IMG/VR virus record: IMGVR_UViG_3300032236_002285
Coordinates: 62,001-126,000 of that record
Length of the DNA stretch: 64,000 nucleotides
Strand: one strand, 5' to 3'
Shown: piece by piece, positions 1 to 64,000 of the stretch
How positions within the stretch are numbered: the stretch's first letter is position 1
How the letters are laid out: each line of letters opens with the position of its first letter
The notes under the pieces: model-generated
The model's input: the letters and a program-made list of their open reading frames with translations, nothing else
What the model was told of the DNA's origin: nothing
Databases searched by the model: none
Translations under genes and position numbers: made by a program

Positions 1-114
1 ACGTTACTGCGATTATGGAAAGATTCAAAAACATCTAATCTATAAAAAATCCACACTTACGAAAATCAAGTAAATAAAGGGTTATATATAGATCATAAAA
101 AAAAATAAAAAATT

Positions 115-1809
115 ATGTCACACATTAGAATAGACAAAACAAAAGCAGTTAAGAAATGGGCTCCTGTATTGGAGAACATGGGCGTTGCTGCTGATAGAGT
201 TGAATGGATGTCAGAAATGGCTGAGTATCACTCAATCAATGAAAACGCATATGTAAATGCTTCTAACGTAGCAGGTATGGGTAGTGTATTGAATCCAGTT
301 GTTGGTTCATTAGCTGGTAACCCAGGTAACTACACAAATGCTTACGGTAACGTAGCAGGTTCTGGCGACGTAGGTCAAAACTTACTTCCAGTAGCTATGA
401 AAATCGCGGGTCAAACTATCGGTTTAGACTTAGTAGCTGTTAAACCAACTCCTGGTCCAAAAATCGATTTGTTATATATCGACTTCCAATATGACGATAT
501 TAACACATCATCAAATGAAAGACCACAAGTTTTCAAATTGACTTGTGATAACGTAGCAGCTATCGAAGCAGCTATTACTTCTGATCTTTCTGGTTATTCA
601 ATTAATCAAAGTCAAGGTGGTTTACAAGGTGGTAGAGTATTCTACGGTATTACTGCATCTAGCGTTTATAAAACAACAACTGAACCAGGTACTAAAACAA
701 ACATCGTTGAGTTCTTAGGTTTCTCTCGTGTTGATGGTTTACCAATGTTCAGAGCTTACAGACAAAATAACTCTACAGCAGTAGGTGCTTATAATAACAC
801 TTTTGACGCAACTAAAAACACTTTTGACCAAACTAGTCCAATAGTTTCTCAAATTTTAAGTATCTCTGGTGTAACTCCAACAGCTAACTCTAATAAAGCA
901 GTTCAATTAGTATCTGCTCTTGAAGATCATCTTCCTGGTTTCTCTGCAAACTGGACATCTTCTACAGGTGCTGCTTCTGGTAACTACCCAATGGGTCGTC
1001 AAGCAGATGATGACAGCTATGCTGGTGTTATCGGTCCAAAAATTTCTTCTAAAACTGTTGCAGTTGGTACTATTGAAGTATCTTCAGCTCTTAGAAGAAC
1101 TGAAATTGAAGATATCAAAGCTAATACAGGTATGGATATCGTTCAAAAAATGGAATCAATCCTTGTTAACGAACTTTCTCAAACAATCTCTAAACAAATT
1201 GTTGCTAAAGTATTCGAAATGGGTGATTTGAACAGAACAGGCGCTCCTGCTTCTTCTGCAACTGCTAACCCTAACTCACTTTCAGGTTGGACAATTTTTG
1301 ACTTGGATACTGCATACGCATCTAACCAAGTTGGTGGTGAAACAACTCACGCTGTTCAACGTAAGTTGATCACTAAGATTGCTCACGCTTCTAACTATAT
1401 CGCAACTGAAGGTCGTGTTGGTCCTGCTCAATACCTTATCACAAACGGAGGTCTTGCTGCCGCTTTACAAGATATCGCTGGTTATACAATTAACCCAGTT
1501 AAATCTAAATTAAACGGTCAAGGTCAACTTTATCCAGTTGGTTCAATCGGAGATATCTCTATCTATGTAGATCCATATCAAAGATACAACGATAATAGAA
1601 TCGTTCTTGGTAGAAAAAACAACCCAGATCAACCAGGTATCATTTTCGTACCTTACTTGATGGCTCAGTCTATCTCAGTTATCTCTGAAGCTACATTCGC
1701 TCCACGTATGTTACTTCGTTCAAGATACGCTGTAACTGAAGTTGGTTGGTACCCACACAAGCAATACATGACTATTAAAGTTAATGATGCTGCTCAATTA
1801 CTTAACTAA
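115..1809 (+). CDS. gp23: Major capsid protein, T4 gp23-like
   Basis: KWAPVLE N-terminus, IGLDLVAVKP, YVDPY, PGIIFVPY and FAPRMLLRSRY motifs; strongly biased codon usage; terminator downstream. Confidence 0.95.
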   Translation: MSHIRIDKTKAVKKWAPVLENMGVAADRVEWMSEMAEYHSINENAYVNASNVAGMGSVLNPVVGSLAGNPGNYTNAYGNVAGSGDVGQNLLPVAMKIAGQTIGLDLVAVKPTPGPKIDLLYIDFQYDDINTSSNERPQVFKLTCDNVAAIEAAITSDLSGYSINQSQGGLQGGRVFYGITASSVYKTTTEPGTKTNIVEFLGFSRVDGLPMFRAYRQNNSTAVGAYNNTFDATKNTFDQTSPIVSQILSISGVTPTANSNKAVQLVSALEDHLPGFSANWTSSTGAASGNYPMGRQADDDSYAGVIGPKISSKTVAVGTIEVSSALRRTEIEDIKANTGMDIVQKMESILVNELSQTISKQIVAKVFEMGDLNRTGAPASSATANPNSLSGWTIFDLDTAYASNQVGGETTHAVQRKLITKIAHASNYIATEGRVGPAQYLITNGGLAAALQDIAGYTINPVKSKLNGQGQLYPVGSIGDISIYVDPYQRYNDNRIVLGRKNNPDQPGIIFVPYLMAQSISVISEATFAPRMLLRSRYAVTEVGWYPHKQYMTIKVNDAAQLLN

Positions 1810-1828
1810 TTTGAGTTACCAAATATTG

Positions 1829-1855
1829 AAAAAAGACCCTTTATGGGTCTTTTTT
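1829..1855. terminator. Intrinsic terminator after the capsid gene
   Basis: aaaaaagaccc-ttta-tgggtctttttt hairpin with flanking A and T tracts. Confidence 0.85.
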
Positions 1856-1889
1856 CTTTTTAAACAATTTTGAATTTAATATATACTTT

Positions 1890-2576
1890 ATGAAAAAATA
1901 CTTACTTATTGAGGTAAATTCTGATGATGATATCATTGTTAAGTACTTTGATGATTTAACTGATGTACATTCTTATGTTTGTCATGAGTTAATGTACGAG
2001 GACTTAGATATAGAAGATTTTAAAAATGACCCATATGGTAGTGTTGAAGAAAGAATTGAAGAACATGAGTCAAGTTTTTACTTATTTGAAGATGAAAAAG
2101 AATTATTTCATTTGATAATAGGTGATATAAAACAAGGTGATTGGGATAAATTTACAGATTTATGTTTAAAAACTATGAAAGAAAGTAAAATTATGAACTT
2201 TAAATTGTTCACAGAGGGTAAAAAAGACAAATTTCCTAATATTCAAAAAGTTGATATTGATGGATTTGTTGTTTATGTTGGTAAAGATGCTAAATCTAAT
2301 GACCACTTAACATTTAATGTTGCTGATAAAGAAGATATATGGATGCATGTTAAAGGTGTTCCTGGCTCACACGTTGTTATTCGTGTTAGAGAAAATCTAC
2401 CTGCTGAAAATGTTATAAAAGCAGCAGCACAATTGGCTAAAAAGAATAGTAAAGCTTCTAAAGATGATAGTGCTACTGTTGTTTATTGTCAAAGAAGATT
2501 TGTTAAGAAAGAACCTGGTATGAATGATGGTCAAGTTAAAGTTGATTATACAAATTCATATCAAATTGTAGTTTAA
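1890..2576 (+). CDS. NFACT-R (DUF814) RNA-binding domain protein with an acidic N-terminal extension
   Basis: VYVGKDAKSNDHLTF, DIWMHVKGVPGSHVVI, AAQLA and VVYCQRRFVKK match NFACT-R. Confidence 0.8.
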   Translation: MKKYLLIEVNSDDDIIVKYFDDLTDVHSYVCHELMYEDLDIEDFKNDPYGSVEERIEEHESSFYLFEDEKELFHLIIGDIKQGDWDKFTDLCLKTMKESKIMNFKLFTEGKKDKFPNIQKVDIDGFVVYVGKDAKSNDHLTFNVADKEDIWMHVKGVPGSHVVIRVRENLPAENVIKAAAQLAKKNSKASKDDSATVVYCQRRFVKKEPGMNDGQVKVDYTNSYQIVV

Positions 2577-2611
2577 TAATTAATATATACACTAATAAAA
2601 TAAATTAAGAA

Positions 2612-3967
2612 ATGGCTGATAAAAAATCTACACGAGTTAAATTTTCTGAAGAATTACATGATTTACTAAGAATCCTTGAGGATGATGGTAGTTATGTTGC
2701 TTTTGAATTACTTTGGTTAAATGAACCAGATTCAAAATATCATAATGGATTAGATGTTGAAGATGTTGATATATCCAAAACAAGATCTTGCTTAGATGTT
2801 AATATTAGAGGTAGAGTTCATCCTATGAAAATAGAAAACTTTATTAAATATTTTTTCAAAAATTATTTCCAATCAGATGTTGTTTTAGATTTTATTGAAC
2901 AATATAACATATTAGCTGGTGGTGGCGGTGAGTTACAAGATACAAGAACTAAAATTATACCAGAACCTTTTAAATATAATCCTAAAGACGTTAGAAGTAC
3001 ATTTATTTCATTAGTTACTAAAACATATCCACACGGACATGAAGAAGAAGTTATGCAGTTTATGCCTAAATTGGATAAAGATTCTGTGGGTAACTATTAT
3101 AAAATTATTGGTGAGAATCCAACAACTATGTTTACATCTCACTTAGATACTGCTGATAGAAAACAAGGAATCACTAAACTTCTTTCAATGAAAGACGAGA
3201 ATGGTGATGAAATTATCTATACTGATGGTTCTACTATCTTAGGTTCGGATGATAAAGCCGGTGTTGCTGTTATGTTATATATGATGGCTCATAATATACC
3301 GGGTCTTTATTATTTCTTTATGGGTGAAGAAAGAGGTGGTATCGGTTCAGGTTTACTTTCTTCTGTGTATGATGAAACTCCTTATCTTAAAAATATTAAA
3401 AGGTGCGTTTCATTTGATAGAAGAGATGTTAAATCGGTTATTACTTCTCAATTAGGTAGAACTTGTTGTTCTGATACATTTGGTACTGCTTTATGTAAAG
3501 AATACAATGCTCATGGTCTTAAATTATCTTTAGATCCTACGGGTATATACACAGATTCTGCTTCATTTATTGACCAGATTCCTGAGTGTACTAACATTTC
3601 TGTTGGTTATTATAATGAGCATACTGGTAAAGAAAGACAAAACATTAACTATTTAGAGAGATTAGCTAAAGCAAGTGTTTTGGTTAATTGGAATTCTCTA
3701 CCAACTGCTAGAAAGATAGGAATTGATGAGGAAGTTATCAGAAAATATGGTAGATTCATTAATGAGCTAAAGGCTACTCCAATGGGAATTGATATCAAAG
3801 TTATGGCTGAAGAAGGTGGTGGTACTGTAATTGCTTGTGATATGGAAGAGGGTTATATTGATGCAACGTATGAGTCACTGACAATGTTACAATTCTTATT
3901 AAATAAACATAAAATCAATCAAACAGTATATTTTGATGGTGATTATATAAAAATAGATTTATCATAA
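2612..3967 (+). CDS. M20/M28-family Zn peptidase-like protein (paralog 1)
   Basis: FTSHLDT, LGSDDKAG, GEERGGIGS, SFDRR, TDS and HT metal-ligand motifs. Confidence 0.8.
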   Translation: MADKKSTRVKFSEELHDLLRILEDDGSYVAFELLWLNEPDSKYHNGLDVEDVDISKTRSCLDVNIRGRVHPMKIENFIKYFFKNYFQSDVVLDFIEQYNILAGGGGELQDTRTKIIPEPFKYNPKDVRSTFISLVTKTYPHGHEEEVMQFMPKLDKDSVGNYYKIIGENPTTMFTSHLDTADRKQGITKLLSMKDENGDEIIYTDGSTILGSDDKAGVAVMLYMMAHNIPGLYYFFMGEERGGIGSGLLSSVYDETPYLKNIKRCVSFDRRDVKSVITSQLGRTCCSDTFGTALCKEYNAHGLKLSLDPTGIYTDSASFIDQIPECTNISVGYYNEHTGKERQNINYLERLAKASVLVNWNSLPTARKIGIDEEVIRKYGRFINELKATPMGIDIKVMAEEGGGTVIACDMEEGYIDATYESLTMLQFLLNKHKINQTVYFDGDYIKIDLS

Positions 3968-4404
3968 TGAAACTTAAAAAATTCAACCAGTTATTTGAAC
4001 GTGAAGGATTTGATGATATAGACCAACCTTTTGACGAAGAAGACGAATATTCAATTCCTGAAGAAGATGATTATGATCCAAGTAGTGATGATGATATGGA
4101 ACATCTTTGTTACTTATTAAGACAAATGTTTAATAATAGCAATATTGATGTTAGTGTTGAGAATAGCGGACTGGATGTATCTATAACTGCTCAGTTTGAT
4201 AGAAAAGAATCATTAAAAGATGTTATAAGACTATTTGAGATTGTTAAAAAGATTAAAAAAGATATTCTTGCTCAGTATGATTCTTCATATGAGATGTGGG
4301 AAACAAGATCTGGTAATCCTATGATTACTTTTGATTTTAATTTAGATGAAGATTCTGATAAAGATGGTGTTACTACTGGTGATAAAGATGATTATCCTTG
4401 GTAA
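3967..4404 (+). CDS. Hypothetical acidic protein with CTS-like N-terminus
   Basis: ORF overlapping the upstream stop; starts MKLKKFNQLFERE. Confidence 0.7.
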   Translation: MKLKKFNQLFEREGFDDIDQPFDEEDEYSIPEEDDYDPSSDDDMEHLCYLLRQMFNNSNIDVSVENSGLDVSITAQFDRKESLKDVIRLFEIVKKIKKDILAQYDSSYEMWETRSGNPMITFDFNLDEDSDKDGVTTGDKDDYPW

Positions 4405-4450
4405 TATTTAAATAAATTTCAAACTTTTTTCTATTTTGAAATATTATATA

Positions 4451-4458
4451 TATCTTTG
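4451..4458 (+). promoter_or_regulatory. Bacteroidota-type -7 element upstream of tmRNA
   Basis: TATCTTTG ends 18 nt before the tmRNA 5' end; no canonically spaced -33 TTTG. Confidence 0.55.
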
Positions 4459-4476
4459 TAAGATAATAACACACTT

Positions 4477-4855
4477 GGGGATGTTTTAGAATTGATTTGC
4501 GGATTAGTGGTAGTTATGCAGGTATCGGATGGTTAAGTACCCGATTAATAAATTAAGTGATAAATTTGTAAACGGCAACGTTAATGAAGTAGCAAGCAAT
4601 GAAGACTTAGTATTTGCTCTACAAAACAACATGCTCTTGGTAGAAGAGCCAGCAACTGTCTAACAGCAGTTCCTGTAGAAAAATTCTCCACCTTGTATCA
4701 CACAAGAATAAAATGGTGAAATGGGTTTTTGTTACTTATTAGAGTTTATCAAAAAAAGTAAATAGTTTGTGAGTTTAGAAAAATTTAACAAGCCTGTAAA
4801 TGAATAATTATTAATAACTGAAAAAGACACGATGGGCAGTACATCGTCATCTCCA
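4477..4855 (+). ncRNA. ssrA: tmRNA; tag ORF ~4574-4663 encodes GNVNEVASNEDLVFALQNNMLLVEEPATV
   Basis: 5' GGGGATG pairs with 3' CATCTCC including G3-U; discriminator A; T-arm cgatg-GGCAGTA-catcg; internal open tag frame; 379 nt. Confidence 0.9.
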
Positions 4856-4860
4856 CAAGT

Positions 4861-4910
4861 CCGATAGTAATATCGGTTTTTTAGACCTCACTTCCTGTGA
4901 GGTCTTTTTT
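4861..4910 (+). terminator. Two tandem terminator hairpins after the tmRNA
   Basis: ccgata-gtaa-tatcgg-tttttt and agacctcac-ttcct-gtgaggtct-ttttt. Confidence 0.8.
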
Positions 4911-5001
4911 ATTTTATGAAAATTTGAAAAAATTATATATATTTGTGTTATGAAAAATTTAAGAGATAGAGTAGATATGTAAGTAAAAATAAACTTACAT
5001 T

Positions 5002-5325
5002 ATGTCTAAACACAATAATAAATACTGGTTGAGAGAAAAGCAATACCGTTCTTTACTAAGAGAGCGTGAATCTATATGGGATGAAACCACTTGGAGATAC
5101 GGTCTTAGATCTCAACATAAAAGACTTCAAGAGATATATGAAATCTTAAAGCAAAGATTCTACGATGAAGAATATGGCTGGTATCAAACTGCGCCTAAAC
5201 ATTATCGTAAAACCTTGAACCGTATCCAAAGAGCTAAACAAAAACAAGTAATGCACAAAATTATCTCTGGTGAAGAAAACTTTGTTTTTGAGGATAGTTA
5301 TAAAGATGCTCCTTGGTACTGGTAA
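5002..5325 (+). CDS. Hypothetical basic protein ending PWYW
   Basis: 107-aa ORF; TATATTTG at 4938-4945 upstream. Confidence 0.7.
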   Translation: MSKHNNKYWLREKQYRSLLRERESIWDETTWRYGLRSQHKRLQEIYEILKQRFYDEEYGWYQTAPKHYRKTLNRIQRAKQKQVMHKIISGEENFVFEDSYKDAPWYW

Positions 5326-5354
5326 ACTTTATCCTATTCATTAATATAATAATT

Positions 5355-5873
5355 ATGATTGATAAATTTGAAGGTCGTTGGAGATTTCTTTCTAATTTCT
5401 ATGCTTGTCGTATAGAACACCAAGGTATTACATATCCTTCGGTTGAACACTTCTATGTAGCGATGAAAGTAAATGACCAACAACTAATTGATGGTAGATA
5501 TTACACACCTGGTGATTTCAGAGAAATGATTGCTAGGATTTCTAATCCAGGTTCGGTTAAAAGAATTGGCTCTAAAGTTAAGCTAAGAAGTAACTGGGAT
5601 GAAAAGAAATTAGATATTATGAATTGGGCCGTTCGTCAAAAATTCAAAGATGAATCTTTAGCTCAAATGTTATTATCTACTGATGGTCAGGAATTAATTG
5701 AAGGTACTTACTGGCATGATAAATTCTGGGGTATATGTACCTGTGCAAAGTGTTCTAATAAGGGTGAAAACCACTTAGGTAAGATTCTTATGCAAGTAAG
5801 AGAAGAATTAAAATTAGCACATCAAAAACCTTCAATAGAAGATATAATAAAAGATAAAAATAAATTAAATTAA
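5355..5873 (+). CDS. NADAR (YbiA/DUF1768) family protein
   Basis: FLSNFY, YPSVEHFYVAMK, LRSNWDE, RQKF, LIEG-YWHDKFWG and GENHLGKILMQVR; start revised from TTG 5313 to ATG 5355. Confidence 0.9.
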   Translation: MIDKFEGRWRFLSNFYACRIEHQGITYPSVEHFYVAMKVNDQQLIDGRYYTPGDFREMIARISNPGSVKRIGSKVKLRSNWDEKKLDIMNWAVRQKFKDESLAQMLLSTDGQELIEGTYWHDKFWGICTCAKCSNKGENHLGKILMQVREELKLAHQKPSIEDIIKDKNKLN

Positions 5874-5883
5874 TTTATTTTTT

Positions 5884-5913
5884 GATAGTAGGTTAAATTA
5901 CTTCGGAGGGAAA
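5884..5913 (+). pseudogene. Remnant copy of the methyltransferase 5' end (SRLNYFGGK)
   Basis: tac ttc gga ggg aaa (YFGGK) mirrors tat ttt ggt ggc aag at 6775-6789; no start codon in frame. Confidence 0.6.
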
Positions 5914-5936
5914 TGGTATTTTTTTATATATAGTAT

Positions 5937-6758
5937 ATGAGAAAATTAAAAGACCTATCTGATATTGAAAAATCAGAAATTTTAAATCAAAGAAAACTTG
6001 GAACTACAGAAAAAGAAATATCATCTAAATTTGATATTTCTTTAAGGCAATATTATAACTTATTGAAGCTAAATAACGTTGAAAGAAAAAACAAAGTAGT
6101 TAGGTATAATTTTGATGAAGATTATTTTGAATCTATAGACACTGAAGATAAAGCTTACTTTTTGGGATTTATTGTTGCTGATGGTTGTATTAGTGATAAG
6201 ACAAATACTATTAAGATAATACAGAAGGAAATTGATATATTATATGAATTTAAAAAGTATATTAATTCAGACGGTGGTATATTTACATCAAAAAATAGAA
6301 ATATTTCAAGCTTTAGTGTATCATCTGCTAAGACTAAAGATGATCTTGAAAAGTTGGGAATACATTCAAATAAAACAATGGTTGTTAAATATCCAAGTAT
6401 TCCTGATAATTTACAAAATCACTTCATGAGAGGTGTCTTTGATGGAGATGGTTGTATTACATTGAGAACAGATAAAAGAGACAATCAACAAAGAGGACAA
6501 GTAAATATATGTTCAGGTAGTTATGATTTTATAAAAGAATATTATGATAAATTAGTATTATTTGCTAATTTATCAGGTAGGAATAAAATAAGATGCCCTA
6601 AAGGAACATATCATGTGGTTGACTGGGGTGGTTTATCAGATGTTGAGAATATTTATAATTTTTTATATAAAGACTCAACTATATACCTCAAACGAAAAAA
6701 AGAAACTTTCGAAAAAGTAATTAGTATAACTAAAGATAAAAATAAATATAGAAAATAA
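5937..6758 (+). mobile_element. Free-standing double-motif LAGLIDADG homing endonuclease with N-terminal HTH
   Basis: YFLGFIVADGCI and HFMRGVFDGDGCI motifs; C-terminal YLKRK; own TTATATATA motif upstream. Confidence 0.9.
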
Positions 6759-6759
6759 T

Positions 6760-7746
6760 ATGGCATGTATAAGTTATTTTGGTGGCAAGAGTTCATCAGT
6801 ATTCCAAGAGTTTATTAACTCAAAAATCCCTAAAGATGGTACTATTAAAACGTATTTAGAACCATTTTCTGGCTCAATGGGAACGTATATGGACGACCCA
6901 AAACTAAAGTTTGATGTAGTTATCTATAATGATAAAAATCGTCACCAGGTGAACTTATATAAGTGTTGTGCTCAACCTGAAATCTTTGCTCAGCATTTAG
7001 AGAATCTTAAAAATACTTTACTTCATACAACTGAAACTGATCCGTTAAAAAAGTGGGATTTTTACAAAGCTATTTACAAAGAGTATATTAAGAATGATTT
7101 CTTAGATGACATGAACTTTGAGATTGGTGATTACGAAAAAGCGGCTATCTATGCTTTCTTAATTACTTCAGCTCACAATTCAGTTTATCCTCGTGGTGCT
7201 GGTTTTAATGGTTATAAAAAAGATAAAGACCGTTTGAAATTAGAAGTTCTTATTAAGAAGTTAAAAAAGAATGATTATACAGATAAGTTAAAATCTATTA
7301 CAGAATATCTTAATATTGACTTTGAAGAGTTGATTAATAAATACGACGCAGAAGATACTTATATGTATTTAGATCCACCATATGCTCGTTTTGATGAGGC
7401 TAAAGGTGAAGATGATGCTAAAAGATTGTTCTGGTATGGTGCAGATAAAGATGGTATGTTTGGACCAGCTTCTCATAGAAGATTATTAGAACTAATTAAA
7501 AAATCCAAATCTCGTTGGTCATTATCTTATTACTATTTTCCTTTGTTAGAAGAATTGTTACCAAGAGACCAATATATCTGGACTGAAAAAGAAGTATTTA
7601 GAAGTTCAGCTCAAGGTGGTAATAACTCAGATGGTAAAGGTGAACAAGCTAAAGGTGTTGAGTTGTTGATTATGAACTACGATCCAGCTACTGGTAAAAA
7701 ATTAAACATTCAAGATGGTGTATCCGTTACCGAGACAAAGATATAA
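6760..7746 (+). CDS. Dam-like DNA adenine methyltransferase
   Basis: SYFGGK, YLEPFSGS (motif I), YLDPPY (motif IV), ELLIMNY. Confidence 0.9.
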   Translation: MACISYFGGKSSSVFQEFINSKIPKDGTIKTYLEPFSGSMGTYMDDPKLKFDVVIYNDKNRHQVNLYKCCAQPEIFAQHLENLKNTLLHTTETDPLKKWDFYKAIYKEYIKNDFLDDMNFEIGDYEKAAIYAFLITSAHNSVYPRGAGFNGYKKDKDRLKLEVLIKKLKKNDYTDKLKSITEYLNIDFEELINKYDAEDTYMYLDPPYARFDEAKGEDDAKRLFWYGADKDGMFGPASHRRLLELIKKSKSRWSLSYYYFPLLEELLPRDQYIWTEKEVFRSSAQGGNNSDGKGEQAKGVELLIMNYDPATGKKLNIQDGVSVTETKI

Positions 7747-7915
7747 GCATTATAAAGGTGGTACTTATGAAGTAATTACTTTAGCCACTCATACAGAAAC
7801 AGGGGAAAAGTTAGTAGTCTATAAGTCTATTAACTTTGGCTCTATTTATGTTAGACCTTTGGATATCTGGAATTCAACATCAGAAGATGGACAAAAAAGA
7901 TTTGAACTTATATGA
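7715..7915 (+). CDS. DUF1653-family protein
   Basis: RYKHYKGGTYEVITLATHTETGEKLVVYKS...YVRP...RFE. Confidence 0.85.
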   Translation: MVYPLPRQRYKHYKGGTYEVITLATHTETGEKLVVYKSINFGSIYVRPLDIWNSTSEDGQKRFELI

Positions 7916-8661
7916 GTAATATAGTTGATTTATTTAATAATAACTCTAAAGAGTTTATTGTCACCCAGCGTTGGATGGTTGAAAATAAAAACCTTACCAA
8001 CTTTGAGACTAGGAAGTTCTCAGTTCCGGTTTTAACATCAGAAATGAAAAATGAATATCTTAACATGGATATGACACCTCATCTAATTAGTGTTATTAAA
8101 AAAGAAATTAGTCAAGATGTAAATAACTTATTTAATAAAAAATTATTTACTACTAATAAGTTTGATTATTTAGATTTAAGACCTGATGGTTCTTTAATGA
8201 CAGGTAGATTATATCTTGAGAAATTGGTGAGTTTGATACTTAGTAATAATTACAAGAATTTAATTACTACTATACTTATATCTTCAGAGTTACAAGATAG
8301 TGCTTTTTTTTCGTCTTATATGACAACACATGACTTAAAGACTAGTGGTTTGCTTGAGTGTTATGGTAAATTGGGTAGTGTTGAAGTTTATGTCGACCCA
8401 TATATGAGGTATAATGATGGAAGAATATGTTTATTCAATGAAGTTGAGTTCAATATAGGCGAAATGAAGGCTTATGAGACTACACAAATTGGCTCCTTGG
8501 TTCCTAGAATTATTATAGAATATGATATTGATTATAATGTGGGAGATTCAAAATTAATCTTTGTTATTGAGAATGAAAAATCTGAGGCATATATGCAGTA
8601 TAAATCTCTACAAAGAGATATAAAAATTGACAACATTTTAGATGGCGGCACTACTTCCTAA
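7912..8661 (+). CDS. Degenerate major-capsid-derived protein
   Basis: GKLGSVEVYVDPYMRYNDGRICL vs capsid GSIGDISIYVDPYQRYNDNRIVL; ends RDIKIDNILD. Confidence 0.75.
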   Translation: MSNIVDLFNNNSKEFIVTQRWMVENKNLTNFETRKFSVPVLTSEMKNEYLNMDMTPHLISVIKKEISQDVNNLFNKKLFTTNKFDYLDLRPDGSLMTGRLYLEKLVSLILSNNYKNLITTILISSELQDSAFFSSYMTTHDLKTSGLLECYGKLGSVEVYVDPYMRYNDGRICLFNEVEFNIGEMKAYETTQIGSLVPRIIIEYDIDYNVGDSKLIFVIENEKSEAYMQYKSLQRDIKIDNILDGGTTS

Positions 8662-8863
8662 TACATTTCAAGTTACTAATCCAGGAGGATCAAACGCAAT
8701 GACTGTTGATCCGGATGGTAATACAGTTATAAATAAACTGGTTCTTTTAGATGAGAAAACTGGTAATAAATGGCAAGTTAAAATATCAGATGGTGAATTG
8801 GTCGTAGAACCACTAGAATTAGAAGATAAAAGAGAATTTAAATTAAATGAAATACTAAAATGA
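8642..8863 (+). CDS. Hypothetical protein with C-terminal REFKLNEIL motif
   Basis: ORF overlapping both neighbours. Confidence 0.65.
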   Translation: MAALLPNTFQVTNPGGSNAMTVDPDGNTVINKLVLLDEKTGNKWQVKISDGELVVEPLELEDKREFKLNEILK

Positions 8864-9408
8864 AAAAGTACAAAGTTTCTATATATGGATATGGAGCAGA
8901 AGTAACAATTGGCTCTGTAACTGAAGAACAAAAATTACTACTAACTAATCCTGATAAAGAATTGGTTGATTGTGTTCTTGAAGATTTAGAAGATTGGGGT
9001 GGATGGTATGAGATTGATAATCAGTACCATCGTTGGGGAGCCGCTGGTAATTTTACTATTCTTATTGAAGATGAAGAAGGTAAGATTTTGTATAAAATTG
9101 ATTCTGAGAATATTCATCAATTTGATACAGATGATTTTGAATTAGTTGACTATGAGTGTATTGAAGTTGATGAATCTCAAGACTTATTAATGTGTGTTGC
9201 TTATGAAAAAGGTTCTTTCTTTGAAGGTGATATTGAAACTGATGATTTTAATATTTCTAAATTGAGAATTAGAATTGACGGTGAGATTGGAATTGATGAG
9301 TGTTACTATGGTGATATGGTTCGTGGTGTTTACTATGATGATGAAGAAGTAGATAACTATGGTGGTAGCACCGATGGTAAATCATTTGAAGTTTATAAGA
9401 ACTTTTAA
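8860..9408 (+). CDS. Hypothetical acidic protein
   Basis: ATGA overlap with upstream gene; followed by terminator. Confidence 0.7.
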   Translation: MKKYKVSIYGYGAEVTIGSVTEEQKLLLTNPDKELVDCVLEDLEDWGGWYEIDNQYHRWGAAGNFTILIEDEEGKILYKIDSENIHQFDTDDFELVDYECIEVDESQDLLMCVAYEKGSFFEGDIETDDFNISKLRIRIDGEIGIDECYYGDMVRGVYYDDEEVDNYGGSTDGKSFEVYKNF

Positions 9409-9412
9409 AAAG

Positions 9413-9442
9413 AAAAAACCTCAGAGAAATCTGAGGTTTTTT
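9413..9442. terminator. Bidirectional terminator
   Basis: aaaaaacctcaga-gaaa-tctgaggtttttt between convergent genes. Confidence 0.85.
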
Positions 9443-9456
9443 AATTTATTAATATT

Positions 9457-9897
9457 TTACATCCAACCACCTTGTTGATTACCATGTGGATTTATTTCTT
9501 GACCATCCACCATTAAGTGAATTTCACCACCAATATTTTTTAGAGCGTTTTGTATAGCTTTAACAGCATATCCTTTTACAAGACCTTCTCCCTCAATTGA
9601 GATGTTACAAATACCTGGTGAGCCACCAAATTCTTCGTTAGTACCTTCTAACTCTTCAATTGCGTCAATTTTATCTTCAATCTCAGCTGGACTTAAATCG
9701 TCCATTTTATGAGTTACTTTATTGTACTTATATCTTGAATTAGCAAAATTCTTTTGATGCTCATCAGAATTTGGCTTGTTTTGTCTGTCCATTTTCTTCA
9801 ATTCTTCTTTTTCAGCATTAGGATTAGCCAAGAAGTCCTTGAAGTTAACCACTTTTCTATTTACATTGAAAGTTGGTTGGTTATCTTTATAGGTCAT
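9457..9897 (-). CDS. Hypothetical protein
   Basis: 146-aa ORF; TAATATATA upstream on the minus strand. Confidence 0.7.
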   Translation of the reverse strand: MTYKDNQPTFNVNRKVVNFKDFLANPNAEKEELKKMDRQNKPNSDEHQKNFANSRYKYNKVTHKMDDLSPAEIEDKIDAIEELEGTNEEFGGSPGICNISIEGEGLVKGYAVKAIQNALKNIGGEIHLMVDGQEINPHGNQQGGWM

Positions 9898-9979
9898 TTT
9901 ATAGAATTACTTTTTTGTATATATTAATTATCAAATCTCATTTATTTTATTTCAGAGACTCGGTTTTTTATATATAACT

Positions 9980-11347
9980 ATGATAGAAAACAAAAATCAA
10001 AAAATAGTGTATAATAAAGACATGAGTAAATTAGTAACATTAAACGGAAATAATGACCAAGAACTATTAAGTTCAATTTTCGACAATGAAATTGTTGTAT
10101 TTGAAGATATTCAAGGGTCAAAGATATGGGTAAATTGGAACGGTAAGGAATTTATTATTAAGCCAAAATCTACAAATAATGACCCAATTAATCTTATTGA
10201 TATGGCTATTCAAAATTATTACAATCCGGGTATTAAATACTTAGAGTCTTTAGATACAAGAGTTAAGTCATTATTGAATAAAAAATGGTGGTTTTGTTTT
10301 GAGTACTTTCCAGATGAGCAACCAGCTAATATTGAATATTCAAAAGTTCCTAAGAATCATTTAGTTTTAACAGCTATTAATAAAGGTGGTAAATACGACT
10401 TTAGTATTGAAGAGTTGGATGAGTATGCTAGATTGTTTGATGTTGATATGTTACCTATAGTTTTTCAAGGTAAGTTAAATGAAAGAATGATTGAAGCTAT
10501 TAAGTACTTTATTAATACAAGTGAAGATGATTTAGAGTATGTATTTGGTGAAAAGTCATTTTCTTTTTTCTTCTATAAGATATTAAATCCAAGTTCTACA
10601 AATTCTTTTTTAATGGATGATGAGAATTATCAGTCAAATTTAGAAAAGTTAATTGTTAGAACTAAAAAAGGTGATATTTCATTTGAAATATTAAATCCTT
10701 TATATAAAAGATTGAGTGATAATAACTCAACTGATTTTGTTGAAATTTATACATTGATATTAGTTAACTTCTTAAATTTCTGTCAGTCATTTAACTTAGA
10801 TGAGATTAAGTTAAAAGGTGAAAAAAGAGACGAGGTTTATATTTACCTAATGTCTAAGTTATTCAATGTTTATGTATCTGAAGTAAAACAAGATTTATTG
10901 GATTTTGACTTTGTGGTTCCTGAATTTTTTGATAAAGAAAAATTCAAAATCAATACAGAATTAATTCCTAATAAATTAACTAAAGACTACATTAAAGAGT
11001 CTGACAAGTTAGAATATATTTTTAAAGTTGTTCTTGGTTCATTTAACAAGAAAAGAAAAAAAGCCATTGGTGTATTTACTGATAATACCGTTATTTTATT
11101 TAATACGTTTGTTAATGATATTAACACTTATATTGAAAAGTATTTAAATAAAGTTCATGAGGTTGAGCTAACAAGAGCAGGTCTTTTAGATTTTGGTGAT
11201 TTCTTTGAAATTCAATATGACCAAGATTCAGAAGGTGATGTTTATCCAGATGTTTATTCTGAATTTGAAAAAGGCGCACCAGAGCAAAAGAAAAAAGGTA
11301 AAGGCGGTAAAGGCTTGCCTGTACCAGAAAGTCCATCTAAAAAGTAA
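9980..11347 (+). CDS. RNA-ligase (Rnl2)-like fold protein, catalytic Lys apparently replaced
   Basis: VFEDIQGSKI at the KxDGS motif-I position; FCFEY; LPIVFQG. Confidence 0.45.
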   Translation: MIENKNQKIVYNKDMSKLVTLNGNNDQELLSSIFDNEIVVFEDIQGSKIWVNWNGKEFIIKPKSTNNDPINLIDMAIQNYYNPGIKYLESLDTRVKSLLNKKWWFCFEYFPDEQPANIEYSKVPKNHLVLTAINKGGKYDFSIEELDEYARLFDVDMLPIVFQGKLNERMIEAIKYFINTSEDDLEYVFGEKSFSFFFYKILNPSSTNSFLMDDENYQSNLEKLIVRTKKGDISFEILNPLYKRLSDNNSTDFVEIYTLILVNFLNFCQSFNLDEIKLKGEKRDEVYIYLMSKLFNVYVSEVKQDLLDFDFVVPEFFDKEKFKINTELIPNKLTKDYIKESDKLEYIFKVVLGSFNKKRKKAIGVFTDNTVILFNTFVNDINTYIEKYLNKVHEVELTRAGLLDFGDFFEIQYDQDSEGDVYPDVYSEFEKGAPEQKKKGKGGKGLPVPESPSKK

Positions 11348-11547
11348 TGAAGTCTATTGATCTTAATATAAACTCTGTTGAAGTTAAAACCAGTGTAAAA
11401 TCTATTAAATCTACTTGGACTCAACAGCTAGCTTTTGATTTAGAATCATTCCATGGTGTTGATATGAATGAGTTTGAAAGAGTTTTTATTAGGGAAAAAA
11501 GAAAAAATGATAGAAAAAAATCTATCAATAAAATCTTCCAAAATTAA
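11347..11547 (+). CDS. Mini-protein derived from a gp23 spine-helix segment
   Basis: VKTSVKSIKSTWTQQLAFDLESFHGVD resembles the T4-type gp23 segment AKSRxLKAxW/YxxELAQDLxAxHGxD. Confidence 0.65.
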   Translation: MKSIDLNINSVEVKTSVKSIKSTWTQQLAFDLESFHGVDMNEFERVFIREKRKNDRKKSINKIFQN

Positions 11548-11548
11548 G

Positions 11549-11574
11549 AAACATACACTTTAATTTTCATATAA
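11549..11574 (+). promoter_or_regulatory. AAAC-N16-ATATAA candidate promoter
   Basis: Same motif and spacing at 15094(-), 19229, 20061, 25283 and 28487. Confidence 0.55.
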
Positions 11575-11579
11575 TTTGT

Positions 11580-12815
11580 ATGACGGTTTCAAGTGTAATT
11601 AAGTTAAGTGATATAGAATCATATTCATCAATCAAGAAGAATTTAGAAGGTAAAAAGTGTAGTTTACAATTTCTTCCAATTTCGTTAGAAACAATTTCCA
11701 AACAAAAGAATTTTACTTATAAAGGCCAAAAGCTGAAGTCAGCTTATTTAATTGATATTATTCATAATTTAATACTAAAGTATTATTTTAAGAAGGATAA
11801 TAAATTTCACTTAATGTCTCCTATTCTAAAGGAGAAGTATGGCTACTTATATAACTATTATATGGACTTCCTTATAGATAATGGCGTTCTTGTTTTATTA
11901 TCAAAGCATCAAAAAGGCAAAAGCTCAAGAGTATATGCTATTAGTGAATATATTCTAAGAGGAAGTATTATACGATTCAATAATAGTGATAAAGTCTTAT
12001 TAAAGAAATATAAGGCAAAAGTATCTCAGATTGAAGAAGATAAAATGGAAAATTCCTTAATAGATAATGATATCAAGATTAAATTAGTTAATGACTTATT
12101 TAAGGTCCAAGTTCAATTTGACCGTTCTATATTTTACTTAGATTCATTAAAAGGTGATGATGTTGATATCTATAATAGAAATAGATATTCAGTAGAATGT
12201 ATTAACGACAAACACATATTTTATCACTTTGATAGTTATGGTCGTATGCACACTAACTTTACCATCTTAAAATCATTTATTAGAAAGAATTGTTTATTGA
12301 TTAATGGTGAAGAAACCGCAGAAATTGATATTAAAAACTCTCAACCACTTTTCTTAACTAAGTTAATACAAGATTCTGGGTCTAAATGGGTTCATAAAGA
12401 CGAGTTTGAGTTGTTCAAAAGTCTTACAATAAATGGTACTTATTATAATTACATAATGGATCATCTTGGTACAAAAGATAGAGGTATGGTAAAAGAATTA
12501 ACTTATAAAGTTCTTTTTGGTAGAAATGGTGTTAATAGTAAAGCTGATAAGATTTTTAGTAGTTTATTTCCTACAATACATTATTTTATTAAACTTTATA
12601 AGAAAGAACATGGTGATTATAAAGTGCTAGCTTATGAGTTACAAAAGTCTGAAAGCAATCTTGTTTTCAATAAAATAATTAGACAAGTAATGACACTTTA
12701 TCCAGAAATAAATTTAGTTACCGTTCATGATAGTATAATCATGCAAAAGTCTTACAGGGATTCGGTTTGGGCTATATTTCAGACTAAACTTTATGAAGAA
12801 TTTGGGCTTATTTAA
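11580..12815 (+). CDS. Family-A polymerase-like palm protein without exonuclease domain
   Basis: YGRMHT, EIDIKNSQP (motif A), RGMVKELTYKVLFG (motif B), LQKSES, TVHDSI (motif C). Confidence 0.6.
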   Translation: MTVSSVIKLSDIESYSSIKKNLEGKKCSLQFLPISLETISKQKNFTYKGQKLKSAYLIDIIHNLILKYYFKKDNKFHLMSPILKEKYGYLYNYYMDFLIDNGVLVLLSKHQKGKSSRVYAISEYILRGSIIRFNNSDKVLLKKYKAKVSQIEEDKMENSLIDNDIKIKLVNDLFKVQVQFDRSIFYLDSLKGDDVDIYNRNRYSVECINDKHIFYHFDSYGRMHTNFTILKSFIRKNCLLINGEETAEIDIKNSQPLFLTKLIQDSGSKWVHKDEFELFKSLTINGTYYNYIMDHLGTKDRGMVKELTYKVLFGRNGVNSKADKIFSSLFPTIHYFIKLYKKEHGDYKVLAYELQKSESNLVFNKIIRQVMTLYPEINLVTVHDSIIMQKSYRDSVWAIFQTKLYEEFGLI

Positions 12816-12840
12816 GTATTAAAAAATTATATATAGTTAT

Positions 12841-13002
12841 ATGGAATTCAAACAATATCATTTAAAATCTAAATCAGCAAAAGAAACATTTGCTAAATAT
12901 ATGGCATCTAGTTTAGAAAGTGCTATTGAATATTTCTCAAGATTAAAAAGATTGCCTGTCCAGGATTTACTTGAAATCTATATTGTTACAGATCAAGTAT
13001 AA
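12841..13002 (+). CDS. Small hypothetical protein (53 aa, not in the ORF track)
   Basis: MEFKQYHLKS...IVTDQV; TTATATATA just upstream; fills the intergenic gap. Confidence 0.6.
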   Translation: MEFKQYHLKSKSAKETFAKYMASSLESAIEYFSRLKRLPVQDLLEIYIVTDQV

Positions 13003-13020
13003 TATTTTAATATATACTTT

Positions 13021-13560
13021 ATGATCGGATTAGAACACAAAGATGCTTCTTTTATTTTACTTTCTTCCACAAGGCTTGAAGATATGATTTCAATTCTTTA
13101 TGCTAAAGAATATCAAATTATCCCTATAAAGGGTTATTATAAAGGTCAATACGAGGATTCTGTTATGGGTTATGGTCGTGTTGATAATGATACTCTAAGA
13201 AATGATGTTCTTTTCCTATTAAACCACTTTCATGAAGAGTGCGCTATCATTAAATATAATGGTGAAACTAACGCTAAAAAGATATTCAGAGATGGCTCTG
13301 AAAAACCAATGGGTATTGTGATGTATAATACAGATGCTGATAACATGTCTTATTTATATAATGGTACATCATTTTCTTTTGTTGAGTCAAAAAGATATTG
13401 GAAACCAACTAAGAAAGAAGATTTCAGAGTTGGTATGTTAGTTGAGTATTTTAATAATAATAAGTGGTATGAAAAGCTTGTTGAAAATCCTAGTGATGAA
13501 TATGAAAAGCTTTATAAGTTACTTATAAAGTATGATAAAGTTAGAGTAGCTTCTAGATAA
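13021..13560 (+). CDS. Hypothetical protein
   Basis: TAATATATA-cttt-ATG start. Confidence 0.7.
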   Translation: MIGLEHKDASFILLSSTRLEDMISILYAKEYQIIPIKGYYKGQYEDSVMGYGRVDNDTLRNDVLFLLNHFHEECAIIKYNGETNAKKIFRDGSEKPMGIVMYNTDADNMSYLYNGTSFSFVESKRYWKPTKKEDFRVGMLVEYFNNNKWYEKLVENPSDEYEKLYKLLIKYDKVRVASR

Positions 13561-14329
13561 TTTCAAACCAATTTATACACTTTTCAAAATTTGGTGTTTC
13601 TTTTAAGAAATATCTCATGTCATTTGGACAATTTATTACATTTAATCCATTATCAGTTTTCTGAACATTTCTCATCATAATAATCTTATTTGATTTAATA
13701 TAAGGAGAAGGTATAACATTCATACCGTTAATATTTCCAGTTACAACACCGTCATTACTAGAAACCATCATTACATAAGACATAAGAAGATATTTATAAG
13801 CATCTAAACCAACTATAATAGTATTAGCTAACCCCATTCTACTTGTAGAAGCTATTAAATTACTAATCATTGATATTCTTGTCATAATTCTTTTAGATTT
13901 AGACATTTCATTTTCATAATCAGTTAGATTTCCATCTTTTATATAACTAATATTTAGATTTTGTGGAATATTCATAGGATTTGATGTTAATAATTCTAAA
14001 GTATTCATAACATCTGTATAAATATCTGTTAAATCTAAATATGTTTTACCTTGTACATTAATAGAATTAACCTTAGGTGATATAGTTGACATATATCCTT
14101 CATTGTCTAATGAGTTTAAAAACGGTTCTCTATTCTTAAACTCTTCTACTTTACCATCTACAATAGCATCAATAGCAAGTTCTCTATTCTTTCTTTTTAA
14201 CTCTCTTTGATACTCTTCATTTGGAGTTTCTTCAAAATCAATATACATCATCAATGTTTGAGGTTGTGATGGTTTTGTAGATTCTACATAGTTACAGATT
14301 TTTTCTAAATCTTTAGATGAAATTATCAT
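13553..14329 (-). CDS. Degenerate major-capsid-derived protein
   Basis: KRIMTRISMISNLIASTSRMGLANTIIV vs capsid RKLITKIAHASNYIATEGRVGPAQYLIT; GNINGMNVIPSPY vs GSIGDISIYVDPY. Confidence 0.7.
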   Translation of the reverse strand: MIISSKDLEKICNYVESTKPSQPQTLMMYIDFEETPNEEYQRELKRKNRELAIDAIVDGKVEEFKNREPFLNSLDNEGYMSTISPKVNSINVQGKTYLDLTDIYTDVMNTLELLTSNPMNIPQNLNISYIKDGNLTDYENEMSKSKRIMTRISMISNLIASTSRMGLANTIIVGLDAYKYLLMSYVMMVSSNDGVVTGNINGMNVIPSPYIKSNKIIMMRNVQKTDNGLNVINCPNDMRYFLKETPNFEKCINWFEII

Positions 14330-15074
14330 ACTTATTCTTCATTCCAATTTTTGGCAATTGGTTAAGAATAACCTTTTGTAATTGTGATTTGTCCATATTG
14401 GCAGTTGTGTTTAGTATTTGTAAGTTTCTTTGATACCATCTTGTATCTGGTTGAACTTTTTCATGATAAAGATGAAAACAACGAGCTTGTAATTCTGTCC
14501 AGGTTAAAAAGTTTTTTACTTTTAATGTTTGAAAATCATCTTCTCCACCCCAACCAATAAAGTCTTCATTCCAGCCTGCAATTCTCGTAATAGCATCTCT
14601 TCTAAACATAGCAATACCACCTGAGATATTAATTTTTTGATTATCATTTTCACCTCGACCAGGTCTGTTGATTTGAATCATTTGCTCAAATGGTAAAGTG
14701 CTTTCTTGTTGTGTTAAATCAACAACTGAGTGATAAGGGCTAACCATTTCATATTGGTTTAATTCATTCAAGCCTGTGATAAATTGATTTGGTTCCATGA
14801 TTAAGTCAGAGTCACCAAATACAATGATATTTGAATTAGCATTTTTTATAGCCACATTGAATGCCCAAGAACGATTGTAAGGCATATTTGATCTTGTGAA
14901 TATTTGTTTGGCTTTAAGATTTAGATGAGATATTTTAGAGTGTTTATCTTGTTCTATAAGAAGAACTTCAACATTCGCAAACCCATTAATCCAATCGAGA
15001 ACCCTTCTTAGATTTTGTAATCTTTCGGGATTGTGTCGATAACCTATAACATAGGTGAAGGAGTAATTTGACAT
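14313..15074 (-). CDS. Glycosyltransferase (GT2/GT7 C-terminal type)
   Basis: YNRSWAFNVA, FGDSD, GGIAMF, GWNEDFIGWGGEDDF. Confidence 0.85.
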   Translation of the reverse strand: MSNYSFTYVIGYRHNPERLQNLRRVLDWINGFANVEVLLIEQDKHSKISHLNLKAKQIFTRSNMPYNRSWAFNVAIKNANSNIIVFGDSDLIMEPNQFITGLNELNQYEMVSPYHSVVDLTQQESTLPFEQMIQINRPGRGENDNQKINISGGIAMFRRDAITRIAGWNEDFIGWGGEDDFQTLKVKNFLTWTELQARCFHLYHEKVQPDTRWYQRNLQILNTTANMDKSQLQKVILNQLPKIGMKNKYDNFI

Positions 15075-15188
15075 TATGAATATTATTTTTTATTTATATC
15101 AAATACTCTTCTTTTGTTTACTATCAATTTTTATTGATTTGGTAACTTTTTTATTTTTTTAATATACAATTAACATTAAATGTAATTA

Positions 15189-15590
15189 ATGGATAAAAAA
15201 GTAGGAAGAACTGAAAGTATTTCTTTTCCAGAACTAAATATAAAAAGCGTTAATGCTAAGATTGACACGGGTGCTTATGGTGTTGTAATGCATGTGGATA
15301 ATGTGGAATTAATTGATGATAAGTTGCACTTTTCAATTAATTCTAATACATTTGTATATGATAAATTTAAAACCATATCTGTTAAAAACTCTTTTGGTAA
15401 AGTTCAAAATAGATTTTCAATTTTGACTAAAATAGTAATTGGTGATTCAATATATAATTTTTATGTATCTTTAACCAATAGAAAAAAGATGAGATATCCT
15501 GTTTTAATAGGTCGAAGATTTCTTTATAAATTCAACTATTTAGTTGATGTAACAAAAAAGAATATAAATGATAGAAGTAAAGAGGTGTAA
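15189..15590 (+). CDS. Retropepsin-like protease (RimK-associated / Zn_protease family)
   Basis: AKIDTGA, VSLTNRKKMRYPVLIGRRFL. Confidence 0.85.
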   Translation: MDKKVGRTESISFPELNIKSVNAKIDTGAYGVVMHVDNVELIDDKLHFSINSNTFVYDKFKTISVKNSFGKVQNRFSILTKIVIGDSIYNFYVSLTNRKKMRYPVLIGRRFLYKFNYLVDVTKKNINDRSKEV

Positions 15591-16083
15591 TTATATAACT
15601 GGTAATCCTTCAGATGTTTCTTATGCAGTCAAAAAAATAGTTGACTTTTTAGAAATTGAAGGTAGAAACCCTCTTTTGCTTTATAAACCCTCTGAATCCA
15701 ATATCAAGTACTTCTTGTCTACAAAAATAGAATTTAATAATCTTAACCAGTTTATAGAAGTTATACATGATAAAAGTAAGCTTTTCAGAGTAGATTTACT
15801 TATTTTTGATTTCTGGCATTTAAGTGTTTCATCTATTATTGAGTATAAGTCACACATAGACAATTTAGGTATTGACTATATAATACTCGCTAAAGAATAT
15901 CATTATAAATCATCTGATGATGTTAATGATTTTCATGTTAAGTCTGAAAGAAAAGAAAGTTTTTCTAATGAATATTGGATAACTGATAAAATATCTGGAT
16001 GGACCTCTGATCTTTCTGGTCTTACAAAATCCTACATTCGTAATAAAAAAATTGATGATATCTTTAATAAAGATTCTGAATAA
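15568..16083 (+). CDS. Hypothetical protein with C-terminal RNKKIDDIF motif
   Basis: ORF in operon. Confidence 0.7.
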   Translation: MIEVKRCNYITGNPSDVSYAVKKIVDFLEIEGRNPLLLYKPSESNIKYFLSTKIEFNNLNQFIEVIHDKSKLFRVDLLIFDFWHLSVSSIIEYKSHIDNLGIDYIILAKEYHYKSSDDVNDFHVKSERKESFSNEYWITDKISGWTSDLSGLTKSYIRNKKIDDIFNKDSE

Positions 16084-16115
16084 TTTGTATATTGTTAATA
16101 AATTATTTATATTTG
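16084..16115 (+). promoter_or_regulatory. Bacteroidota sigma-70-type promoter
   Basis: TTTG-N20-TATATTTG. Confidence 0.7.
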
Positions 16116-16142
16116 TATAAATAGTAATATAATAGCAATATA

Positions 16143-17237
16143 ATGAGAATTAGACGCAAGTTTTTACAACTTACAAGATATACTTATCCTTATGGTACAG
16201 AAGGATTTCTAAAGTCATATCTACCCGAAGGTACTAAAAAAGATGCCTATGGTAACTACTATCACCTGGTAGGAGAAAATCCAACAACTATGTTTACTTG
16301 TCACTTAGATACCGCTTGTTCAAAGCAGGTTAAAGTGAATCATGTCTTAGTAGGAAATACAATTAAAACTGATGGTAAAAGCATTTTAGGTGCTGATGAT
16401 AAAGCCGGTATGGTTGTTGTTCTTAACATGATTGAAAATAAAGTTCCAGGGCTTTACTATTTCTTTATAGGTGAAGAAGTTGGTTGTATTGGCTCTGGTA
16501 AATTAGCAGAGAATTGGGCTAATATTAAATTTAGTAATACTATTTCCAAAGTTGTTTCTTTTGACAGACGAAGTGATTGTTCTGTTATTACACATCAATT
16601 TTATGGTCGTTGTTGCTCTGATGAATTTGCTGAAGAGCTTTCTTTTAGATTAAATTCAACTGGTCAAAGATTAAATTTAGAACCAGATGATACAGGCGTT
16701 TTAACTGACTCGGCTCAGTTTATGGAGATTGTACCAGAGTGTACAAATATTTCTGTTGGTTATATGTATGAGCATACTACAAATGAGTGCCAAGATATTG
16801 ATTATCTTCAAAGATTATGTAAGGCTGTTTGTTTAATTGACTGGGAATCTTTACCAGTTGAAAGAGATCATACAGAAGAAGAATATGATTATGATTACTA
16901 TGATGAAGATGATTATGAATATGAGGAGGTTAAGTTTGTTGAGGATTTCTACTCATATTTTTTGGTGAATGGTAAAACTAAAAAGATGTATATATCAAGT
17001 GATGTGATTGCAAAAGAACATGATATAATTTTTAATTGGTTACAAGCTTATGGCTATTCTGAATTAGAAAGTATTGACTGGAATGGTAACTCGTTACATG
17101 TTAAAACTAGTAATGGTGCTCAAGAGTTTGTTGGAAATAGAGTTGAACTTATGGAGATGATTTCTGAACTAAGTTCAGTTCCTATGAGTAAGATTAAAGA
17201 GAATTTAAATAATGATAAGTCGGAATTAGTACTTTAA
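16143..17237 (+). CDS. M20/M28-family Zn peptidase-like protein (paralog 2)
   Basis: FTCHLDT, LGADDKAG, GEEVGCIGS, SFDRR, TDS, HT. Confidence 0.8.
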   Translation: MRIRRKFLQLTRYTYPYGTEGFLKSYLPEGTKKDAYGNYYHLVGENPTTMFTCHLDTACSKQVKVNHVLVGNTIKTDGKSILGADDKAGMVVVLNMIENKVPGLYYFFIGEEVGCIGSGKLAENWANIKFSNTISKVVSFDRRSDCSVITHQFYGRCCSDEFAEELSFRLNSTGQRLNLEPDDTGVLTDSAQFMEIVPECTNISVGYMYEHTTNECQDIDYLQRLCKAVCLIDWESLPVERDHTEEEYDYDYYDEDDYEYEEVKFVEDFYSYFLVNGKTKKMYISSDVIAKEHDIIFNWLQAYGYSELESIDWNGNSLHVKTSNGAQEFVGNRVELMEMISELSSVPMSKIKENLNNDKSELVL

Positions 17238-17238
17238 T

Positions 17239-17268
17239 AAAAAAGAGGACTTTAAGTCCTCTTTTTTT
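17239..17268. terminator. Bidirectional terminator
   Basis: aaaaaagaggact-tta-agtcctctttttt. Confidence 0.85.
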
Positions 17269-17455
17269 ATCCTAATATCAAACCAGGTGTTTTATATTGT
17301 TTTTGAGATACAATTTCTAACATTTGGTTAGTTGATAATTCTTTTGGATTCCAACCTTTACTTTTAGAGTATTCGTTTAAGAATTTTTCTCTTAGTAAAT
17401 TTAGTTCTTGTTGTGATAAACTTGAATTTTTGATTAATTCTGAATCGTTGTTCAT
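17267..17455 (-). CDS. Small hypothetical protein
   Basis: 62-aa ORF ending at a terminator. Confidence 0.65.
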   Translation of the reverse strand: MNNDSELIKNSSLSQQELNLLREKFLNEYSKSKGWNPKELSTNQMLEIVSQKQYKTPGLILG

Positions 17456-17472
17456 AAAAATTTATTTATTTT

Positions 17473-17901
17473 TTATAATAGGAATAGGTATATAAAAACT
17501 TGAGCTAGTATACCAACTGACATAGCCAAAGTTCTTTTTTTATAAGATGTTAATGGCGTAAATGGTGGAAAAGTTTTGGACTCATCTGTCCATCTTTTTG
17601 GATAAGACCTTCCGTCTAATTTATTTCTTGTGTAATAGTAAGTTCCGTTATGAAAAAAGCTAAACATAAACACCATTGAGGCTACACTGAGTATTGAAAT
17701 AATACCTAAGCTTAAAAATAAAAAACCTCCCATTGTTAATAAAACTAAAGCTCTTTGTAGATTAAATATTGGATTGATGTCAAAGTCACATACTCTTCTG
17801 CTATTATTTTCATAATGCCAGTAAAAACCTTCTCGTACACCTTCTGTTAGTGCATATCCAACCCAAATTAAATTTGATAATATAAGTGTAGTTAATATCA
17901 T
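17473..17901 (-). CDS. Hypothetical membrane protein
   Basis: Several hydrophobic segments. Confidence 0.7.
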   Translation of the reverse strand: MILTTLILSNLIWVGYALTEGVREGFYWHYENNSRRVCDFDINPIFNLQRALVLLTMGGFLFLSLGIISILSVASMVFMFSFFHNGTYYYTRNKLDGRSYPKRWTDESKTFPPFTPLTSYKKRTLAMSVGILAQVFIYLFLL

Positions 17902-17951
17902 ATTCTTGATTATTTATTGTATATATAAAATTTTATTTGTATCTTTGTATC

Positions 17952-18425
17952 ATGTTAGAAATGAAAGGCATATTAGAATTTGACCCAGTTAACGTCACCA
18001 AGAAGCACTTAGCTCAGTCTTCTTGGAAGAGAACTGCTATGGTTCGTTTTGATTGTGACCTTTGGGAATACTATGCTTGGTTTCTTCAAAAAAGATTCAA
18101 CTTAAAGTTAAATAAGCCTTTAAGAGGAACCCACTTAACTATCATTAACGATAGATTTGAATCTGATGAATTATATGCTCAAGCTCGTCAATTATTTCAT
18201 GGTAAAGAAATTACCGTGCAATATGACCCTTCTAAAATAAGAGCAAATAATAAAGGTCACTGGTGGATAAATGCTGATAGTGCAGATGCTAGAAATATTA
18301 GAAGTGTAATAGGATTAGATCCTAATCCTTACTTTGGTTTCCACATCACTATTGGTTTGGCTACTCACTTGCAATTAGAACACTCTAAATATATCTTAGA
18401 TCAATGTATAAGATTCAACCTGTAA
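17952..18425 (+). CDS. 2H phosphoesterase-family protein
   Basis: Two HxT motifs (GTHLTII, GFHITIG); TATCTTTG at 17940-17947 upstream. Confidence 0.65.
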   Translation: MLEMKGILEFDPVNVTKKHLAQSSWKRTAMVRFDCDLWEYYAWFLQKRFNLKLNKPLRGTHLTIINDRFESDELYAQARQLFHGKEITVQYDPSKIRANNKGHWWINADSADARNIRSVIGLDPNPYFGFHITIGLATHLQLEHSKYILDQCIRFNL

Positions 18426-18892
18426 TAGATCATATTCAGAAAGCATATGGATTTGAAATTGTCCCTTGTTCAATACCAAGGGACAATTTTCAATATTTTA
18501 AAATGTTTGTTTATTTATTTATACTTGATAAAGTAAGCAAGAGGTTGTTCTTCTTTTTAAGAGATAAAGTTTCACCTATTAGATATTTAGATGAAAGACC
18601 AAATAAAGAACTTTGGTTTTGTAAAAAAAATTCAAATGGTAAAGTTTTAATGGAAGTTGAGATAAAGCCTATTCTAGTTTCAGCGTGTATTTATACAACA
18701 GATTATAAGAATATATTTAAACCAACCTGTGGAAATTATAAAGTAAAGTTATATTTACAAGGTCAAGGTGAAATAATGACTTTTCCTCTAAATCATATTA
18801 GAGGTATTGAAAATATAGATGCTCATTTTAGTGATGTTCTGGAGTTGAAAGAGATATTAAGAGATTATAAATTAAAAAATATTCTAAACTAA
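18404..18892 (+). CDS. Hypothetical protein with C-terminal RDYKLKNIL motif
   Basis: ORF in operon. Confidence 0.65.
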   Translation: MYKIQPVIDHIQKAYGFEIVPCSIPRDNFQYFKMFVYLFILDKVSKRLFFFLRDKVSPIRYLDERPNKELWFCKKNSNGKVLMEVEIKPILVSACIYTTDYKNIFKPTCGNYKVKLYLQGQGEIMTFPLNHIRGIENIDAHFSDVLELKEILRDYKLKNILN

Positions 18893-19242
18893 TGGATGAC
18901 TTCTTTGATAGTTTTAAGGGTAAACCAAAACACGATCATAAAGTCAGAGTAGTTCACTTTAAGAAAGAACCTTTTGATATTTATATTGGTCGTCTTCCAA
19001 ATGGTAAATATAACAAATGGGCCTACCCAAAAGAACTGCGTGAAAGCTTTCCAGAAGGTACTCCTCGAAAAGTTATTGTAGATGCTTATGAACAATATCT
19101 TCTTTCTAATGAAGAACTAATGAATGATTTACATGAACTAAAAGATAAAGTTCTTGGTTGTTGGTGTAAAAATGAAGGTGGTGGTGGTAAATCTTGCCAC
19201 GGTGACATACTTGTTAAATGGGTTAAGAAAACTTGTAACTAA
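18892..19242 (+). CDS. DUF4326-family protein
   Basis: VVHFKKEPFDIYIGR, LKDKVLGCWCK, CHGDIL. Confidence 0.85.
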   Translation: MDDFFDSFKGKPKHDHKVRVVHFKKEPFDIYIGRLPNGKYNKWAYPKELRESFPEGTPRKVIVDAYEQYLLSNEELMNDLHELKDKVLGCWCKNEGGGGKSCHGDILVKWVKKTCN

Positions 19243-19275
19243 AATTTGATATAATCAATATCAAATTTATATCAG

Positions 19276-20061
19276 ATGCCAGAACTAGCAGAAATCAAAA
19301 TAATGTCCGATTATATTAATCATCATAGTAAGGACAGAACATTCAAAAAAATATATCACGTTGAAAAGGGTAACATACCCGTTGACTCAAATCTAATTGA
19401 AAACTTCAAAGTAGAAGCTGTTTCTAATGGTAAAGAGTTAGTTCTAAGGGTCTATCATGATGATGCCGATCTTAAATTCTCAATATTTATGGGTATGTCT
19501 GGTAATTGGCTATTTACGCCAACTGAAAGTTGGTCTGATAGAAAGTTCACCAGAATGAGATTAGATACAACTGATGGTAACTCACTTTTACTTTATGGTC
19601 TTTATATGGGTCCTAAATATCGTTTAGGTGGCTTTACTGGTGTTAAGAGAGGCTTTGATCCAACTAAAGAATTTGATAGCTTCAAAAAAGAAGTTATTTC
19701 TAATTTAGATAAAAAGGTATTTGACAAACCTATCTGTGAGGCTTTATTAGACCAAAAATACTTCAATGGCATCGGTAACTATTTAAGAAGTACAATACTT
19801 TATTACTTAGATGTTAATCCATTTGAACAAGCAAGAAAAGTTATCAAGGATTTTCCTAATGTTTTAGACTTATGTAAGGATATTCCATTAATGGCTTATA
19901 AATTAAATGGTGGTCAGTTAGCTGATTGGAAGAATCCTTTTGATAGTGACTTTGAAGAGTTCAAAAAGTGGGTATTTTATCAAAAAGGCATTTCTTGTAA
20001 GGATAAAACAGGTAGAACTTTTTGGTATAATGAAAAGTGGAAAGATGATTGTCCATACTAA
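19276..20061 (+). CDS. Fpg/Nei-family DNA glycosylase (zinc-finger-less)
   Basis: N-terminal MPE; GKEL; MGMSG; H2TH LLDQKYFNGIGNYLRSTILY. Confidence 0.9.
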   Translation: MPELAEIKIMSDYINHHSKDRTFKKIYHVEKGNIPVDSNLIENFKVEAVSNGKELVLRVYHDDADLKFSIFMGMSGNWLFTPTESWSDRKFTRMRLDTTDGNSLLLYGLYMGPKYRLGGFTGVKRGFDPTKEFDSFKKEVISNLDKKVFDKPICEALLDQKYFNGIGNYLRSTILYYLDVNPFEQARKVIKDFPNVLDLCKDIPLMAYKLNGGQLADWKNPFDSDFEEFKKWVFYQKGISCKDKTGRTFWYNEKWKDDCPY

Positions 20062-20089
20062 AACATATTTACAATAATTAATATAATAA

Positions 20090-20572
20090 TTGATGTTTGA
20101 TAAAAATTTCAATATTATACATGGTGATAGAGTGTCTGGTAGAACTCAGTTTATACTCACTATATCTAGAATTTTCAATGAGTCAGGTGTTAAACTTTTC
20201 TTTTTAGCTTGTGCTGGTGATAATATTGATAGTTCTCCTTTTGACGATTATAGAATAATAAACACATTTGATGAGGTTAATAATCAAAAAGTTATAGAGG
20301 TTATTAAAGAACTAACAGATAAAAAGAAATATAATTTCCTAATTATAGATGATATTGACTATTTACCAAAATCTTGTTTAGATTTATTATCGAATATAGA
20401 TGTAATTAAAATAGCAACTTGTCTAACAGATAATTGTAAAAAATTACCAGAAGAATCAAACTTTTATAATATTAATGATGTTAGTGACTTATCTGATATC
20501 AATGATTTTATAAAGGGTATAATTAGAAATCAAAAAATAAATTCAGTATTAAAAGATGATAAAAGCAGATAA
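20090..20572 (+). CDS. Degenerate P-loop-like protein with C-terminal RNQKINSVL motif
   Basis: GDRVSGRT and FLIIDDID resemble Walker A and B. Confidence 0.5.
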   Translation: MMFDKNFNIIHGDRVSGRTQFILTISRIFNESGVKLFFLACAGDNIDSSPFDDYRIINTFDEVNNQKVIEVIKELTDKKKYNFLIIDDIDYLPKSCLDLLSNIDVIKIATCLTDNCKKLPEESNFYNINDVSDLSDINDFIKGIIRNQKINSVLKDDKSR

Positions 20573-21395
20573 GTATTACATTGACAATCTTAAAAGAATT
20601 GTCTATGGAGATGGTGATGGTACTTGGGATGAAAATCCAAGACCAAAATATGCCGATGGTCAACCTGGTCATAGTAAATTTATAACCCAAGTTTTTGAAG
20701 AATATGATATTTCAAAAGGTGAGTTTCCAATTACTACATTAAGAAACACCGCAATTAAAACCGGTATTAGAGAAGTGCTTTGGATTTATCAAAAACAATC
20801 TAACTCATTAGAAGTTGCTAGAGAAATGGGTATCAATTGGTGGGATGAATGGAATGTTGGTGATGAAACAATTGGTCAAAGATATGGAGCAACGGTTCAA
20901 AGATATGACCTAATGAATAAGTTATTAAAATCGTTAAAGGATGATCCTTTTTCAAGAAGACATATTATGAATATGTATCAAGAGTCAGATATGGCTGAAA
21001 CTAAAGGTTTACATCCTTGTGCTTATGAAACTATGTGGTCTGTTAGAAGAGTTGATGGTGATTTTTATTTAGATTTAACATTAAACCAAAGAAGTAACGA
21101 CTACATTATGGCTGGATATATAAACAAAATTCAGTATGTGGCTTTACAAATGATGGTAGCTTCTCACTTATGTTATAAAGTAGGTAAGTTCTGTCATTTT
21201 GTTCAGAACCTACATGTTTATGATAGACACTTTGAAGCAGCATCTGAGTTGTTAAATAGAACACCATTAGATAAACAACCTATGATTGAATTAACTTCTA
21301 ATAAGTCATTTTATGATTTTATGGTAGATGATTTTAGAATTATAGATACTGATGGTATTAAAAAAATAGAAAGTAAGTTAGAAATAGCTATATAA
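20556..21395 (+). CDS. thyA: Thymidylate synthase
   Basis: PFSRRHI, LHPCAY, NQRSND, NLHVYDRH. Confidence 0.95.
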   Translation: MIKADKYYIDNLKRIVYGDGDGTWDENPRPKYADGQPGHSKFITQVFEEYDISKGEFPITTLRNTAIKTGIREVLWIYQKQSNSLEVAREMGINWWDEWNVGDETIGQRYGATVQRYDLMNKLLKSLKDDPFSRRHIMNMYQESDMAETKGLHPCAYETMWSVRRVDGDFYLDLTLNQRSNDYIMAGYINKIQYVALQMMVASHLCYKVGKFCHFVQNLHVYDRHFEAASELLNRTPLDKQPMIELTSNKSFYDFMVDDFRIIDTDGIKKIESKLEIAI

Positions 21396-21409
21396 AAATA
21401 TTTATAAAA

Positions 21410-21883
21410 ATGGGAAGATATGATAATTTAGTTAGTCAGATTCAAAGTATAGAAGTTGAACAGATTAAAGACTGGGATTCTAATACTGATCCGGCTATGA
21501 AAATAGTAGAAGAACAAAAAGTCTATATTTGGATGAGGCTTTATCTAAAAGAAGAATCTAATGTTGAAATTGGTGATGATATTATGATGACTTATACACC
21601 AAGTGGTGAGAAGTTGGAAACTAAGTTTATTTGTTACGGTAAAACTGATATGGGTAAGGATCATGATGATGAGATTATTAACTATAATCCAGAAGATGAT
21701 AAAAAAGTTCTTTGTTTAATGGTGGATCAAGAAAAGATTAATAAAGGAACTGATATACCATTTATTAGAACTTTATTTAAGAATTGCGCACACTATCAAG
21801 AACAATTATTTAAAAGAAGTGAATTACTATTCATGAATAACAGAACTGGTGAGAGTTTAGAATATTTTGATTGTGATTATTAA
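21410..21883 (+). CDS. Hypothetical protein
   Basis: 157-aa ORF. Confidence 0.7.
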   Translation: MGRYDNLVSQIQSIEVEQIKDWDSNTDPAMKIVEEQKVYIWMRLYLKEESNVEIGDDIMMTYTPSGEKLETKFICYGKTDMGKDHDDEIINYNPEDDKKVLCLMVDQEKINKGTDIPFIRTLFKNCAHYQEQLFKRSELLFMNNRTGESLEYFDCDY

Positions 21884-21943
21884 AAAGTAAAAAAGTGATT
21901 TTTATAATATAATATATACATTATAAAAATTAACAGATCTAAT

Positions 21944-22465
21944 ATGAGATATTTAAAAACTTATGAATCATTTCAAGTAAATGAAGAATTGTTTGGTGGT
22001 GCTAAATTACCTTCAAGAGAAGAATTGAAAAAACTAATGGATGAGGCTAGAAATAAACCAGAGTATAAACAAGCTTTTGCTAATTTAGATTCTGAGTTGA
22101 GTAAACTATCACCTGAAGCTAAGGCTGATTTAAAAGAACTTTCAACTAAAAGTCCTGAAGAAATTAAACAAGAACTTCCTGATTCAGTAGAAAAAGAAAT
22201 GACAAACGAAAGTCTTATTCTTGAAGAAATAGATTGGAAAAATATTGCTTCTAAATTCTTTAAGGGTTTAGGTATCTTAACCGTATCTAGTGGATTGATA
22301 TCATCTATAATCGCTGTAATTAAAATGAGTATTACAGGTTCTGGTTATTCTGAATTATTTGGATCACAAGCAGGTCACGTTGCTGGTATGGGAATGGTTA
22401 CTATGTTATGTGCCCTTATTCCAATGGCAATCTCTATCTTATTAGAACCTAAAGAAGCACGTTAA
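21944..22465 (+). CDS. CTS-like N-terminus plus two transmembrane segments
   Basis: MRYLKTYESFQVNEE; hydrophobic C-terminal helices; TAATATATA upstream. Confidence 0.7.
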   Translation: MRYLKTYESFQVNEELFGGAKLPSREELKKLMDEARNKPEYKQAFANLDSELSKLSPEAKADLKELSTKSPEEIKQELPDSVEKEMTNESLILEEIDWKNIASKFFKGLGILTVSSGLISSIIAVIKMSITGSGYSELFGSQAGHVAGMGMVTMLCALIPMAISILLEPKEAR

Positions 22466-22486
22466 TTTTAATTAATTTAATATAAT

Positions 22487-22519
22487 AAAAAAGAGTGAGA
22501 ATTAATTCTCACTCTTTTC
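22487..22519. terminator. Bidirectional terminator
   Basis: aaaagagtgagaa-tta-attctcactctttt. Confidence 0.85.
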
Positions 22520-22732
22520 TTTTTGTTCTTTGTAGTATTGCTTAGCTAATTCATCTAATCCACTCATTTTTAATGAGAAATTAGAAGTAAAGTAAGCAAT
22601 TACTAAAGCAAAGATATCAAATAAAGGATTTGCCATATCAGCTTTAAATCCAGCTAATAAAAAAATACCAAAAGTTATTGCGATTCCACAGATGTGAAAC
22701 ATTGCTTTGTAGTTGTTGAAGAAAAATTTCAT
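22502..22732 (-). CDS. Small membrane protein
   Basis: Two hydrophobic segments; host-type promoter upstream. Confidence 0.7.
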   Translation of the reverse strand: MKFFFNNYKAMFHICGIAITFGIFLLAGFKADMANPLFDIFALVIAYFTSNFSLKMSGLDELAKQYYKEQKEKSEN

Positions 22733-22767
22733 AATTGTAGTGATTATTTTGTTTATTTATTACTCAA

Positions 22768-22798
22768 CAAAGATATGACATTTTATTTAAAATACAAA
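22768..22798 (-). promoter_or_regulatory. Bacteroidota sigma-70-type promoter
   Basis: Minus strand TTTG-N19-TATCTTTG. Confidence 0.7.
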
Positions 22799-22858
22799 AT
22801 AAAATAACTTTTTTATAAAAATATTCTATAATTAGAGTAAAAATATAAAAATGATGAA

Positions 22859-24385
22859 ATGTTAATTGAAACACAATATTTAACAAATAGTAAGAAATTA
22901 GTAGTTAGTTACGTTGATAAAAGTGGTGATATAAAGCTTAAATATTATAATTGGGACAATCCAATGAAATATGTTGCTTGTGAAGACAGCGATCCACTTA
23001 GACACCCTGAGTTTAAATCTTGGGATGGTAAACACGTTAAGCAAGTAGAAGTAAATCAACCTGATAGATATGCTATCTATGAATTTTTAGATGGCTTGCC
23101 TGAATCAGAAAAAAATGAAATCTTTGAATTTAATCTTCCTAAGATTTACTTTATAGATATTGAAACTGAAATCGTTGATGGTTTCCCTGAAGCAGCTGAT
23201 GTTAAAGATGTTAATGGTAATGTAACTAAAGAAGGTGCTTCAACACAAGTTCTTTCTATCTCTATTGTTTATGATGATAAAATCATTCTTCTTGGTTTGA
23301 AAGAAATGCCAGAGGAAATGCAAGATAGAATTATCACTAATACTAATAAATACTTTGAAAAGTTTGGCACTGAGTATAAATTCAAATATATCAAATATGA
23401 TGATGAATTTGATATGTTGTATGCTTTCTTTTATAAGATGATTCCTAAGATGCCTATCTTAACTGGTTGGAACTTCTTAAAATATGACTGGTTATATTTA
23501 GTAAATCGTTCAAGAAAAATTTCAAAATGGGCTAATGGTAAAGAATATAAAATTGACCCAGCTGTTTCTTCTTTAACAAAAAGAATGAACAAGATTTGGT
23601 CAACTGAATTTGAAGTACCGGCACATCGAATGATTTTTGACTATATGCAGTTGTATGAAATCTGTGATACTTCTATTAAAGTAAAAGAATCATCATCATT
23701 AGACTTCGTTGCTAATAAACTGGTGGGTGTTGAAAAGATTAAGTATAATGGATCTTTACAGAAATTATATGAAGATGACTTTGAAACATTTATGTACTAT
23801 AACGCTGTCGATAGTGTACTTGTTCAAAAAATACATGATGCTCGTAACTATATCTCAATCATTTACGCGATTTCATCATTAGCTCAAATCAGAATTATTG
23901 ACGTTGTTTCTCAGATGAATAATGCGTTAGGTTCTTTGGCTATTACAGAAGGTGTTTTAAGAAATAGATTCCGTAAGATGGATAACATTGTTCTTTTCCG
24001 AGATGAGAAAGGAGATGCTGAATCTACAATTGCTGGTGGTTGGGTTAAGGATCCTGTAGTTGGTATGAATCAGTGGTGTGTGACCTATGACTTTGCGTCA
24101 CTTTATCCAACAACTCAAAGACAATTTTACATTGCACCAGAAACATTTGTTGGTCTTCAAGATGAAAAAGATAAATCTAAGTGTACAAATGGTAGACCAA
24201 TTGATTTAACTAAGCACGTTCTTTGTGTGAATGGTGTTGTATTTGAAAAGAGAAAATCGCCTACTTTGCTTATGCTCGAAGATGTTTATGCTGATAGAAA
24301 GAAAGCTAAGAAAGTGATGATGGATAAGAAAGAAGATTTGAAAAAAATAATGGATGAGATTAAACAATTAGAAGCAGAAATATAA
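22859..24385 (+). CDS. DNA polymerase family B, N-terminal subunit (exonuclease plus motif A); split gene
   Basis: FIDIETE, GWNFLKYD, YNAVDS exonuclease motifs; GGWV and YDFASLYP; ends in the fingers with no KxxxNSxYG or YxDTDS. Confidence 0.9.
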   Translation: MLIETQYLTNSKKLVVSYVDKSGDIKLKYYNWDNPMKYVACEDSDPLRHPEFKSWDGKHVKQVEVNQPDRYAIYEFLDGLPESEKNEIFEFNLPKIYFIDIETEIVDGFPEAADVKDVNGNVTKEGASTQVLSISIVYDDKIILLGLKEMPEEMQDRIITNTNKYFEKFGTEYKFKYIKYDDEFDMLYAFFYKMIPKMPILTGWNFLKYDWLYLVNRSRKISKWANGKEYKIDPAVSSLTKRMNKIWSTEFEVPAHRMIFDYMQLYEICDTSIKVKESSSLDFVANKLVGVEKIKYNGSLQKLYEDDFETFMYYNAVDSVLVQKIHDARNYISIIYAISSLAQIRIIDVVSQMNNALGSLAITEGVLRNRFRKMDNIVLFRDEKGDAESTIAGGWVKDPVVGMNQWCVTYDFASLYPTTQRQFYIAPETFVGLQDEKDKSKCTNGRPIDLTKHVLCVNGVVFEKRKSPTLLMLEDVYADRKKAKKVMMDKKEDLKKIMDEIKQLEAEI

Positions 24386-24396
24386 TTTCTGCTTTT

Positions 24397-25053
24397 TTAT
24401 TTTACTCTAATAGTTGTAAAATCCAAGTTAGGTAGTTTTTCCTTAACTACTTTAGTAGCTTTTTTGATATATTTAGCGTTGTCATCGTAAAATATAGCTT
24501 TAGTAAACCCTGTTTCATTTATTAACTCAACTATCTTTTCGCCTTTCCAAGTTCCTAGGTTTTTAGCACCGGTTGGGGCCATATGTAAACCGTACTTTGG
24601 AAGTTTTAGACCAAGTTGTTCTAATCTACTAACAATTTTGTTTCTGATAGATTCATCTCTAGCTGTAATTATACATTTGTTTTCAACTGATTTGTATAAA
24701 TCAGATATTTCTGTTTTAAGAGATTTTGGTAAACTAATATCAGCTGTGTGAAAAGAATTTGGTGAGAATAGATATAATCTATCACCTTTTCTAATCCAAT
24801 TAGCATATTCTTTATATTTGTGTTCTGGATCTAAAATATAGATTTTACCATCTTGCCATTTTAAATCTTTTAATGAGACACCTATTCTATTAACTGATTG
24901 ATTTAATAAATCTTTGATTGTTATATCTTCTTTTAAATATTCTATTGCTAAATCTTCAAAGCTTGGGGAATTTACAAGCGTGTCATCAAAGTCAAAAATG
25001 TAAAATACATTCTCACTTGTAAAATCATTGTAGTTTTTAATCTTCATATTCAA
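24397..25053 (-). CDS. HAD-superfamily hydrolase with CTS-like N-terminus
   Basis: FDFDDTLV, IITAR, FYDD. Confidence 0.75.
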   Translation of the reverse strand: MNMKIKNYNDFTSENVFYIFDFDDTLVNSPSFEDLAIEYLKEDITIKDLLNQSVNRIGVSLKDLKWQDGKIYILDPEHKYKEYANWIRKGDRLYLFSPNSFHTADISLPKSLKTEISDLYKSVENKCIITARDESIRNKIVSRLEQLGLKLPKYGLHMAPTGAKNLGTWKGEKIVELINETGFTKAIFYDDNAKYIKKATKVVKEKLPNLDFTTIRVK

Positions 25054-25222
25054 AAAATATATCTATAATATCTTTAAACTCTTCACCAAAGTGTTTAAGA
25101 CATAGACTATATATTTCTTCCTTCAACTCATATCCTTGTAAAAGTAGTTGCCCTACATAATTTTCTACATCATCCGTAGATGTGTATATGTTGAATTCGT
25201 CATAGTCTGGTATCATTAGCAT
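25037..25222 (-). CDS. Small acidic hypothetical protein
   Basis: TAATATATA upstream; overlaps the next gene. Confidence 0.6.
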   Translation of the reverse strand: MLMIPDYDEFNIYTSTDDVENYVGQLLLQGYELKEEIYSLCLKHFGEEFKDIIDIFFEYED

Positions 25223-25333
25223 AAAAAGAGAATATATTTTAGTGTATATATTACCAAAAACCTTTGAAAAATTGATTTTTTCAAACTATTTTTGAAAAAT
25301 TAATATAATTTTTACAAAAAAGATCTAAGAAGT

Positions 25334-27001
25334 ATGTCGTTGAAGAAAGACCTTGCTAAATACAAGCCCAGAACAGAACAAAGAGAAGCGTTAAATTTTA
25401 TTGAATCAGAATATCAAAAGAATAAATTAAATAAATTTTTCTTATTAAATCTTCCAGTTGGTTCTGGAAAAAGCCATTTAGCATTAATGATTGCTGATTG
25501 GTATAAAAAGAATGTTAATAAATTAGCTAAAGTTGACATTATTACAAATAGCAAGATTTTACAGGATCAGTACTCTGGTACTTATGAATCTATTTCCGAT
25601 CTTAAAGGTAAAGAAAACTATGAGTGTGAATCTTATGCTTGTTCTTGTGCTCAAGGGTCTGAATTTAATCGTTTGAATAAAACATCTTGTGAATCTTGTC
25701 CTTATACTTTTGCTAAAGAGTCTTTTATTAGTGGTAATATATCATTAACCAATTTTTACTTATACATACTTTATGCCATCTATAATCCTAAGTTATTAGA
25801 AAGTAGAGATTCAAGAGTTCTTATTGTTGATGAGGCTCATGAGTTTGATGATGTTATGTCTGACTTTATAACTATTAAAATAACTGAAAACATAATTAAA
25901 AGATTCAAGTTTGGTGGTGAATATGATATATTAAAAAAACTTAAAGATGTCACCACAATTAATCAATATGTTGAGTTTTTAAGATATTTAAATGGTGAAG
26001 TTGTTCAAACTCTTGACTCTATGGAAAAAGGAATGTCAAAGACACCAAGAAATGTAAAGCAAGATAAAAGAGATTTAAAAATCAATAAACTTATTGGTGG
26101 TAAAAACTCTGATGTTAAGATGATGCAATTGGCAACTGATTTAAGACAACTTCAATTAAAAATTGAAATTTTCTTAAAAGAGTATAAAGAAAATCCTAAC
26201 AATTGGGTTTTAGAAACATACTATAATGAAAAAGTAAAGCAAAAAGAATTATCACTTGAACCAATTTGGGCATATGATTACTTAGATAAGTATGTTTTTA
26301 GTAACTATGATATGGTTATTTTAATGTCAGGTACTATTCTTGATAAGAATCTATTTTGTCAATTAAATGGCTTGGATGTAACTAAAGCTGTTTATTATTC
26401 AATTCGTTCACCTTTCTCGGTTAAGAATAGACCGATTTATTATATGCCTTTAGGTAAGATGTCTTATAAATCTAAAGAAGAAACTTTTAAGAAGTATGTT
26501 CCTTATATTAAGAAGTTACTTGAGAAGTATAAGAATAAAAAAGGCATTATACATACTAACTCTTTTGAATTGGCTAAATGGATTGAACAATCAATTCAAG
26601 ATCCAAGATTGATATTTCATGATTCTTCTAACAAAGATGAGATGTTAAGGCTTCATAAAGAATCAGAAGAGCCAACGGTTATTGTTAGTCCTTCTATGGA
26701 TACTGGCGTTTCTTTTGACAATGATGATGCTCGTTTTCAAATTATTGCTAAAGTTCCTTATCCATCTTTAGGTTCTCAAAAGAATAAGTTAAGACAATCA
26801 AATAATCCTGATTGGTACTCATGGAAAACGGTTGCTGGTTTAGTTCAGATGACTGGTAGACCGGTTCGTTCAGAGATTGATTATGCTGACACTATCATAT
26901 TAGATGGTTCATTTGGTGATGTTATTAAACATAGTTCACACTTTATACCTGATTGGATTCAAGAGGCTATAAAAAAGATTAATATTAATACTACTGCATA
27001 A
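25334..27001 (+). CDS. DinG/XPD-like SF2 helicase
   Basis: PVGSGKS, DEAH, MSGT, SPSMDTGVSF, QMTGRPVR; Cys cluster CESYACSC...CESCPY. Confidence 0.85.
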   Translation: MSLKKDLAKYKPRTEQREALNFIESEYQKNKLNKFFLLNLPVGSGKSHLALMIADWYKKNVNKLAKVDIITNSKILQDQYSGTYESISDLKGKENYECESYACSCAQGSEFNRLNKTSCESCPYTFAKESFISGNISLTNFYLYILYAIYNPKLLESRDSRVLIVDEAHEFDDVMSDFITIKITENIIKRFKFGGEYDILKKLKDVTTINQYVEFLRYLNGEVVQTLDSMEKGMSKTPRNVKQDKRDLKINKLIGGKNSDVKMMQLATDLRQLQLKIEIFLKEYKENPNNWVLETYYNEKVKQKELSLEPIWAYDYLDKYVFSNYDMVILMSGTILDKNLFCQLNGLDVTKAVYYSIRSPFSVKNRPIYYMPLGKMSYKSKEETFKKYVPYIKKLLEKYKNKKGIIHTNSFELAKWIEQSIQDPRLIFHDSSNKDEMLRLHKESEEPTVIVSPSMDTGVSFDNDDARFQIIAKVPYPSLGSQKNKLRQSNNPDWYSWKTVAGLVQMTGRPVRSEIDYADTIILDGSFGDVIKHSSHFIPDWIQEAIKKININTTA

Positions 27002-27028
27002 AAAAACCCACCAAATTGGTGGGTTTTT
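27001..27028. terminator. Bidirectional terminator
   Basis: aaaaaacccacc-aaatt-ggtgggttttt. Confidence 0.85.
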
Positions 27029-27046
27029 ATTTTATATTAATTTTAA

Positions 27047-27562
27047 TTATTTCTTTTTCTTTGCTTCAATTGCTTTTCTTAAACCTTCTGGTAATTTCTT
27101 TTGTGCTGCAGTTAAACCTTTTCCTTTAGATTCTTCTTTTTTGCCTTCTTTTTCTTTAGCTTCTTTAGCTGCTTTTTTCATAGGCTCTTTTTTATCACCA
27201 TCTTTGTCTAAATCTAAGAAGTCAGGTTTAGCTTTTTTGCCACCTTTTTCTTCTTTCTTTTTTCCAGCTTTTTTATCTAAGTAAGCTTGAAAACCAGCGT
27301 TGATTTTTTTCTTCTCAACTACTTCGTCACCCCAAACTTTACCTTTTTCTTCTTCTCTTTCTTCTTCGTAAGTTTCATCTTCATGACCTTCTTCTTCGTC
27401 ATCATCTTCTTCGTGATGATGTTTGTATTCATCTTCTTGCATGTCTTCATCCTCGTCAAACGCTTGTTCGTTTTCTTCAGGGCTAATCATAGACATTTTA
27501 TTTTCTTCTTCATCAGAGAATCTACCAAGGTCGAAGTTTTCGAATTTTTTTAAGTATTTCAT
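27047..27562 (-). CDS. Highly charged CTS-like protein (possible prohead core/internal protein)
   Basis: Start revised to MKYLKKFENF; acidic then basic halves; KPDFLDLDKDGDKKEPMKKAA. Confidence 0.7.
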   Translation of the reverse strand: MKYLKKFENFDLGRFSDEEENKMSMISPEENEQAFDEDEDMQEDEYKHHHEEDDDEEEGHEDETYEEEREEEKGKVWGDEVVEKKKINAGFQAYLDKKAGKKKEEKGGKKAKPDFLDLDKDGDKKEPMKKAAKEAKEKEGKKEESKGKGLTAAQKKLPEGLRKAIEAKKKK

Positions 27563-27691
27563 TTTAGCACAATAATTTTTTATAACATATATATTAATTG
27601 TAAAAGTCGGAATCTTATATTTTTTAGTTGTTTTGAAAAATATTTTTAATATTAATAAAAATGATAGTTTATAAAATAATATATACCTAAT

Positions 27692-28477
27692 ATGAATATT
27701 CAAAGATTTAGTGATTATAATTTACAATATGAAATGGCTGATGAATTCTTAAAATCATTTGATAGAATGGTTAAAGAATCTGAAGGTGGTTCATTTAAAA
27801 GAGTCGCTAAAAAAGTATTGTCTGACTTAAAACTTAATACTAGCCTTGTTTTAACTTTTGGTGCTGGTATTGGTGCTTGTTATCCAGTTGTTGAGAGTTT
27901 AATGAAAAATATGGGAATCGATTCTTTTAATTTATCTGAAGAATCTATAGTTCTTTTAACTATTTGTGCCCTTACTATAATTTATTTAGAAGAAAAGAAG
28001 TTCAAATCCTCTAAAGAAGAAGTACAATTAACTAAAGATTCTAAATCTATGTTAGAAGAATTAAAATTGAGAGGTTTTGGAAATGGGATTGTTAAAAAAC
28101 TTATTCAAGGTTTAAAATCAATCAAAAACATATTTTCAATAATTGGAAAACATCTTGGTGCTGTTGTTGGAGGTGTTATTGATATGTTTGCTTATACATC
28201 ACTTTTAATACCTATATTAAATGGTGTTATGGCTGTTATACATAAATATAATTTGAATATGGAAAGCCTGCCTCAAAATTTCTTAGGTTTAGCAACCGGT
28301 GTTGGTACAATTATAGCTAAGCACGGAATTGTTGAAATTATTAGCAGACTTAAAAGTAAATTTACTATCAATCAAAAAGAAGTTTTAGACGAAATAGAAA
28401 CGCCAGTTATTCAGAAATTTGCAACATTTGGTGATTCTGAGAAGAAACAATCAGGGGATTTAATCAAGGAGCAGTAA
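27692..28477 (+). CDS. Hypothetical membrane protein with CTS-like N-terminus
   Basis: MNIQRFSDY; several hydrophobic segments. Confidence 0.7.
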   Translation: MNIQRFSDYNLQYEMADEFLKSFDRMVKESEGGSFKRVAKKVLSDLKLNTSLVLTFGAGIGACYPVVESLMKNMGIDSFNLSEESIVLLTICALTIIYLEEKKFKSSKEEVQLTKDSKSMLEELKLRGFGNGIVKKLIQGLKSIKNIFSIIGKHLGAVVGGVIDMFAYTSLLIPILNGVMAVIHKYNLNMESLPQNFLGLATGVGTIIAKHGIVEIISRLKSKFTINQKEVLDEIETPVIQKFATFGDSEKKQSGDLIKEQ

Positions 28478-28533
28478 GTTAATTTTAAACTTAGTTCTAT
28501 CATTTGATATAATATAAAAATGAAAATGGTTAA

Positions 28534-29868
28534 ATGACTCCACAACTAGAAAAGGTATTTTTTAATTTTATACTCAAGAACAAGAAGTACTTTGATATTG
28601 TAAAGCCTTACTTTTTTAGAAACTCTGAAATCCAATTTGTATATGGTGTTATTCGTGAGTACATGATTAAAGGTAACGATACTCAAACTCCGACACCCCG
28701 TCAGATTTTGGATATGGTTTCTTTAGAAGATAAAGAAGGCATTATTACAAAGGAGATACTTAAATCTATTTTACAGATTGATCTTAAAGAATATGATGAG
28801 AAAAACTTTATCGAACCTAAGTTTAATGCTTGGGTGCTTTCTAATAGATTAAAAACTGGTACCGTAGATATTATAGATGAAACAAGAAATCTTGACTCTA
28901 TATCTGATTTTGAAAAGGCTATTGAAGCCGCTGATAGAATTAGAAGTATAGTTGATGAGATGTCATCTACCAATTTCGTACAAGATGATGATATGGGTTC
29001 TGACTTTGATGACCCAGAAAATCACGTTCAAGACTCCTCTAAATTTAAAGTAAAATGTGGATTTGAATCTATTGACCATATGTTAGGTGGTGGATGGGAT
29101 ATTTCAACTCTTAATGTTGTAATGGCTGAAACTAATAATGGTAAGTCATTATGGATGCAGAATTTTGCTTTTAAGGCGGCTGATATGGGTAATAACGTTC
29201 TTTATATAACACTTGAAATGAGTGAAAGAAAAGTTATGAAAAGGATTGGTGCTATGCGTTTGAGAATTCCTATTAATGATTATGATGTCATGTCAAAAGA
29301 CACTGAAATGATTAAGAAGAAAATTCAAGGTCTTAGTAAACCAGATGGTGGTGGTACTGACTTATTTGAAAGAAAAGTTGGTAAAATCTACACTAAGTTT
29401 TGGGCGGCTGGTACAGCAACGGTAAATGATTTTGATAATTATATCCAAAAGCTAAAAGAAAAAAAGGATATTAAAATCGATTTAGTTATTGTTGACTATA
29501 TCACTCTTGTAACAGCTGGTAAAGTTGCTGCCGCTGATAACCTTTACACAAAAGGTAAATTTTTAGCAGAAGCTCTAAGAGCTTTGGGTGCTAAATATAA
29601 AGTTCCGGTCATTACCGGTGTTCAAGTAGCTAAGGATGCTTGGAACTCAGCTGATATTACATTAGAAAGTGTTCCAGAATCTAAAGCAATAGCTGAAACT
29701 GCTGACACATTTTTTGCTATAATAAGAACAGAGGAAATGAAAAGACAAAATATTTATAGATTCAAACTATTAAAACAAAGAGATGGTGACTTCTTAAAAT
29801 CACAAATCAGATTAAGTTTGAATCCTATTTATTTGACTCTTGAAAATGACCAGTTTATAGACCAATAA
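28534..29868 (+). CDS. gp41: DnaB-like replicative helicase (T4 gp41-like)
   Basis: MAETNNGKS, YITLEMSE, VIVDYI, ESKAIAETAD, KQR. Confidence 0.9.
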   Translation: MTPQLEKVFFNFILKNKKYFDIVKPYFFRNSEIQFVYGVIREYMIKGNDTQTPTPRQILDMVSLEDKEGIITKEILKSILQIDLKEYDEKNFIEPKFNAWVLSNRLKTGTVDIIDETRNLDSISDFEKAIEAADRIRSIVDEMSSTNFVQDDDMGSDFDDPENHVQDSSKFKVKCGFESIDHMLGGGWDISTLNVVMAETNNGKSLWMQNFAFKAADMGNNVLYITLEMSERKVMKRIGAMRLRIPINDYDVMSKDTEMIKKKIQGLSKPDGGGTDLFERKVGKIYTKFWAAGTATVNDFDNYIQKLKEKKDIKIDLVIVDYITLVTAGKVAAADNLYTKGKFLAEALRALGAKYKVPVITGVQVAKDAWNSADITLESVPESKAIAETADTFFAIIRTEEMKRQNIYRFKLLKQRDGDFLKSQIRLSLNPIYLTLENDQFIDQ

Positions 29869-29897
29869 TCGGTCTAAAAAAAATTAACAAAAACTCT

Positions 29898-30872
29898 ATG
29901 GCTAAAAAAGTTAGAGATGAAGAGGAATTTGATGATCTAGAAAATGATGATGAAATTGAATCAAGTGAGGAAGTTTTAGAAGAAGATCAGAAAGATGAAT
30001 CTGAAGATACTGATTTAGAAGGTGAAATAAGTATTAATGATGATGATGATGATGACATCGACCTTGTTATTGAAATAGACGAGGATGATCTTGATATTAC
30101 TGAACCTGATACTGAGGTGAAGACAGAAGAAACCACAGATGCTGAAGATGTTGTGCTTTCTAAACATAAAATTGAGGGTAAGCACTCATTAAAATATGAC
30201 TCTATCTTCAAAGGTAAAAAAGAAGATCCTTTAGATGAAGAAGATGGTAGTGGTTCTTTTGATTTATATCAAAAAGATACAATTGAAGTAGATAGATCGT
30301 CTAACTATTATTTTGAATCTATTGATAATGAAAAATATATTAGAGCTAAATTAGTTAAAGAAAAAGTATATGAAGTACTTGCTGAAAATACTACAATTAA
30401 TTTCTTAAATAATCGTAGAAAGCCTTCTAGAGCTGATTTTAATCAATATTATAATATTTTGAAAAACAATCTTCAAAGTGAAAGCTTCACTAATGTTGAG
30501 TTGTTTAATGAATTAGCTGTTTATTTCTCAGATAATTTATTTAATATGTTCAAATTGTTAGATAAAAAATGGAGAAATCTTATAATAACTGAATTACAAG
30601 ATCATATTGGCAGAACTACCAACTCCAAAGAAATTACTAATAGAAATATTTATGAAGGTACTGAGATTGAGTTTCAATGGCTTGATGAATTCTCAAATCA
30701 CTACATAACAATCACTGGTGATGTTGTTGAAGTTGATTATGAAAATTCAAAGTTTAAAGTTAATTCTTATGAAAGAATTTATGATGTAAATCTTGACATG
30801 ATTAGTAAGATCCTTAACAACACTAAGTTTAAACACAATCTAAATAAACTTAATAATATTGATTTTTTATAA
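29898..30872 (+). CDS. Hypothetical protein with very acidic N-terminus
   Basis: 324-aa ORF. Confidence 0.75.
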   Translation: MAKKVRDEEEFDDLENDDEIESSEEVLEEDQKDESEDTDLEGEISINDDDDDDIDLVIEIDEDDLDITEPDTEVKTEETTDAEDVVLSKHKIEGKHSLKYDSIFKGKKEDPLDEEDGSGSFDLYQKDTIEVDRSSNYYFESIDNEKYIRAKLVKEKVYEVLAENTTINFLNNRRKPSRADFNQYYNILKNNLQSESFTNVELFNELAVYFSDNLFNMFKLLDKKWRNLIITELQDHIGRTTNSKEITNRNIYEGTEIEFQWLDEFSNHYITITGDVVEVDYENSKFKVNSYERIYDVNLDMISKILNNTKFKHNLNKLNNIDFL

Positions 30873-30970
30873 TTTTTTAGGGTGTATAAAAAACCTCAAA
30901 AAAACAAAATTATAGAATTTTTAGTAAAAAAACGAACCAATATATAAAAGACAAAAAAAATTAATAAAGT

Positions 30971-33517
30971 ATGAACATAAAAGTAGTAAAAAGAAATGGG
31001 AAGAAAGAACCGGTAATGTTGGATAAAATCTTAGATAGAATTACACAGCAGACATATGGTTTAGATAAGTTGATTATCCCTTTTGAGGTAGCTCAAAAAG
31101 TAATTGAAGGTATCACTCCGGATATTAAAACATCGACATTAGACCAATTAGCAATGGAAACTGCTGCGGCTTTGGCAACAAAACATCCAGATTACTCAAT
31201 CTTAGCGGCAAGATTAGCAATCACAAACCTACACAAAGAAACTAAAAAGAGTTTTTCTGAAACGGTTACTGATTTGTATAAGTATATTGATCCAAAAACT
31301 GGTAAGCACTCACCAATAGTTTCTGAAGACTTCTATAACATCGTTAAGAAAAACGCAGATGATATTGATTCAGCTATTGTTCACTCAAGAGATCATAACT
31401 TTGATTACTTTGGTTTTAAAACATTAGAAAAATCATATCTTTTGAAACTGGATGGTAAAGTTGCAGAACGTCCTCAATATATGTATATGAGAACAGCTAT
31501 TCAAGTATGGGGTGAGAACTTAGAAAAAGTGATAGAGACTTATAATACACTATCAGAAGGCTACTATACGCATGCAACACCAACTTTATTCAACTCTGGT
31601 ACAACAAGACCACAATTATCATCTTGTTTCTTATTAGATTTAGAATCAGATTCAATTGAAGGTATCTTTAATACTCTTAAAGAATCGGCTCAAATCTCTA
31701 AAAACGCTGGTGGTATTGGTATTGCTTTCACTAAAGTAAGAGCTAAAGGAACTTACATCGCTGGTACTAACGGTACTTCAAACGGTATTATTCCTTTCTT
31801 GAAAATTTATAATGAAACTGCAAGAGCCGTTGACCAAGGTGGTGGAAAACGTAAAGGTTCAATTGCTATCTATATGGAACCTTGGCACTCAGATATTATG
31901 GAGTTCTTAGACCTTCGTAAAAACCAAGGTAAAGATGAAGTTCGTGCTCGTGACTTATTCTTGGCTATGTGGATGAATGATTTGTTTATGGAAAGAGTTG
32001 AACTTGATGAAGATTGGACTTTAATGTGTCCTCATGAGTGTTCTGGCTTAACAGAAACTTATGGTCAAGAGTTTAGAGACCTTTATATTAAATATGAAGG
32101 TATGGGTAAAGGTAAAAAAACTCTTAAAGCAAGAGAAGTTTGGAATAAAATTCTTGAATCTCAAATTGAAACAGGAACTCCTTACATTCTTTACAAAGAC
32201 TCTATCAATGAGAAATCAAACCAAGCTAACATCGGTGTGGTTAGAAGCTCTAACCTTTGTGCTGAAATTGTTGAGGCTACAGGTATTACAAAGACTCAAG
32301 GTGATATTTTGAAAAACAAAGAATTACTTACTAAATTAGGATTAGGTGAGTTTTATGGTCAAGAATCGGTAAATGAAACAGCTGTTTGTAATTTAGCTTC
32401 TATTGCACTTCCTAAGTTTGTTAATAAAAACAAAACTTATAATTTCAATAAATTGTATGAAGTTGCTTATGCTGCTACAATCAACTTAAACAATGTAATT
32501 GATGTGAACTTCTACCCATCACCTGCTGCTAAGTTTTCTAACTTATTACACAGACCAATTGGATTAGGTGTTCAAGGTTTAGCTGATGTATTCTTTATGT
32601 TAGGTTTGCCTTATGAGTCAGACGAAGCTAAAGTATTAAATAAAGAAATCTTTGAAACTATTTATTATGCTTCTATTAAAGCTTCTTGTGACTTAGCTAA
32701 AACAGAAGGCGCTTATGCTACTTATGAAGGATCACCTATCTCTCAAGGTAAATTACAATTCGACTTATGGGGTGTTACTCCAACTAAGAGATGGGATTGG
32801 GATAAATTAAGAGAAGATATTAGTAAGTATGGTGTTAGAAACTCGTTAACAACTTGCATCATGCCTACAGCTTCTACAGCATCTATTTTAGGTAATGAAG
32901 CATCTTGTGAAGCTCAAACTTCAAATATGTACACTCGTTCAGTTCTTTCTGGTACTTTTATCTTAGTTAATAAATATTTAGTTAAAGAATTGATTAAATT
33001 GAACTTATGGGGTGATTCTTTAAGAAAGAAAATTATTGCTGAAAATGGTTCTGTTCAGAATATTCCTGAAATACCAACAAATATTAAAGAAGTATTCAAA
33101 ACCGTTTATGAAATTAAACAAAGGGATGTTATTGATATGGCGGCTGATAGAGGTGCTTTTATCGACCAAACACAATCAATGAATATCTTTATGGATTCTC
33201 CAAACTTTGCGAAATTAACTTCAATGCACTTCTATGGTTGGGGTAGAAGAAACTTCATCTTAAATGCTGATGGTACTCCAAACATTCCTCAAGGTGATAC
33301 AATTGAAATCATTTATGATAAAGATGGTAAACCAAGATGTTATCGTGATAAGAAATCAAATCTTAAAACTGGTATCTATTACTTGAGAAACAAAGGTGCT
33401 ACTGATGCTGTTAAGTTCACAATTCAAGAAGAACAAAAGAAATCAGTTGAAGAACAAATGTCTGAAATCAGTTGTTCACTTGATAATCCAGATGATTGTT
33501 TAGCTTGTGGTGCTTAA
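30971..33517 (+). CDS. nrdA: Class Ia ribonucleotide reductase alpha subunit with ATP cone
   Basis: VVKRNG ATP cone, ATPTLFN, QLSSCF, SNLCAEI, MPTAS, KTGIYYLR, C-terminal CLAC. Confidence 0.97.
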   Translation: MNIKVVKRNGKKEPVMLDKILDRITQQTYGLDKLIIPFEVAQKVIEGITPDIKTSTLDQLAMETAAALATKHPDYSILAARLAITNLHKETKKSFSETVTDLYKYIDPKTGKHSPIVSEDFYNIVKKNADDIDSAIVHSRDHNFDYFGFKTLEKSYLLKLDGKVAERPQYMYMRTAIQVWGENLEKVIETYNTLSEGYYTHATPTLFNSGTTRPQLSSCFLLDLESDSIEGIFNTLKESAQISKNAGGIGIAFTKVRAKGTYIAGTNGTSNGIIPFLKIYNETARAVDQGGGKRKGSIAIYMEPWHSDIMEFLDLRKNQGKDEVRARDLFLAMWMNDLFMERVELDEDWTLMCPHECSGLTETYGQEFRDLYIKYEGMGKGKKTLKAREVWNKILESQIETGTPYILYKDSINEKSNQANIGVVRSSNLCAEIVEATGITKTQGDILKNKELLTKLGLGEFYGQESVNETAVCNLASIALPKFVNKNKTYNFNKLYEVAYAATINLNNVIDVNFYPSPAAKFSNLLHRPIGLGVQGLADVFFMLGLPYESDEAKVLNKEIFETIYYASIKASCDLAKTEGAYATYEGSPISQGKLQFDLWGVTPTKRWDWDKLREDISKYGVRNSLTTCIMPTASTASILGNEASCEAQTSNMYTRSVLSGTFILVNKYLVKELIKLNLWGDSLRKKIIAENGSVQNIPEIPTNIKEVFKTVYEIKQRDVIDMAADRGAFIDQTQSMNIFMDSPNFAKLTSMHFYGWGRRNFILNADGTPNIPQGDTIEIIYDKDGKPRCYRDKKSNLKTGIYYLRNKGATDAVKFTIQEEQKKSVEEQMSEISCSLDNPDDCLACGA

Positions 33518-33536
33518 TCATTAATAATTAATATTG

Positions 33537-33566
33537 AAAGAGATTGTAACAACAATCTCTTTTTTT
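33537..33566 (+). terminator. Terminator after nrdA
   Basis: aaagagattgt-aaca-acaatctcttttttt. Confidence 0.8.
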
Positions 33567-33594
33567 ATTATATAAAATAAAAAGAATAATTTTT

Positions 33595-34239
33595 ATGAAT
33601 AAAATTGAAATAGATGGTAAGTTAGATAAAAGCTGGGTCATTGAATTGATGGCTAATGGTTATAACACTTATGATATAGCTACAAACTATGAACTACCAG
33701 AAGAAACTATTTTAGAATGTGCCGATCTTTTAGATAAAGAAGTTCTTTTACAAGGTTTGAACTTTTCAGAGAGTTTTATAGTTAAAGCTATAAAGTCTGA
33801 GTTCTTTTCTACTGAAGATATTGGTGAATTAAATATGACAACTTATTCTAATTTATCAAAAGAGTTTATATCTAAGTATGAAAATTATATTAATTGGAAT
33901 AGAATGATTCTTTATATTTCTACTCAATCAGATTCATTTGATAAATATACTGATATTATTGATAGTAAAGGCTTGTGGAGAGTTATAAGTGTTAATGACT
34001 TACCAATTGATTTTATTAGACAATGGAAAGATAAATTAGATTGGTCTTATTTATCAATGGTTAAATATTTTAGCGAAGATGAAAAGCTAGAATTTGCTGA
34101 TTATATAATGACACCTGTTCAGAAAGATTTGGGTAGTGAAAGCCTTATTAATACTGATGATTTGAAGTTTACTGATAAGATGTCTGATGAAGAATTGGAA
34201 AATTTAATTTACGAAATTTCTAAACATATTGATAAATAA
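33595..34239 (+). CDS. Hypothetical helical-repeat protein (INW/LDW repeats)
   Basis: YINWNRM and KLDWSYLS repeats. Confidence 0.7.
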   Translation: MNKIEIDGKLDKSWVIELMANGYNTYDIATNYELPEETILECADLLDKEVLLQGLNFSESFIVKAIKSEFFSTEDIGELNMTTYSNLSKEFISKYENYINWNRMILYISTQSDSFDKYTDIIDSKGLWRVISVNDLPIDFIRQWKDKLDWSYLSMVKYFSEDEKLEFADYIMTPVQKDLGSESLINTDDLKFTDKMSDEELENLIYEISKHIDK

Positions 34240-34389
34240 AACATATAACTTGTCTGTAAATAATCCACCTTTGAAAAAATTGAAATTTTAGAGGTTGATA
34301 TATACTAAACAAAATAAAAATTGAATTTTTTTTTGAAGATTTAAAACTTTTTGAATCTTCTTATATAAAAGAAAGACAATTAAATTATT

Positions 34390-34454
34390 CCAGTAGTGAA
34401 TTGAAGTGTTACTTCGCTAGGATTGAAAAAACACACTTTGATAACTTACTCTGG
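34390..34454 (+). ncRNA. Short Y-like RNA (Ro-binding stem only)
   Basis: ccag-UAGUGA-auugaagu..UACUUCG..acuuugau-AAC-UUACU-cugg; same architecture as 34470-34756; upstream of Ro60. Confidence 0.7.
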
Positions 34455-34469
34455 TCAACATAATTAAAA

Positions 34470-34756
34470 CGCAAGCATAGCGATAGTTTGAGATACTTCG
34501 ATACAAATATCAATTACTATGACAGCCAAAGTGCCGAGCCGACAGCAAAGCTACCACCGACAAGTGTCACACTTGTAGGTTCAATCTCTAACGAGTTTGG
34601 TAAAATGGTGAAAAGTCCGAAAAGCAACCACGTTAAAGGTCTAAGGAATTCAGAAACTTCCTTTAAATAAAGAACTGAGTGAGATAGTCACTATAACCAT
34701 CGGCAAAGTTTCGGGAGAATTCTTTGTAACGCTTAGGCTAAATTTACTTGTTTGCG
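34470..34756 (+). ncRNA. Long Y-like RNA (287 nt) with a large internal domain
   Basis: cgcaagca/uguuugcg terminal stem; UAGCGA/UUACU; 9-bp uaguuugag/cuuaggcua stem; UACUUCG; T-loop-like UUCAAUC hairpin; GC-enriched relative to flanks. Confidence 0.75.
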
Positions 34757-34764
34757 ATAATTAT

Positions 34765-34807
34765 AAAAGACCAGATTAACAGAAATGTTATCTGGTCTTT
34801 TTTTTTT
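34765..34807 (+). terminator. Terminator between the Y-like RNAs and Ro60
   Basis: aaaagaccagat(t)aaca-gaaa-tgttatctggtcttttttttt. Confidence 0.85.
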
Positions 34808-34841
34808 GTAAAAAAATTAATAAAAATTAAAAATATAGATT

Positions 34842-36293
34842 ATGTCAAAATTTAACACAACAATGCCAAAGGCAAAGACTTTAACTGAAAACTTAGCAGG
34901 TGGACAAGCTTATTCACAATCTGATGAATTGGCTTTGGTATCACTATTATTAACATCATTTGTTAATGACCAGTTTTATAGAAATGCTCAAACATCATTA
35001 GATGAGTTGAGAAGACTTTCTGCTAAAGTGAAAGATAAAGAGTTTGTTGCTAAGGCGGCTATCTTTGCTCGTGACCGTTTCGGTATGAGAAGTATTACTC
35101 ATGCTCTTGCTGGTGAATTAACTTCACAACTATCGGGTGCTGAGTGGGGTAAAAACTTCTACGACAAAGTAGTTGTTCGTGTTGATGATATGACTGAAAT
35201 CATGTCATACTACTTAGCTTATAAGACTTCTAAAGATAGTCCTAAGTTTCCAAACGCCTTGAAGAAAGGTTTTGCTAAGGCTTTTGATAAGTTTGATGGT
35301 TACCAATTAGCTAAGTACAAAGGTGACAACAAAGAAGTGAAACTTGTTGACTTGGTTAACATTGTTCACCCAGTTCCTACCTTTAGAAACAAAGCGGCTC
35401 TTGAGTCACTTGTTAAAGGTGAGTTGAAAAACACACAAACTTGGGAATCTATGTTGTCTCAAGCTGGTCAAGTAGCTGAGTCTGAAGAAGACTTGACTAA
35501 ATTGAAGTCTGATGCTTGGTCTGAATTGATTTCTACTAAGAAGATTGGTTACTTTGCGCTTCTTAGAAACTTGAGAAACATTATCACTCAAGCCCCAACA
35601 GCTGTTAAATCAGCTTGTGAAATGTTAGTTGATGAAAAGTTGATTAAGAACTCAAGAGTTCTTCCATTCCGTTTCTCAACTGCTTATGAAGAAATCAGTA
35701 AGATTGGTTCTTCTAAAGAAGTAAGAGATGTTCTTATGGCAATTAACCAAGCGCTTGATATTTCTGTTGCTAACGTACCAGTATTTGACGGTGAAACACT
35801 TGTTGTTATGGACGTCTCTGGTTCTATGAGTGGTAGACCATCTGAGATTGCGTCATTGTTTGGTGCTATCTTGGCTAAAGTTAATAACTGTGATGTTATG
35901 ACTTTCTCTACTGATGCTAAGTATATGTCTTATAATCCAATGGATTCTGTAATGACTATTAGAAATAGCTTCAGATTCTCTGGTGGTGGAACAAACTTCC
36001 GTTCTATCTTCCAGAAGGCTAACAAGAAGTATGACAGAGTTATTATCTTGTCAGACATGCAAGGTTGGGTGGGTTATACTAGTCCATCTGCGGACTTTTC
36101 TCAGTATAAAAAGAAATACAGTGCTAACCCATTTGTATATTCTTGGGATCTTGCTGGTTACTCTACACTTCAATTCCCAGAACAAAATGTCTTTGCTTTG
36201 GCTGGATTCAGTGATAAGGTTTTTCAAATAATGTCTCTTCTTGAAGAAGATAAACAAGCATTATTGAATGAAGTCAGAAGCATAAAAATATAA
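34842..36293 (+). CDS. rsr: Ro60/TROVE-domain ribonucleoprotein
   Basis: NLAGGQAY, LAKYK, HP, TWE, ALLRNLRNI, VLPFRF; vWA MIDAS DVSGSM, GGT, IILSD. Confidence 0.95.
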   Translation: MSKFNTTMPKAKTLTENLAGGQAYSQSDELALVSLLLTSFVNDQFYRNAQTSLDELRRLSAKVKDKEFVAKAAIFARDRFGMRSITHALAGELTSQLSGAEWGKNFYDKVVVRVDDMTEIMSYYLAYKTSKDSPKFPNALKKGFAKAFDKFDGYQLAKYKGDNKEVKLVDLVNIVHPVPTFRNKAALESLVKGELKNTQTWESMLSQAGQVAESEEDLTKLKSDAWSELISTKKIGYFALLRNLRNIITQAPTAVKSACEMLVDEKLIKNSRVLPFRFSTAYEEISKIGSSKEVRDVLMAINQALDISVANVPVFDGETLVVMDVSGSMSGRPSEIASLFGAILAKVNNCDVMTFSTDAKYMSYNPMDSVMTIRNSFRFSGGGTNFRSIFQKANKKYDRVIILSDMQGWVGYTSPSADFSQYKKKYSANPFVYSWDLAGYSTLQFPEQNVFALAGFSDKVFQIMSLLEEDKQALLNEVRSIKI

Positions 36294-36758
36294 TTATGCT
36301 TCTGGTTTTCTAACCTCATTATTTTCATGTCTTTTTATCCAATTACAATTATGACATAATATTTGATAAGTGTTATCGGTATCCGATAACACTTTTTTGT
36401 AATATGAAAAAACAGATGAACGACTTTTAAGCTCTTTATAACCACCTCCATTTATATGATCTATACATAAAGCTCTCTTGTCTTCAAATCCACATCTTGA
36501 ACAAGAGTGTCCTAGTTTGTCAAATATTTTTTCTTTAATATCACCTAATTTGTCTTTAGACCATTCTTTTTGATATACTCTTCTATAATCCTTATTATTT
36601 TCCTTCCACTCTTTTTGTTTCTCTTTCTTTCTTAAAATTCTTTCAGGATTTTCCAATTTATCCTTTTCATATTTTTTTTTATTTAGAGCTTTAATTTTTT
36701 CTGGATTATTTTTTCTCCATTGTCTAATATATTCTCTTTTTTCTTCTATTGTTTTCAT
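36294..36758 (-). mobile_element. HNH-type (beta-beta-alpha-metal) endonuclease
   Basis: CSRC...IDHI...LCHNCN; basic helical N-terminus. Confidence 0.75.
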
Positions 36759-36899
36759 TTACTTATTATCATTTTTTATATCAATGTAGATATATCTACC
36801 TGATGGAAGTGTTTCTACTTTTATCCATCCTTTTTTAACCCAATTACTAAGAGTATTTCTTGTAATGTTGTATTTTTCCATTATTTCTTTTGCTTTCAT
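36759..36899 (-). CDS. MerR/IS607-type HTH mini-protein (46 aa, not in the ORF track)
   Basis: MKAKEIMEKYNITRNTLSNWVKKGWIKVETLPSGRYIY; TAAATG coupling to the HNH gene. Confidence 0.65.
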   Translation of the reverse strand: MKAKEIMEKYNITRNTLSNWVKKGWIKVETLPSGRYIYIDIKNDNK

Positions 36900-36996
36900 A
36901 ATTTATATATTAAATCAGAAAAATCATTTTTGTATATTTTTGTATATTTAATAACAAGGTCTTAATAAAATAATATATAAAGAAAATAAAAATGAC

Positions 36997-37284
36997 ATGA
37001 AAATAGATAAATTTAATGAATTTGTTAGCTCTGAAATATACACTCTTATAGAAAAATCTGAATCCACGCCATTGTCTGATCCAATAGCTATTTCACAAAG
37101 AGATTCCTACAAAAAGTTACTATCTATGGGTGATAAAGTACTACCATATATTTTAGAAAGAAAATCATACATATGGAATATAGCTCTTAAAGAGTTAACC
37201 GGTGTTGAACCTATTGGTGATAAGAGTAGTGAGATAATGGAATTTTGGGAAAAATGGTCAATTGAAAATGGTTATAAGAAGTGA
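36997..37284 (+). CDS. Hypothetical protein with CTS-like N-terminus
   Basis: MKIDKFNEF; TAATATATA upstream. Confidence 0.7.
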   Translation: MKIDKFNEFVSSEIYTLIEKSESTPLSDPIAISQRDSYKKLLSMGDKVLPYILERKSYIWNIALKELTGVEPIGDKSSEIMEFWEKWSIENGYKK

Positions 37285-37696
37285 TATTGAATATTGGTTT
37301 CCTAATATAGTAGGTAAAAATTTTAAAATAATAAAATCTGAAGGTGATTTTAATTGTGTCTCATATACATTGGATATATATGATGGTTGGATGTGGACAA
37401 ATACTGAAATTTGGCCATATGATAAAATACCCAGAGATTCAGGAATTAATGGTTTTAAAAATTTATATAACTTATATGGATATTTTGAGTGTGAGAATGC
37501 AAATTTTGAGGAGGGATTTGAAAAAGTAGCATTTTATTCAAAAAATGGATATCCAACTCATGCTTCTAAACAATTTGGTAATATTTGGCGCAGTAAACTA
37601 GGTCCCTCTGTTATAATAGAGCACGAAAAAAGTAAACTAAAAACCCACTCAATTGAGTGGGCTTTTTTAATCTCTAAAAATATAATCATCGATTGA
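37262..37696 (+). CDS. Papain-like Cys-His protein, probably C-terminally truncated
   Basis: FNCVSY, THASKQ, WRSKLG; the last codons run through a terminator into the convergent gene. Confidence 0.5.
   Translation: MKMVIRSDIEYWFPNIVGKNFKIIKSEGDFNCVSYTLDIYDGWMWTNTEIWPYDKIPRDSGINGFKNLYNLYGYFECENANFEEGFEKVAFYSKNGYPTHASKQFGNIWRSKLGPSVIIEHEKSKLKTHSIEWAFLISKNIIID
37639..37668. terminator. Bidirectional terminator
   Basis: aaaaacccactc-aatt-gagtgggctttttt. Confidence 0.75.
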
Positions 37697-38386
37697 GTTG
37701 GTTATTTCAATTTCATCTATTGTGAATTGTTTAGTTGTTTTATTATATGATCCTACTCTGTATAAATCATCATTAACGAAAACACCAACTTGAATATAGT
37801 CTTCATCATCAACGGTATCCATATATCTATCAAAGTCTATATTATCCTCTTTATAAATATCTCTAAGTCTTTTTAATCCAGCTAAATATTCTTTATCTTG
37901 AAAATTAATATAATCTGTATAAGATTTTTTCAATTCTTCTGTACTTATTTCATTGCTAATAAAATATATTTCAAAAGTATGAACAACTCTTTCATGTCCG
38001 TTTGTTTTATCTATATTATATTCACTTTTTTCAAGTTTTAATCCTTCTTCTTCAACTCTATCTATCATTTCTTCTACAGAAATTTTAATAGTATTTAGAT
38101 TTTCAAGAACCTTATTGAAATTATTTTTACCTGGAACTAAACTGTATTGAATTTGACAAGTGTAAAGTAATCTATATTTTTCATTATCATCAACCTCAGT
38201 ATTAACAGCATGACCTTTTGAGTCAATTAGATATCTGTAGTTATTAACTCTAGCAAAGTCTTTGACATCAACTAAACTATCATTGAATATATCGGTTGAT
38301 ATAGCTTTAGATTTTATGAAATCCGAATATTCTTGAGATGTTCCAAAAGACTCTTTAATAAAGTCATTATACCTCTTTAATCTCAT
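37667..38386 (-). CDS. Hypothetical protein with CTS-like N-terminus
   Basis: MRLKRYNDFIKES. Confidence 0.7.
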   Translation of the reverse strand: MRLKRYNDFIKESFGTSQEYSDFIKSKAISTDIFNDSLVDVKDFARVNNYRYLIDSKGHAVNTEVDDNEKYRLLYTCQIQYSLVPGKNNFNKVLENLNTIKISVEEMIDRVEEEGLKLEKSEYNIDKTNGHERVVHTFEIYFISNEISTEELKKSYTDYINFQDKEYLAGLKRLRDIYKEDNIDFDRYMDTVDDEDYIQVGVFVNDDLYRVGSYNKTTKQFTIDEIEITNSIDDYIFRD

Positions 38387-39219
38387 TTGAATGATTGATT
38401 TTTTAATATCATTTTAACATGAGTCGAATGAGTTAAATCTACATTAAAGTCTCTTTTTACTTCTTTTTTCAAATAAGGTAACACAAAATCATCTTCATAT
38501 TGAATTGAATAGTCAGATGGTATTTTAGACTTTAGTGTTTCTAATGTTATTGGTAAATAGTTTTCATTTACTTCTCTTTGCCAGTTGTCAGTATATTTAT
38601 ACTTTAGTAAGAAATGTATAAAGTTTCTATAATCTGAGTTTATACTACCCCATATGTTTTCAAAAGAAAGAAGATAGTTTTTGTCAGCTTTTCTTCTTAC
38701 CTTTTTAGCGTCCTCTTTGAAGTTATTAATCTCATTTCTTGTTAATTGTACAGATGGCATCATATCTCTTATTGTGATATATTTAAAATTACCACCAAAA
38801 ACTTGACTATTCCAAAACTTATTAACCGTTAAACTATTTGAATATGAATAAACCTCATGTATAACAGAACTTAAATTTAGCAAAGGATGTTTTAATCCTG
38901 ATAACTCTTTGATTACAATTTGCCAATCGTTAGTTAATATTGCATTCTTTGGTAATTTACCAGAAGCTTTATCTAACATTGTTTGGTCTAAATCATACCC
39001 AATGATTTTAACATTTGGTCTCATCTTAGATACACTTTGTAAAAAAGAACCATCGGCGCAACCAAAGTCAACAATAACATCAAATTTTACCTCTTCTAGA
39101 AAGAATAACTTATCAGACATGGTTGTATTCATGTCGATGATATACTTATCATAGTTAGATATAGGTTTTTCACCTACTAATTCTTCTAAAAATAATTGCC
39201 AAGATAAAATTCTATTCAT
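38383..39219 (-). CDS. Class I SAM-dependent methyltransferase with CTS-like N-terminus
   Basis: IVDFGCADG, IIGYDLD, LSSVIHE, IRD. Confidence 0.8.
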   Translation of the reverse strand: MNRILSWQLFLEELVGEKPISNYDKYIIDMNTTMSDKLFFLEEVKFDVIVDFGCADGSFLQSVSKMRPNVKIIGYDLDQTMLDKASGKLPKNAILTNDWQIVIKELSGLKHPLLNLSSVIHEVYSYSNSLTVNKFWNSQVFGGNFKYITIRDMMPSVQLTRNEINNFKEDAKKVRRKADKNYLLSFENIWGSINSDYRNFIHFLLKYKYTDNWQREVNENYLPITLETLKSKIPSDYSIQYEDDFVLPYLKKEVKRDFNVDLTHSTHVKMILKNQSFK

Positions 39220-39234
39220 AGTGTATATATTAAA

Positions 39235-40005
39235 TTATTTCCAAATTTTTTCCAGGTCTATCTTTGAGTTTATATCAATTACTTTATTACCTTTCTTTAA
39301 TGAGTACTTTTGAATAGGTTGGAACATTTTAATTATTTTCTTAACTTTTTTAGCATCAGAATCATCTATATCATAATTAAATATCTGAATTAGATTTTCT
39401 ATCTCATTAAAATTAATACTTTTCTTATTACCTAAAAAGTATATAAAATCATAGTTATACTTATTATATCTAACTGCATCTGGCTCATCTGATTTACTTA
39501 TAAGGTAATTAGTTAAACAATTCTCAACACCAATTGATGGTAGACTAAATTTAAAATCTTCAATGATAAACTCTTTTGATTCAGCATTGTAGCTTTTCAT
39601 TACATCTTTATCAATCTTGAAGTAATTAAAATAATTTGATGAAAACTCAATATCAGTTTCTTGTCCTTTGTCATCATCAAAATATTTTAGACTTATAGCT
39701 TTTCCTTTTGTAAATCTTACTATTTCTAAGAATAAGAATACTATGTCAATGCTTTTTAGGTCGTTAAATGAGTAGCCATTTAGGAATATGGCATTTTTTT
39801 CTACAATTTTTTTAAGTTTAGTTATTACTAAACCCAAATCATCTTTGATGTAATTGTACTCGTATTCAATAATGTCCTCAATGTCGGCTTTTTTAATCAC
39901 AACTTCAAAGTCATTATTGTAGAATAAACCTTGAGAAGGAAGTGATTTAGTATCTACTTTCTTTTGAAGATTTAATAACCCCTTTAATAGATTAGATAGA
40001 TTCAT
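39235..40005 (-). CDS. Baseplate hub protein, T4 gp26-like
   Basis: LPSQGLFY and DIVFLFLEIV with a second LPSIG repeat. Confidence 0.6.
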   Translation of the reverse strand: MNLSNLLKGLLNLQKKVDTKSLPSQGLFYNNDFEVVIKKADIEDIIEYEYNYIKDDLGLVITKLKKIVEKNAIFLNGYSFNDLKSIDIVFLFLEIVRFTKGKAISLKYFDDDKGQETDIEFSSNYFNYFKIDKDVMKSYNAESKEFIIEDFKFSLPSIGVENCLTNYLISKSDEPDAVRYNKYNYDFIYFLGNKKSINFNEIENLIQIFNYDIDDSDAKKVKKIIKMFQPIQKYSLKKGNKVIDINSKIDLEKIWK

Positions 40006-40068
40006 ATTTTACTGGTTATTTTTTATTATATATTATTTTTATGAAGGTCATGTTGTCGAATATATACT

Positions 40069-40788
40069 TTGATGATTTTACAAGGTGATTGTTTTGAATT
40101 AATAAAAAATGTTGAAAGTAAGTCTGTGGATTTGATTTTAGTCGATCCACCTTATTTAATTTCAAGAGATTCAAACTTCAAAAGTTATTCAGATGATGCT
40201 TCAAAAGAACTAATAACTAAGTATGGTAAAGTATCAATAGACTTTGGTGACTGGGATAAAGGTGAGTTAGATTGGGATTTTTTATTCAAAGAATACAATC
40301 GTATTTTAAAAGACGGTGGTACTTTAATTATCTTTTATGATGTTTGGAAATCAACCGAGATTAAGGCTATGGCTGATAAATACAAATTCAAACAACCAAG
40401 AGTTTGTCAATGGCAGAAATCAAATCCAGTTCCTATTAATTCTAAATTGAATTACTTATCAAATGCTATTGAATTCTTTTTCACTTTTGTAAAAGGAAAG
40501 AAACCTACTTTTCATTCAGTTTATGATAATGGTGTTTATAAATATCCAATTTGTCACGGTAAAGAAAGATATGAACATCCAACTCAAAAGCCATTACAAC
40601 TGATATCAGACATTATAAACAAACATTCAAATCCGGGTGATGTGGTGCTTGATAATTTTGCTGGTACTGGTACAACAGCACATGCTTGTATATTAAATGA
40701 TAGAAGATATATAGTTATTGAAAGAGATGAGAAGTATTTTGAAATAATAAAATCAAGAATTGATGGTTTAGTAGAACCAATAAAATAA
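40069..40788 (+). CDS. DNA N4/N6 methyltransferase (beta class)
   Basis: DPPY precedes HPTQKP and VVLDNFAGTGTT. Confidence 0.9.
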   Translation: MMILQGDCFELIKNVESKSVDLILVDPPYLISRDSNFKSYSDDASKELITKYGKVSIDFGDWDKGELDWDFLFKEYNRILKDGGTLIIFYDVWKSTEIKAMADKYKFKQPRVCQWQKSNPVPINSKLNYLSNAIEFFFTFVKGKKPTFHSVYDNGVYKYPICHGKERYEHPTQKPLQLISDIINKHSNPGDVVLDNFAGTGTTAHACILNDRRYIVIERDEKYFEIIKSRIDGLVEPIK

Positions 40789-40799
40789 AATATAAAATT

Positions 40800-41195
40800 A
40801 TGTCTATTGTAGTAAGAAACTCAGATTTAAATGAAGAAACGTTAGCCGCTTTAAATAAATTGGTTGATGTTGATATTAATGCCTCGGTTGCTTTTAAGTT
40901 AATGAGAATTATTAAAGAAATTACATCTATTGTTGATGATAAAACTAAAATGGAACAACGCCTTATTAATAAACACGCCGAAAAAGATGAAGATGGTAAT
41001 GTTATTAGAGTTCAAGATGATAATGGTAATCCAGTTGGTGTTAATATTAAAAATATGGATGCTTACTCAGCTGATATGGCTAATCTAATGGAGATTGAAA
41101 ATGAAATAGGTTATGAAAAGATTAACTTTGAAGACTTAAATCTAAAGACAGCAAGAGTAAAGGATTTAATAAGATTAGAATTTCTTTTTAATTAA
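40800..41195 (+). CDS. Hypothetical helical protein
   Basis: 131-aa ORF. Confidence 0.7.
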   Translation: MSIVVRNSDLNEETLAALNKLVDVDINASVAFKLMRIIKEITSIVDDKTKMEQRLINKHAEKDEDGNVIRVQDDNGNPVGVNIKNMDAYSADMANLMEIENEIGYEKINFEDLNLKTARVKDLIRLEFLFN

Positions 41196-41247
41196 TCCAA
41201 TAAATAGTCTTGTCTTTTTAATATATACAAAAAAAGATTACGACTAA

Positions 41248-42843
41248 ATGCCAGCTACATATAGTATAAATGTTGGAACTCCAACAGAAGCTTTAAGAAA
41301 GCAAGATATTAATAGTGTACTATTAGATTTACCTGATAATACTCAAAAACTAATATCCCCTAAAGATGTTAGAGATGCTTTTCTATCAGCTTGGGCTACG
41401 TCAGCTTTTAAACAAACAATTGGTCAGGCAAGTATAGAATATCTTGGTATTGATTCAGGTAATCCTGATAATAGAGATATTAAAGAAAAGATTTTCATTG
41501 GTAAGAGAAGTTATACTGGATTGGATATAATGAACAATTCTCTTCTTGGTGATAGTAACAACGATATTTATATTTATAATACTAAGCCGGACTCGGCTAC
41601 TCAGAGTACTAAAATTGTTATTTTAGCTGGCACTAACTCATCATTACATGTTAATGCTCCTTATATTCAATCAAGCTCTGTAAATTCTAGCACAGCACTT
41701 GATTTAAATTTAGTTAACCCTTCTTTATTTTCAGGTCCTATTAACATTTATAGTAATACTGGTAGAGTGGCTATCAATGGTATAACTTTTCCAACCGTTG
41801 CTGAAACATCAGCATCAGCATCAAATGGTAAAATTTTAAAGTATTATGGTTCTTATCCAAATGGTGTTCTTAAATGGGCTGATCCATCTGTAAGTATAGC
41901 TTCTATTGGTACGCCTGGTTCACCAACAAACATTTATGGTAGTCCAAGTAATGTAAATGGTCACTCATTAGAGTTTGTTGATAATACAATAGTTCCTTTA
42001 AGTGTTGGTGGTGTTCAACAAGGAAGTTCTTTTTCAGCTGGTTCTTATCAAGGTCAGAATTGGCCTTTATCAGAGGTTATTAGAAAGCTATTATACCCTT
42101 ATGTTCCACCAACCTTGTCTTGTAGTGTGACAAATACACAAAATAGTACAAATTATTTTTCAACCGGATTAACATATTCTTCAGGTTATCCAGGTGCTTT
42201 ATTTAGATATTCAATTACCAGATATTCAAGTGATATTAGTAGTTATAATATAAGTGGTACAACATATTCAGGCTTATCATTTTCAGGAAATGTAGGTAGT
42301 CAATTAGTTGCTACTTTTAGTTCTGCTATTTATAGTAATACTGCTGGTACTCAAAGTTATGTTTTAAATGTTAGAGATAACAATGTACTTATGACATTTT
42401 CATATAGTGCTACTGCTTCCGCTGTATTTGTTCATCCTTCTTTTTATAGCTTTAACTCAACCTATATTGACTTTTTTGGAGGAATACCATCAACTGTTTC
42501 TGCTCAAGTTGGTGCTTTAATGAATTCTTCAACTAGATTGGCTTTTCCTTATATAGCATCGAATTCTATATTTCATAGACAAGATATATCTCTGAACTAT
42601 GTAGGTAGTGGTTACATATATTTTGTAATTCCATCTTCGTATCAATTATCACAGATTAAGGATCCTAATGGATTTATAGTACATGACTATACAAGAGTAG
42701 GTTCATCGGCGTTTACTTATTCAAATCCTATTACTCCAACGGGTGGTAATAATTTACCAACTCCACCTACAACATGGGTGGTGTATAGAACAATAGCAAC
42801 TTGTAGTTATACAGGTGGTGGTAATTTTGAATTTATATTTTAA
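41248..42843 (+). CDS. Putative tail/virion structural protein (paralog A)
   Basis: S/T/G/N-rich beta-type sequence; late motif upstream; paralog of 42847. Confidence 0.65.
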   Translation: MPATYSINVGTPTEALRKQDINSVLLDLPDNTQKLISPKDVRDAFLSAWATSAFKQTIGQASIEYLGIDSGNPDNRDIKEKIFIGKRSYTGLDIMNNSLLGDSNNDIYIYNTKPDSATQSTKIVILAGTNSSLHVNAPYIQSSSVNSSTALDLNLVNPSLFSGPINIYSNTGRVAINGITFPTVAETSASASNGKILKYYGSYPNGVLKWADPSVSIASIGTPGSPTNIYGSPSNVNGHSLEFVDNTIVPLSVGGVQQGSSFSAGSYQGQNWPLSEVIRKLLYPYVPPTLSCSVTNTQNSTNYFSTGLTYSSGYPGALFRYSITRYSSDISSYNISGTTYSGLSFSGNVGSQLVATFSSAIYSNTAGTQSYVLNVRDNNVLMTFSYSATASAVFVHPSFYSFNSTYIDFFGGIPSTVSAQVGALMNSSTRLAFPYIASNSIFHRQDISLNYVGSGYIYFVIPSSYQLSQIKDPNGFIVHDYTRVGSSAFTYSNPITPTGGNNLPTPPTTWVVYRTIATCSYTGGGNFEFIF

Positions 42844-42846
42844 GAT

Positions 42847-44346
42847 ATGATGACATTTAGTATTAATATAGGAACTTCTACCGAAGCATCAAACTACAAC
42901 ATAATTGGTGCTACAGCTGTTGATTTATCACCGGTGCTAAATGTTCTATATGATAACACAGATAAAGAGATAAATCCAAAAGATATAAGAGATGCTGTTT
43001 TGACCTCTTGGTCAAGCTCATCATTTAAGCAAACATTAGCAACACAATCCTCAATAAGCTATATTGGTATTGATAATGATAATACTGACTATTCAAATAA
43101 AGATGTTAAAAGTAAATTTTTAATAGGTAAAAGGTCTTATTTAAATACCGACATAATGTCACCTTCTTTATTAAATTCTGATGGTGATATATTTTTGTAT
43201 AATACTAAAAAAGATACCGTTTCTAATAGTAAAACAAGAATTTCTATTTTATCTGGTACTAACTCTTCTTTATATTCATACTCCCCTTATATACAATCAC
43301 AAATAATTACGGTTGGTACTTATTCATCCTTATCTTTGGATATAGTAAACCCTACTTTAACTGGTGGAACTGCGACAACTATTAACTTAAATAGTAGTTA
43401 TGGTACTGTTTCAATTAATAATATATCATTCCCTACTAATCAAGAATCTGGTCTATCTGCTTCTGATGGTAGAGTTTTAGCTTGGAATAACGGCAAATTA
43501 ACTTGGAGTGATATTACTTTTTCGGGTAGTAATTATATTGGTACTACTGGTAGTGCTATAAATATCTACGGTACTCCTGTTAGTGTAAATGGTCATCCGT
43601 TTGAGTTTACTTCTACTGATCCTTGTACAGTGGCAATCGGTGATATTAATTTAGGAGAAACTTTTAATTCAGTTTCAATTGTTGATATGTTGAGAAGAAT
43701 TGTTTATCCTTATTTACCACCTTTGTGTAGTTTATCAATTTTACCACCATACTCTTCGGGGTATGTTGAAGTTGGTTCGGCTCCTATAGTAAGTTTGTCA
43801 TATACTATTAACAAAAGAAGTTTACCTACATTAACAACTTCATTATCTTATATGATACCAAGTAGCTATCCACCTATAAGTAGCTCAGGTCAATCTACTA
43901 TTTCAGGTACGGCTAATGGTGTTGTTATAACTCCGGTTACCTCAGCAACTTCATCTTTTACTATAACAGTTACTGATGGTACACAATCAAACTCTTCAAC
44001 TGCTACTCTTACTGGTGTTTATCCTTATTTTTATGGATTTAGTTCGTTACCAACAATGACAACAGCTGGTTTGGCTTCTTTAACAAAGATTATTGAACCA
44101 AAAAGTGATAAATCTGTAGATATTTATGGAAGTGGTAATTTATATTTTATTTATGATAGTAGTTACCCTGCGTTGAGTAATATTTACGATGAACATAATA
44201 ATGTAATTTCAAGTTCTTTTTCATCAAGTTTGTTGACTTTATCATCACCGACAGGTCTTTGGGCTTCAAAACAATTTAGAGTTTATCAGTGGAATGGAGT
44301 TCCTTTAATTGGACCACCATCGGTAATTTACCAATTCAAATATTAA
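42847..44346 (+). CDS. Putative tail/virion structural protein (paralog B)
   Basis: SINIGTSTEA, NPKDIRDAVLTSW and LRRIVYPYLPP align with paralog A. Confidence 0.65.
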   Translation: MMTFSINIGTSTEASNYNIIGATAVDLSPVLNVLYDNTDKEINPKDIRDAVLTSWSSSSFKQTLATQSSISYIGIDNDNTDYSNKDVKSKFLIGKRSYLNTDIMSPSLLNSDGDIFLYNTKKDTVSNSKTRISILSGTNSSLYSYSPYIQSQIITVGTYSSLSLDIVNPTLTGGTATTINLNSSYGTVSINNISFPTNQESGLSASDGRVLAWNNGKLTWSDITFSGSNYIGTTGSAINIYGTPVSVNGHPFEFTSTDPCTVAIGDINLGETFNSVSIVDMLRRIVYPYLPPLCSLSILPPYSSGYVEVGSAPIVSLSYTINKRSLPTLTTSLSYMIPSSYPPISSSGQSTISGTANGVVITPVTSATSSFTITVTDGTQSNSSTATLTGVYPYFYGFSSLPTMTTAGLASLTKIIEPKSDKSVDIYGSGNLYFIYDSSYPALSNIYDEHNNVISSSFSSSLLTLSSPTGLWASKQFRVYQWNGVPLIGPPSVIYQFKY

Positions 44347-44364
44347 AAAATTTATATATACACT

Positions 44365-45504
44365 ATGTCAATACAAATTATAGATGGTTTTCAAGTAAAT
44401 ACAGCCTTACCAATAGATAATAGAATCGTAGCTTCTGGTTCAGTGGCTAGAAATGCTATACCTTATAAATATGAGGGTTTAAGAGTATTTGATACTTTTG
44501 ATGGTATTCCTTATGTTTGGTTAAATGGTGCTTGGGTTGGTGAAAATGCTTCAGGTGTTGCAGGTGCTGGTTCAGCAAGTCATATTCCTTTGTACACCTC
44601 GTCTAATGTTATTGGTAATAGTTTATTATATCAATCAGGTTATAACATTCTTACTGTTGACGCGGGTGGTGGTGCTAATAAAATCTCAATGAATGCAAAT
44701 AACGGTTTAATCATTGCTGCTTTTAGTGGTAATGGTGCCCAAGTTACTAATATTGATGCTGGTAATATATCAAGTGGTCAATTGAGTCTTAGTAGATTAA
44801 CTAACGGTTCTACTAATTATATTCTAACAGGTGGTTCAGGTGCTCCAGTATATACAGATCCAAGTCAAGTTACGGTTGGTACTGCTTCGGTTGCTGTTGT
44901 TGCTAATGTTGCAACCAGTGCTAATGTTTTGAATAATGTGTCAAATACTACAAACTATTTAACTTTTGTTTCTGGTACTTCATCTCAAAATATTAAAATA
45001 AATTCTTCTGGCTTATCATATAATCCATCGACTGGTGTTTTAAATACTAATGGTGGTGATATTTATTTATCAGCATCTGCTAATGGATATGTTATAAATA
45101 GTTGTCGTAATTATTCAGCTAGTGGTATAGGTTATGTATCTGGAAACATAATGATAGCTAGTGTTGTTGTTCCTTCTCTTGCTTCTATAACTGTTGAAGT
45201 AACATTTACTGGTAATATCAAAGAATATTCTGGATTCTCAATTGTTGGTTCTCAATATAGAAGTGCTAAATTTGTTGCAGCTTATAGCACAAGTAATACT
45301 GGTGTTATAACACAATCTGGATCAACAAATACAATTTTGGATGTTGCTTCTTTGGGTTCTGGTTCCGCAACTTTAAGTACCGGTACAATAAATATATCAA
45401 CTGCTGGTGTAATAAAGTTCTATCAAGGTTATACAGGTCCTTCTACTAGTGGACATACAGGTGCTGTGAATCTTACGGTTGATTACAAAATAACTATTAG
45501 TTAA
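44365..45504 (+). CDS. Putative tail fibre protein
   Basis: GFQVNTALPIDNR...YEGLRV N-terminus; TNYLTFV and YNPSTG fibre-type motifs. Confidence 0.65.
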   Translation: MSIQIIDGFQVNTALPIDNRIVASGSVARNAIPYKYEGLRVFDTFDGIPYVWLNGAWVGENASGVAGAGSASHIPLYTSSNVIGNSLLYQSGYNILTVDAGGGANKISMNANNGLIIAAFSGNGAQVTNIDAGNISSGQLSLSRLTNGSTNYILTGGSGAPVYTDPSQVTVGTASVAVVANVATSANVLNNVSNTTNYLTFVSGTSSQNIKINSSGLSYNPSTGVLNTNGGDIYLSASANGYVINSCRNYSASGIGYVSGNIMIASVVVPSLASITVEVTFTGNIKEYSGFSIVGSQYRSAKFVAAYSTSNTGVITQSGSTNTILDVASLGSGSATLSTGTINISTAGVIKFYQGYTGPSTSGHTGAVNLTVDYKITIS

Positions 45505-46190
45505 TCTTCTATTTTCTCAAACCACCAATTAAAGTAGATATAATTGTCACCGACTAGATTATAATAATCTGTTTCGTATTTAACAATTATTTTATTATCA
45601 TGTGCTCTAACTACTTCAATTTCGATTCCTTTTTCCATTTTTAATTGTTTACCAGTTTCTGTTGAATAACAATATAGTTCATCGTTTAGTAGTTTATACA
45701 TACCTGGTTCAGGTTTTAACCAAGTTTTTATTGTTTTAATAACAAGACCTTTTATTTTAATAACCCATTCTTTACTTTGATGTAGGTCAAAGTCTTTAAA
45801 AACTTCTGATGTAAATTCAGGATTAGCACTCATAATATTTTCAACAACGCCCCAATACTCTTCACCATCAATGATAAAAGTAATATAAACATCATAAAAA
45901 ATACTATTTGATTTAACTATTCTAAGAATTTTCATCTTTTGGATATCTTGATGCTCTAGTGCTAGTTTGCTTCTTAAATTTCTATAAGCATTTGTACCAG
46001 AAAGGTTATAAAGAATGTCATTAATTCTTGACATTGCTTGTCTAATACCATCAGCATATCTATCAAACGCGTTTGTAGACAAAGTAGGATCATTTACCTG
46101 ACCACCAATTGCACCAGCTGCTGAGTCCGGATTCATTCTTTGTAAATTAAATTCTGTGAATTCTAAGATAAGTTTATTCCTGCGTTTCAT
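45501..46190 (-). CDS. Hypothetical protein
   Basis: 229-aa ORF; divergent TATATATA region upstream. Confidence 0.7.
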   Translation of the reverse strand: MKRRNKLILEFTEFNLQRMNPDSAAGAIGGQVNDPTLSTNAFDRYADGIRQAMSRINDILYNLSGTNAYRNLRSKLALEHQDIQKMKILRIVKSNSIFYDVYITFIIDGEEYWGVVENIMSANPEFTSEVFKDFDLHQSKEWVIKIKGLVIKTIKTWLKPEPGMYKLLNDELYCYSTETGKQLKMEKGIEIEVVRAHDNKIIVKYETDYYNLVGDNYIYFNWWFEKIED

Positions 46191-46226
46191 AATTAAATAT
46201 ATATATTAAAATATCAAACTATTATT

Positions 46227-46544
46227 ATGAAAATTAGAAGATTTAATGAAGATGAACAAGTAGATATCTCATCTGAAAGAATTAGTGAAATAAATGACCA
46301 ATTAAAAGATTTTGCTGCTACTATGTTAGATAAGTCAAAATATGTTGAATCTCTTCTAAACGAACTTAATAACTATAAGAGTGATTCTACAAAGGGCAAT
46401 GACCAGATAGATGATTCTATTGCTGCTTTACAAGTTATTAAAAAAGACGTAGATGATTGTAATGATAAGATTGATACTGTTATTAATAATCTAACTGATT
46501 ATAATGATGGTGGAAGAAAATATATGTACACTGAAAACAAGTAG
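46227..46544 (+). CDS. Coiled-coil protein with CTS-like N-terminus
   Basis: MKIRRFNEDE; heptad pattern. Confidence 0.7.
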   Translation: MKIRRFNEDEQVDISSERISEINDQLKDFAATMLDKSKYVESLLNELNNYKSDSTKGNDQIDDSIAALQVIKKDVDDCNDKIDTVINNLTDYNDGGRKYMYTENK

Positions 46545-46565
46545 TTAGATTTTTAATATAAATTT

Positions 46566-46730
46566 ATGGCTATTTGGGAAAATATTCCTTTGATTAAAAG
46601 AGAATCTATAAAAAAATCTTTATATAGATTTGATAGAATACAAAGCAGGAAAAAGAAAATTATCAATTTGTTATGTCATTTGCAAGAGGTTGGGGTAAAG
46701 ACGGCTGGAAACACAGACAAGAAGATTTAA
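46566..46730 (+). CDS. Small protein (54 aa, not in the ORF track) with RKKKIINLL
   Basis: MAIWENIPLIK...TDKKI; TAATG coupling to the next small ORF. Confidence 0.5.
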   Translation: MAIWENIPLIKRESIKKSLYRFDRIQSRKKKIINLLCHLQEVGVKTAGNTDKKI

Positions 46731-46831
46731 TGAAGGAATCTTGGGAGATTTTCAGAATAACAAATAGAAAAAGAATAAGAAAATCTAAAATTAATAACAT
46801 ATTTAATGAAGTTAGGAAAGAAGTCAAGTGA
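46730..46831 (+). CDS. Small protein (33 aa) with RKSKINNIF
   Basis: MKESWEIFRITNRKRIRKSKINNIFNEVRKEVK. Confidence 0.45.
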   Translation: MKESWEIFRITNRKRIRKSKINNIFNEVRKEVK

Positions 46832-47066
46832 TTTAGAACCAGGTTATGTTTATGTTCCTTATATTCCAATAACAACATCACAAGTTATAGTTGGTTATGG
46901 TTCTAAAAACATAAATAGAAAAAGAAAGATTAATAAAATATTTGATTTAGGTTTAGATATTAAAGATGAATTCTCACCAAGTAAATCAATTATGAGTAGA
47001 TACTCAACAAAGAATATAAATAGTAAATATTACGGAACTATAGAAATAAAAAATCCCACTTTATAA
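46806..47066 (+). CDS. Mini-protein derived from the capsid C-terminal segment
   Basis: PGYVYVPY...FSPSKSIMSRYS...YYGTIEI vs capsid PGIIFVPY...FAPRMLLRSRYA...YMTIKV. Confidence 0.75.
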   Translation: MKLGKKSSDLEPGYVYVPYIPITTSQVIVGYGSKNINRKRKINKIFDLGLDIKDEFSPSKSIMSRYSTKNINSKYYGTIEIKNPTL

Positions 47067-47076
47067 GTGGGATTTT
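47048..47076. terminator. Bidirectional terminator
   Basis: aaaatcccact-ttata-agtgggatttt. Confidence 0.8.
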
Positions 47077-47078
47077 AG

Positions 47079-47978
47079 TTAAATTTCATCCATGAATAAT
47101 GAATCTAAGTAGTCAATTGTTTCTTTATAACCACCATTTAATTCCCAATTGTCTTCTAAGTAACCAGCAATTTCTGTTGATTTTTCCTCAACTGATAAAT
47201 TATCATCATTTGCTACTTCCATGAATTTATTGTAAAGGTCTTCTTTACCATCATATAATTCAAAATCTTTTTCATTTAACCAATCTTGAAATTTATTCCA
47301 ATGTGATTCGTATCCATTTGAATCAAACTCTTCATTAAATCTTTTAAGATTCTTTAATTTCTTACTTTCACCAATTGACCAGATTTCTCTACCTTGTTCA
47401 TCTTCACCTTTTTTCTTCATCTTTAATTGATTCATTTTATCTAATGCTGCATCAATTTCTTCTTCTGATAAACCACCGGCAATTGCATTTAACTCTTCTT
47501 CTGAGAAAGTGGCCATTAATTCCATTGCTTGTTTGATTTGAATTATTTGATCATAATCTTCTTGAGTTAAAAGATTTTCACCACACTCAGGACAAGGTTT
47601 ATTAATTGACTTTTCATAGTCACTAAATGGAACTGACATATCACTCCAATTGCAATTAGGATTATCACACTTCAATCCGTGTACATCTAAACCTTCTGGT
47701 AAATCATGATTCTCAGATAGGAATTTTTCACCATCTAAATTTTTATTAGAAGGTTTGTTAGGTTTTCTTAAATTAACTTTAGGGTCAGCTAAGAATTTCT
47801 CACCATCTAATTTTTTATTAGAAGGCTTAGATGTTTTCATTGAAACATCCGCATCACTTAAAGATTTATCTGCATCTAATTTTTTATTAGATTGTGGTTT
47901 AACATGATCTTGTTTTTTCATATCCTTTGATAAATTTGATAATTTATCATTAACTGGATGTTTCTTAATGTGCTTCAT
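47079..47978 (-). CDS. Hypothetical protein with three KPSNKKLDGEKFL-type repeats and a CxxxxC/CxxC zinc ribbon
   Basis: Repeats visible in the translation; CDNPNC...CPEC. Confidence 0.7.
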   Translation of the reverse strand: MKHIKKHPVNDKLSNLSKDMKKQDHVKPQSNKKLDADKSLSDADVSMKTSKPSNKKLDGEKFLADPKVNLRKPNKPSNKNLDGEKFLSENHDLPEGLDVHGLKCDNPNCNWSDMSVPFSDYEKSINKPCPECGENLLTQEDYDQIIQIKQAMELMATFSEEELNAIAGGLSEEEIDAALDKMNQLKMKKKGEDEQGREIWSIGESKKLKNLKRFNEEFDSNGYESHWNKFQDWLNEKDFELYDGKEDLYNKFMEVANDDNLSVEEKSTEIAGYLEDNWELNGGYKETIDYLDSLFMDEI

Positions 47979-47979
47979 A

Positions 47980-48546
47980 TTATTTATTGTAGGTTAATTT
48001 GTAGATAGTTCTATATAACAAGGCTACTACCTCGTCTACTAAATTATGTAGATGTGTATCTTTCTCATCAAAGCATTTTCTTTCTGCTCTTATCCATTCA
48101 ACAACTTCTTTGAAGTAGTCTAATTTATCTTTAGATTTAGTATCTGTTGTATCAATTTCGTCATATCCTTCAAGTAGACCATATTGACCTTGATAAACCT
48201 CAACAATTTCATCAATATGTTCAATTACGCCTTCATAGTAAGCTTCTAAAGCTAGGTGAGCAGCGTGTGAACCCATATCACCTTTAACTGTCCAGTGATA
48301 AACTTGAGCCATTTCTCTTGATTGTAATAATTTAGACATGAATTTAACAACGGTTACATCACCTGTTGTTTCTGTTTTTTCTTCTTCGGCCTCATCTTTA
48401 TTATCTTCGGCTTCTTTAGTCTTAGATTGACCAGCCATTAACTTAATCAATTCTTCTTTTGACATATCTTCATAGTTTTCAGGAAGATTAGCTTCTGATT
48501 CGAATATCTTCTTTTTAACTGGTTTAAAATCTGAAAATTTTTTCAT
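47980..48546 (-). CDS. Ferritin/Dps-like four-helix protein with CTS-like N-terminus
   Basis: YHWTVKG, HLALEAYYE, IDEIVEVYQG, YKLT. Confidence 0.7.
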   Translation of the reverse strand: MKKFSDFKPVKKKIFESEANLPENYEDMSKEELIKLMAGQSKTKEAEDNKDEAEEEKTETTGDVTVVKFMSKLLQSREMAQVYHWTVKGDMGSHAAHLALEAYYEGVIEHIDEIVEVYQGQYGLLEGYDEIDTTDTKSKDKLDYFKEVVEWIRAERKCFDEKDTHLHNLVDEVVALLYRTIYKLTYNK

Positions 48547-48582
48547 TTTTAATTTTTAATTTTTATAAAGTATATATTACTT

Positions 48583-48795
48583 TTATAAATCCGATATTCT
48601 TTCATCGGTTTGTTCAATATTATCTATTGTATAGTTAGAACCGTTTTCAATTGATGACAAAGCTGAATCTGCTAAGTATCCTGCTTCACCTTCATTTTCG
48701 GCTGGTATGATTAACTCAACTTGAGCAATTACTTTGTAGTATTTCTGATTTGAGTTATTTTCTAGTATTTTACTGAATTTCTTCATTTTTATCAT
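48583..48795 (-). CDS. Small hypothetical protein with CTS-like N-terminus
   Basis: MKKFSKILEN. Confidence 0.65.
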   Translation of the reverse strand: MIKMKKFSKILENNSNQKYYKVIAQVELIIPAENEGEAGYLADSALSSIENGSNYTIDNIEQTDERISDL

Positions 48796-49891
48796 TTATT
48801 ATTTTTGATATTTTCTTTTTAATGTTGTCACCATTTTTATTGAACTGTCTACCCCAATACTCAATAAACTGTTTACAACTCATTTTTCTGAAAGTATCTA
48901 AAGGTATAATTGGTTTTGCATTTTGGTCTTTTACTTCTTTTTCATAAACTTCAACCCACATTTGTTTTAACTTATCAGCAACTTCTTTTTCATCTTTACA
49001 ACCAGCTAGAAGCTCATTACTCGTATCTTTCCAATTGTAGTGAGCCGATATTTCATTAATTAGATATACATAAAACATATCAGCATCAAATTTTTGCATC
49101 TTATCAAATGTTTGCCAAATTTTAAATTCTTTAACATCCTTCTCAGGATATTTTGTAATAAAGTATTTAATTTCTTGAACATTGGCGTTCATCTCGTGTG
49201 ATTCACTCATATAAATATACTTTAGAAATTCACTATTCCATTTTTGCCAAATAGCTTTAGGGAATTTCCATTTGTTATTTTCAGCGTATGTAAGAGATGT
49301 GTTAAAGCTTCTATCATAAATAGGTCTATACTCACCTCTTTTTGTTCCTTTTTTAGTTCTTTTATAGTGTTCGTAACAGTGATTTAACTCATGATATAAA
49401 GTAGAAGCTATCCCATCTATTATAGATTCTTTATGTTCTGGTTTATTTATATCAAAATTAATTTTATCAATATCAATACCAACAGATAATTGAATAATAA
49501 GTCCGTGATCTGTAACTTGTTTTACTGGTTTAACAATTTTAGAATAATTTTTCCAGTTTTTATTACCAAATCCTGAGGCATAACCACCTATGGCTGTGTA
49601 ATTTGCATAACCATATAAAGAATTAAATTTTAAAGGCATCATTTTTTTGAAATCTAATATTAGTTCAAATCCAACTACTGGGAAGTCAGCATATAATTGT
49701 TTATCCTTTATATAAGGAACTAATGTTCTGTATTTTATCTCAACTCTTTCGTCTAATTTTGTTTCTTTTGAATTTAAAAAATCTATAAAACTATAGTATG
49801 TTTTATTCTCAAGAACATCAACAAACATTAAACTTGATTCGGAAACACCATGTCTTTCTAGTAGAAACTGTTTAAAATTAAAAATCCCCAT
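48770..49891 (-). CDS. HExxH (zincin-like) protein with CTS-like N-terminus
   Basis: LYHELNH plus downstream ESHEMNA. Confidence 0.55.
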   Translation of the reverse strand: MGIFNFKQFLLERHGVSESSLMFVDVLENKTYYSFIDFLNSKETKLDERVEIKYRTLVPYIKDKQLYADFPVVGFELILDFKKMMPLKFNSLYGYANYTAIGGYASGFGNKNWKNYSKIVKPVKQVTDHGLIIQLSVGIDIDKINFDINKPEHKESIIDGIASTLYHELNHCYEHYKRTKKGTKRGEYRPIYDRSFNTSLTYAENNKWKFPKAIWQKWNSEFLKYIYMSESHEMNANVQEIKYFITKYPEKDVKEFKIWQTFDKMQKFDADMFYVYLINEISAHYNWKDTSNELLAGCKDEKEVADKLKQMWVEVYEKEVKDQNAKPIIPLDTFRKMSCKQFIEYWGRQFNKNGDNIKKKISKIINDKNEEIQ

Positions 49892-49922
49892 AAGTCTATA
49901 TATTAAAAACCTATGGGGATTT
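49882..49922 (-). promoter_or_regulatory. Hairpin with a late-type promoter in its loop and the start codon in its 3' arm
   Basis: 11-bp perfect inverted repeat aaatccccata/tatggggattt; loop contains TAATATATA on the minus strand. Confidence 0.65.
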
Positions 49923-49937
49923 ATTTAATTTATTAAA

Positions 49938-50375
49938 TTAGTTTTTACTATCTAATACGTCACTGAGTTGTTTGTTTCTTAAAGATTGAATATCAATATC
50001 AGTTTCAACATACTCAAAGAAATCTAATTCTACCATTTCTCTGTATTTTTTTGATTCTTCTTCATTGGCCATGTTGTGTAGTCTATTTTCAACTGACTCC
50101 CATTTATTTTTAGCCTCTGGTTTACCATATTTTTTATTGAGAGATTCATTGAATTTTTCATATTCTTCGATGCTGACTCTTAGGATATCTTCCATTTCAT
50201 ATGTGTACTCACTAATAGAACACTCCTTAAACTCTTTAGTGTTCAGTTCATCAACTTTTTGTTGAGCTTCTTCTTTTGAAAAAACTATTAGATTTGGATT
50301 CCCACCTTCTGTTGGGTTGTAAATGTTATCATCATATTCAAATCCTTTTCTTAAAATTACATACGCTTTTTTCAT
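49938..50375 (-). CDS. Hypothetical protein with C-terminal RNKQLSDVL motif
   Basis: 145-aa ORF. Confidence 0.7.
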   Translation of the reverse strand: MKKAYVILRKGFEYDDNIYNPTEGGNPNLIVFSKEEAQQKVDELNTKEFKECSISEYTYEMEDILRVSIEEYEKFNESLNKKYGKPEAKNKWESVENRLHNMANEEESKKYREMVELDFFEYVETDIDIQSLRNKQLSDVLDSKN

Positions 50376-50376
50376 A

Positions 50377-50862
50377 TTACTTTATTTCTATATTAGTTAA
50401 CCATTTATTTACTTGATGTTCCGCCATATCACAAATTTGTTCCTTTGTGAAGCCCATATTTGTCATTATATCAAATATCATTATTAAACAATCGGTTGAT
50501 TCTAATAAGATATTTTCTTTTATTTTTTCTTTACTTTCGTTACTTCTTTTATACTCAATTAGTTTAAGGATTTCTGCTGATAACTCACCATACTCTTCTC
50601 CTAATTTTAAACCTCTTTCTAAAAGACCGTGTTTTTCATACTTAGAAGCATTTGTAACTAAGTCATATACATAGTCTATCAGTGGTTCTGTTGTTATATC
50701 TTCTTTTGTTGGGTTTCCTTTTCTTTCAAATTCTTCCATTAGAATTTCTAAAATTTCAACATTGTTGGATTCTTCTTCGTTTAGCTCACTATGGAAGATT
50801 GATTCTAAGTATTTCTGAGCTTGATTGTAATCGTATAGTGTTCTAATTGGTTTTATTTTCAT
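50377..50862 (-). CDS. HigA-like N-terminal domain fused to a MazG-like NTP pyrophosphohydrolase
   Basis: MKIKPIRTLYDYNQA..LESIF..EILEILMEEFE; KLGEEYGEL...ESTD. Confidence 0.65.
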   Translation of the reverse strand: MKIKPIRTLYDYNQAQKYLESIFHSELNEEESNNVEILEILMEEFERKGNPTKEDITTEPLIDYVYDLVTNASKYEKHGLLERGLKLGEEYGELSAEILKLIEYKRSNESKEKIKENILLESTDCLIMIFDIMTNMGFTKEQICDMAEHQVNKWLTNIEIK

Positions 50863-50921
50863 AAAAAGTTAATTTCTTGAGTGTGAAAAATAATATATAC
50901 TACAAATATAATTGTTTATAC

Positions 50922-51167
50922 ATGAAATTAATAAAAAAGTTTGAAGAATTTGTTTACGGTGCTGGTTCACCTGCTCCTTCTACAAATCCTACTACAGCAC
51001 CTACAAAGCCTGCTACAAGACCTTCTACAAAGCCTGGTAAACCTAGTCCAATTAGAAGAGATAAGCCAGCTGTTGAACCAGCTCCTAAAGCTGAGAAGAA
51101 ATTAAAAACAGCTACAATGGAAGAGGTAATTCATAAGTTTGCGGACTTAACAAATCAAAAATACTAA
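50922..51167 (+). CDS. Pro/Thr-rich protein with CTS-like N-terminus
   Basis: Start revised to MKLIKKFEEF; PAPSTNPTTAPTKP. Confidence 0.7.
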   Translation: MKLIKKFEEFVYGAGSPAPSTNPTTAPTKPATRPSTKPGKPSPIRRDKPAVEPAPKAEKKLKTATMEEVIHKFADLTNQKY

Positions 51168-51168
51168 T

Positions 51169-52686
51169 ATGAAAGATTTTAAAAAATTCTTAGAAGAAGT
51201 AACTATAAAAGGCAACCCTGGTGTTCCAAACGAAGGTGATAAAAGACCTGGTGATAAAGACTATCTTAAAGATACTGAAGCAAGAGCTAAGGCTCGTTTA
51301 GGTTTATCTGGTCGTGAACACCCTATGCAAATTGGCCCTAGATTAATGCAGTTGGTTGATCAATCTCAACAAGCAACTCGTGGACACGAAGAAGAGTTAG
51401 AAAACTTAGCTAAGGAAATTATTACACAAAATTATGGTGAGATTCTTGATGGTGTTGAACTTGATATTAAATTATTAAGATCTGGTTCTCAAATTGCTCA
51501 ATTTATGCAAGACTGTGAAGAAGAACAAGATGAAGAAAAAGAAGCTCCAAAGTTTAGACAAATTCAAGATCCTGCTACAATTAATAAAATACACAAGGCT
51601 AAATTAGGTAATAATATTATTCAAGGTGAAGCTAAAAACACTAAACATATTATTGCTACTGAAGAAGTTAAGAATGGTTTGATTGATATTTTTGGACCAA
51701 AAGCTGATCAGATTTTAAATATGTGGAAAGAAATTAGTAATCTAGCTGATAAAATGGATTGGATTATTCCTATTGAAGTTAAGGCTGATATGATGGAAAG
51801 AGCTCCACAAGGTATGGCTGGTGCTGTTTCTGTTGATTGGAAACCTAAACAAAAAGAAGAAGAGGAAGAAAAAGAAGAAAGTGATGAAGACTTTGCTACT
51901 AGAATTCTTAATGACTTAGCAAATAGTGAAGAACCAAATGAAGAGGATAAAGAAGAATTTGGTGAAGAAGTTCAAGGTGCTACTCCAAGAATTAGAGCTC
52001 GTGGTATTGACTTTCCAATGTTGATTCATGAAACTGTTAAAGGTATTTATGAATTGATTGCTTCAATTCAATTTCCAGCTGAAGGTTCTTCAGAAGAAGA
52101 AGTTAAAATGGCACAAACTGTTAAATTAAATGTTTCTTCATTTGAAGATGAAGCTGAGGATTTCAGAACAGGTCCAGAGATTGCTGCTGACTTTAGAGAT
52201 TTTATCAATGAGAATCCAAATGTTGAACATCCAAATATGAGAGCATTTATTTTTGGTAAATTAATGGATTCAAATTACATTTCTGATGCTGACTTCTTAA
52301 AATTATTTAGAGGTATCTTAAATAAAACTCCAGAGGCTCGTAGAAAAATCGATGAGATGATTGATGAGATTAATCAAGAGTTAAATAGATATGAATTGGG
52401 TCAAGTTCTTGATGTTGAAGAACCATATGAACAAGAGCATGAAGAAGATGATGATACTATGATGCCAGGTAAAGCTGAGCAAGAGGTTCCTCAAAAAGCG
52501 GCTGAAGTAGATTATTCTGAATTGACTCAAAGAGAATTACAAGAATTAATTGATGATGCTTTGGATGAAGGTGATTATGATAAAGTTAGAATGTTATCTC
52601 AATATATGAAAGAAGGTAAAGAAATTTATCTAAAAGAATTAGAAAGAATTAATGAAGGTCATAACTTTCATACAAGAAGAAAATAA
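51169..52686 (+). CDS. Large acidic putative virion protein with CTS-like N-terminus
   Basis: MKDFKKFLEE; FPMLIHETVKGIYE. Confidence 0.7.
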   Translation: MKDFKKFLEEVTIKGNPGVPNEGDKRPGDKDYLKDTEARAKARLGLSGREHPMQIGPRLMQLVDQSQQATRGHEEELENLAKEIITQNYGEILDGVELDIKLLRSGSQIAQFMQDCEEEQDEEKEAPKFRQIQDPATINKIHKAKLGNNIIQGEAKNTKHIIATEEVKNGLIDIFGPKADQILNMWKEISNLADKMDWIIPIEVKADMMERAPQGMAGAVSVDWKPKQKEEEEEKEESDEDFATRILNDLANSEEPNEEDKEEFGEEVQGATPRIRARGIDFPMLIHETVKGIYELIASIQFPAEGSSEEEVKMAQTVKLNVSSFEDEAEDFRTGPEIAADFRDFINENPNVEHPNMRAFIFGKLMDSNYISDADFLKLFRGILNKTPEARRKIDEMIDEINQELNRYELGQVLDVEEPYEQEHEEDDDTMMPGKAEQEVPQKAAEVDYSELTQRELQELIDDALDEGDYDKVRMLSQYMKEGKEIYLKELERINEGHNFHTRRK

Positions 52687-52695
52687 TTATAAAAA

Positions 52696-54651
52696 ATGAA
52701 ATTATTTAAGTATAACCAATTTTTAGGTGATAAGCCATTAAATGAGAATCTAGACAAAGCTAAAAAGTTCTTGAAAGATAGATTTTTATTAAAGACTGCT
52801 GCTACTGATCTTGGATTTGTTCAAGGTGAGTTAAAAGCTCAGTTAGATCATAAAGAAAAAAGAAGCTTAGTTTTAGGTGATTTTACACCAGAACAACAAG
52901 AAGAGATAAAAGGTAAACTAAGAACTCTTAAATTAAAAGATGATGAAGTAAGAACTATTGAGAGAGATCCTGAGTTCTTAAAAATCAGAGAAGCTTTAGG
53001 TCAGCAATATATTGGTTGGACTTATCCTTTTACTTATTTCTACTTTGTTGAGATGGTTTCTATGGATGAACTATTCACAAATGAAGGAAGTATATTCAAT
53101 AAACTTATTGAGTATAAAGGTTTGTTAGATAAACTACCTAAGAAATTTGACCAAAACTTTATTGACACAAATATTCCTAACAATGCTGAGGTTTTAATTG
53201 ATGGATTAGATTCTTTAGAAGATTATAGAAAGATTAAGAAGGTAATTGATAAGTTAACACCGGTTCTTAAAAAAGACTATATGGATTCACCAGAAGTTAT
53301 TAAAGGACAATTTGCCGATGTTTGTAGAGGTTTTGACCAATTAGGTGGTGAAGATGAAGTTAAAAAAGAAAAACTATGGAAGTCATTCTTTGGTGAAGTT
53401 AGAACTATTGATACTGACCAAGTTATTCACGGTAAAGCTTATAAGAAAGGTGATAAAAGATATTTTGGACCACTTAACAGATATACTAACATTAGAGAGT
53501 TTATTAAAGCGGCTCAAAATTATTTAAAATCATCTGAGAATGAAACGGTTCTTGCTTTCTATGATAAGATTAATGCTTGTAACGAAAAATATGGTACACA
53601 AGGCGCTGATACAGTATTTGAAGAAAATGGTATTTTAATTATTGAAGTTAAATCTTTCCAAGCTAATCAATTCTTAAATGGTCACACAAGACACTGTATT
53701 AAAGATTACTCTTCACAATGGGAAAACTATGTGGCTTCACATAACAATAAACAATATTATATTTATAACTTTAATATTCCTCAATATGATAACCTCTCAA
53801 CTATTGGTATCACAATTGAACCTGGTCAAAAAATTAGAGCTTGTCACCTTAAAGATGATGCTGGATATTCGAGTAGTATTAAATCTACTTTGTCTAAATG
53901 GCAAAAAGAATATGATATTAAAGAAGACCTTTTTGCTCAACTTAAACCTATGACTGAAGAAGAAATTAGAAGAAGAGAAAGAGCTAAACTTGCTGAAAGA
54001 GAAATTATTAAGAAAGGTTTATCAATTGAACAAATTAAACAATATGTTAGAGAAGATGGTGCTAATATCAATAAAGATAATTGTGTAGCTCTTTTACATG
54101 CTGTTGAAGAAAACAACCACGAGAAAGCTAAAGTTATTTTAGAATTAGGTGGTTCTCCAAACTTGAGAAGTAAAGCAGATGCTATTATTAATAAGGCACA
54201 AGACTTAGATATGATTAAACTACTTGTTGCTAATGGTTCTGAATTAACAGGTGAGGTATTTAATAACATTTGTAATGACCTTGAGGCAGTTGAATATTGC
54301 TTAAAACAAGGATTAGATCCAAACTTTGATAACTCACTTCCAATCAGAAGATGTTGTAAAGGTGGTTGGAAATCTAAAGATGATATTGGTGAAGGTTATT
54401 TTGATGTATTCCAGTTACTTGTTAAATATGGTGCTAGATTAGCAGACGAGGGTGGTAGAAATATGGCTATCAAATGGGCGGCTGAATATGGTAGATTAAA
54501 CTTTATTGATTATATGATTAGTAAAGGTGTTAAAACAGGTTTCAAAGCAGCTTTATCTTGGTTAAATCATAGTAGAAAAACACCAGATAATGTTAAGAAA
54601 ACAACGGTTGCTTATCTTGAAGATAAAATTAAACAATACGGTGATGTATAA
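52696..54651 (+). CDS. Ankyrin-repeat-containing protein with CTS-like N-terminus
   Basis: ALLHAVEENNHEKAKVILELGGSPN, IKLLVANGS, AIKWAAEYGRLNFIDYMISKG. Confidence 0.7.
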   Translation: MKLFKYNQFLGDKPLNENLDKAKKFLKDRFLLKTAATDLGFVQGELKAQLDHKEKRSLVLGDFTPEQQEEIKGKLRTLKLKDDEVRTIERDPEFLKIREALGQQYIGWTYPFTYFYFVEMVSMDELFTNEGSIFNKLIEYKGLLDKLPKKFDQNFIDTNIPNNAEVLIDGLDSLEDYRKIKKVIDKLTPVLKKDYMDSPEVIKGQFADVCRGFDQLGGEDEVKKEKLWKSFFGEVRTIDTDQVIHGKAYKKGDKRYFGPLNRYTNIREFIKAAQNYLKSSENETVLAFYDKINACNEKYGTQGADTVFEENGILIIEVKSFQANQFLNGHTRHCIKDYSSQWENYVASHNNKQYYIYNFNIPQYDNLSTIGITIEPGQKIRACHLKDDAGYSSSIKSTLSKWQKEYDIKEDLFAQLKPMTEEEIRRRERAKLAEREIIKKGLSIEQIKQYVREDGANINKDNCVALLHAVEENNHEKAKVILELGGSPNLRSKADAIINKAQDLDMIKLLVANGSELTGEVFNNICNDLEAVEYCLKQGLDPNFDNSLPIRRCCKGGWKSKDDIGEGYFDVFQLLVKYGARLADEGGRNMAIKWAAEYGRLNFIDYMISKGVKTGFKAALSWLNHSRKTPDNVKKTTVAYLEDKIKQYGDV

Positions 54652-54652
54652 T

Positions 54653-54681
54653 AAAAAACCCACTTAATTAAGTGGGTTTTT
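54653..54681. terminator. Bidirectional terminator
   Basis: aaaaaacccactt-aa-ttaagtgggttttt. Confidence 0.85.
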
Positions 54682-54735
54682 AATTTTAAATACTTGAGAA
54701 TATTTATTTCTGAATACAAATATACGGAATATTTT

Positions 54736-55473
54736 TTATCTCTCCCTATTCCCTTTGAGGATTTGATATAAAAGCCACCCATCATTTATATCTTCATATG
54801 GTTTAGGTATTGTTGAAACAGCCATAAGTTCATCTTTTATAGATTTACAATGCTTAGACCAGAAGTCATTTATTTTATCATTTTCAATTATTGAAAGGGC
54901 CATGTCATTTTTGGTAAATTTACCACCAGGTATGCCTAACTTATTTCTATATTCTTCAACTATCTTAATCTTTTTGATACCAGTTTCTTTTCTAATTGGT
55001 TCATATGCCAGCTTACAAGCTTCTAATTTAAGAGTTGATGGAGACATAACTAAAATGTCTTCAGACACCTGGTCAAACAATTTTTTTCTCAAAAGTGTTG
55101 AGAAAGTTACTAAGTCAATAAGGTCACCTACTTGAGCACCAAAGTTATAACCTTCAATGCCTATTTTAGTTTCTTTATTAGGGTCAATATTTGCTAAGAT
55201 ATCTTCAATTATTTGATCAGTTATTGCATCATAATCTTTTAACTTAGTTAATTCACCTTCTGAATAATCCTCAAATTCTCTATACTCAATGAACTTATAA
55301 GTTACATATTGTTCAGCGGATTTGAACCATTTAGTGATTCCTTTTTTACCAAATACTTTAGATTCTCTACAATAGTTGTAGATTTTAAAACTATCACCAG
55401 AACTTACTACAAGTGCGGTTGATATTAATGAAGGGTCAATTGCTACTATATTCATAATTCTATATAGTAACAA
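54736..55473 (-). CDS. RuvC-like Holliday junction resolvase
   Basis: IVAIDPS, IGIEGY, PSTLK, DINDG acidic triad. Confidence 0.75.
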   Translation of the reverse strand: MLLYRIMNIVAIDPSLISTALVVSSGDSFKIYNYCRESKVFGKKGITKWFKSAEQYVTYKFIEYREFEDYSEGELTKLKDYDAITDQIIEDILANIDPNKETKIGIEGYNFGAQVGDLIDLVTFSTLLRKKLFDQVSEDILVMSPSTLKLEACKLAYEPIRKETGIKKIKIVEEYRNKLGIPGGKFTKNDMALSIIENDKINDFWSKHCKSIKDELMAVSTIPKPYEDINDGWLLYQILKGNRER

Positions 55474-55480
55474 TTCATGT

Positions 55481-55882
55481 CTACCACTCTCTTTCTTTAT
55501 CTTTTGGTTTGTGTCCTATTTTAGATATTACTAATTCATAGTAGGCATCAGTTTGACCAAAATCTGAAGAATACACATATAAATTAAACTCTTTTAGATG
55601 TTCATTTACATCATTAATTAGTTCAAATATCTTTGGTTCAACATAATGTAAAACAGATAAATCAATCATAGATTCATATCCGGACTCATTAAATACAATA
55701 ATAAAACAATTATCATCTTTTTCAATTAAAGATGATTGTAAAGAATCTTCTACATAGTATTCTAATTTAGGGAACTCATCAGTTATATGATAAAGTATCT
55801 CACTTAAATCTTGATATGATATATCAAAATCATTTTGTAGTGAAAATCTTTCTGTTATAAATTGATTGTATTTCTTTATCAT
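55481..55882 (-). CDS. Hypothetical protein with CTS-like N-terminus
   Basis: MIKKYNQFITE. Confidence 0.7.
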   Translation of the reverse strand: MIKKYNQFITERFSLQNDFDISYQDLSEILYHITDEFPKLEYYVEDSLQSSLIEKDDNCFIIVFNESGYESMIDLSVLHYVEPKIFELINDVNEHLKEFNLYVYSSDFGQTDAYYELVISKIGHKPKDKEREW

Positions 55883-55884
55883 AA

Positions 55885-56358
55885 TTAAACTAAGCTAAGG
55901 ACTATAGTTCTCAAATCTTTCATCCCTACGTTCATTTTTGTTTTTTCTTTGTATTCACCTTTAAGATACTGTTCAAGTTCTTCCCAGGATAAGAGTTTAT
56001 CACTTAGTCCACCAAATGATTTTTCAATATAGTATAACATTTTTACTCCTGATATTTCTTTTTCAGATATAAGATATTTTATTCTAGGTGTTACGAAGTC
56101 AATAAACTTATCATATTTTGACTTTATTTCATCTATATTATACTCATCTTTTAAACGTCTTCTATTATACTCTTCTGAATCATGATATATCTTGTCAATT
56201 AAAGCAAATACTATTGATGGTCCACGATCACTAAAGTTTTTAGAATAGTAGCAAACAGGAATACCAAAGTATTCATTGATATCCTCAATAAGGTCAACAA
56301 CTAATATTTCTAAATCATCTTTAGATTCGTTTAGAAATTGATTATATTTCTTTATCAT
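55885..56358 (-). CDS. Hypothetical protein with CTS-like N-terminus
   Basis: MIKKYNQFLNE; TAATATATA-cttt-ATG. Confidence 0.7.
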   Translation of the reverse strand: MIKKYNQFLNESKDDLEILVVDLIEDINEYFGIPVCYYSKNFSDRGPSIVFALIDKIYHDSEEYNRRRLKDEYNIDEIKSKYDKFIDFVTPRIKYLISEKEISGVKMLYYIEKSFGGLSDKLLSWEELEQYLKGEYKEKTKMNVGMKDLRTIVLSLV

Positions 56359-56373
56359 AAAGTATATATTAAT

Positions 56374-56404
56374 TTTGACAATTCAAGTATTTTCTTTATC
56401 TTTG
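56374..56404 (+). promoter_or_regulatory. Bacteroidota sigma-70-type promoter
   Basis: TTTG-N19-TATCTTTG. Confidence 0.7.
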
Positions 56405-56422
56405 TATTATAAATCACTACAA

Positions 56423-56875
56423 ATGCAAGGTCGTAAGTTAAAAAATTCAGATGCTCTTAAATTTATGTTTGCTGGTAAATCTATTGTTACTTTTTTGAAT
56501 ACCAAAACCGGCAATCGTTTTACTTTTAAGATAAAAGCCGCTAAAGACTCTAATATGTTTTTTGTTAGTATTTTGAATGGTCCTGAAAACTTTACTTATA
56601 TTGGAACTTGCATTGAAGGTAAGTTTAGACACGGTAGCAAATCTAATATATCAGCTGATGCTCAGTCTGTAAAAGTATTTGATTTTGTTTTAACTAAGCT
56701 TGTATTAGGAACTTTACCAGAGTTTGTTGAAGTTTGGCACGAGGGTCATTGTGGTAAATGTGGTAAAAGATTAACAGTTCCTTCTTCTATTAAAAATGGC
56801 TTAGGACCGGAGTGTATTAAAACTCTTACTAAGATGGAAAAAAGAGATAAATTTTTACAATTGATACTATCATGA
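56423..56875 (+). CDS. DUF6011-type zinc-ribbon protein
   Basis: CGKCGKRLTVPSSIKNGLGPEC; start revised to ATG 56423. Confidence 0.8.
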   Translation: MQGRKLKNSDALKFMFAGKSIVTFLNTKTGNRFTFKIKAAKDSNMFFVSILNGPENFTYIGTCIEGKFRHGSKSNISADAQSVKVFDFVLTKLVLGTLPEFVEVWHEGHCGKCGKRLTVPSSIKNGLGPECIKTLTKMEKRDKFLQLILS

Positions 56876-57351
56876 TTGTAGCTTTAATGCCTTTTATTTT
56901 TATTGCTTATTATATTTTTCTAATTAAAAAAAGAAAGAGTATTTCATATGATCTTAAACATGGTTTAAGATGCTTTTCTTGTAAAGAAGAAATAGAAATG
57001 AGTGATATTGATAAATATAATCTACTATCTGATATACTTAATAAGTTAAAAAATAATGAAGATGCAAAGAAATTTACCATTTGTAAATCCTGTGAGCGAA
57101 ATCAAAAATTAGATGATTTAGTTACACACAAAGGAGTATCAAGAATTAATAAATTAAAAATATTTCTTATATCTGAAAAATCAAATAAATTAAATTTATG
57201 GTTAATATTTGGCTTAGTTTTATTTCTGTTAATAGATGTCTTTTTTAGGATATTTTTTAAAATTAACTTTTTCAGCTATATTTATAATATCTATCTGTGC
57301 TTTTACTGGTGTATTATGATATACAAACAAAAAATTACTTCAATAAAATAA
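56872..57351 (+). CDS. Membrane protein with CxxC/CxxC zinc finger
   Basis: CFSC...CKSC; N- and C-terminal hydrophobic segments. Confidence 0.65.
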   Translation: MIVALMPFIFIAYYIFLIKKRKSISYDLKHGLRCFSCKEEIEMSDIDKYNLLSDILNKLKNNEDAKKFTICKSCERNQKLDDLVTHKGVSRINKLKIFLISEKSNKLNLWLIFGLVLFLLIDVFFRIFFKINFFSYIYNIYLCFYWCIMIYKQKITSIK

Positions 57352-57386
57352 AAAAAACCTCTGAAAATTAATTCAGAGGTTTTTTT
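57350..57386. terminator. Bidirectional terminator
   Basis: aaaaaaacctctgaa-aatta-attcagaggttttttt. Confidence 0.85.
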
Positions 57387-57423
57387 AGGGCCGACTGGAT
57401 TTGACTCCCTTCCGCATCCACCA
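57387..57423. other. 37-bp tRNA/tmRNA end-like remnant
   Basis: agggccgactggatttgactcccttccgcatccacca; GC-rich; ends CCACCA on +; reads AAATCCAGTCGGCCCT on -. Confidence 0.45.
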
Positions 57424-57425
57424 CC

Positions 57426-57644
57426 TTATTTTTCTAAACAAGGAAACTTATTCGTTTCGATATAACTAATTATACCTCTTATGAATAATTCTTTTATCAC
57501 AGACTCACAAGTGTATGTTTTATCTGAATAAAATTCAATGTTATTTCTAACATTATCCATTCCAATCTTATATAGGACATCATCTGGAAAGTTTTTAGTT
57601 TCCACATTTCTTTCTAATAATAATTGTCTTATCATCTGTTTCAT
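57426..57644 (-). CDS. Small hypothetical protein
   Basis: 72-aa ORF in operon. Confidence 0.6.
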   Translation of the reverse strand: MKQMIRQLLLERNVETKNFPDDVLYKIGMDNVRNNIEFYSDKTYTCESVIKELFIRGIISYIETNKFPCLEK

Positions 57645-57660
57645 TGGAATGTTATTTTTT

Positions 57661-57831
57661 TTACTTTTTACCTTCTTCAGTAGATGCTGCTCTGTAAGGA
57701 GTAACTAATTTCTTAATTTCACCTAAAGCTTTTCTTGCTCTTGAATCAGACACTTTGCTAGTAGCATTGTGATTTTTTTCAAATTCATCCCAAAGTTGTT
57801 TCAATTGATCAAAAATTTCTTACTTTGTCAT
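57661..57831 (-). pseudogene. Histone H1-like Hc1-type protein with an in-frame TAA at codon 4
   Basis: MTK*EIFDQLKQLWDEFEKNHNATSKVSDSRARKALGEIKKLVTPYRAASTEEGKK. Confidence 0.65.
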
Positions 57832-57879
57832 TTTATTTTATTTTATTTTTGTAATCCCTTAGTATTAAAGGGATTTAGT

Positions 57880-59106
57880 TTATCCGAAAATATCGTCAGC
57901 GTCAGATGAGTCAGTGAAACCATTTGAATCATCTTCTTCGCCTATCATTTCATTAAATTGACTCTCTACTTTATCCATCTCATCAATTGACTTAAATCTA
58001 AAGTAATCGTTTACAATCGGAGCCATTTTTTGTAAAACTTCTGGTGTGAAAACATCAGAGTTAAATAATTGTTTAGTTGTTACTGTTTTATCTAAATGAG
58101 AAACATACCAACGATTTCCACCAGGAACAAATGTCATTTCACCTGTTTTTTTATCAACATCCATTTTACCTTGCGCAATACCAATTTGATTAAAGTATTC
58201 AGGACGACAAAAAGCATCTAAACCAGTATATGGATTAAGACCATTTAAGAAAGAGATATCAAATCTAATTTTCTTAGGTTTAGCTAAACGATTCTTTTGA
58301 GTTTTGAAAAGAACTGAAATACCTGATTGACCTAAGTCCATATCATCTTCTTCTCCAGTTTTTAATTTAGATTTAGAAAGAAATCCTAAAACTGATGCTG
58401 AGTAAACAAGACCCATACCACCTTTAGAAATCTCTTTTGGAAATAAATCCTGTGTTAAATAAGTGTGGTTACAACAAACCATTGGAATATCAAGATAACC
58501 TAAGTCAGAACTAATACTTCTGAAAAGAGCATTTAATTGTTTAGCTCTTGTCATATCTTGTTTGATATCACCTTTTAATAAGTCAGCTTTTTCTTTGTTA
58601 GATGACATCATACCAATAGAGTCAAGTACTACTAAGATTTTTGGAATTTCAAATCCACCCATTTTAGCTTCTTTTAATTCATCTAATAGTTGAGTTAAAG
58701 AGATATTAATATCTTCAACTTTGTTAGATCTAATTAATCTAAATTTGTTTGTATCATTGTCAATACCCATTTTAGTAATACCTTCTAAGTCAATAGAGTT
58801 TTCTGTGTCAATATAGATAACTGAGTAGCCATCTTTTTGAGCTGATTTACATATTGAGTAGGCAATAAATGATTTACCTGCTCCTGATTCACCTAATAGA
58901 CCGAAAATACGACCTGCTAAGATACCACCACCTACTAGTTTAGCTGATAGAGCGGCATCTAATAAATAAACACCTGTAGAGATGTAACTTCTTTCTTTAA
59001 TTTCTTTTTCAATTTGAATTGGAACTGACTTTGCTATGTTGTCCAAAATAGTCCCTACTTTACTGAATTCAAACTTCTTCGTTTCTTTTCCTGTTGCTTT
59101 TGCCAT
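57880..59106 (-). CDS. uvsX: RecA-like recombinase UvsX
   Basis: ISTG, GESGAGKS, YIDTENS, VVLDSIG, NHTY, GG.G..YSAS. Confidence 0.92.
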   Translation of the reverse strand: MAKATGKETKKFEFSKVGTILDNIAKSVPIQIEKEIKERSYISTGVYLLDAALSAKLVGGGILAGRIFGLLGESGAGKSFIAYSICKSAQKDGYSVIYIDTENSIDLEGITKMGIDNDTNKFRLIRSNKVEDINISLTQLLDELKEAKMGGFEIPKILVVLDSIGMMSSNKEKADLLKGDIKQDMTRAKQLNALFRSISSDLGYLDIPMVCCNHTYLTQDLFPKEISKGGMGLVYSASVLGFLSKSKLKTGEEDDMDLGQSGISVLFKTQKNRLAKPKKIRFDISFLNGLNPYTGLDAFCRPEYFNQIGIAQGKMDVDKKTGEMTFVPGGNRWYVSHLDKTVTTKQLFNSDVFTPEVLQKMAPIVNDYFRFKSIDEMDKVESQFNEMIGEEDDSNGFTDSSDADDIFG

Positions 59107-59212
59107 TTTAATAATTTTTATTTTATAATTTATATATTAAGAAACTTACTCCCCCTTTCAAAAAAAATTAAAATAATTTTGAAAGGGGGTTAGGATTTTT
59201 TATATATACTTT

Positions 59213-59896
59213 ATGACAAGATTTGAATTCTTAGAAAAAGCAAGAAATATACACGCTTATAAATACAATTATTTAGATTTGTCGTTTAAGATAACCTTAA
59301 ATGACAAGATTAATATTGAGTATAAAGGTGAAGTATATACTCAAACTGTTTCTAAACATTTAATGGGTAGATGTCCAGAAAAAGCAACTAAAAGAAAAAC
59401 AACACAAGAATTTATTTCAGAAGCCAAGAATATATGGGGTGATAAATATGACTATTCAATTACTGAATATACCGGTGCTTTGAATGATATTAAAGTTATT
59501 TATAATGGCATTGTTTATGAACAAAGAGCCAGTTCTCACTTATTAGGTCTTGCTCCTGAATTTAGAAATAATGAAGATAGTTTATTAAGAGATAAAGTAA
59601 ATCAATCAGATAAAGAAGGAATTAATGATATTAAAGAGTTCTTAAAAAAGTATCAGATTGAATACGAAGTGAATAAAAGCCTATATAATAATATATTTCA
59701 GTTTTATTTACCAAATAGAAGAACTGTAATAGAATACCTAAGTAAAGAACATTATCTAATTAAAGAATTAGATAAAAAGAAAGAAGACTACTGTGAGGAT
59801 AACTATATTGATTTAATTAAAATTAACTACAACCAGTTTGATGATATTTATAGAATACTTTGGGATAACCTAATTAAAACAAAAAAGACTAGTTAA
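59213..59896 (+). mobile_element. Degenerate homing-endonuclease-like protein (two DUF723-like repeats plus decayed nuclease)
   Basis: FLEKARNIHAYKYNY and FISEAKNIWGDKYDYS repeats; FQFYLP..IEY where DFYLP..IEYDG is expected. Confidence 0.6.
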
Positions 59897-59909
59897 AACT
59901 AGTCTTTTT
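59881..59909. terminator. Bidirectional terminator
   Basis: aaaaagactagtt-aa-aactagtcttttt. Confidence 0.85.
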
Positions 59910-59911
59910 AA

Positions 59912-60298
59912 TTAAATATAATCATCATCATCAAAGTCATGAAATGTTTTTAGATTAATGAAGTATTTTTTACCATCTTCAGTTTCTATATTAAGCAGAT
60001 GACTAATACTTTCATCATCATCTTCGATAGTTACATACATATCAGTAACATCTTTTTTATTTTCGTTTAATAAAGATTCTTCAACCTTTCCAGGTATTTC
60101 TAAATATTGATCCAATACTTCTTTAGTTTGATGATCAGTTTCATCAAATTTAACCTCATTATCATAAAGGCTAACTTTCTTATCAGCAATCAACTTTTGT
60201 AAAAGCGGCTCGCTTGTAAATAAACTCACTTCTTCTGGAGTAAGTTTTACTGATTTTGAGTGTGATTCCTTAATGAAATCTGCGTATTTCTTTATCAT
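59912..60298 (-). CDS. Hypothetical protein with CTS-like N-terminus
   Basis: MIKKYADFIKES. Confidence 0.7.
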   Translation of the reverse strand: MIKKYADFIKESHSKSVKLTPEEVSLFTSEPLLQKLIADKKVSLYDNEVKFDETDHQTKEVLDQYLEIPGKVEESLLNENKKDVTDMYVTIEDDDESISHLLNIETEDGKKYFINLKTFHDFDDDDYI

Positions 60299-61049
60299 TG
60301 TTTTCTGTTTGAGGTTTTATTTTATAAAATAATATAACTGCTAATATTAAAATATTAGTAGCGTAATTTAATAGTAATGGTAAATCTAATTTATCATAAA
60401 CATATGCTAAAGCAAAGATTTCACCGAATGCCCAAAGAAGAACAAACCCCCAAGAAATTCCGTGAGAATGTTTATCTTTGATTGATTGCCAAGCTTGTGG
60501 AATTCCACAAATAGCTAAACATATAGAACCTAACCAACCAAGAATTTCAAATAGTGACATTCCTTTTGTTTGTTCTGATATACCAGCCGCTGAAATTTCA
60601 TCCAAATTTTTTGGTTCAATCTTATAATCGTATTTATTTTCAATATGTGATGATAGCTTACTAAATAATTCTTTGAACTTTTCTTGATCATTATTTTTTA
60701 TATTAGATTTAATTTCATCTAATAAAGCAGATAATTCAGCGTCTTTAGAAATATCTTCTTTTTTTCTTATATCAGAAATTTCTTGAGCTTTATTCTTAAA
60801 AACAATAACACCATCTTTTTCAGCAGTAATAGTTGTTGGTATTATATCTTTACTTTGAGACATAGCCGGAGTTGATGTTAGAAGTGACCCAGCTAATGAA
60901 GCTCCTATTAAACCTTTCTTCAAATCTAATTCTTCTTTCACCTTGGTTACTTTAACTTTAGGATCTGGCATCCAACCATATGTCTTTTTAGATGGTTTAG
61001 GATTGAAATTTGATTTCAAAAATTGTTGATATGTTTTTACCTTTTTCAC
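60270..61049 (-). CDS. CTS-like and signal-like N-terminus fused to a PQ-loop/SemiSWEET domain
   Basis: GWLGSICLAICGIPQAWQSIKDKHSHGISWGF...LLLNYATN; GTG start. Confidence 0.8.
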   Translation of the reverse strand: MKKVKTYQQFLKSNFNPKPSKKTYGWMPDPKVKVTKVKEELDLKKGLIGASLAGSLLTSTPAMSQSKDIIPTTITAEKDGVIVFKNKAQEISDIRKKEDISKDAELSALLDEIKSNIKNNDQEKFKELFSKLSSHIENKYDYKIEPKNLDEISAAGISEQTKGMSLFEILGWLGSICLAICGIPQAWQSIKDKHSHGISWGFVLLWAFGEIFALAYVYDKLDLPLLLNYATNILILAVILFYKIKPQTENNDKEIRRFH

Positions 61050-61060
61050 TTAGTTATATA

Positions 61061-61582
61061 TTAATTTTCATTATCATTTTCATCTTCAATTAAGTCAGCT
61101 GCTTTATTCATATTGATTTTAATATGATCAATTCTTTTGGCTTCTTTATCATTCTCATATACTGATTTGACCAATTCAACTAATTCTTTAAGTATTTTTG
61201 GATTAGCTTTACAATTTTCAGGTTCTCCTTCACAAATAATATTTAACTTATAGAATTCTTTATTATTATATTTTGAAATTTTTTTACTTGCTAAAAATTC
61301 CTGACTTTGTAAGTCAAAACCACCAGATTTGAAAGAAATAACAGCCCAGAGCTTAATTGGTGTATCTTCAAAATCAACTGTCCATTTATCAACTTTATGA
61401 CTTGTTTGTCCATGAATCGCATAGCCACCATCGTTTTGCGTACTAGTAAATTCAATCTTGTATGGTGAAATATCTTTAACTTTCTTTAAACGAGCTATAT
61501 ACTCTAAAGCGATTTTATCATCTTCAGTTGGTTGACTCTTAAAGAAGTCAAAGAAACCTTCATATGTTTTTAGATTCTTCAT
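61061..61582 (-). CDS. Hypothetical protein with CTS-like N-terminus (paralog of the N-terminal part of 63085)
   Basis: MKNLKTYEGFFDFFK..DDKIALE..RLKKVK; AADLI. Confidence 0.7.
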   Translation of the reverse strand: MKNLKTYEGFFDFFKSQPTEDDKIALEYIARLKKVKDISPYKIEFTSTQNDGGYAIHGQTSHKVDKWTVDFEDTPIKLWAVISFKSGGFDLQSQEFLASKKISKYNNKEFYKLNIICEGEPENCKANPKILKELVELVKSVYENDKEAKRIDHIKINMNKAADLIEDENDNEN

Positions 61583-61600
61583 TAAAGTGTATATATTAAT

Positions 61601-61631
61601 TTTGATTTTATCAAAAAATGTAGTATATTTG
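61601..61631 (+). promoter_or_regulatory. Bacteroidota sigma-70-type promoter
   Basis: TTTG-N19-TATATTTG. Confidence 0.7.
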
Positions 61632-61635
61632 AAGT

Positions 61636-62151
61636 ATGAGAACTGTATTATTTATCATCTTAATGATTATTAACTCAATTGGTTTTGCTCAAACTAAGCT
61701 TGATAGTTTAGTTTTTGTTAAAGTAAATGAGTATAGAGTTTCTTTAGGTCTTAATAAAGTAGAATTTGATACCGCTTGTTATAAAGCTGCTGATTGTCAA
61801 GCTACTTATCAAATGGCTAATAATGTTTGTGGCCATACTCAAAAATCACCTGGATTTGAAACCTTAGATAAGAGATTGAAATACTTTGGTAGAAAGAATT
61901 ATATGTTTGCTGGTGAAGTTTGTGCCGCAGTTCCTGTTAATGGTCGAGTTACTGATACTACTGTTTATGATAGATTAGCTACTGCTATAGTTGAAGGTTG
62001 GAAACACTCACCAAGTCACAATGAAGTTTTAATGGATCCAAAATATAAATACGCAGGTGTTAGTTGTAAGTTACAAATTACATCAAGTGGATTTAAGAAC
62101 ATCTTACACTACTTCTCTTTTGATAGTATGGAGTTTTTTGATAAAAAATAA
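61636..62151 (+). CDS. CAP/SCP-domain exported protein
   Basis: Signal peptide; VNEYRVSLGL, GHT, GWKHSPSHNEVL. Confidence 0.85.
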   Translation: MRTVLFIILMIINSIGFAQTKLDSLVFVKVNEYRVSLGLNKVEFDTACYKAADCQATYQMANNVCGHTQKSPGFETLDKRLKYFGRKNYMFAGEVCAAVPVNGRVTDTTVYDRLATAIVEGWKHSPSHNEVLMDPKYKYAGVSCKLQITSSGFKNILHYFSFDSMEFFDKK

Positions 62152-62175
62152 AACCTCTCAATTGAGAGGTTTTTT
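62150..62175. terminator. Bidirectional terminator
   Basis: aaaacctctc-aatt-gagaggtttttt. Confidence 0.85.
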
Positions 62176-62176
62176 A

Positions 62177-63073
62177 TTAAAATCCAAAACACTTTGATAT
62201 ATTCTTATAATGCTTAACTTTTCCGTGATGATGGAATAGTTTAATATGTGGGAATTTAATTTTAATTCTGTGATATTCTTGAGATTTAACATCCTTACTT
62301 AAATAGTAAGTTTTTGATTCTTCCGGTGATATTTTTTTAATAGTATTAGATTTAATTACTACATCATTCTCTAAGTAAATAATTTTTACAGTTACAAATC
62401 TTGCTGATGGATCTTGTTTTCCTTGTCCCATTTCAAAAAGATGTGCAGTATCAATTAAGCTATCATCAATACCTTCATTCTCAATGATGTATTTTGAAAT
62501 AGATTCACATCTTGCTTTAGCTAAACCTTTATTATTTGGTTCGTAACCTTTTGCTTTAAGTTCGTTTTGTAGTTTTATTGACAAACCTTGTTTATCAGTT
62601 GATGATTGAATTTGAATACCAATGATTGTATGGTTACTTGATTCAATATTATTAATTACTTGTGAAACACTATCAGCCATTTCAGGTGAAATAGTATAAA
62701 CGCCAGAAGCAAAATATTGATTATCGCCAAAAATAATCTTTTCACCTTTTATAACTGTTTCAGGTGCTGTTTCTGTCAATTCTTTAAAAAGTGTATCAAC
62801 AACTGTTGAGTCTAAGTTATAACCTTTTTTTTGTAATCTTTCTAATGATTTTTCATCAGTTACTTTTTTATGTAAAGTTTTTGTAACTTCTTTACCAGGC
62901 CACTTAACCTCGATGCCACTTTTGTTTACTTTTATAGGTCCAGGTCCACTTGGTGATGCCTTCATTTGACCGGGTAATAATGAACCAGCAGCTATAGCAG
63001 TACCTAAAAGAGCATCTTTCCAACCCTCTTCCTCATTGATTTGAAATTCATCAAATTTTTTAATATTCTTCAT
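62177..63073 (-). CDS. OmpA-like C-terminal domain protein with CTS-like and signal-like N-terminus
   Basis: YFASGVYTI, SSTDK, NKGLAKARCESISKYI, RFVTV. Confidence 0.65.
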   Translation of the reverse strand: MKNIKKFDEFQINEEEGWKDALLGTAIAAGSLLPGQMKASPSGPGPIKVNKSGIEVKWPGKEVTKTLHKKVTDEKSLERLQKKGYNLDSTVVDTLFKELTETAPETVIKGEKIIFGDNQYFASGVYTISPEMADSVSQVINNIESSNHTIIGIQIQSSTDKQGLSIKLQNELKAKGYEPNNKGLAKARCESISKYIIENEGIDDSLIDTAHLFEMGQGKQDPSARFVTVKIIYLENDVVIKSNTIKKISPEESKTYYLSKDVKSQEYHRIKIKFPHIKLFHHHGKVKHYKNISKCFGF

Positions 63074-63084
63074 AAGTGTATATA

Positions 63085-63888
63085 TTATTTAAATTTATTT
63101 GGGAATATATGTCTCCACTCGTGACCTTGTGGAACATCTGAGACTTTAACACCAAATATCTTTTTTTCTGGACAAGTGTCCTTACCATCCATTAAGAAGT
63201 TATTATTACAAGCCCAAACTTCTACATTTCTTTGTAGTAATTGACCTACTGAAAAAGGAAATCTAATTCCTGTTTCATTTTCAATACCAGTGATTCTACC
63301 ATCTGGTGATTTAGTAACAACTATTTCTAATCTTGGGTTTCTTTTATTAGTGAATTTAACTTCTCTTTCGTGTATAGACTCATCAATTAAATCAGCCGCT
63401 GGATTGATTTCAGTTTGAATTCTATCCATTCTTTTTCTTTCGTTATCTTCTTTATAGATTTTATCTATTAGTTTGAATAATTTAATTCTATAAGATTCTT
63501 TAGATCTAATTCTTTCACATAAACCGGAATTATTACCAATAAATAGTTTCCATTTATTTACACACTTTTCTTCTCTTGCTGGAAGTCCAGTATCTGTGTA
63601 TACTAGAGTATGTCTATCATTTGATATAATTAAATCAACATCATCAAATCTAACAACATATATAACGCTATAATATTCTGATTTAACTCCATTTTCAACA
63701 CTATCTGCTGCTTTAGACATCCAAGCAGGTAACCTCATTTCTTCACTCTGTATATCATGAATTTCATATGGATTATTGTCTTTGACTTTTTCAAGACGAT
63801 GTATCATATCCAATGTGATTTTATCATCATTGGTATCTTTCTTAAAGTAATCTAAGAACCCTTCATTATAAGATTTTAAGTGTTTCAT
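63085..63888 (-). CDS. Hypothetical protein with CTS-like N-terminus
   Basis: MKHLKSYNEGF; paralog of 61061 plus an extra C-terminal domain. Confidence 0.7.
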   Translation of the reverse strand: MKHLKSYNEGFLDYFKKDTNDDKITLDMIHRLEKVKDNNPYEIHDIQSEEMRLPAWMSKAADSVENGVKSEYYSVIYVVRFDDVDLIISNDRHTLVYTDTGLPAREEKCVNKWKLFIGNNSGLCERIRSKESYRIKLFKLIDKIYKEDNERKRMDRIQTEINPAADLIDESIHEREVKFTNKRNPRLEIVVTKSPDGRITGIENETGIRFPFSVGQLLQRNVEVWACNNNFLMDGKDTCPEKKIFGVKVSDVPQGHEWRHIFPNKFK

Positions 63889-63906
63889 TAACACTATATA
63901 TTATTT

Positions 63907-63999
63907 TTAGAAACAAGAAAGATATTTTTCTCCTCTATCACATAATATAGTAATGATATTACCTTCCATATCTGGGTATTTTTCTAACAATCTTTCTGA
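63907..63999 (-). CDS. C-terminal end of a probable cysteine synthase (PLP-dependent); partial
   Basis: ..EGNIITILCDRGEKYLSCF* resembles the CysK/CysM IVxILxDxGERYLS end; runs off the window. Confidence 0.55.
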   Translation of the reverse strand, partial: SERLLEKYPDMEGNIITILCDRGEKYLSCF

Positions 64000-64000
64000 T

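What the first reader, a model, noticed from the sequence alone, without database searches (positions are those of the whole stretch)
3967..63888. At least 22 ORFs start with a T4 capsid-targeting-sequence-like peptide: a large candidate injected proteome
Seen: N-termini fit M-(K/R)-x-(I/L)-K-x-(F/Y)-x-x-F-x(0-4)-E, e.g. MRYLKTYESF..NEE, MIKKYNQFITE, MIKKYNQFLNE, MKLIKKFEEF, MKDFKKFLEE, MKNLKTYEGF, MKNIKKFDEF..NEE, MRLKRYNDFIKE, MKIDKFNEF, MGIFNFKQFLLE. Most lie just after, or in operons behind, the TAATATATA motif. Known: T4 internal proteins carry the CTS MKTYQEFIAE, are packaged into proheads, cleaved after Glu by gp21 and injected with the DNA. Inference: about a quarter of the genes here encode head-packaged cargo, including enzymes.
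Basis: partly seen in the sequence, partly recalled or inferred. Interest (0 to 1): 0.7.

Follow-up and report, generated by a model that had tools for sequence, protein, structure and literature searches.

The report
T4-type capsid-targeting tags, massively expanded
About one protein in ten of this 476-kb freshwater megaphage begins with the same 11-residue peptide that phage T4 uses to load proteins into its head, so the phage probably packages, and may inject, dozens of unrelated proteins with its DNA. No experiment has tested this.

Summary
In the window, 13 ORFs carry a strong N-terminal tag, about 17 are probable, and about 21 fit only a loose pattern.

Across the 476-kb genome, 56 of 636 genes are tagged. 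In internal sequence the tag is almost absent.

- **Selection level:** the tag is conserved as a peptide, not as DNA.
- **Cargo:** it sits on mutually unrelated, mostly family-less proteins.
- **Conservation:** it is kept in orthologues of the sister phage LR756502 (105 of 965 genes) and occurs in LR756501.
- **Match to T4:** a scoring matrix built only from this phage ranks T4's ipIII, ipII, gp61.1 and ipI as the top 4 of 1,992 T4 ORFs.
- **Head machinery:** the phage has a T4-type head module. Its gp21-family protease is fused to a scaffold made of 14-residue repeats, each ending in (L/I)-A-E.
- **Regulation:** 51 of 54 tagged genes lie behind the TATATATA promoter-like motif, which also precedes the portal, protease, capsid and sheath genes.

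Best reading: these are true T4-type capsid-targeting propeptides, expanded from about 4 in T4 to 50-100 per genome. Packaging, cleavage and injection are inferred, not shown. I found no published description.

The parts
1..38 (+). 3' end of the 720-aa prohead protease-scaffold fusion gene (genome 59876-62038)
   Evidence: phrog_207 head maturation protease 1e-31, with a weak PF03420 match. The GE..HP and SSRxxG motifs are shared with T4 gp21. Residues ~260-450 form ~13 tandem 14-aa units, each with an (L/I)AE site.
115..1809 (+). Major capsid protein, T4 gp23 type
   Evidence: PF07068 Gp23 4.5e-27. The N-terminal KKWAPVLE aligns with T4 KWKPLLE. TATATATA motif 24 nt upstream.
3967..4404 (+). 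Tagged ORF, weak tag (MKLKKFNQLFE)
   Evidence: PSSM 5.9; L-F-E ends at residue 11. Its LR756502 orthologue scores 9.7.
21944..22465 (+). Tagged ORF, strong tag (MRYLKTYESF..NEE)
Evidence: Motif 25 nt upstream. No family.
24397..25047 (-). Tagged HAD-like enzyme (MKIKNYNDFTSE, then the DxDxT motif)
   Evidence: PSSM 19.3. DUF2608/HAD-like. 550 homologues, and the tag is conserved in the aligned sample of 11.
36997..37284 (+). Tagged ORF (MKIDKFNEF)
   Evidence: PSSM 10.3. Motif 17 nt upstream.
37667..38386 (-). Tagged ORF, strong tag (MRLKRYNDFIKE)
   Evidence: PSSM 21.8; I-K-E ends at residue 12. Lies in an operon behind the motif gene 38383-39219.
47980..48546 (-). Tagged DUF5856 protein (phrog_858, annotated as a starvation-inducible transcriptional regulator) (MKKFSDF...IFE)
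   Evidence: PSSM 10.4. PF19174 1e-16 and phrog_858. Motif 24 nt upstream.
48770..49891 (-). Tagged ORF, moderate tag (MGIFNFKQFLLE)
   Evidence: PSSM 7.9; L-L-E ends at residue 12. Motif 5 nt upstream.
50922..51167 (+). Tagged small ORF (MKLIKKFEEF); true start is the internal ATG of the longer TTG ORF
   Evidence: PSSM 14.8. Motif 22 nt upstream. Its orthologue is tagged.
51169..52686 (+). Tagged ORF, moderate tag (MKDFKKFLEE)
   Evidence: PSSM 7.1. Same operon as 50922.
52696..54651 (+). Tagged ankyrin-repeat protein, moderate tag (MKLFKYNQFLGD)
   Evidence: PSSM 7.0, while its orthologue scores 12.0. Ank_2 6e-7.
55481..55882 (-). Tagged ORF, strong tag (MIKKYNQFITE)
   Evidence: PSSM 22.8; I-T-E ends at residue 11.
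55885..56358 (-). Tagged ORF, strong tag (MIKKYNQFLNE)
   Evidence: PSSM 22.6. Motif 4 nt upstream.
59912..60298 (-). Tagged ORF, strong tag (MIKKYADFIKE)
   Evidence: PSSM 21.7; I-K-E ends at residue 11. Its orthologue is tagged.
60270..61049 (-). Tagged PQ-loop membrane protein, GTG start (MKKVKTYQQFLKS)
   Evidence: PSSM 19.7, with no Glu site. PF04193 2e-11. Motif 5 nt upstream.
61061..61582 (-). Tagged ORF (MKNLKTYEGFFDF)
   Evidence: PSSM 14.5. Motif 7 nt upstream.
62177..63073 (-). Tagged OmpA-like protein (MKNIKKFDEFQINEE, then a hydrophobic stretch)
   Evidence: PSSM 14.5; fits the strict pattern. PF00691 1e-7. Motif 5 nt upstream.
63085..63888 (-). Look-alike N-terminus (MKHLKSYNEGFLDYF), register shifted by one
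   Evidence: PSSM -1.8. Similar by eye only. Motif just upstream.
1890..2576 (+). NFACT-R protein next to the capsid gene, with an internal tag-like stretch at 2175-2215
   Evidence: PF05670 6e-17. Internal MKESKIMNFKLFTE scores 8.3. The ~130-aa relatives begin with the tag.

Best explanation
The shared N-terminus is a T4-type capsid-targeting propeptide. It has two forms: M-(K/R)-(H/Y)-(L/I)-K-x-Y-x-(I/L)-F-E, and M-I-K-K-Y-x-x-F-I-x-E.

Proposed mechanism (inferred):
1. Tagged proteins are made from the same promoter class as the head genes.
2. The short amphipathic tag binds them to the scaffolding core, which here is the repeat region of a protease-scaffold fusion protein.
3. The gp23-type shell closes around the core.
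4. The gp21-family serine protease then cuts after Glu, usually at residue 11-12 in an (L/I)-x-E context, and also cuts the scaffold at its (L/I)-A-E sites every 14 residues.
5. The mature cargo stays in the head with the DNA and is available for ejection into the host.

Shown here: the tag's existence and enrichment, its selection at peptide level, its attachment to unrelated proteins, its equivalence to the T4 CTS, the T4-type head module, and the shared promoter motif.

Inferred: binding to the scaffold, cleavage, retention in the head, and injection.
For: - **Enrichment at N-termini:** about 60-fold per position over internal sequence; 56 of 636 genes tagged.
- **Peptide-level selection:** synonymous codon use inside the tag matches genome usage, and the L/I column uses 7 codons.
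- **Unrelated cargo:** after removing 20 residues, 67 of 72 BLAST groups are singletons. Nearly all window cargo has no PHROG family.
- **Equivalence to the T4 CTS:** MKTYQEFIAE, quoted in bioRxiv 10.1101/2021.01.19.427310, scores 19.6 bits, above all 117,843 internal 10-mers. The top 4 of 1,992 T4 ORFs are ipIII, ipII, gp61.1 and ipI.
- **T4-type head module:** portal PF07230 5e-59, protease phrog_207 1e-31 with the conserved His and Ser motifs, Gp23 PF07068 5e-27.
- **Scaffold repeats:** about 13 units of 14 residues, each with (L/I)AE. The same repeats occur in LR756502 and LR756501, which also carry tags. PTm1 has neither.
- **Glu site:** (L/I)-x-E ends at residues 6-20 in 64% of tagged proteins against 19% of untagged, with the mode at residue 11 and Ser most often next.
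- **Co-regulation:** 51 of 54 tagged genes lie behind the TATATATA motif, which also precedes the portal, protease, capsid and sheath genes. The DNA polymerase, helicases, RNR and ThyA lack it.
- **Conservation:** tag state is kept in orthologues. The tag is 64% identical, the next 18 residues 48%.
- **Solubility:** none of the 56 tagged proteins has an N-terminal hydrophobic segment.
- **Precedent:** T-even internal proteins are diverse proteins that share only the CTS (PMC3012670).
Against: - No virion proteome, N-terminal sequence or transcript data exist; only DNA metagenome runs hold the window.
- About a third of tags lack a clean (L/I)-x-E. In the HAD-like family the Glu is often Asp.
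- Mature parts are on average acidic, unlike the basic T4 internal proteins.
- Some cargo is unexpected for a capsid: a PQ-loop membrane protein, an OmpA-like protein, a possible tRNA synthetase, and DeoC and NUDIX enzymes.
- Most promoter-proximal tagged genes have the motif 4-8 nt from the ATG, while head genes have it 21-30 nt away, so their timing may differ.
- UvsX and a homing endonuclease also carry the motif, so 'late' is not proven.
- Fifty to a hundred cargo species per head has no precedent.
Confidence: 0.62

Rival explanations
1. The tag is a real peptide signal, but for something other than head cargo. It could be a propeptide that the phage protease removes to activate or time the proteins in the cytoplasm. 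It could also be a handle for a chaperone, for another assembly site, or for turnover.
For: - A third of tags lack the canonical (L/I)-x-E.
- Several tagged proteins are housekeeping-type enzymes or membrane proteins.
- Cargo is acidic rather than basic.
- The number of tagged species is very large.
Against: - The tag is statistically indistinguishable from the experimentally defined T4 CTS.
- It co-occurs with a T4-type protease-scaffold.
- The genes follow the promoter motif of the structural genes.
- I found no other targeting machinery to propose.
Confidence: 0.17
2. The conservation acts on the mRNA rather than the protein. The first ~30 nt would be an AU-rich element that helps transcription start or translation of leaderless late transcripts.
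For: - 20 of 28 promoter-proximal tagged genes have the TATATATA motif only 4-8 nt before the ATG, so the tag codons would be the first transcribed bases.
- The tag is rich in residues with AT-only codons.
Against: - Synonymous codons vary as in the rest of the genome.
- Substitutions are conservative at protein level (K/R, Y/F, I/L through 7 codons).
- 23 of the 51 tagged genes that lie behind the motif are operon-internal, with no motif of their own.
- About 45 genes with the same short spacing have no tag.
- T4 uses the same peptide with ordinary leaders, and its function there is at protein level.
Confidence: 0.06
3. The resemblance comes from common descent of one expanded gene family, or from low-GC amino-acid composition, and is not a functional tag.
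For: - The genome is 30% GC, so K, N, I, Y and F are common.
- One large paralogous family with this N-terminus forms tandem arrays in IMG/VR contigs.
Against: - Shuffled N-termini give about 1 match against 35 observed, and internal Met positions give 1 of 2,553.
- 67 of 72 groups are singletons once the tag is removed.
- Cargo spans 62-651 aa and includes ankyrin, HAD, NUDIX, DeoC and nucleotidyltransferase folds.
- IMG/VR hits fall into 38 unrelated groups.
Confidence: 0.03

Closest known systems
[quoted passage not shown]
   Same: - About 10 residues at the extreme N-terminus.
- The same K-x-(Y/F)-x-x-F-(I)-x-E signature, with mutual retrieval by the matrix.
- It ends in an (L/I)-x-E site of the kind the gp21 protease cuts.
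- It is attached to otherwise unrelated, fast-evolving proteins.
- The phage has a T4-type portal, protease, scaffold and capsid protein.
   Different: - 56-105 tagged proteins per genome, against about 4 in T4.
- Most tags carry two or three extra residues before the conserved Lys: M-(K/R)-(H/Y)-(L/I)-K, or M-I-K in the short form.
- The cargo is acidic on average and includes enzymes and repeat proteins.
- Function here is inferred, not demonstrated.
Hyperplastic internal-protein loci of T-even phages (Repoila et al. 1994, as summarised in PMC3012670)
   Same: - Diverse, lineage-specific ORFs that share only the CTS.
- Likely roles against host defences.
- Tagged genes cluster in arrays (genome 245-254 kb and 374-380 kb; LR756502 10-90 kb).
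   Different: - The scale is far larger and the genes are spread over the whole genome.
- Many tagged genes are conserved between phages whose capsid proteins are 69% identical.
- One, the HAD-like enzyme, has 550 homologues, the 120 listed being 74-91% identical.
Head-protein propeptides and ejection proteins of giant phages phiKZ, 201phi2-1 and SPN3US (PMC5694885, PMC7411985)
   Same: - Many different proteins are packaged in a large head and ejected.
- A gp21-related prohead protease removes N-terminal propeptides after Glu.
   Different: - Those propeptides are mostly 80-130 residues long and not a shared short motif.
- Here the tag is a uniform peptide of about 11 residues, of the T4 type.
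T4 scaffold gp22 and protease gp21
   Same: - A protease domain with conserved His and Ser motifs.
- A scaffold rich in (L/I)-x-E sites, such as T4 gp22's LIAE, KIAE and WLAEN.
   Different: - Here protease and scaffold are one 720-aa protein, as in Tenacibaculum phage PTm1.
- The scaffold is a regular array of 14-residue Y-S-E-Y-(L/I)-A-E-N-L-D-K-N-I units.

Membership tests
T4-type capsid targeting sequence (CTS) | A short (10-20 aa) peptide at the extreme N-terminus of the precursor | tested here: met
   The motif is anchored on the start Met and the conserved block ends at residue 11-13. The per-position rate is about 60-fold higher at N-termini than internally.
T4-type capsid targeting sequence (CTS) | Sequence like the T4 CTS MKTYQEFIAE | tested here: met
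   The T4 CTS scores 19.6 bits on this phage's matrix, above all 117,843 internal 10-mers. The matrix ranks ipIII, ipII, gp61.1 and ipI as the top 4 of 1,992 T4 ORFs.
T4-type capsid targeting sequence (CTS) | Ends in a gp21-type cleavage site, (L/I)-x-E followed by a small residue | tested here: inconclusive
   Present in 36 of 56 (own genome) and 63 of 105 (LR756502) tagged proteins, against 19% of untagged. The mode is residue 11 and the next residue is mostly Ser. 91-94% have some Glu at residues 8-13, but a third lack the L/I. Cleavage itself was not testable.
T4-type capsid targeting sequence (CTS) | The phage builds a T4-type prohead: gp20 portal, gp21-family protease, scaffolding core, gp23 shell | tested here: met
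   PF07230 5e-59; phrog_207 1e-31 with a weak PF03420 match and conserved His/Ser motifs; PF07068 5e-27; scaffold repeats with (L/I)AE sites.
T4-type capsid targeting sequence (CTS) | A portable tag on otherwise unrelated proteins | tested here: met
   67 of 72 BLAST groups are singletons after trimming 20 residues. Pfam domains among the cargo are diverse.
T4-type capsid targeting sequence (CTS) | Tagged proteins are incorporated into proheads, processed, and present in virions | not testable with these tools
   No isolate, virion proteome or RNA run exists; only DNA metagenomes hold the window.
T4-type capsid targeting sequence (CTS) | Expressed while heads assemble | tested here: inconclusive
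   51 of 54 tagged genes lie behind the TATATATA motif shared with the portal, protease, capsid and sheath genes and absent from replication genes. There is no transcript evidence, and the spacing to the ATG differs (4-8 nt against 21-30 nt).
T4 internal proteins IPI/IPII/IPIII (the mature proteins) | Small, basic, DNA-associated proteins homologous to the T4 IPs | tested here: not met
   Mature parts are on average acidic (-0.046 net charge per residue), have a median length of 172 aa, and match no IP family in PHROGs.
Long propeptides of phiKZ-like giant phage head proteins | Propeptides of roughly 80-130 residues, not a shared short motif | tested here: not met
   The conserved block is 11-13 residues. 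Identity falls right after it, and the HAD fold starts at residue 14.
Sec, Tat or lipoprotein signal peptides | A hydrophobic h-region after a basic N-terminus | tested here: not met
   None of the 56 tagged proteins has a hydrophobic 19-mer starting in the first 40 residues, against 44 of 551 untagged.

The most novel reading that the evidence does not exclude
A whole clade of freshwater megaphages has turned the T4 capsid-targeting peptide into a general address label. This clade includes the 476-kb genome here, LR756502 and LR756501, and hundreds of IMG/VR fragments appear to belong to it too. Each virion would carry 50-100 different tagged proteins, about a tenth of the proteome. They include ankyrin-repeat proteins, a CCA-adding/poly(A)-polymerase-type nucleotidyltransferase, a kinase-like P-loop protein, and NUDIX and HAD enzymes, all delivered with the DNA as a pre-made takeover and counter-defence kit. 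The tag may work by mimicking one unit of the scaffold's own Y-x-E-Y-(I/L)-A-E repeat. If so, the injected proteome of uncultured T4-type phages could be read directly from sequence.
Probability: 0.4. Interest if true: 0.88.

Novelty: new variant of a known kind. Interest (0 to 1): 0.72.

Why it matters
- **What phages carry in:** proteins that enter the cell with the DNA act before any phage gene is expressed, and they are a main route for defeating host defences. T4 is known to package only a handful of such proteins.
- **A sequence-only predictor:** a tag that marks 50-100 candidates per genome in uncultured megaphages would give a large catalogue of candidate counter-defence and takeover proteins.
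- **Genome size:** it would help explain what some of the extra coding capacity of huge phages is for.
- **Protein packaging:** it would extend the T4 CTS packaging tool to new capsids.
- **Mechanism:** the 14-residue scaffold repeat with built-in cleavage sites gives a concrete, testable model of how the tag is recognised.

Tried and rejected
- **Complex prediction** of the protease plus repeat region (residues 1-460) with the tagged protein 55481-55882 returned 'no answer' (score 0.00, controls not run). It is evidence neither for nor against binding.
- **AlphaFold2** of the HAD-like tagged protein with 27 homologues gave a poor model (mean pLDDT 54.6). It shows only that residues 1-11 are not confidently part of the fold and that the first strand starts at residue 14. 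I made no fold search on it.
- **phmmer** of the protease domain against PDB sequences found nothing.
- **Sequencing runs:** the search found only DNA metagenomes (freshwater where labelled) and no RNA run, so promoter use and timing could not be checked.
- **Terminase:** Pfam PF17289 did not match the genome. The sheath and tube families matched only weakly.
- **Literature:** searches for the tag peptides, and for 'capsid targeting sequence' together with 'huge phage', found nothing. 'Mahaphage' returned 11 papers, none of whose titles or listed abstract openings mention a tag; I did not read them. Repoila 1994 is not held.
- **Capsid cleavage site:** the site expected by alignment with T4 gp23 (…LTE/AE) is not conserved in this capsid protein. 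Only the earlier …VLE at residue 20 is.
- **Scaffold mimicry:** the scaffold repeat scores poorly on the tag matrix, because it has Tyr where the tag has Phe and lacks the Lys. 'The tag mimics the scaffold unit' therefore rests only on the shared pattern [YF]xx[YF][LI]xE. Of its 62 occurrences in the proteome, 29 lie in the scaffold or at N-termini.
- **Rejected explanations:** signal peptide, paralogous family, and composition or chance.

Full report
**Context.** The window is bases 62,001-126,000 of a 476,236-bp virus record with 29.9% GC, standard genetic code and 94% coding density. By capsid-protein similarity it belongs with the largest known phage genomes. Identities are LR756502 69.5%, LR745206 68.8%, LR756504 53.5% and LR756501/LR756503 52%. 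More distant relatives are Tenacibaculum phage PTm1 and the Lak phages, both at 29%. Public runs that hold the window are DNA metagenomes, several labelled freshwater; none is RNA.

- All quoted N-termini are present at the stated ORF starts.
- Genome-wide, M.{0,3}[LIVMF][KR].[YF]..F fits 35 of 636 called N-termini. It fits 1 of 2,553 internal Met positions, about 1 per set of shuffled N-termini, and 8 of 1,329 non-gene ORFs.
- The core hexapeptide is about 60 times more frequent per position in the first 7 residues than beyond residue 25.
- I built a 10-column matrix from 47 seeds. At 8 bits or more it hits 60 ATG-anchored ORF starts against about 4.5 expected. At 14 bits or more it hits 43, against 1 of 117,843 internal positions.
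- Two forms appear. One is M-(K/R)-(H/Y)-(L/I)-K-(T/K/S)-Y-(K/E)-(I/L)-F-E. The other is M-I-K-K-Y-x-x-F-I-K-E.
- In the window, 13 ORFs score 10 bits or more, four score 6-8 bits, and the remaining claimed cases are loose look-alikes.
- The true share is therefore 12-20% of window genes and 9% of the genome (56 of 636), not a quarter.

**Is the conservation at protein or nucleotide level?**
- Inside the tag, synonymous codon use equals genome usage. For example, Lys is AAA:AAG 34:13 against 77:23% genome-wide.
- The aliphatic column is filled by seven different Leu and Ile codons.
- Substitutions are K/R, Y/F and I/L.
- Of the 51 tagged genes behind the motif, 23 sit inside operons with no motif of their own.
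- The conserved unit is therefore the peptide.

**Is it one gene family?** No.
- With the first 20 residues removed, 78 candidates fall into 72 BLAST groups, 67 of them singletons.
- Lengths run from 62 to 651 aa.
- Almost none of the window's tagged proteins matches a PHROG family.
- Pfam finds scattered, unrelated domains:
  - ankyrin repeats (52696-54651);
  - a HAD-like fold whose DxDxT motif starts 7 residues after the tag (24397-25047);
  - DUF5856, matching phrog_858 (47980-48546);
  - a PQ-loop domain (60270-61049);
  - an OmpA-like domain (62177-63073);
  - elsewhere in the genome, a PolyA_pol-type nucleotidyltransferase, an AAA_33/zeta-like P-loop protein, NUDIX, DeoC, and a weakly tagged Glu/Gln-tRNA synthetase.
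- Tagged proteins are depleted in hydrophobic segments. None of 56 has one near the N-terminus, against 44 of 551 untagged. They are mildly acidic.

**Comparison with T4.**
- The T4 CTS is MKTYQEFIAE. It is cleaved once and is sufficient to package foreign proteins (bioRxiv 10.1101/2021.01.19.427310; PMC5694885).
- T-even internal proteins are described as diverse defence-countering proteins that share only the CTS (PMC3012670).
- On the matrix built only from this megaphage, the T4 CTS scores 19.6 bits, higher than every one of 117,843 internal 10-mers.
- Scanning all 1,992 ATG ORFs of T4, the top four are ipIII and ipII (19.6), gp61.1 (19.0, a 54-aa hypothetical protein) and ipI (13.6).
- The short form here matches T4 residue for residue in spacing: K-x-Y-x-x-F-I-x-E.

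**The head machinery.**
- Just upstream of and at the start of the window lie a T4-type portal (PF07230, 5e-59), a 720-aa protein and a Gp23-type capsid protein (PF07068, 5e-27).
- The first ~230-330 residues of the 720-aa protein are a head maturation protease. The match is phrog_207 at 1e-31, with a weak PF03420 match.
- The GE..HP and SSRxxG motifs of that protease are invariant with T4 gp21 and PTm1.
- Residues ~260-450 of the same protein are about 13 tandem copies of a 14-residue unit, Y-(S/A)-E-Y-(L/I)-A-E-(N/H)-(L/V)-D-(K/N)-(N/S)-I-x. This places an (L/I)-A-E site every 14 residues.
- That is what a T4-like scaffold cut by a protease of (L/I)-x-E specificity should look like. T4 gp22 itself contains LIAE, KIAE and WLAEN.
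- Among tagged proteins, (L/I)-x-E ends at residues 6-20 in 64% (own genome) and 60% (LR756502), against 19% of untagged. The mode is residue 11 and Ser is the commonest next residue. Some Glu lies at residues 8-13 in 91-94%, against 33%.
- The heptapeptide pattern [YF]xx[YF][LI]xE occurs 62 times in the proteome. Eleven are in the scaffold and 18 are at N-termini.
- This suggests the tag resembles one scaffold unit. That remains an inference, because the scaffold unit itself scores poorly on the tag matrix.

**Regulation.**
- TAATATATA occurs 143 times, and 106 copies lie within 50 nt upstream of a gene in the sense orientation.
- It precedes the portal, protease-scaffold, capsid and sheath genes and a 1,943-aa protein at 21-30 nt.
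- It is absent from the DNA polymerase, helicases, DnaB, RNR, ThyA and a methyltransferase.
- It also precedes UvsX and a homing endonuclease.
- Tagged genes have it directly in 28 of 54 cases, against 123 of 582 (p=3e-6). They lie behind it in 51 of 54 cases, against 206 of 582 (odds ratio 31, p=2e-18).
- Most promoter-proximal tagged genes have the motif only 4-8 nt from the ATG, which implies leaderless or near-leaderless messages. So their timing could differ from that of the head genes.

**Relatives.**
- LR756502 (fetched whole) has 105 tagged genes of 965, with consensus MKHLKTYKIFES.
- Of 350 reciprocal best-hit pairs, tag state is largely conserved, and most disagreements are near the threshold.
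- In tagged pairs, residues 1-12 are 64% identical, residues 13-30 are 48%, and the rest 55%.
- The first 400 kb of LR756501 has 33 tagged genes with a shorter consensus, MIKKFKLFE.
- PTm1 has none at 10 bits or more, and its scaffold repeat is different.
- In IMG/VR, a degenerate DNA pattern for the long form hits at least 119 stretches on many contigs. The encoded proteins fall into 38 unrelated groups plus one 40-member paralogous family in tandem arrays.
- The scaffold repeat hits at least 120 stretches.
- Next to those scaffold genes, relatives encode a ~130-aa tagged protein. It corresponds to the NFACT-R gene that follows the capsid gene in the window.
- The HAD-like tagged enzyme has 550 homologues; the 120 listed are 74-91% identical. 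The tag is kept in the 11 I aligned, although its Glu is often Asp.

**Verdict.** The most economical reading is that these are genuine T4-type capsid-targeting propeptides, recognised by a T4-type scaffold and protease. The family has expanded from about four proteins in T4 to 50-100 per genome in this megaphage clade. The steps from tag to packaging, cleavage and injection are inferred by analogy with T4. No data on virions exist. The main doubts are:
- the imperfect cleavage sites in a third of the tags;
- the acidic and sometimes membrane or housekeeping nature of the cargo;
- the different promoter spacing;
- the unprecedented number of cargo species.

I found no publication describing this. 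I rate it a new variant of a known kind, of high interest if confirmed.

Noticed in passing
genome 59876-62038 (locus L222:876-3035; ends at window 38): The prohead protease and the scaffold are fused in one 720-aa protein. Its scaffold part is about 13 tandem 14-residue units, Y-S-E-Y-(L/I)-A-E-N-L-D-K-N-I-x, followed by an acidic His/Glu-rich tract. The same repeat occurs in LR756502, LR756501 and at least 120 IMG/VR stretches. PTm1 has a different repeat.
   Followed up: partly
whole window, e.g. 1865-1885, 13000-13016, 56359-56380, 59190-59208: The TAATATATA(C) promoter-like motif sits at two preferred distances from the ATG. One is 4-8 nt, which implies leaderless transcripts. The other is 17-30 nt and is often followed by ATAAAAA. 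Head and tail genes use the long spacing, and most tagged genes use the short one.
   Followed up: partly
T4 NC_000866 18966-19130 (locus L070): T4 gp61.1, a 54-aa hypothetical protein next to the primase gene, has a CTS-like N-terminus, MKTFKEFIKED. It scores as high as the internal proteins on the megaphage matrix.
   Followed up: no
window 1890-2576: An NFACT-R (PF05670) protein is encoded directly after the capsid gene. In relatives it is ~130 aa and starts with the tag. In the window the tag-like stretch (MKESKIMNFKLFTE) is internal at 2175-2215, behind a ~95-aa extension. So either the start is mis-set or this copy carries a long leader.
   Followed up: partly
IMG/VR loci L176 and L129; own genome 468985-470158: Tandem arrays of up to eight paralogues begin MKHIKPYKIFE(S/N)xSPNFPTTREEVIEVC...YTINDDLSID. 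This is the one clear case where the tag heads an expanded family.
   Followed up: no
locus L005:4656-6536 (genome 56656-58536, minus strand): A full-length RNase II/R-type exoribonuclease (RNB 1e-110 with CSD and S1 domains) is inserted between the portal and protease genes. A homing-endonuclease-like ORF and an endonuclease VII-like ORF lie beside it.
   Followed up: no
window 2612-3967 and 16143-17237: Two paralogous phrog_4191 'peptidase' genes are present. One lies immediately after the capsid and NFACT-R genes and has the TATATATA motif upstream.
   Followed up: no
genome 262861-264486: A Glu/Gln-tRNA synthetase carries a ~52-aa N-terminal extension with a weak tag (MDMKYIKTRNRFLAE). Its LR756502 orthologue lacks the extension.
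   Followed up: no

What the first reader, a model, noticed from the sequence alone, without database searches (positions are those of the whole stretch)
4477..4855. Phage tmRNA with a 29-residue tag that does not end in Ala-Ala
Seen: intact alanine-identity acceptor stem (G3-U, discriminator A), T-loop GGCAGUA instead of UUCRANY, CCA not fully encoded, and tag GNVNEVASNEDLVFALQNNMLLVEEPATV. Known: most bacterial tags are ~10 aa and end in hydrophobic-Ala-Ala (Bacteroidota type GENNYALAA) for ClpXP/Tsp recognition. Inference: ..DLVFA looks like an ancestral tag end that has been extended by an acidic tail. This tmRNA may free ribosomes without marking products for degradation, or redirect them to another protease.
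Basis: partly seen in the sequence, partly recalled or inferred. Interest (0 to 1): 0.65.

Follow-up and report, generated by a model that had tools for sequence, protein, structure and literature searches.

The report
Divergent huge-phage tmRNA, long tag
A 476-kb phage that probably infects Bacteroidota carries its own ribosome-rescue RNA (tmRNA), which the standard detectors miss because its tRNA-like elbow is rebuilt; it encodes a conserved 27-29-residue tag that never ends in Ala-Ala, and the phage also encodes the partner protein SmpB.

Summary
Window 4477-4855 is a one-piece tmRNA gene, although ARAGORN and Rfam find nothing there.

I collected 44 distinct homologues, nearly all from large phage contigs. 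A full tmRNA layout holds across them. On the alignment 90% of cells pair, against 37-45% when partners are slid, and 48 of 78 pairs change on both sides. The layout has these parts:
- an acceptor stem with an invariant G3.U and a discriminator A;
- the long helix H2 and pseudoknot PK1;
- a tag frame without a start codon;
- a stop codon in a hairpin loop;
- pseudoknots PK2 and PK3, and a T arm.

The resume codon (GGC, 4574) follows UAAAY, spaced like E. coli UAGUC. Relaxed ARAGORN reads the same tag. Every tag is 27-29 residues and ends in Val or Ala, never Ala-Ala.

The T loop is GGCAGUA-like in all 44 members and the T stem has 6 pairs. All six near-complete genomes with this RNA encode a canonical SmpB. 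The window's genome has no AlaRS. Contigs from RNA libraries cover only 4477-4855.

What the long tag does is untested. A degron for a protease other than ClpXP is my inference.

The parts
4451..4458 (+). Bacteroidota-type -7 promoter box TAnnTTTG (TATCTTTG), 19-26 nt upstream of the mature 5' end. It implies a short leader removed by RNase P.
   Evidence: Sequence. The same box lies 23-34 nt upstream of G1 in 29 of 44 family members. The assignment as a Bacteroidota promoter element is from established knowledge, not tested here.
4477..4483 (+). Acceptor stem, 5' strand (GGGGAUG), with G3 of the G3.U alanine-identity pair.
   Evidence: Pairs with 4848-4854. G3.U is present in all 44 members in my alignment. 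A5-U changes to G5-C or G5.U. It is identical to the acceptor stem of a Prevotella host-type tmRNA.
4484..4495 (+). D-loop analogue (UUUUAGAAUUGA). It resembles the host-type UGGAUUAGAC but has a single G where canonical tmRNAs have GG.
   Evidence: Conserved core AGAAUxGA in the family. Compared with L220 and L221.
4496..4523 (+). Helix H2, 5' strand, in four segments: 4496-98, 4500-02, 4509-17, 4519-23.
   Evidence: Pairs with 4823-25, 4818-20, 4804-12 and 4792-96. 96-100% of cells are paired and several pairs change on both sides (helices 2-4).
4524..4561 (+). Pseudoknot PK1. Stem 1 is 4524-28 with 4541-45. Stem 2 is loop bases 4532-35 with 4558-61.
   Evidence: Stem 1 pairs in 100% of cells, with AUCGG/CCGAU, GUCGG/CCGAC and ACCGG/CCGGU variants. 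In stem 2 all 4 pairs change on both sides and 94% of cells pair (helices 5-6).
4569..4573 (+). Frame-setting sequence UAAAC directly upstream of the resume codon, the equivalent of E. coli U85-A86-G87-U88-C89.
   Evidence: UAAA is invariant in 44 of 44. The A four nt before the resume codon matches the A86 rule (PMC2481249). Host-type tmRNAs have UAAUU and UAGUU at the same place.
4574..4663 (+). Tag reading frame: resume codon GGC (4574-76), 29 codons, stop TAA (4661-63).
   Evidence: The frame is open for 27-29 codons in 44 of 44 members. The other two frames have stops in all 26 distinct 29-codon tags. Every indel inside the tag is 3 or 6 nt, while indels upstream are not multiples of 3. 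28 of 44 lack any in-frame start. ARAGORN at -ps60 reads the same tag.
4633..4649 (+). Hairpin inside the tag frame (GCUCUU / AAGAGC).
   Evidence: 5 of 6 pairs change on both sides, for example GAUCUU/AAGAUC and CGGAG/CUCCG (helix 7).
4650..4675 (+). H5-like hairpin with the stop codon in its loop (4650-52 with 4673-75; 4654-58 with 4667-71).
   Evidence: Compensatory variants are visible in the re-aligned segment, such as AUUGGUU/AACCAAU and CUAUGGU/ACCAAUAG. The count on A2 is weakened by alignment gaps, with 58-72% of cells paired (helices 8-9).
4692..4719 (+). Pseudoknot PK2. Stem 1 is 4692-95 with 4703-06. Stem 2 is loop UCAC 4698-4701 with GUGA 4716-19.
   Evidence: Stem 2 covaries as UCGC/GCGA, UUAC/GUAA and CCAC/GUGG. 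About 90% of cells pair and 7 of 8 pairs change on both sides (helices 10-11).
4720..4761 (+). Pseudoknot PK3. Stem a is 4720-22 with 4744-46. Stem b is 4732-35 with 4758-61.
   Evidence: Stem b covaries (UUAC/GUAA, UUAG/CUAA, CGGAU/AUCCG). Stem a varies between AGAC/GUCU and AACC/GGUU forms (helices 12-13). It is the least well aligned part.
4770..4787 (+). Long hairpin at the position of PK4, with an AGAA loop.
   Evidence: 92% of cells pair and 5 of 7 pairs change on both sides, for example GUCCA/UGGAC and GUUAGA/UCUGAC (helix 14). A pseudoknot partner is not established.
4792..4825 (+). Helix H2, 3' strand.
   Evidence: See the H2 5' strand.
4829..4847 (+). T arm: 6-bp stem (4829-34 with 4842-47) and 7-nt loop GGCAGUA (4835-41).
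   Evidence: 97% of cells pair and 4 of 6 pairs change on both sides (helix 15). The outermost A-U never varies, so the sixth pair is inferred from position only. Loop variants in the family: GGCAGUA 32, GGCAGUG 8, GGCAGAA 2, GGCGGUA 1, AGCAGUA 1; none is UUC. Host-type tmRNAs have a 5-bp stem and UUCGAAC or UUCAAAU.
4848..4855 (+). Acceptor stem 3' strand (CAUCUCC) and discriminator A (4855). CCA is not encoded, because CAAG follows.
   Evidence: Only 2 of 44 members encode ACCA. One RNA-library contig ends exactly at 4855 (record 15).
4861..4915 (+). Two tandem terminator-like hairpins with T runs (4861-4876 and 4883-4905).

Best explanation
Window 4477-4855 is a working one-piece tmRNA gene of a huge phage whose host is predicted to be a Bacteroidota bacterium.

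Shown:
- It is a conserved structured RNA with the full tmRNA topology.
- Its ends form a tRNA-like domain with the alanine identity pair G3.U and discriminator A.
- It holds an internal frame of 27-29 codons with no start codon, placed four bases after a conserved A.
- A stop codon sits in a hairpin loop.
- A canonical SmpB gene is present in every near-complete genome that has this RNA.

Inferred mechanism:
1. The gene is transcribed from its own Bacteroidota-type promoter.
2. The transcript is trimmed by RNase P and a 3' nuclease, and CCA is added by the host or phage enzyme.
3. The host AlaRS charges it with alanine, since the phage has no AlaRS.
4. The phage SmpB and EF-Tu bring it to ribosomes stalled on broken mRNAs in the infected cell.
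5. The ribosome switches to the tag frame at GGC 4574, adds Ala plus 29 residues, and terminates at TAA.

The rebuilt elbow (T loop GGCAGUA, 6-bp T stem, a single G in the D-loop analogue) probably co-evolved with the phage SmpB.

The tag always ends in Val or Ala after a non-polar stretch, so it most likely still acts as a C-terminal degron. It would be read by a protease other than the ClpX/LAA route. Candidates are the phage's own ClpC-like ATPase with ClpP, or host Lon or Tsp.
For: - Homologues: 44 distinct sequences, from IMG/VR contigs up to 483 kb and from LR745206 and LR756502.
- Structure count on alignment A2: 90.2% of cells paired against 37-45% with slid partners; 48 of 78 pairs changed on both sides against 15-25 slid and 30.8 +/- 2.5 shuffled (0 of 500 shuffles reach it); covariation 0.297 against at most 0.103.
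- G3.U and discriminator A are invariant.
- UAAA is invariant before the resume codon, matching the A86 ruler.
- Tag frame: open in 44 of 44; indels in multiples of three; no start codon in 28 of 44.
- Relaxed ARAGORN picks the same tag.
- SmpB is present in 6 of 6 near-complete genomes and is canonical, including the C-terminal tail.
- There is no other tmRNA in three whole genomes, and no AlaRS.
- The acceptor stem and the first two tag codons (GGC AAC) are identical to a Prevotella host-type tmRNA.
- Contigs from four metatranscriptome runs of four studies map only to 4477-4855, with ends at 4477 and 4855.
- The phage encodes ClpP and a 710-residue Clp ATPase with a VGF motif.
Against: - No standard detector accepts it.
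- The T loop lacks the UUC motif found in canonical tmRNAs, and nothing here shows that such a molecule is aminoacylated, binds SmpB or EF-Tu, or enters the ribosome.
- Codon-level selection on the tag is only weakly visible: pN/pS is 0.64 in frame against 0.74 out of frame. RNA structure constrains the same bases.
- The RNA-library evidence comes from assembled contigs of relatives. DNA carry-over is not excluded, and the uncovered flanks may simply be less conserved.
- The degron role and the protease are pure inference. ClpP is missing from one of the six genomes.
Confidence: 0.8

Rival explanations
1. It is a rescue-only tmRNA. The RNA frees stalled ribosomes, but the long tag is not a degradation signal. 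Tagged products persist or are routed elsewhere, for example to aggregation, membrane targeting or a phage-specific binding partner.
For: No tag ends in Ala-Ala. The most conserved part of the peptide is internal (E-D-L-V-x-A-L-Q-N-N), not the C-terminus. In E. coli, ribosome release rather than the tag function is what matters for phage growth (PMC2481249).
Against: All 44 tags end in Val or Ala after non-polar residues, as expected of a C-terminal degron. The long Mycoplasma tag, the nearest precedent, is an efficient Lon degron (PMC8403727). Internal conservation may reflect RNA constraints, because third codon positions are also invariant there.
Confidence: 0.15
2. It is a decoy. The RNA mainly competes with the host tmRNA for host factors and so blocks host trans-translation, as reported for the CDS-less tmRNA-like RNA of mycobacteriophage DS6A.
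For: There is a precedent cited in PMC11915505. The deviant elbow could make it a poor substrate for later steps.
Against: Unlike DS6A, it keeps a complete frame-setting sequence, tag frame, stop codon and pseudoknots under selection. The phage also supplies its own SmpB, which a decoy would not need.
Confidence: 0.04
3. It is an ordinary small gene. A 44-codon ORF from ATG 4529 to TAA 4663 would be translated from a structured mRNA, and the pairing of the ends would be incidental.
For: The window has an in-frame ATG at 4529.
Against: Only 4 of 44 members have an in-frame ATG, and 28 have no start codon of any common kind. Indels between that ATG and GGC shift the frame. The ATG lies inside the PK1 loop. 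The acceptor stem, T arm and H2 covary.
Confidence: 0.01

Closest known systems
Bacteroidota one-piece tmRNA (ssrA; Rfam RF00023). Examples fetched here: L220 1501-1901 (Prevotella MAG) and L221 1501-1869 (Chitinophagales MAG).
   Same: - The order of parts matches: acceptor, D-loop analogue, H2, PK1, frame-setting U-A-R-N-N, tag, stop in a hairpin, pseudoknots, T arm.
- The acceptor stem is identical to the Prevotella one (GGGGAUG/CAUCUCC) and the discriminator is A.
- The tag starts with the same GGC AAC codons.
- The length is similar (379 nt against 369-401 nt).
   Different: - The T loop is GGCAGUA instead of UUCGAAC or UUCAAAU.
- The T stem has 6 pairs instead of 5.
- The D-loop analogue has one G instead of GG.
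- The tag is 27-29 residues ending in Val or Ala, instead of 9 residues ending in Ala-Ala.
- GC content is about 30%.
- It scores below every detector's threshold.
Mycoplasma / Mesoplasma tmRNA with a long (27-residue) tag read by Lon
   Same: The tag is long, does not end in Ala-Ala and is hydrophobic near the end. This is a documented case of a tag that evolved towards another protease (PMC8403727).
   Different: That tmRNA is cellular and has a canonical tRNA-like domain that standard tools detect. Its switch goes with loss of ClpXP in the host lineage. Here the carrier is a phage with no Lon gene of its own. The host is presumably a Bacteroidota bacterium with a normal set of proteases.
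tmRNAs and SmpB reported in huge phages (Al-Shayeb et al. 2020, PMC7162821)
   Same: The setting is the same: huge phages of the Mahaphage clade predicted to infect Bacteroidetes, carrying translation genes that include SmpB. LR745206 and LR756502 carry this RNA.
   Different: That study called tmRNAs with ARAGORN only. ARAGORN finds nothing at this locus in those two records, and RF00023 finds no tmRNA anywhere in them. This family was therefore most probably not among those reported.
CDS-less tmRNA-like RNA of mycobacteriophage DS6A
   Same: It is a phage-encoded tmRNA relative (PMC11915505).
   Different: DS6A lacks a tag frame and is reported to inhibit host tmRNA. This family keeps a complete tag frame and comes with its own SmpB.

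Membership tests
tmRNA (functional class: transfer-messenger RNA) | The 5' and 3' ends pair into a 7-bp acceptor stem with G3.U70 and discriminator A73 (alanine identity). | tested here: met
   4477-4483 with 4848-4854, and A at 4855. G3.U is present in 44 of 44 members. Position 5 covaries.
tmRNA (functional class: transfer-messenger RNA) | T arm next to the 3' acceptor strand, carrying the T-psi-C loop consensus UUCRANY. | tested here: not met
   The stem is present and covaries (helix 15). The loop is GGCAGUA-like in 44 of 44 members and the stem has 6 pairs. Only the C at loop position 3 matches the consensus.
tmRNA (functional class: transfer-messenger RNA) | A long-range helix H2 closes the mRNA-like and pseudoknot domain. 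| tested here: met
   Four segments, 96-100% of cells paired, with changes on both sides (helices 2-4).
tmRNA (functional class: transfer-messenger RNA) | Pseudoknot PK1 lies just upstream of the tag frame. | tested here: met
   Both stems covary (helices 5-6). The 3' strand ends 12 nt before the resume codon.
tmRNA (functional class: transfer-messenger RNA) | An internal frame without a start codon. The resume codon is set four bases after a conserved A (U-A-R-N-N). | tested here: met
   UAAAY is invariant. 28 of 44 members lack any start. Indels occur in threes.
tmRNA (functional class: transfer-messenger RNA) | The tag stop codon lies in or next to hairpin H5. | tested here: met
   TAA 4661-63 lies in the loop of 4654-58 with 4667-71, with compensatory variants. 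The count on A2 is weaker because of gaps.
tmRNA (functional class: transfer-messenger RNA) | The tag ends in hydrophobic-Ala-Ala (ClpXP/SspB type). | tested here: not met
   0 of 44 tags end in Ala-Ala. All end in Val or Ala. This is typical of most tmRNAs rather than strictly defining (Mycoplasma exception).
tmRNA (functional class: transfer-messenger RNA) | Pseudoknots downstream of the tag (PK2-PK4). | tested here: inconclusive
   PK2 is clear and PK3 is supported. The PK4 position holds a covarying hairpin with no proven pseudoknot partner.
tmRNA (functional class: transfer-messenger RNA) | The partner protein SmpB is encoded in the same genome or by the host. | tested here: met
   SmpB over the Pfam and NCBIfam cut-offs in 6 of 6 near-complete genomes.
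tmRNA (functional class: transfer-messenger RNA) | Alanylation, SmpB and EF-Tu binding, and trans-translation activity. | not testable with these tools
   These need biochemistry.
tmRNA (functional class: transfer-messenger RNA) | It accumulates as a stable RNA with processed ends. | tested here: inconclusive
   RNA-library contigs of relatives cover 4477-4855 only, with ends at 4477 and 4855. Contigs cannot prove the ends, and DNA carry-over is possible.
Rfam RF00023 (tmRNA covariance model) and the ARAGORN tmRNA model | A score at or above the gathering threshold, or a default ARAGORN call. | tested here: not met
   No hit at gathering score or at E<=10. The whole-genome search gives only sub-threshold hits to tRNA genes. 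ARAGORN is silent down to -ps80. I therefore do not file it under RF00023 as now modelled. It is a divergent branch of the tmRNA class.

The most novel reading that the evidence does not exclude
The phage may carry a private, orthogonal trans-translation and proteolysis module. In this reading, the rebuilt elbow means the tmRNA is served only by the phage SmpB and is invisible to host SmpB, to host T-loop modification enzymes and to host nucleases. Its long conserved tag would be read by the phage's own ClpC-like ATPase and ClpP. During infection the phage, not the host, would then decide which stalled products are destroyed.
Probability: 0.15. Interest if true: 0.85.

Novelty: new variant of a known kind. 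Interest (0 to 1): 0.62.

Why it matters
- Detection gap. The two standard routes for finding tmRNA (ARAGORN and the Rfam models) miss a whole clade found in the largest known phages. Surveys and the tmRNA database, which rest on those tools, probably under-count phage trans-translation.
- Natural experiment on the tRNA-like domain. The T-psi-C loop, otherwise almost universal, is replaced by GGCAGUA, while the alanine identity, the frame-setting sequence and a canonical SmpB are kept. This tests directly which elbow contacts trans-translation really needs.
- A second long-tag lineage. After the Mollicutes, this is another lineage with a long tag that does not end in Ala-Ala. Here it sits on a virus that also carries Clp genes, which makes tag-protease co-evolution testable with simple reporter assays.

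Tried and rejected
- Standard detectors. Default ARAGORN, ARAGORN at -ps95 and -ps80, Rfam at gathering score, Rfam at E<=10 and a whole-genome RF00023 search gave no tmRNA. At -ps60 ARAGORN returns a wrong "permuted" gene model, but with the same tag. I use this only as agreement on the resume codon.
- 44-codon ORF from ATG 4529. Rejected because the start and the upstream frame are not conserved.
- All-against-all column-pair helix finder. It was too noisy in this AT-rich, G.U-tolerant alignment. I built the helices by hand from re-aligned segments and then counted them.
- A UUUUUG/CAAAAA helix in the PK3 region. Dropped because it crosses the covarying stem b.
- PK4. I could not show a pseudoknot, only a hairpin.
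- Nei-Gojobori comparison of frames. It gave only a weak coding signal (0.64 against 0.74), so I rest the frame on stops, indel lengths and the frame-setting sequence.
- Genome-contig scan with the T-arm/acceptor pattern. Only one hit is a homologue, a 3.6-kb contig binned with a Peribacteria MAG that is probably a mis-binned phage piece. Presence in bacterial chromosomes is therefore neither shown nor fully excluded.
- Full-length covariance model. Not built, because the length exceeds the calibration limit.
- Not used: the big protein searches, the structure predictions and complex prediction. I make no claim that the tag binds a named protein.

Full report
**What is at the coordinates.**
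Window 4405-5001 is an ORF-free gap between two genes on the + strand.
- GGGGATG (4477-4483) pairs with CATCTCC (4848-4854), including a G3.U pair.
- A at 4855 is the discriminator. CAAG follows it, so CCA is not encoded.
- The T arm is ACGATG / GGCAGTA / CATCGT (4829-4847).
- The frame from GGC 4574 runs 29 codons to TAA 4661-4663.
- A Bacteroidota-type -7 box, TATCTTTG, lies at 4451-4458.
- Two terminator-like hairpins follow, at 4861-4876 and 4883-4905.

ARAGORN finds no tRNA or tmRNA in the window. Rfam finds nothing at gathering score in the window. Rfam also finds no tmRNA at E<=10 in the local region.

**Where the window comes from.**
The window is bases 62001-126000 of a 476,236-bp IMG/VR virus record, estimated 97% complete. 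The intergenic region matches two uncultured phage genomes, LR745206 (634,780 bp) and LR756502 (642,428 bp), at 77% and 74% identity. Al-Shayeb et al. (PMC7162821) say that their genomes of more than 634 kb cluster in the "Mahaphage" clade and are predicted to replicate in Bacteroidetes. These two records match that size class. I infer, but have not verified, that they are among those genomes.

**A family, not a single case.**
Two pattern scans of IMG/VR, filtered by BLAST and by end-pairing, gave 62 loci with full-length copies. These collapse to 44 distinct sequences of 360-384 nt, including the window and the two GenBank genomes. One more copy lies on a 3.6-kb contig binned with a Peribacteria MAG. 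The other 119 rows returned by the genome scan are chance matches.

**Structure.**
From re-aligned segments I derived a structure with the canonical order of a one-piece tmRNA, with coordinates:
- acceptor stem;
- D-loop analogue;
- helix H2 in four segments;
- pseudoknot PK1;
- a single-stranded frame-setting stretch;
- the tag frame, with an internal hairpin;
- an H5-like hairpin with the stop codon in its loop;
- pseudoknots PK2 and PK3;
- a long hairpin at the PK4 position;
- the H2 3' strand, the T arm and the acceptor 3' strand.

Counted on the tool's own alignment A2, the result is as follows:

| Measure | Observed | Partners slid 1-3 columns | Shuffled |
|---|---|---|---|
| Cells forming standard pairs | 90.2% | 37-45% | 82.7% |
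| Pairs (of 78) changed on both sides | 48 | 15-25 | 30.8 +/- 2.5 (0 of 500 reach 48) |
| Covariation score | 0.297 | at most 0.103 | 0.167 |

The few non-pairs in the acceptor stem in that table come from five rows whose 5' ends MAFFT shifted. In my alignment all 44 have G3.U. The weakest parts are H5 and PK3 stem a, where indels blur the columns.

**The tag frame and its start.**
Four lines of evidence fix the frame.
- The frame is open for 27-29 codons in all 44 sequences (29 codons in 33, 28 in 2, 27 in 9). It ends in TAA in 42 and TAG in 2. The other two frames contain stops in all 26 distinct 29-codon tags.
- All indels inside the frame are 3 or 6 nt, whereas indels just upstream are single bases.
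- In 28 of 44 members there is no ATG, GTG or TTG between the nearest upstream in-frame stop and the conserved GG[CA] codon. Ordinary initiation therefore cannot explain the frame. The window's ATG at 4529 is one of only four ATGs and sits in the PK1 loop.
- The five bases before the frame are UAAAY, with UAAA invariant. In E. coli the equivalent is UAGUC, and A86, four bases before the resume codon, sets the frame (PMC2481249). The two host-type Bacteroidota tmRNAs fetched here have UAAUU and UAGUU before their ARAGORN-called resume codons.

**What is unusual.**
- T loop. It is GGCAGUA (32), GGCAGUG (8), GGCAGAA (2), GGCGGUA (1) or AGCAGUA (1), and never UUC. Only the C at loop position 3 matches the canonical loop.
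- T stem. It has six pairs where host-type tmRNAs have five. The acceptor and T stack would then be 13 pairs. The sixth, outermost A-U pair never varies, so it is inferred from position only.
- D-loop analogue. It has AGA where canonical tmRNAs have GG.
- Tags. They are three times the usual length. None ends in Ala-Ala and all end in Val or Ala.
- CCA. It is encoded in only 2 of 44 members.

By contrast, the acceptor stem is identical to that of a Prevotella tmRNA, and the tag starts with the same two codons, GGC AAC. This suggests, but does not prove, descent from a Bacteroidota ssrA gene.

**Partners.**
- The genome encodes a 148-residue SmpB. It scores over the Pfam and NCBIfam cut-offs and is alignable over nearly its whole length, C-terminal tail included, to solved bacterial SmpB structures.
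- The five other near-complete genomes with this RNA all have SmpB too.
- No canonical tmRNA exists elsewhere in the window's genome, LR745206 or LR756502. This RNA is the only candidate partner for those SmpB genes.
- There is no AlaRS gene. The invariant G3.U fits charging by the host enzyme.
- The genome also has a ClpP homologue that scores far better against cellular ClpP models than against ClpP-related head-maturation protease models.
- It has a 710-residue two-ring Clp/Hsp100 ATPase with a UVR motif and a VGF tripeptide at 556-558. As I recall, VGF is the ClpP-docking loop of ClpC; I did not test this.
- There is no Lon gene. ClpP is found in 5 of the 6 genomes.

**Expression.**
Twenty-two metatranscriptome runs from 17 studies, mostly freshwater and river samples, hold parts of the stretch. 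I laid four runs from four studies on window 4300-5050. Their contigs are relatives at 80-99% likeness and fall only between 4477 and 4855. One piece starts exactly at 4477 and another ends exactly at 4855. Nothing lies on the flanking genes. This fits an abundant stable RNA with the predicted ends. It is not proof, for three reasons: these are assembled contigs, DNA carry-over is possible, and the flanks may be too diverged to map.

**Mechanism and rivals.**
The best-supported reading is a working tmRNA that acts with the phage SmpB. It would rescue ribosomes in the infected cell and add Ala plus 27-29 residues.

What the tag does is open. The uniformly non-polar Val or Ala ending argues for a degron. 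The nearest precedent for a long tag that does not end in Ala-Ala, in Mycoplasma, is a Lon degron (PMC8403727).

Three rivals remain. A decoy role like phage DS6A (PMC11915505) is unlikely, because a complete tag apparatus and a dedicated SmpB are kept. An ordinary small ORF is excluded for practical purposes.

**Known or new.**
tmRNA and SmpB in huge phages are known, and so are long tags in Mollicutes. Three things appear to be new:
- a phage-borne clade that escapes ARAGORN and RF00023;
- a replaced T loop and a 6-bp T stem;
- a conserved 27-29-residue tag.

The huge-phage survey and the current tmRNA database both start from ARAGORN or Rfam hits, so this clade was most probably overlooked. 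I could not check the database itself. I rate it a new variant of a known kind.

Noticed in passing
G000:C1:221075-221205 (outside the window; locus L090): A 131-nt tRNA-like gene lies between tRNA genes. It has a normal acceptor stem (GGGGATG/CATCCCC, no G3.U), D arm and T arm (TTCGAAT), but about 70 nt where the anticodon arm should be. It is the best sub-threshold RF00023 hit in the genome (31 bits), and ARAGORN does not call it. It could be an intron-bearing tRNA or another tRNA-derived RNA.
   Followed up: partly
G000:C1:218721-272289 (outside the window): ARAGORN tRNA genes, mostly in clusters. Many are 84-88 nt long for isotypes that are normally about 75 nt (Lys, Glu, Asn, Ile, Thr, Met, Gln). 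Two have odd anticodon loops, called '(acat)' at 257917-257989 and '(gt)' at 271550-271621. These could be introns, insertions or frameshift-suppressor-like tRNAs.
   Followed up: no
G000:C1:284643-286775 (L219 244-2376) and G000:C1:440754-441512 (L093 1399-2157, - strand): The phage encodes a ClpC/ClpA-like two-ring AAA+ ATPase (710 aa, UVR motif, VGF tripeptide) and a cellular-type ClpP (252 aa). ClpP homologues, often 2-3 copies, occur in 5 of 6 related huge-phage genomes.
   Followed up: partly
window 5313-5873 (+): The second gene downstream of the tmRNA encodes a NADAR-domain protein (Pfam PF08719, E 3e-27). The immediate neighbours (3967-4404, 5002-5325, 2612-3967) have no Pfam match.
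   Followed up: no
L040 613-936 and 1961-2833 (next to the SmpB gene): A thioredoxin-like ORF (WCGPC motif) lies two genes upstream of SmpB. A 290-aa ORF follows SmpB directly. The tRNA cluster begins about 6 kb downstream of SmpB.
   Followed up: no
window 4861-4905: Two tandem terminator-like hairpins follow the tmRNA 3' end. The first (4861-4876) is conserved only in the closest relatives.
   Followed up: no
L141 231-596 (CAZKEK010000113.1): A copy of this tmRNA family sits on a 3.6-kb contig binned into a Candidatus Peribacteria MAG. It is most likely a mis-binned phage fragment rather than a CPR gene.
   Followed up: no

What the first reader, a model, noticed from the sequence alone, without database searches (positions are those of the whole stretch)
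5884..6789. LAGLIDADG insertion flanked by two synonymously different copies of the methyltransferase YFGGK codons
Seen: upstream of the endonuclease, tac ttc gga ggg aaa (5899-5913; SRLNYFGGK, no start codon). Downstream, the live gene begins M-A-C-I-S-tat ttt ggt ggc aag (6775-6789). All five codons differ only at the third position. Known: free-standing homing endonucleases target conserved coding motifs and protect their own genome by disrupting or altering the site. Inference: the element inserted just after the original YFGGK, orphaned it, and carries a replacement, cleavage-resistant 5' end for the methylase.
Basis: partly seen in the sequence, partly recalled or inferred. Interest (0 to 1): 0.6.

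Follow-up and report, generated by a model that had tools for sequence, protein, structure and literature searches.

The report
Mobile endonuclease cassette recoding a methylase start
A selfish homing-endonuclease gene sits just upstream of a DNA methylase gene in a huge phage. It brings its own recoded copy of the methylase's first codons. It also carries a strictly conserved 13-base look-alike of its probable cutting site in front of its own promoter box, so the upstream 'YFGGK' is part of the mobile element, not debris left by the host gene.

Summary
The codon pattern for YFGGK occurs only twice in 64 kb (5899-5913 and 6775-6789; 0.01 expected), and the two copies flank an intact double-motif LAGLIDADG endonuclease (HE).

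About 90 related huge-phage contigs show empty, occupied and decayed versions of this site. In empty sites the methylase (MTase) starts M-S/A-V/C-I-S-Y-F-G-G-K, usually directly after the NADAR stop. So the downstream copy is the normal gene start.

A near-isogenic pair (L012 with HE, L027 without) has identical flanks. The HE arrives with MTase codons 1-18 replaced, 14 substitutions in 54 nt. "Carries a replacement 5' end" is therefore supported, as co-conversion in intronless homing.

The upstream copy is not the recipient's orphaned start. It is a 13-nt element, ACTTYGGAGGGAA, fixed at -37..-25 from the HE start and 12 nt before an ordinary phage TATATA box. It is intact in 9, and one base off in a tenth, of the 11 HE lineages found without using the motif, with HEs down to 46% identical. 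It is absent from every empty or decayed site and from the rest of the genome.

It probably began as a copy of the MTase start. It is now most likely an operator-like mimic of the homing site, as known for I-TevI. That function is inferred, not shown.

The parts
5355..5873 (+). NADAR-domain gene (172 aa from the ATG at 5355). It is the upstream neighbour, and in HE-free relatives of this clade its stop lies 0-6 nt from the MTase ATG.
   Evidence: Pfam NADAR 96 bits; translation; positions in relatives.
5874..5936 (+). 63-nt leader of the endonuclease cassette. It is present only where the HE is present, and its left edge lies right after the NADAR stop.
   Evidence: L012 vs L027 boundaries; leaders of the HE+ loci.
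5882..5889 (+). Leader block TTGATAGT. It corresponds to ATGAAAAT in other lineages, and may be the fossil of the MTase start codon region.
   Evidence: An ATG lies 16 nt before TAC/AAC in 11 of 18 lineages. A PWM built from MTase nt 1-15 gives P=0.0001 to 0.09 in those lineages, but is not significant in WIN itself (P=0.45).
5899..5913 (+). Upstream 'YFGGK' codons. The conserved core ACTTCGGAGGGAA is 5900-5912, at -37..-25 from the HE ATG. Proposed role: homing-site mimic or operator.
5925..5936 (+). TATATATAGTAT box directly before the HE ATG. It is an instance of the genome-wide TTAATATATA motif found 9-14 nt before 77 of 583 ORF starts, and is a probable phage promoter with almost no leader.
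5937..6758 (+). Free-standing LAGLIDADG homing endonuclease, 273 aa: N-terminal three-helix HTH (residues 9-45), flexible linker, then a double LAGLIDADG core with both motifs and their acidic residues invariant.
   Evidence: Pfam; alignment and dN/dS of 0.11-0.31; model and Foldseek, best match I-Tsp061I at E 1.4e-9.
6700..6759 (+). 3' tail of the HE ORF plus its stop, which lies 1 nt before the MTase ATG. In several relatives this tail survives upstream of the MTase after the HE has decayed, so it may hold signals for MTase expression.
6760..6813 (+). MTase codons 1-18: the HE-linked, co-converted 5' haplotype (MACISYFGGKSSSVFQEF).
6775..6789 (+). The live YFGGK codons, TAT TTT GGT GGC AAG. 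This is the recoded version of the probable homing site; naive alleles mostly read TTY GGA GGN.
6760..7746 (+). D12-class (Dam-like) N6-adenine DNA methyltransferase, 328 aa, with DPPY. It is the probable target gene of the HE.
   Evidence: Pfam; 69 related loci.

Best explanation
Window 5874-6759 is a free-standing LAGLIDADG homing-endonuclease cassette in a ~476-kb phage. It lies between a NADAR gene and a Dam-like methyltransferase gene.

Shown: the site is polymorphic among related phages (empty, occupied, decayed). The HE is under purifying selection. It is far more similar between genomes than its flanking genes are. It is inherited together with a replaced stretch of the MTase 5' end, at most about 54-75 nt. 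Together these are the signature of intronless homing with co-conversion.

Inferred: the enzyme cuts HE-free MTase alleles in or next to the conserved YFGGK-coding DNA (MTase nt ~16-54). The break is repaired from an HE+ genome, copying the cassette plus the donor's recoded site, which is not cut.

The upstream 'YFGGK' is a cassette-borne 13-nt element, ACTTYGGAGGGAA. It is fixed 12 nt upstream of an ordinary phage TATATA promoter box and keeps the naive GGA form of the site.

Inferred, about 0.4 on its own: this element is a homing-site mimic that the HE binds without cutting, and it represses the HE's own promoter, as I-TevI does. Inferred, about 0.6: it descends from a copy of the MTase start made at the founding insertion.
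For: Presence, absence and decay at one site in about 90 loci.

WIN vs L012 amino-acid identity is HE 92%, NADAR 63% and MTase 86%.

Near-isogenic pair L012/L027: the flanks are identical and codons 1-18 are replaced. Sliding identities agree: L012 vs L027 is 77% in nt 1-75 but 94-100% after; WIN vs L012 is 89% in nt 1-75 but 76% in nt 76-150.

Pair L091/L069: the only differences in 150 nt are TTC to TTT and GGA to GGG, both inside YFGGK.

Third base of Gly8: non-A in 15 of 19 HE+ lineages; A in 32 of 43 loci then tagged HE-free.

HE dN/dS is 0.11-0.31 and the catalytic motifs are invariant. The fold is LAGLIDADG.

The core sits at a fixed position in every aligned HE+ lineage. It is 85-100% identical between lineages, where four-fold sites are 23-70%, the spacer about 45% and the left flank about 35% identical.

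The core is absent upstream of the MTase in all HE-free and decayed loci and is unique in the genome. All 15 IMG/VR matches to core-N12-YATATA precede this HE.

The TATATA box is a motif shared by 77 genes, none of which has a conserved element at the core's position.

Precedent for homing-site-like operators over HE promoters: PMC2988022.
Against: Four HE+ lineages (L046, L081, L113, L124) keep GGA in the live site. The 13 nt of the L113 site equal those of naive L027, so these 13 bases alone cannot decide immunity.

In pair L091/L069, two differences in 150 nt is not more than the background divergence of the gene (4-5%). Only their position is notable, at P about 0.01. L069 may itself be an ex-HE allele (z=3.2).

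One HE lineage (L082/L083, with the decayed L087) has a different leader that keeps a GGAG-rich box but not ACTTC.

The core could be an activator or polymerase contact rather than an HE operator.
Confidence: 0.7

Rival explanations
1. The HE inserted after codon 10 of this genome's own MTase. The upstream YFGGK is that genome's orphaned, now neutral, gene start, and the cassette supplied the new start.
For: The two copies differ only at synonymous positions. The leader is loosely collinear with MTase nt 1-30 in some lineages. Mirror-image cases exist in fungal mitochondria (PMC3630166).
Against: In L012 the upstream piece is not the L027-type recipient sequence. It is the same piece found in WIN and L018, which have different NADAR genes. 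It is conserved at 85-100% across HE lineages whose neutral sites are saturated, and base by base rather than codon by codon. It disappears when the HE decays.
Confidence: 0.05
2. The core is only a piece of the HE's transcription signal, such as an upstream promoter element or the site of a phage or host activator. It is not bound by the HE. Its likeness to YFGGK codons is a leftover of descent with no link to targeting.
For: The spacing of 12 nt to the TATATA box is fixed while the spacer sequence varies. The L082 leader keeps a G-rich box and the TATATA box but not ACTTC.
Against: None of the 77 genes with the same TATATA box has a conserved element at that position. The core occurs nowhere else in 476 kb or in IMG/VR. 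Thirteen near-invariant bases is far more information than a usual polymerase contact carries. The core also keeps the GGA form typical of HE-free alleles.
Confidence: 0.25
3. The HE recognises the stop/ATG junction itself, that is, the insertion point, as intron and intein HEs do. Insertion alone destroys the site, and the changed MTase codons are only hitchhiking donor sequence.
For: The HE always sits immediately before the MTase ATG. Some HE+ alleles have naive-like YFGGK codons.
Against: Sequence to the left of the insertion point is unrelated between lineages: different NADAR tails, and in L067 and L091 a gap of 0.35-1.3 kb between the NADAR match and the HE. Conversion is one-sided: WIN, L012 and L018 have nearly identical leaders directly against different NADAR tails, yet share 48-54 nt or more of MTase. 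This places the break to the right of the insertion point.
Confidence: 0.12
4. The protein is no longer a nuclease. It is a domesticated LAGLIDADG-plus-HTH regulator, like WhiA, that controls the neighbouring MTase, and the core is its operator.
For: It combines an HTH with a LAGLIDADG core, and WhiA is among the fold matches. The HE stop lies 1 nt from the MTase ATG.
Against: Both LAGLIDADG motifs keep their acidic residues in all lineages. Presence/absence polymorphism, decay remnants and co-conversion tracts are marks of an active mobile element. Most relatives run the same MTase without it.
Confidence: 0.05
5. Chance resemblance between an unrelated leader motif and the YFGGK codons.
For: The genome is AT-rich with low complexity. 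Eight unrelated matches to the strict pattern exist in 241 million metagenome records.
Against: Only 0.01 matches are expected per window, and the second match lies within 900 nt of the first. The naive MTase site is 11-12 of 13 identical to the core.
Confidence: 0.02

Closest known systems
Free-standing homing endonucleases of T4-type phages (SegA-G, MobE) and 'intronless homing'
   Same: The HE gene sits between conserved genes with its probable target in the neighbouring gene. It shows presence/absence among relatives, and flanking donor sequence is co-converted into the recipient (PMC2988022; this locus).
   Different: The family is LAGLIDADG; the T4 review lists only GIY-YIG and HNH for free-standing enzymes. 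The inferred cut lies within about 80 nt of the insertion point rather than hundreds or thousands of bp away, and the tract is very short. The host is an uncultured ~476-kb phage.
[quoted passage not shown]
   Same: A sequence resembling the homing site sits at the promoter just upstream of the endonuclease ORF. In I-TevI it is bound but poorly cut (PMC2988022). Here a 13-nt look-alike of the probable site lies 12 nt upstream of the promoter box.
   Different: Those are GIY-YIG or HNH enzymes inside group I introns. Here neither binding nor repression has been tested, and the enzyme is a free-standing LAGLIDADG with an N-terminal HTH.
Mobile endonuclease ORFs (mORFs) of fungal mitochondria that create gene hybrids (Allomyces atp6; Glomus atp6, atp9, cox2, nad3)
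   Same: The endonuclease ORF travels with a foreign copy of a gene end, and a second diverged copy of that gene end lies on the other side of the ORF (PMC3630166).
   Different: In fungi it is the 3' end, and the orphan is the recipient's native piece, nearly identical to close relatives. Here it is the 5' end, and the second copy is only 13-30 nt, belongs to the mobile unit, and is under selection.
Intron-encoded LAGLIDADG endonucleases of Staphylococcus Twort-like phages and related phage LAGLIDADG ORFs
   Same: These are the closest annotated protein relatives, at about 29-33% identity over more than 90% of the length.
   Different: No intron is present here: Rfam finds nothing, and the MTase is one uninterrupted ORF with its own start.

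Membership tests
LAGLIDADG homing endonucleases (single-chain, two-motif) | Family profile match above the curated threshold | tested here: met
   PF14528 LAGLIDADG_3, 35.9 bits against a cutoff of 22.5.
LAGLIDADG homing endonucleases (single-chain, two-motif) | Two LAGLIDADG helices, each ending in a conserved acidic residue | tested here: met
   KAYFLGFIVADG and HFMRGVFDGDGC; D82 and D169/D171 are invariant in 11 lineages.
LAGLIDADG homing endonucleases (single-chain, two-motif) | Duplicated alpha-beta-beta-alpha-beta-beta-alpha fold | tested here: met
   AlphaFold model with pLDDT 71.5. Foldseek finds I-Tsp061I at 1.4e-9, plus I-AniI, I-SceI and I-DmoI.
LAGLIDADG homing endonucleases (single-chain, two-motif) | Site-specific double-strand cleavage leaving 4-nt 3' overhangs | not testable with these tools
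   Needs purified protein and substrates.
Free-standing HE with intronless homing | Not inside an intron or intein | tested here: met
   No Rfam match in 5300-7800. The HE and MTase are separate complete ORFs.
Free-standing HE with intronless homing | Presence/absence polymorphism at one locus among related genomes | tested here: met
   decayed copies.
Free-standing HE with intronless homing | Co-conversion of flanking donor sequence | tested here: met
   L012 vs L027, and the 5' haplotype shared across different MTase bodies.
Free-standing HE with intronless homing | Cleavage of the HE-free allele and immunity of the HE+ allele | not testable with these tools
   Indirect evidence only: substitutions inside YFGGK, with four exceptions.
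I-TevI-type autorepression by a homing-site mimic | Sequence resembling the homing site at the promoter upstream of the HE ORF | tested here: inconclusive
   The core is 11-12 of 13 identical to naive MTase sites and lies 12 nt upstream of the TATATA box. However, the true homing site and the transcription start are both inferred.
I-TevI-type autorepression by a homing-site mimic | HE binds the operator without efficient cleavage and lowers its own transcription | not testable with these tools
Fungal-type mORF gene hybrid (foreign gene end plus native orphan) | The orphaned copy is the recipient's native sequence | tested here: not met
   The upstream piece in L012 differs from the L027 start and is shared with WIN and L018.
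Fungal-type mORF gene hybrid (foreign gene end plus native orphan) | The mobile ORF carries a foreign copy of the gene end | tested here: met
   Codons 1-18 are replaced in the HE+ allele.
D12-class N6-adenine DNA methyltransferase (the neighbour and target gene) | Profile match plus the N-terminal xFGGK and DPPY motifs | tested here: met
   PF02086, 54.2 bits against a cutoff of 22; YFGGK and LDPPYA are in the ORF.

The most novel reading that the evidence does not exclude
A free-standing LAGLIDADG endonuclease keeps a fossil half of its own homing site, the naive YFGGK-coding 13-mer, in front of its promoter and uses it as an operator to throttle its own expression. This would show that I-TevI-style autorepression arose independently in a different nuclease family and outside introns. 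It would also show that target debris from a founding insertion can be recruited as the element's own control site.
Probability: 0.35. Interest if true: 0.6.

Novelty: new variant of a known kind. Interest (0 to 1): 0.45.

Why it matters
This locus gives an unusually clean view, from metagenomes alone, of a full homing cycle in huge phages: empty site, invasion with a very short co-conversion tract, and decay. It points to one conserved coding motif of a Dam-like methylase as the target.

If the upstream 13-mer proves to be an operator, self-limitation through a homing-site mimic would be a convergent solution in selfish nucleases of different families.

There are practical uses as well. The locus offers a LAGLIDADG enzyme with a predicted target, natural sensitive and resistant alleles, and a natural bound-but-uncut candidate site, all of which help specificity studies. 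It also warns annotators that duplicated gene starts next to HE genes can be functional parts of the element rather than pseudogene debris.

Tried and rejected
1. Megablast of 5300-7800 against GenBank phages found nothing. Relatives were found only by protein search and in IMG/VR.

2. Shine-Dalgarno reading of GGAGGG: rejected. It lies 27 nt from the ATG, and GGAGG occurs before 0 of 583 ORFs at -20..-1.

3. Upstream ORF reading: only the window has ATG at 5913 (MVFFYI*). Other lineages lack it.

4. RNA structure in the leader: only an AT palindrome, with no covariation. Rfam found nothing, so there is no group I intron.

5. Sigma-70 promoter scan: nothing at the leader, and fewer hits overall than in shuffles.

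6. General phage promoter reading of the core: rejected. It is unique in the genome and cassette-specific in IMG/VR.

7. An early idea that AAACTTTTG...TATAAT upstream of some HE-free MTases is a promoter class akin to the core. Several of these stretches turned out to be remnants of the HE's 3' tail.

8. Microhomology-primed homing at the core, which would leave the recipient's own start upstream: rejected by L091 vs L069.

9. A longer (~70 nt) flanking duplication that includes the NADAR tail. There is a 21/23 nt match (P 0.0005-0.005), but it was not significant in the tail-vs-upstream test (z of 2.8 or less), and the HE tail is conserved beside unrelated NADAR tails. I left it as weak.

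10. The NADAR identities printed came from a query translated one base out of frame. Use instead; the positions were unaffected.

Full report
**1. What is in the window**

Reading 5400-8000 and listing ORFs gives four genes on the + strand:
- a NADAR gene (ATG at 5355, stop at 5871-5873);
- a 273-aa LAGLIDADG ORF (5937-6758);
- a 328-aa D12/Dam-like methyltransferase (MTase), 6760-7746, which starts one base after the endonuclease (HE) stop;
- a DUF1653 gene.

The degenerate pattern occurs just twice in the window, against 0.01 expected. The upstream run has no in-frame start. The window is part of a 476-kb IMG/VR virus record with 30% G+C.

**2. Relatives and the state of the site**

GenBank has two close relatives, both uncultured phages of 634 and 642 kb, and both lack the HE. 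I collected further loci in four ways:
- IMG/VR gave 69 loci holding the MTase.
- It gave 14 loci found through the HE.
- A pattern scan for the leader added two more loci.
- The metagenome collection added 13 cassettes, six of them new lineages.

Mapping the genes shows three states.
- Empty: the MTase ATG lies 0-6 nt after the NADAR stop, or after another short spacer. The protein starts MSVIS-, MAVIS- or MACIS-YFGGK.
- Occupied: a full-length HE sits immediately before the MTase ATG, with HE identity to the window ranging from 92% down to 46%.
- Decayed: only the HE's 3' tail or a truncated ORF remains (L050-53, L062, L007, L087, L057, L002, L054, L075, L061).

The downstream YFGGK is therefore the ordinary start of the gene. 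Empty sites contain nothing like the upstream copy.

**3. The HE is mobile and brings a new gene start**

Between the window and L012, amino-acid identity is 92% for the HE, 63% for NADAR and 86% for the MTase.

The decisive comparison is L012 (HE+) against L027/L029 (HE-):
- The left flank is 100% identical for 500 nt, up to the NADAR stop.
- The MTase is 98-100% identical from nt 55 onward.
- In between, the HE- genome has a 3-nt spacer plus 54 nt of MTase. The HE+ genome has the 63-nt leader, the HE, and a 54-nt MTase start that differs at 14 positions, in codons 2, 3, 8, 11-14 and 16-18.

The same HE-linked start (MAC...SSSVFQEF) sits on MTase bodies of different clades in the window, L012 and L018. 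This is co-conversion, as in intronless homing of T4 seg and mob genes (PMC2988022).

The leaders of the window, L012 and L018 are nearly identical, yet they abut different NADAR tails, while all three share at least 48-54 nt of MTase. The conversion is therefore one-sided. This places the break to the right of the insertion point, inside the first ~80 nt of the MTase.

**4. Where the target probably is**

A second pair is L091 (HE+) and L069 (HE-). They share flanks at 93-100% identity. In the first 150 nt of the MTase they differ at only two bases: TTC to TTT and GGA to GGG, both synonymous and both inside YFGGK.

The one change common to both pairs is the third base of Gly8. Across 19 HE+ lineages that base is T in 7, G in 6, C in 2 and A in 4. 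Among the loci then tagged HE-free it is A in 32 of 43.

Three cautions apply:
- These counts are not phylogenetically independent.
- Two differences in 150 nt do not exceed the background divergence of that pair. Only their position is unusual.
- L046, L081, L113 and L124 are HE+ with GGA.

The target assignment is therefore a well-motivated inference, not a result.

**5. What the upstream YFGGK is**

In L012 the upstream piece is not the L027 start. It is the piece also found in the window and L018.

Aligning the leaders shows a 13-nt core, ACTTYGGAGGGAA, always at -37..-25 from the HE start. A 12-nt spacer of variable sequence follows, then TATATATAGTAT, then the ATG.

Between lineages whose HEs are 46-73% identical, sequence identity is as follows:

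| Region | Identity between lineages |
|---|---|
| Core (13 nt) | 85-100% |
| TATATA box | 75-100% |
| Four-fold degenerate sites in the HE | 23-70% |
| Spacer (12 nt) | about 45% |
| Left flank | about 35% |

The constraint acts on bases, not on codons: L046 and L067 read NFGGK, and L066 and L071 read YFGGN.

The core's distribution is strictly tied to the HE:
- It is missing upstream of the MTase in every empty or decayed site.
- It is unique in the 476-kb genome.
- All 15 IMG/VR matches to core-N12-YATATA lie before this HE next to this MTase.
- Among the lineages found without using the motif, 9 of 11 have it intact, L080 has one mismatch, and L082/83 has a different leader that keeps only a GGAG-rich box.

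A neutral orphan is excluded.

**6. The promoter context**

This phage uses no Shine-Dalgarno sequences. In 77 of 583 ORFs a TTAATATATA motif starts 9-14 nt before the ATG, with the peak at -10. The HE's TATATA box is one of these, at the usual distance.

None of the other 76 genes has a conserved element where the core lies. So the core is an extra, HE-specific, information-rich site just upstream of an ordinary promoter box, and it carries the naive form of the probable target.

The closest known arrangement is the I-TevI operator. There a homing-site look-alike over the enzyme's promoter is bound but poorly cut, and it gives autorepression. [quoted passage not shown]

The HE model has a separate N-terminal three-helix HTH on a flexible linker, ahead of the LAGLIDADG core. 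This could allow binding without cutting, but nothing here tests that.

**7. Origin**

In 11 of 18 lineages the leader has an ATG 16 nt before the TAC/AAC, where the MTase has 15 nt. A weight matrix built from MTase nt 1-15 scores these leader segments at P=0.0001 (L046), 0.004 (L124) and 0.03-0.33 for the other nine ATG-bearing lineages; in the window's own subgroup it is not significant.

This fits descent of the leader from a copy of the MTase start, with one extra base.

A longer duplication that also includes the NADAR tail is only weakly indicated.

**8. Verdict**

- The cassette does supply a recoded gene start, and the YFGGK-coding DNA is the likely target.
- The upstream copy is a selected part of the mobile element, not this genome's abandoned start.

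The locus is a new variant of a known kind: a free-standing homing endonuclease with co-conversion. Its possible homing-site-mimic operator would be new for LAGLIDADG enzymes.

Noticed in passing
Whole genome G000 (for example window 5925-5936); statistics from 583 ORFs: About 13% of ORFs (77 of 583) carry the motif TTAATATATA starting 9-14 nt before the ATG, with a sharp peak at -10. A second, broader TATATA peak lies at -25..-32. No Shine-Dalgarno signal exists anywhere. This suggests a phage promoter class that gives nearly leaderless mRNAs.
   Followed up: partly
L050-L053, L062, L007, L057, L002, L054, L075 (the ~60-110 nt before the MTase ATG); window equivalent 6700-6759: In relatives where the HE has decayed or been deleted, its last ~55 nt often persist directly upstream of the MTase start (z 3.3-29). 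This tail may carry signals that the MTase needs once it is separated from NADAR.
   Followed up: partly
L082, L083 (HE at 2501-3319) and L087: One HE lineage (70% identical) has a different leader: a GGAGAGG box, about 12 nt, a TATATA box, and then a further ~36 nt that could encode a 15-aa peptide ending on the HE start. The ACTTC part of the core is absent.
   Followed up: no
L028, L072 (MTase at 3501): These are HE-free alleles with a chimeric start. Codons 2-3 (GCA TGT, giving MAC) match the HE-linked haplotype, while codons 13 and 16 (AAT, ATT) match naive alleles, and NADAR abuts the ATG. They may be products of HE loss or of partial conversion.
   Followed up: no
window 5843-5865 vs 6725-6747: The NADAR C-terminal tail (IIKDKNKLN*) and the HE C-terminal tail (ITKDKNKYRK*) share 21 of 23 nt, in the same frame and in nearly the same register as the YFGGK pair (offsets 882 vs 876). 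P is 0.0005-0.005 by genome sampling, but the match was not significant in a second test.
   Followed up: partly
G000:C1:390208-391047 (+) and C1:184469-185182 (-): The genome holds two further D12-type methyltransferase paralogues, 29-39% identical depending on the search. The first has an in-frame TGA.
   Followed up: no
window 5913-5933: Only in this genome does the core run into a mini-ORF (ATG at 5913, MVFFYI, stop at 5931-5933). Relatives have ACT in place of the ATG.
   Followed up: yes
window 7715-7746: The DUF1653 ORF as listed by the ORF caller starts 32 nt inside the 3' end of the MTase ORF, and a similar overlap appears in many relatives. It could reflect translational coupling or an alternative MTase end: some relatives have MTases of 315-322 aa that stop earlier.
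   Followed up: no
L007 (NADAR match ends ~2769, MTase at 3501): There is a ~730-nt gap of about HE size with no detectable HE ORF apart from the 3' tail. It is probably a heavily decayed cassette.
   Followed up: no
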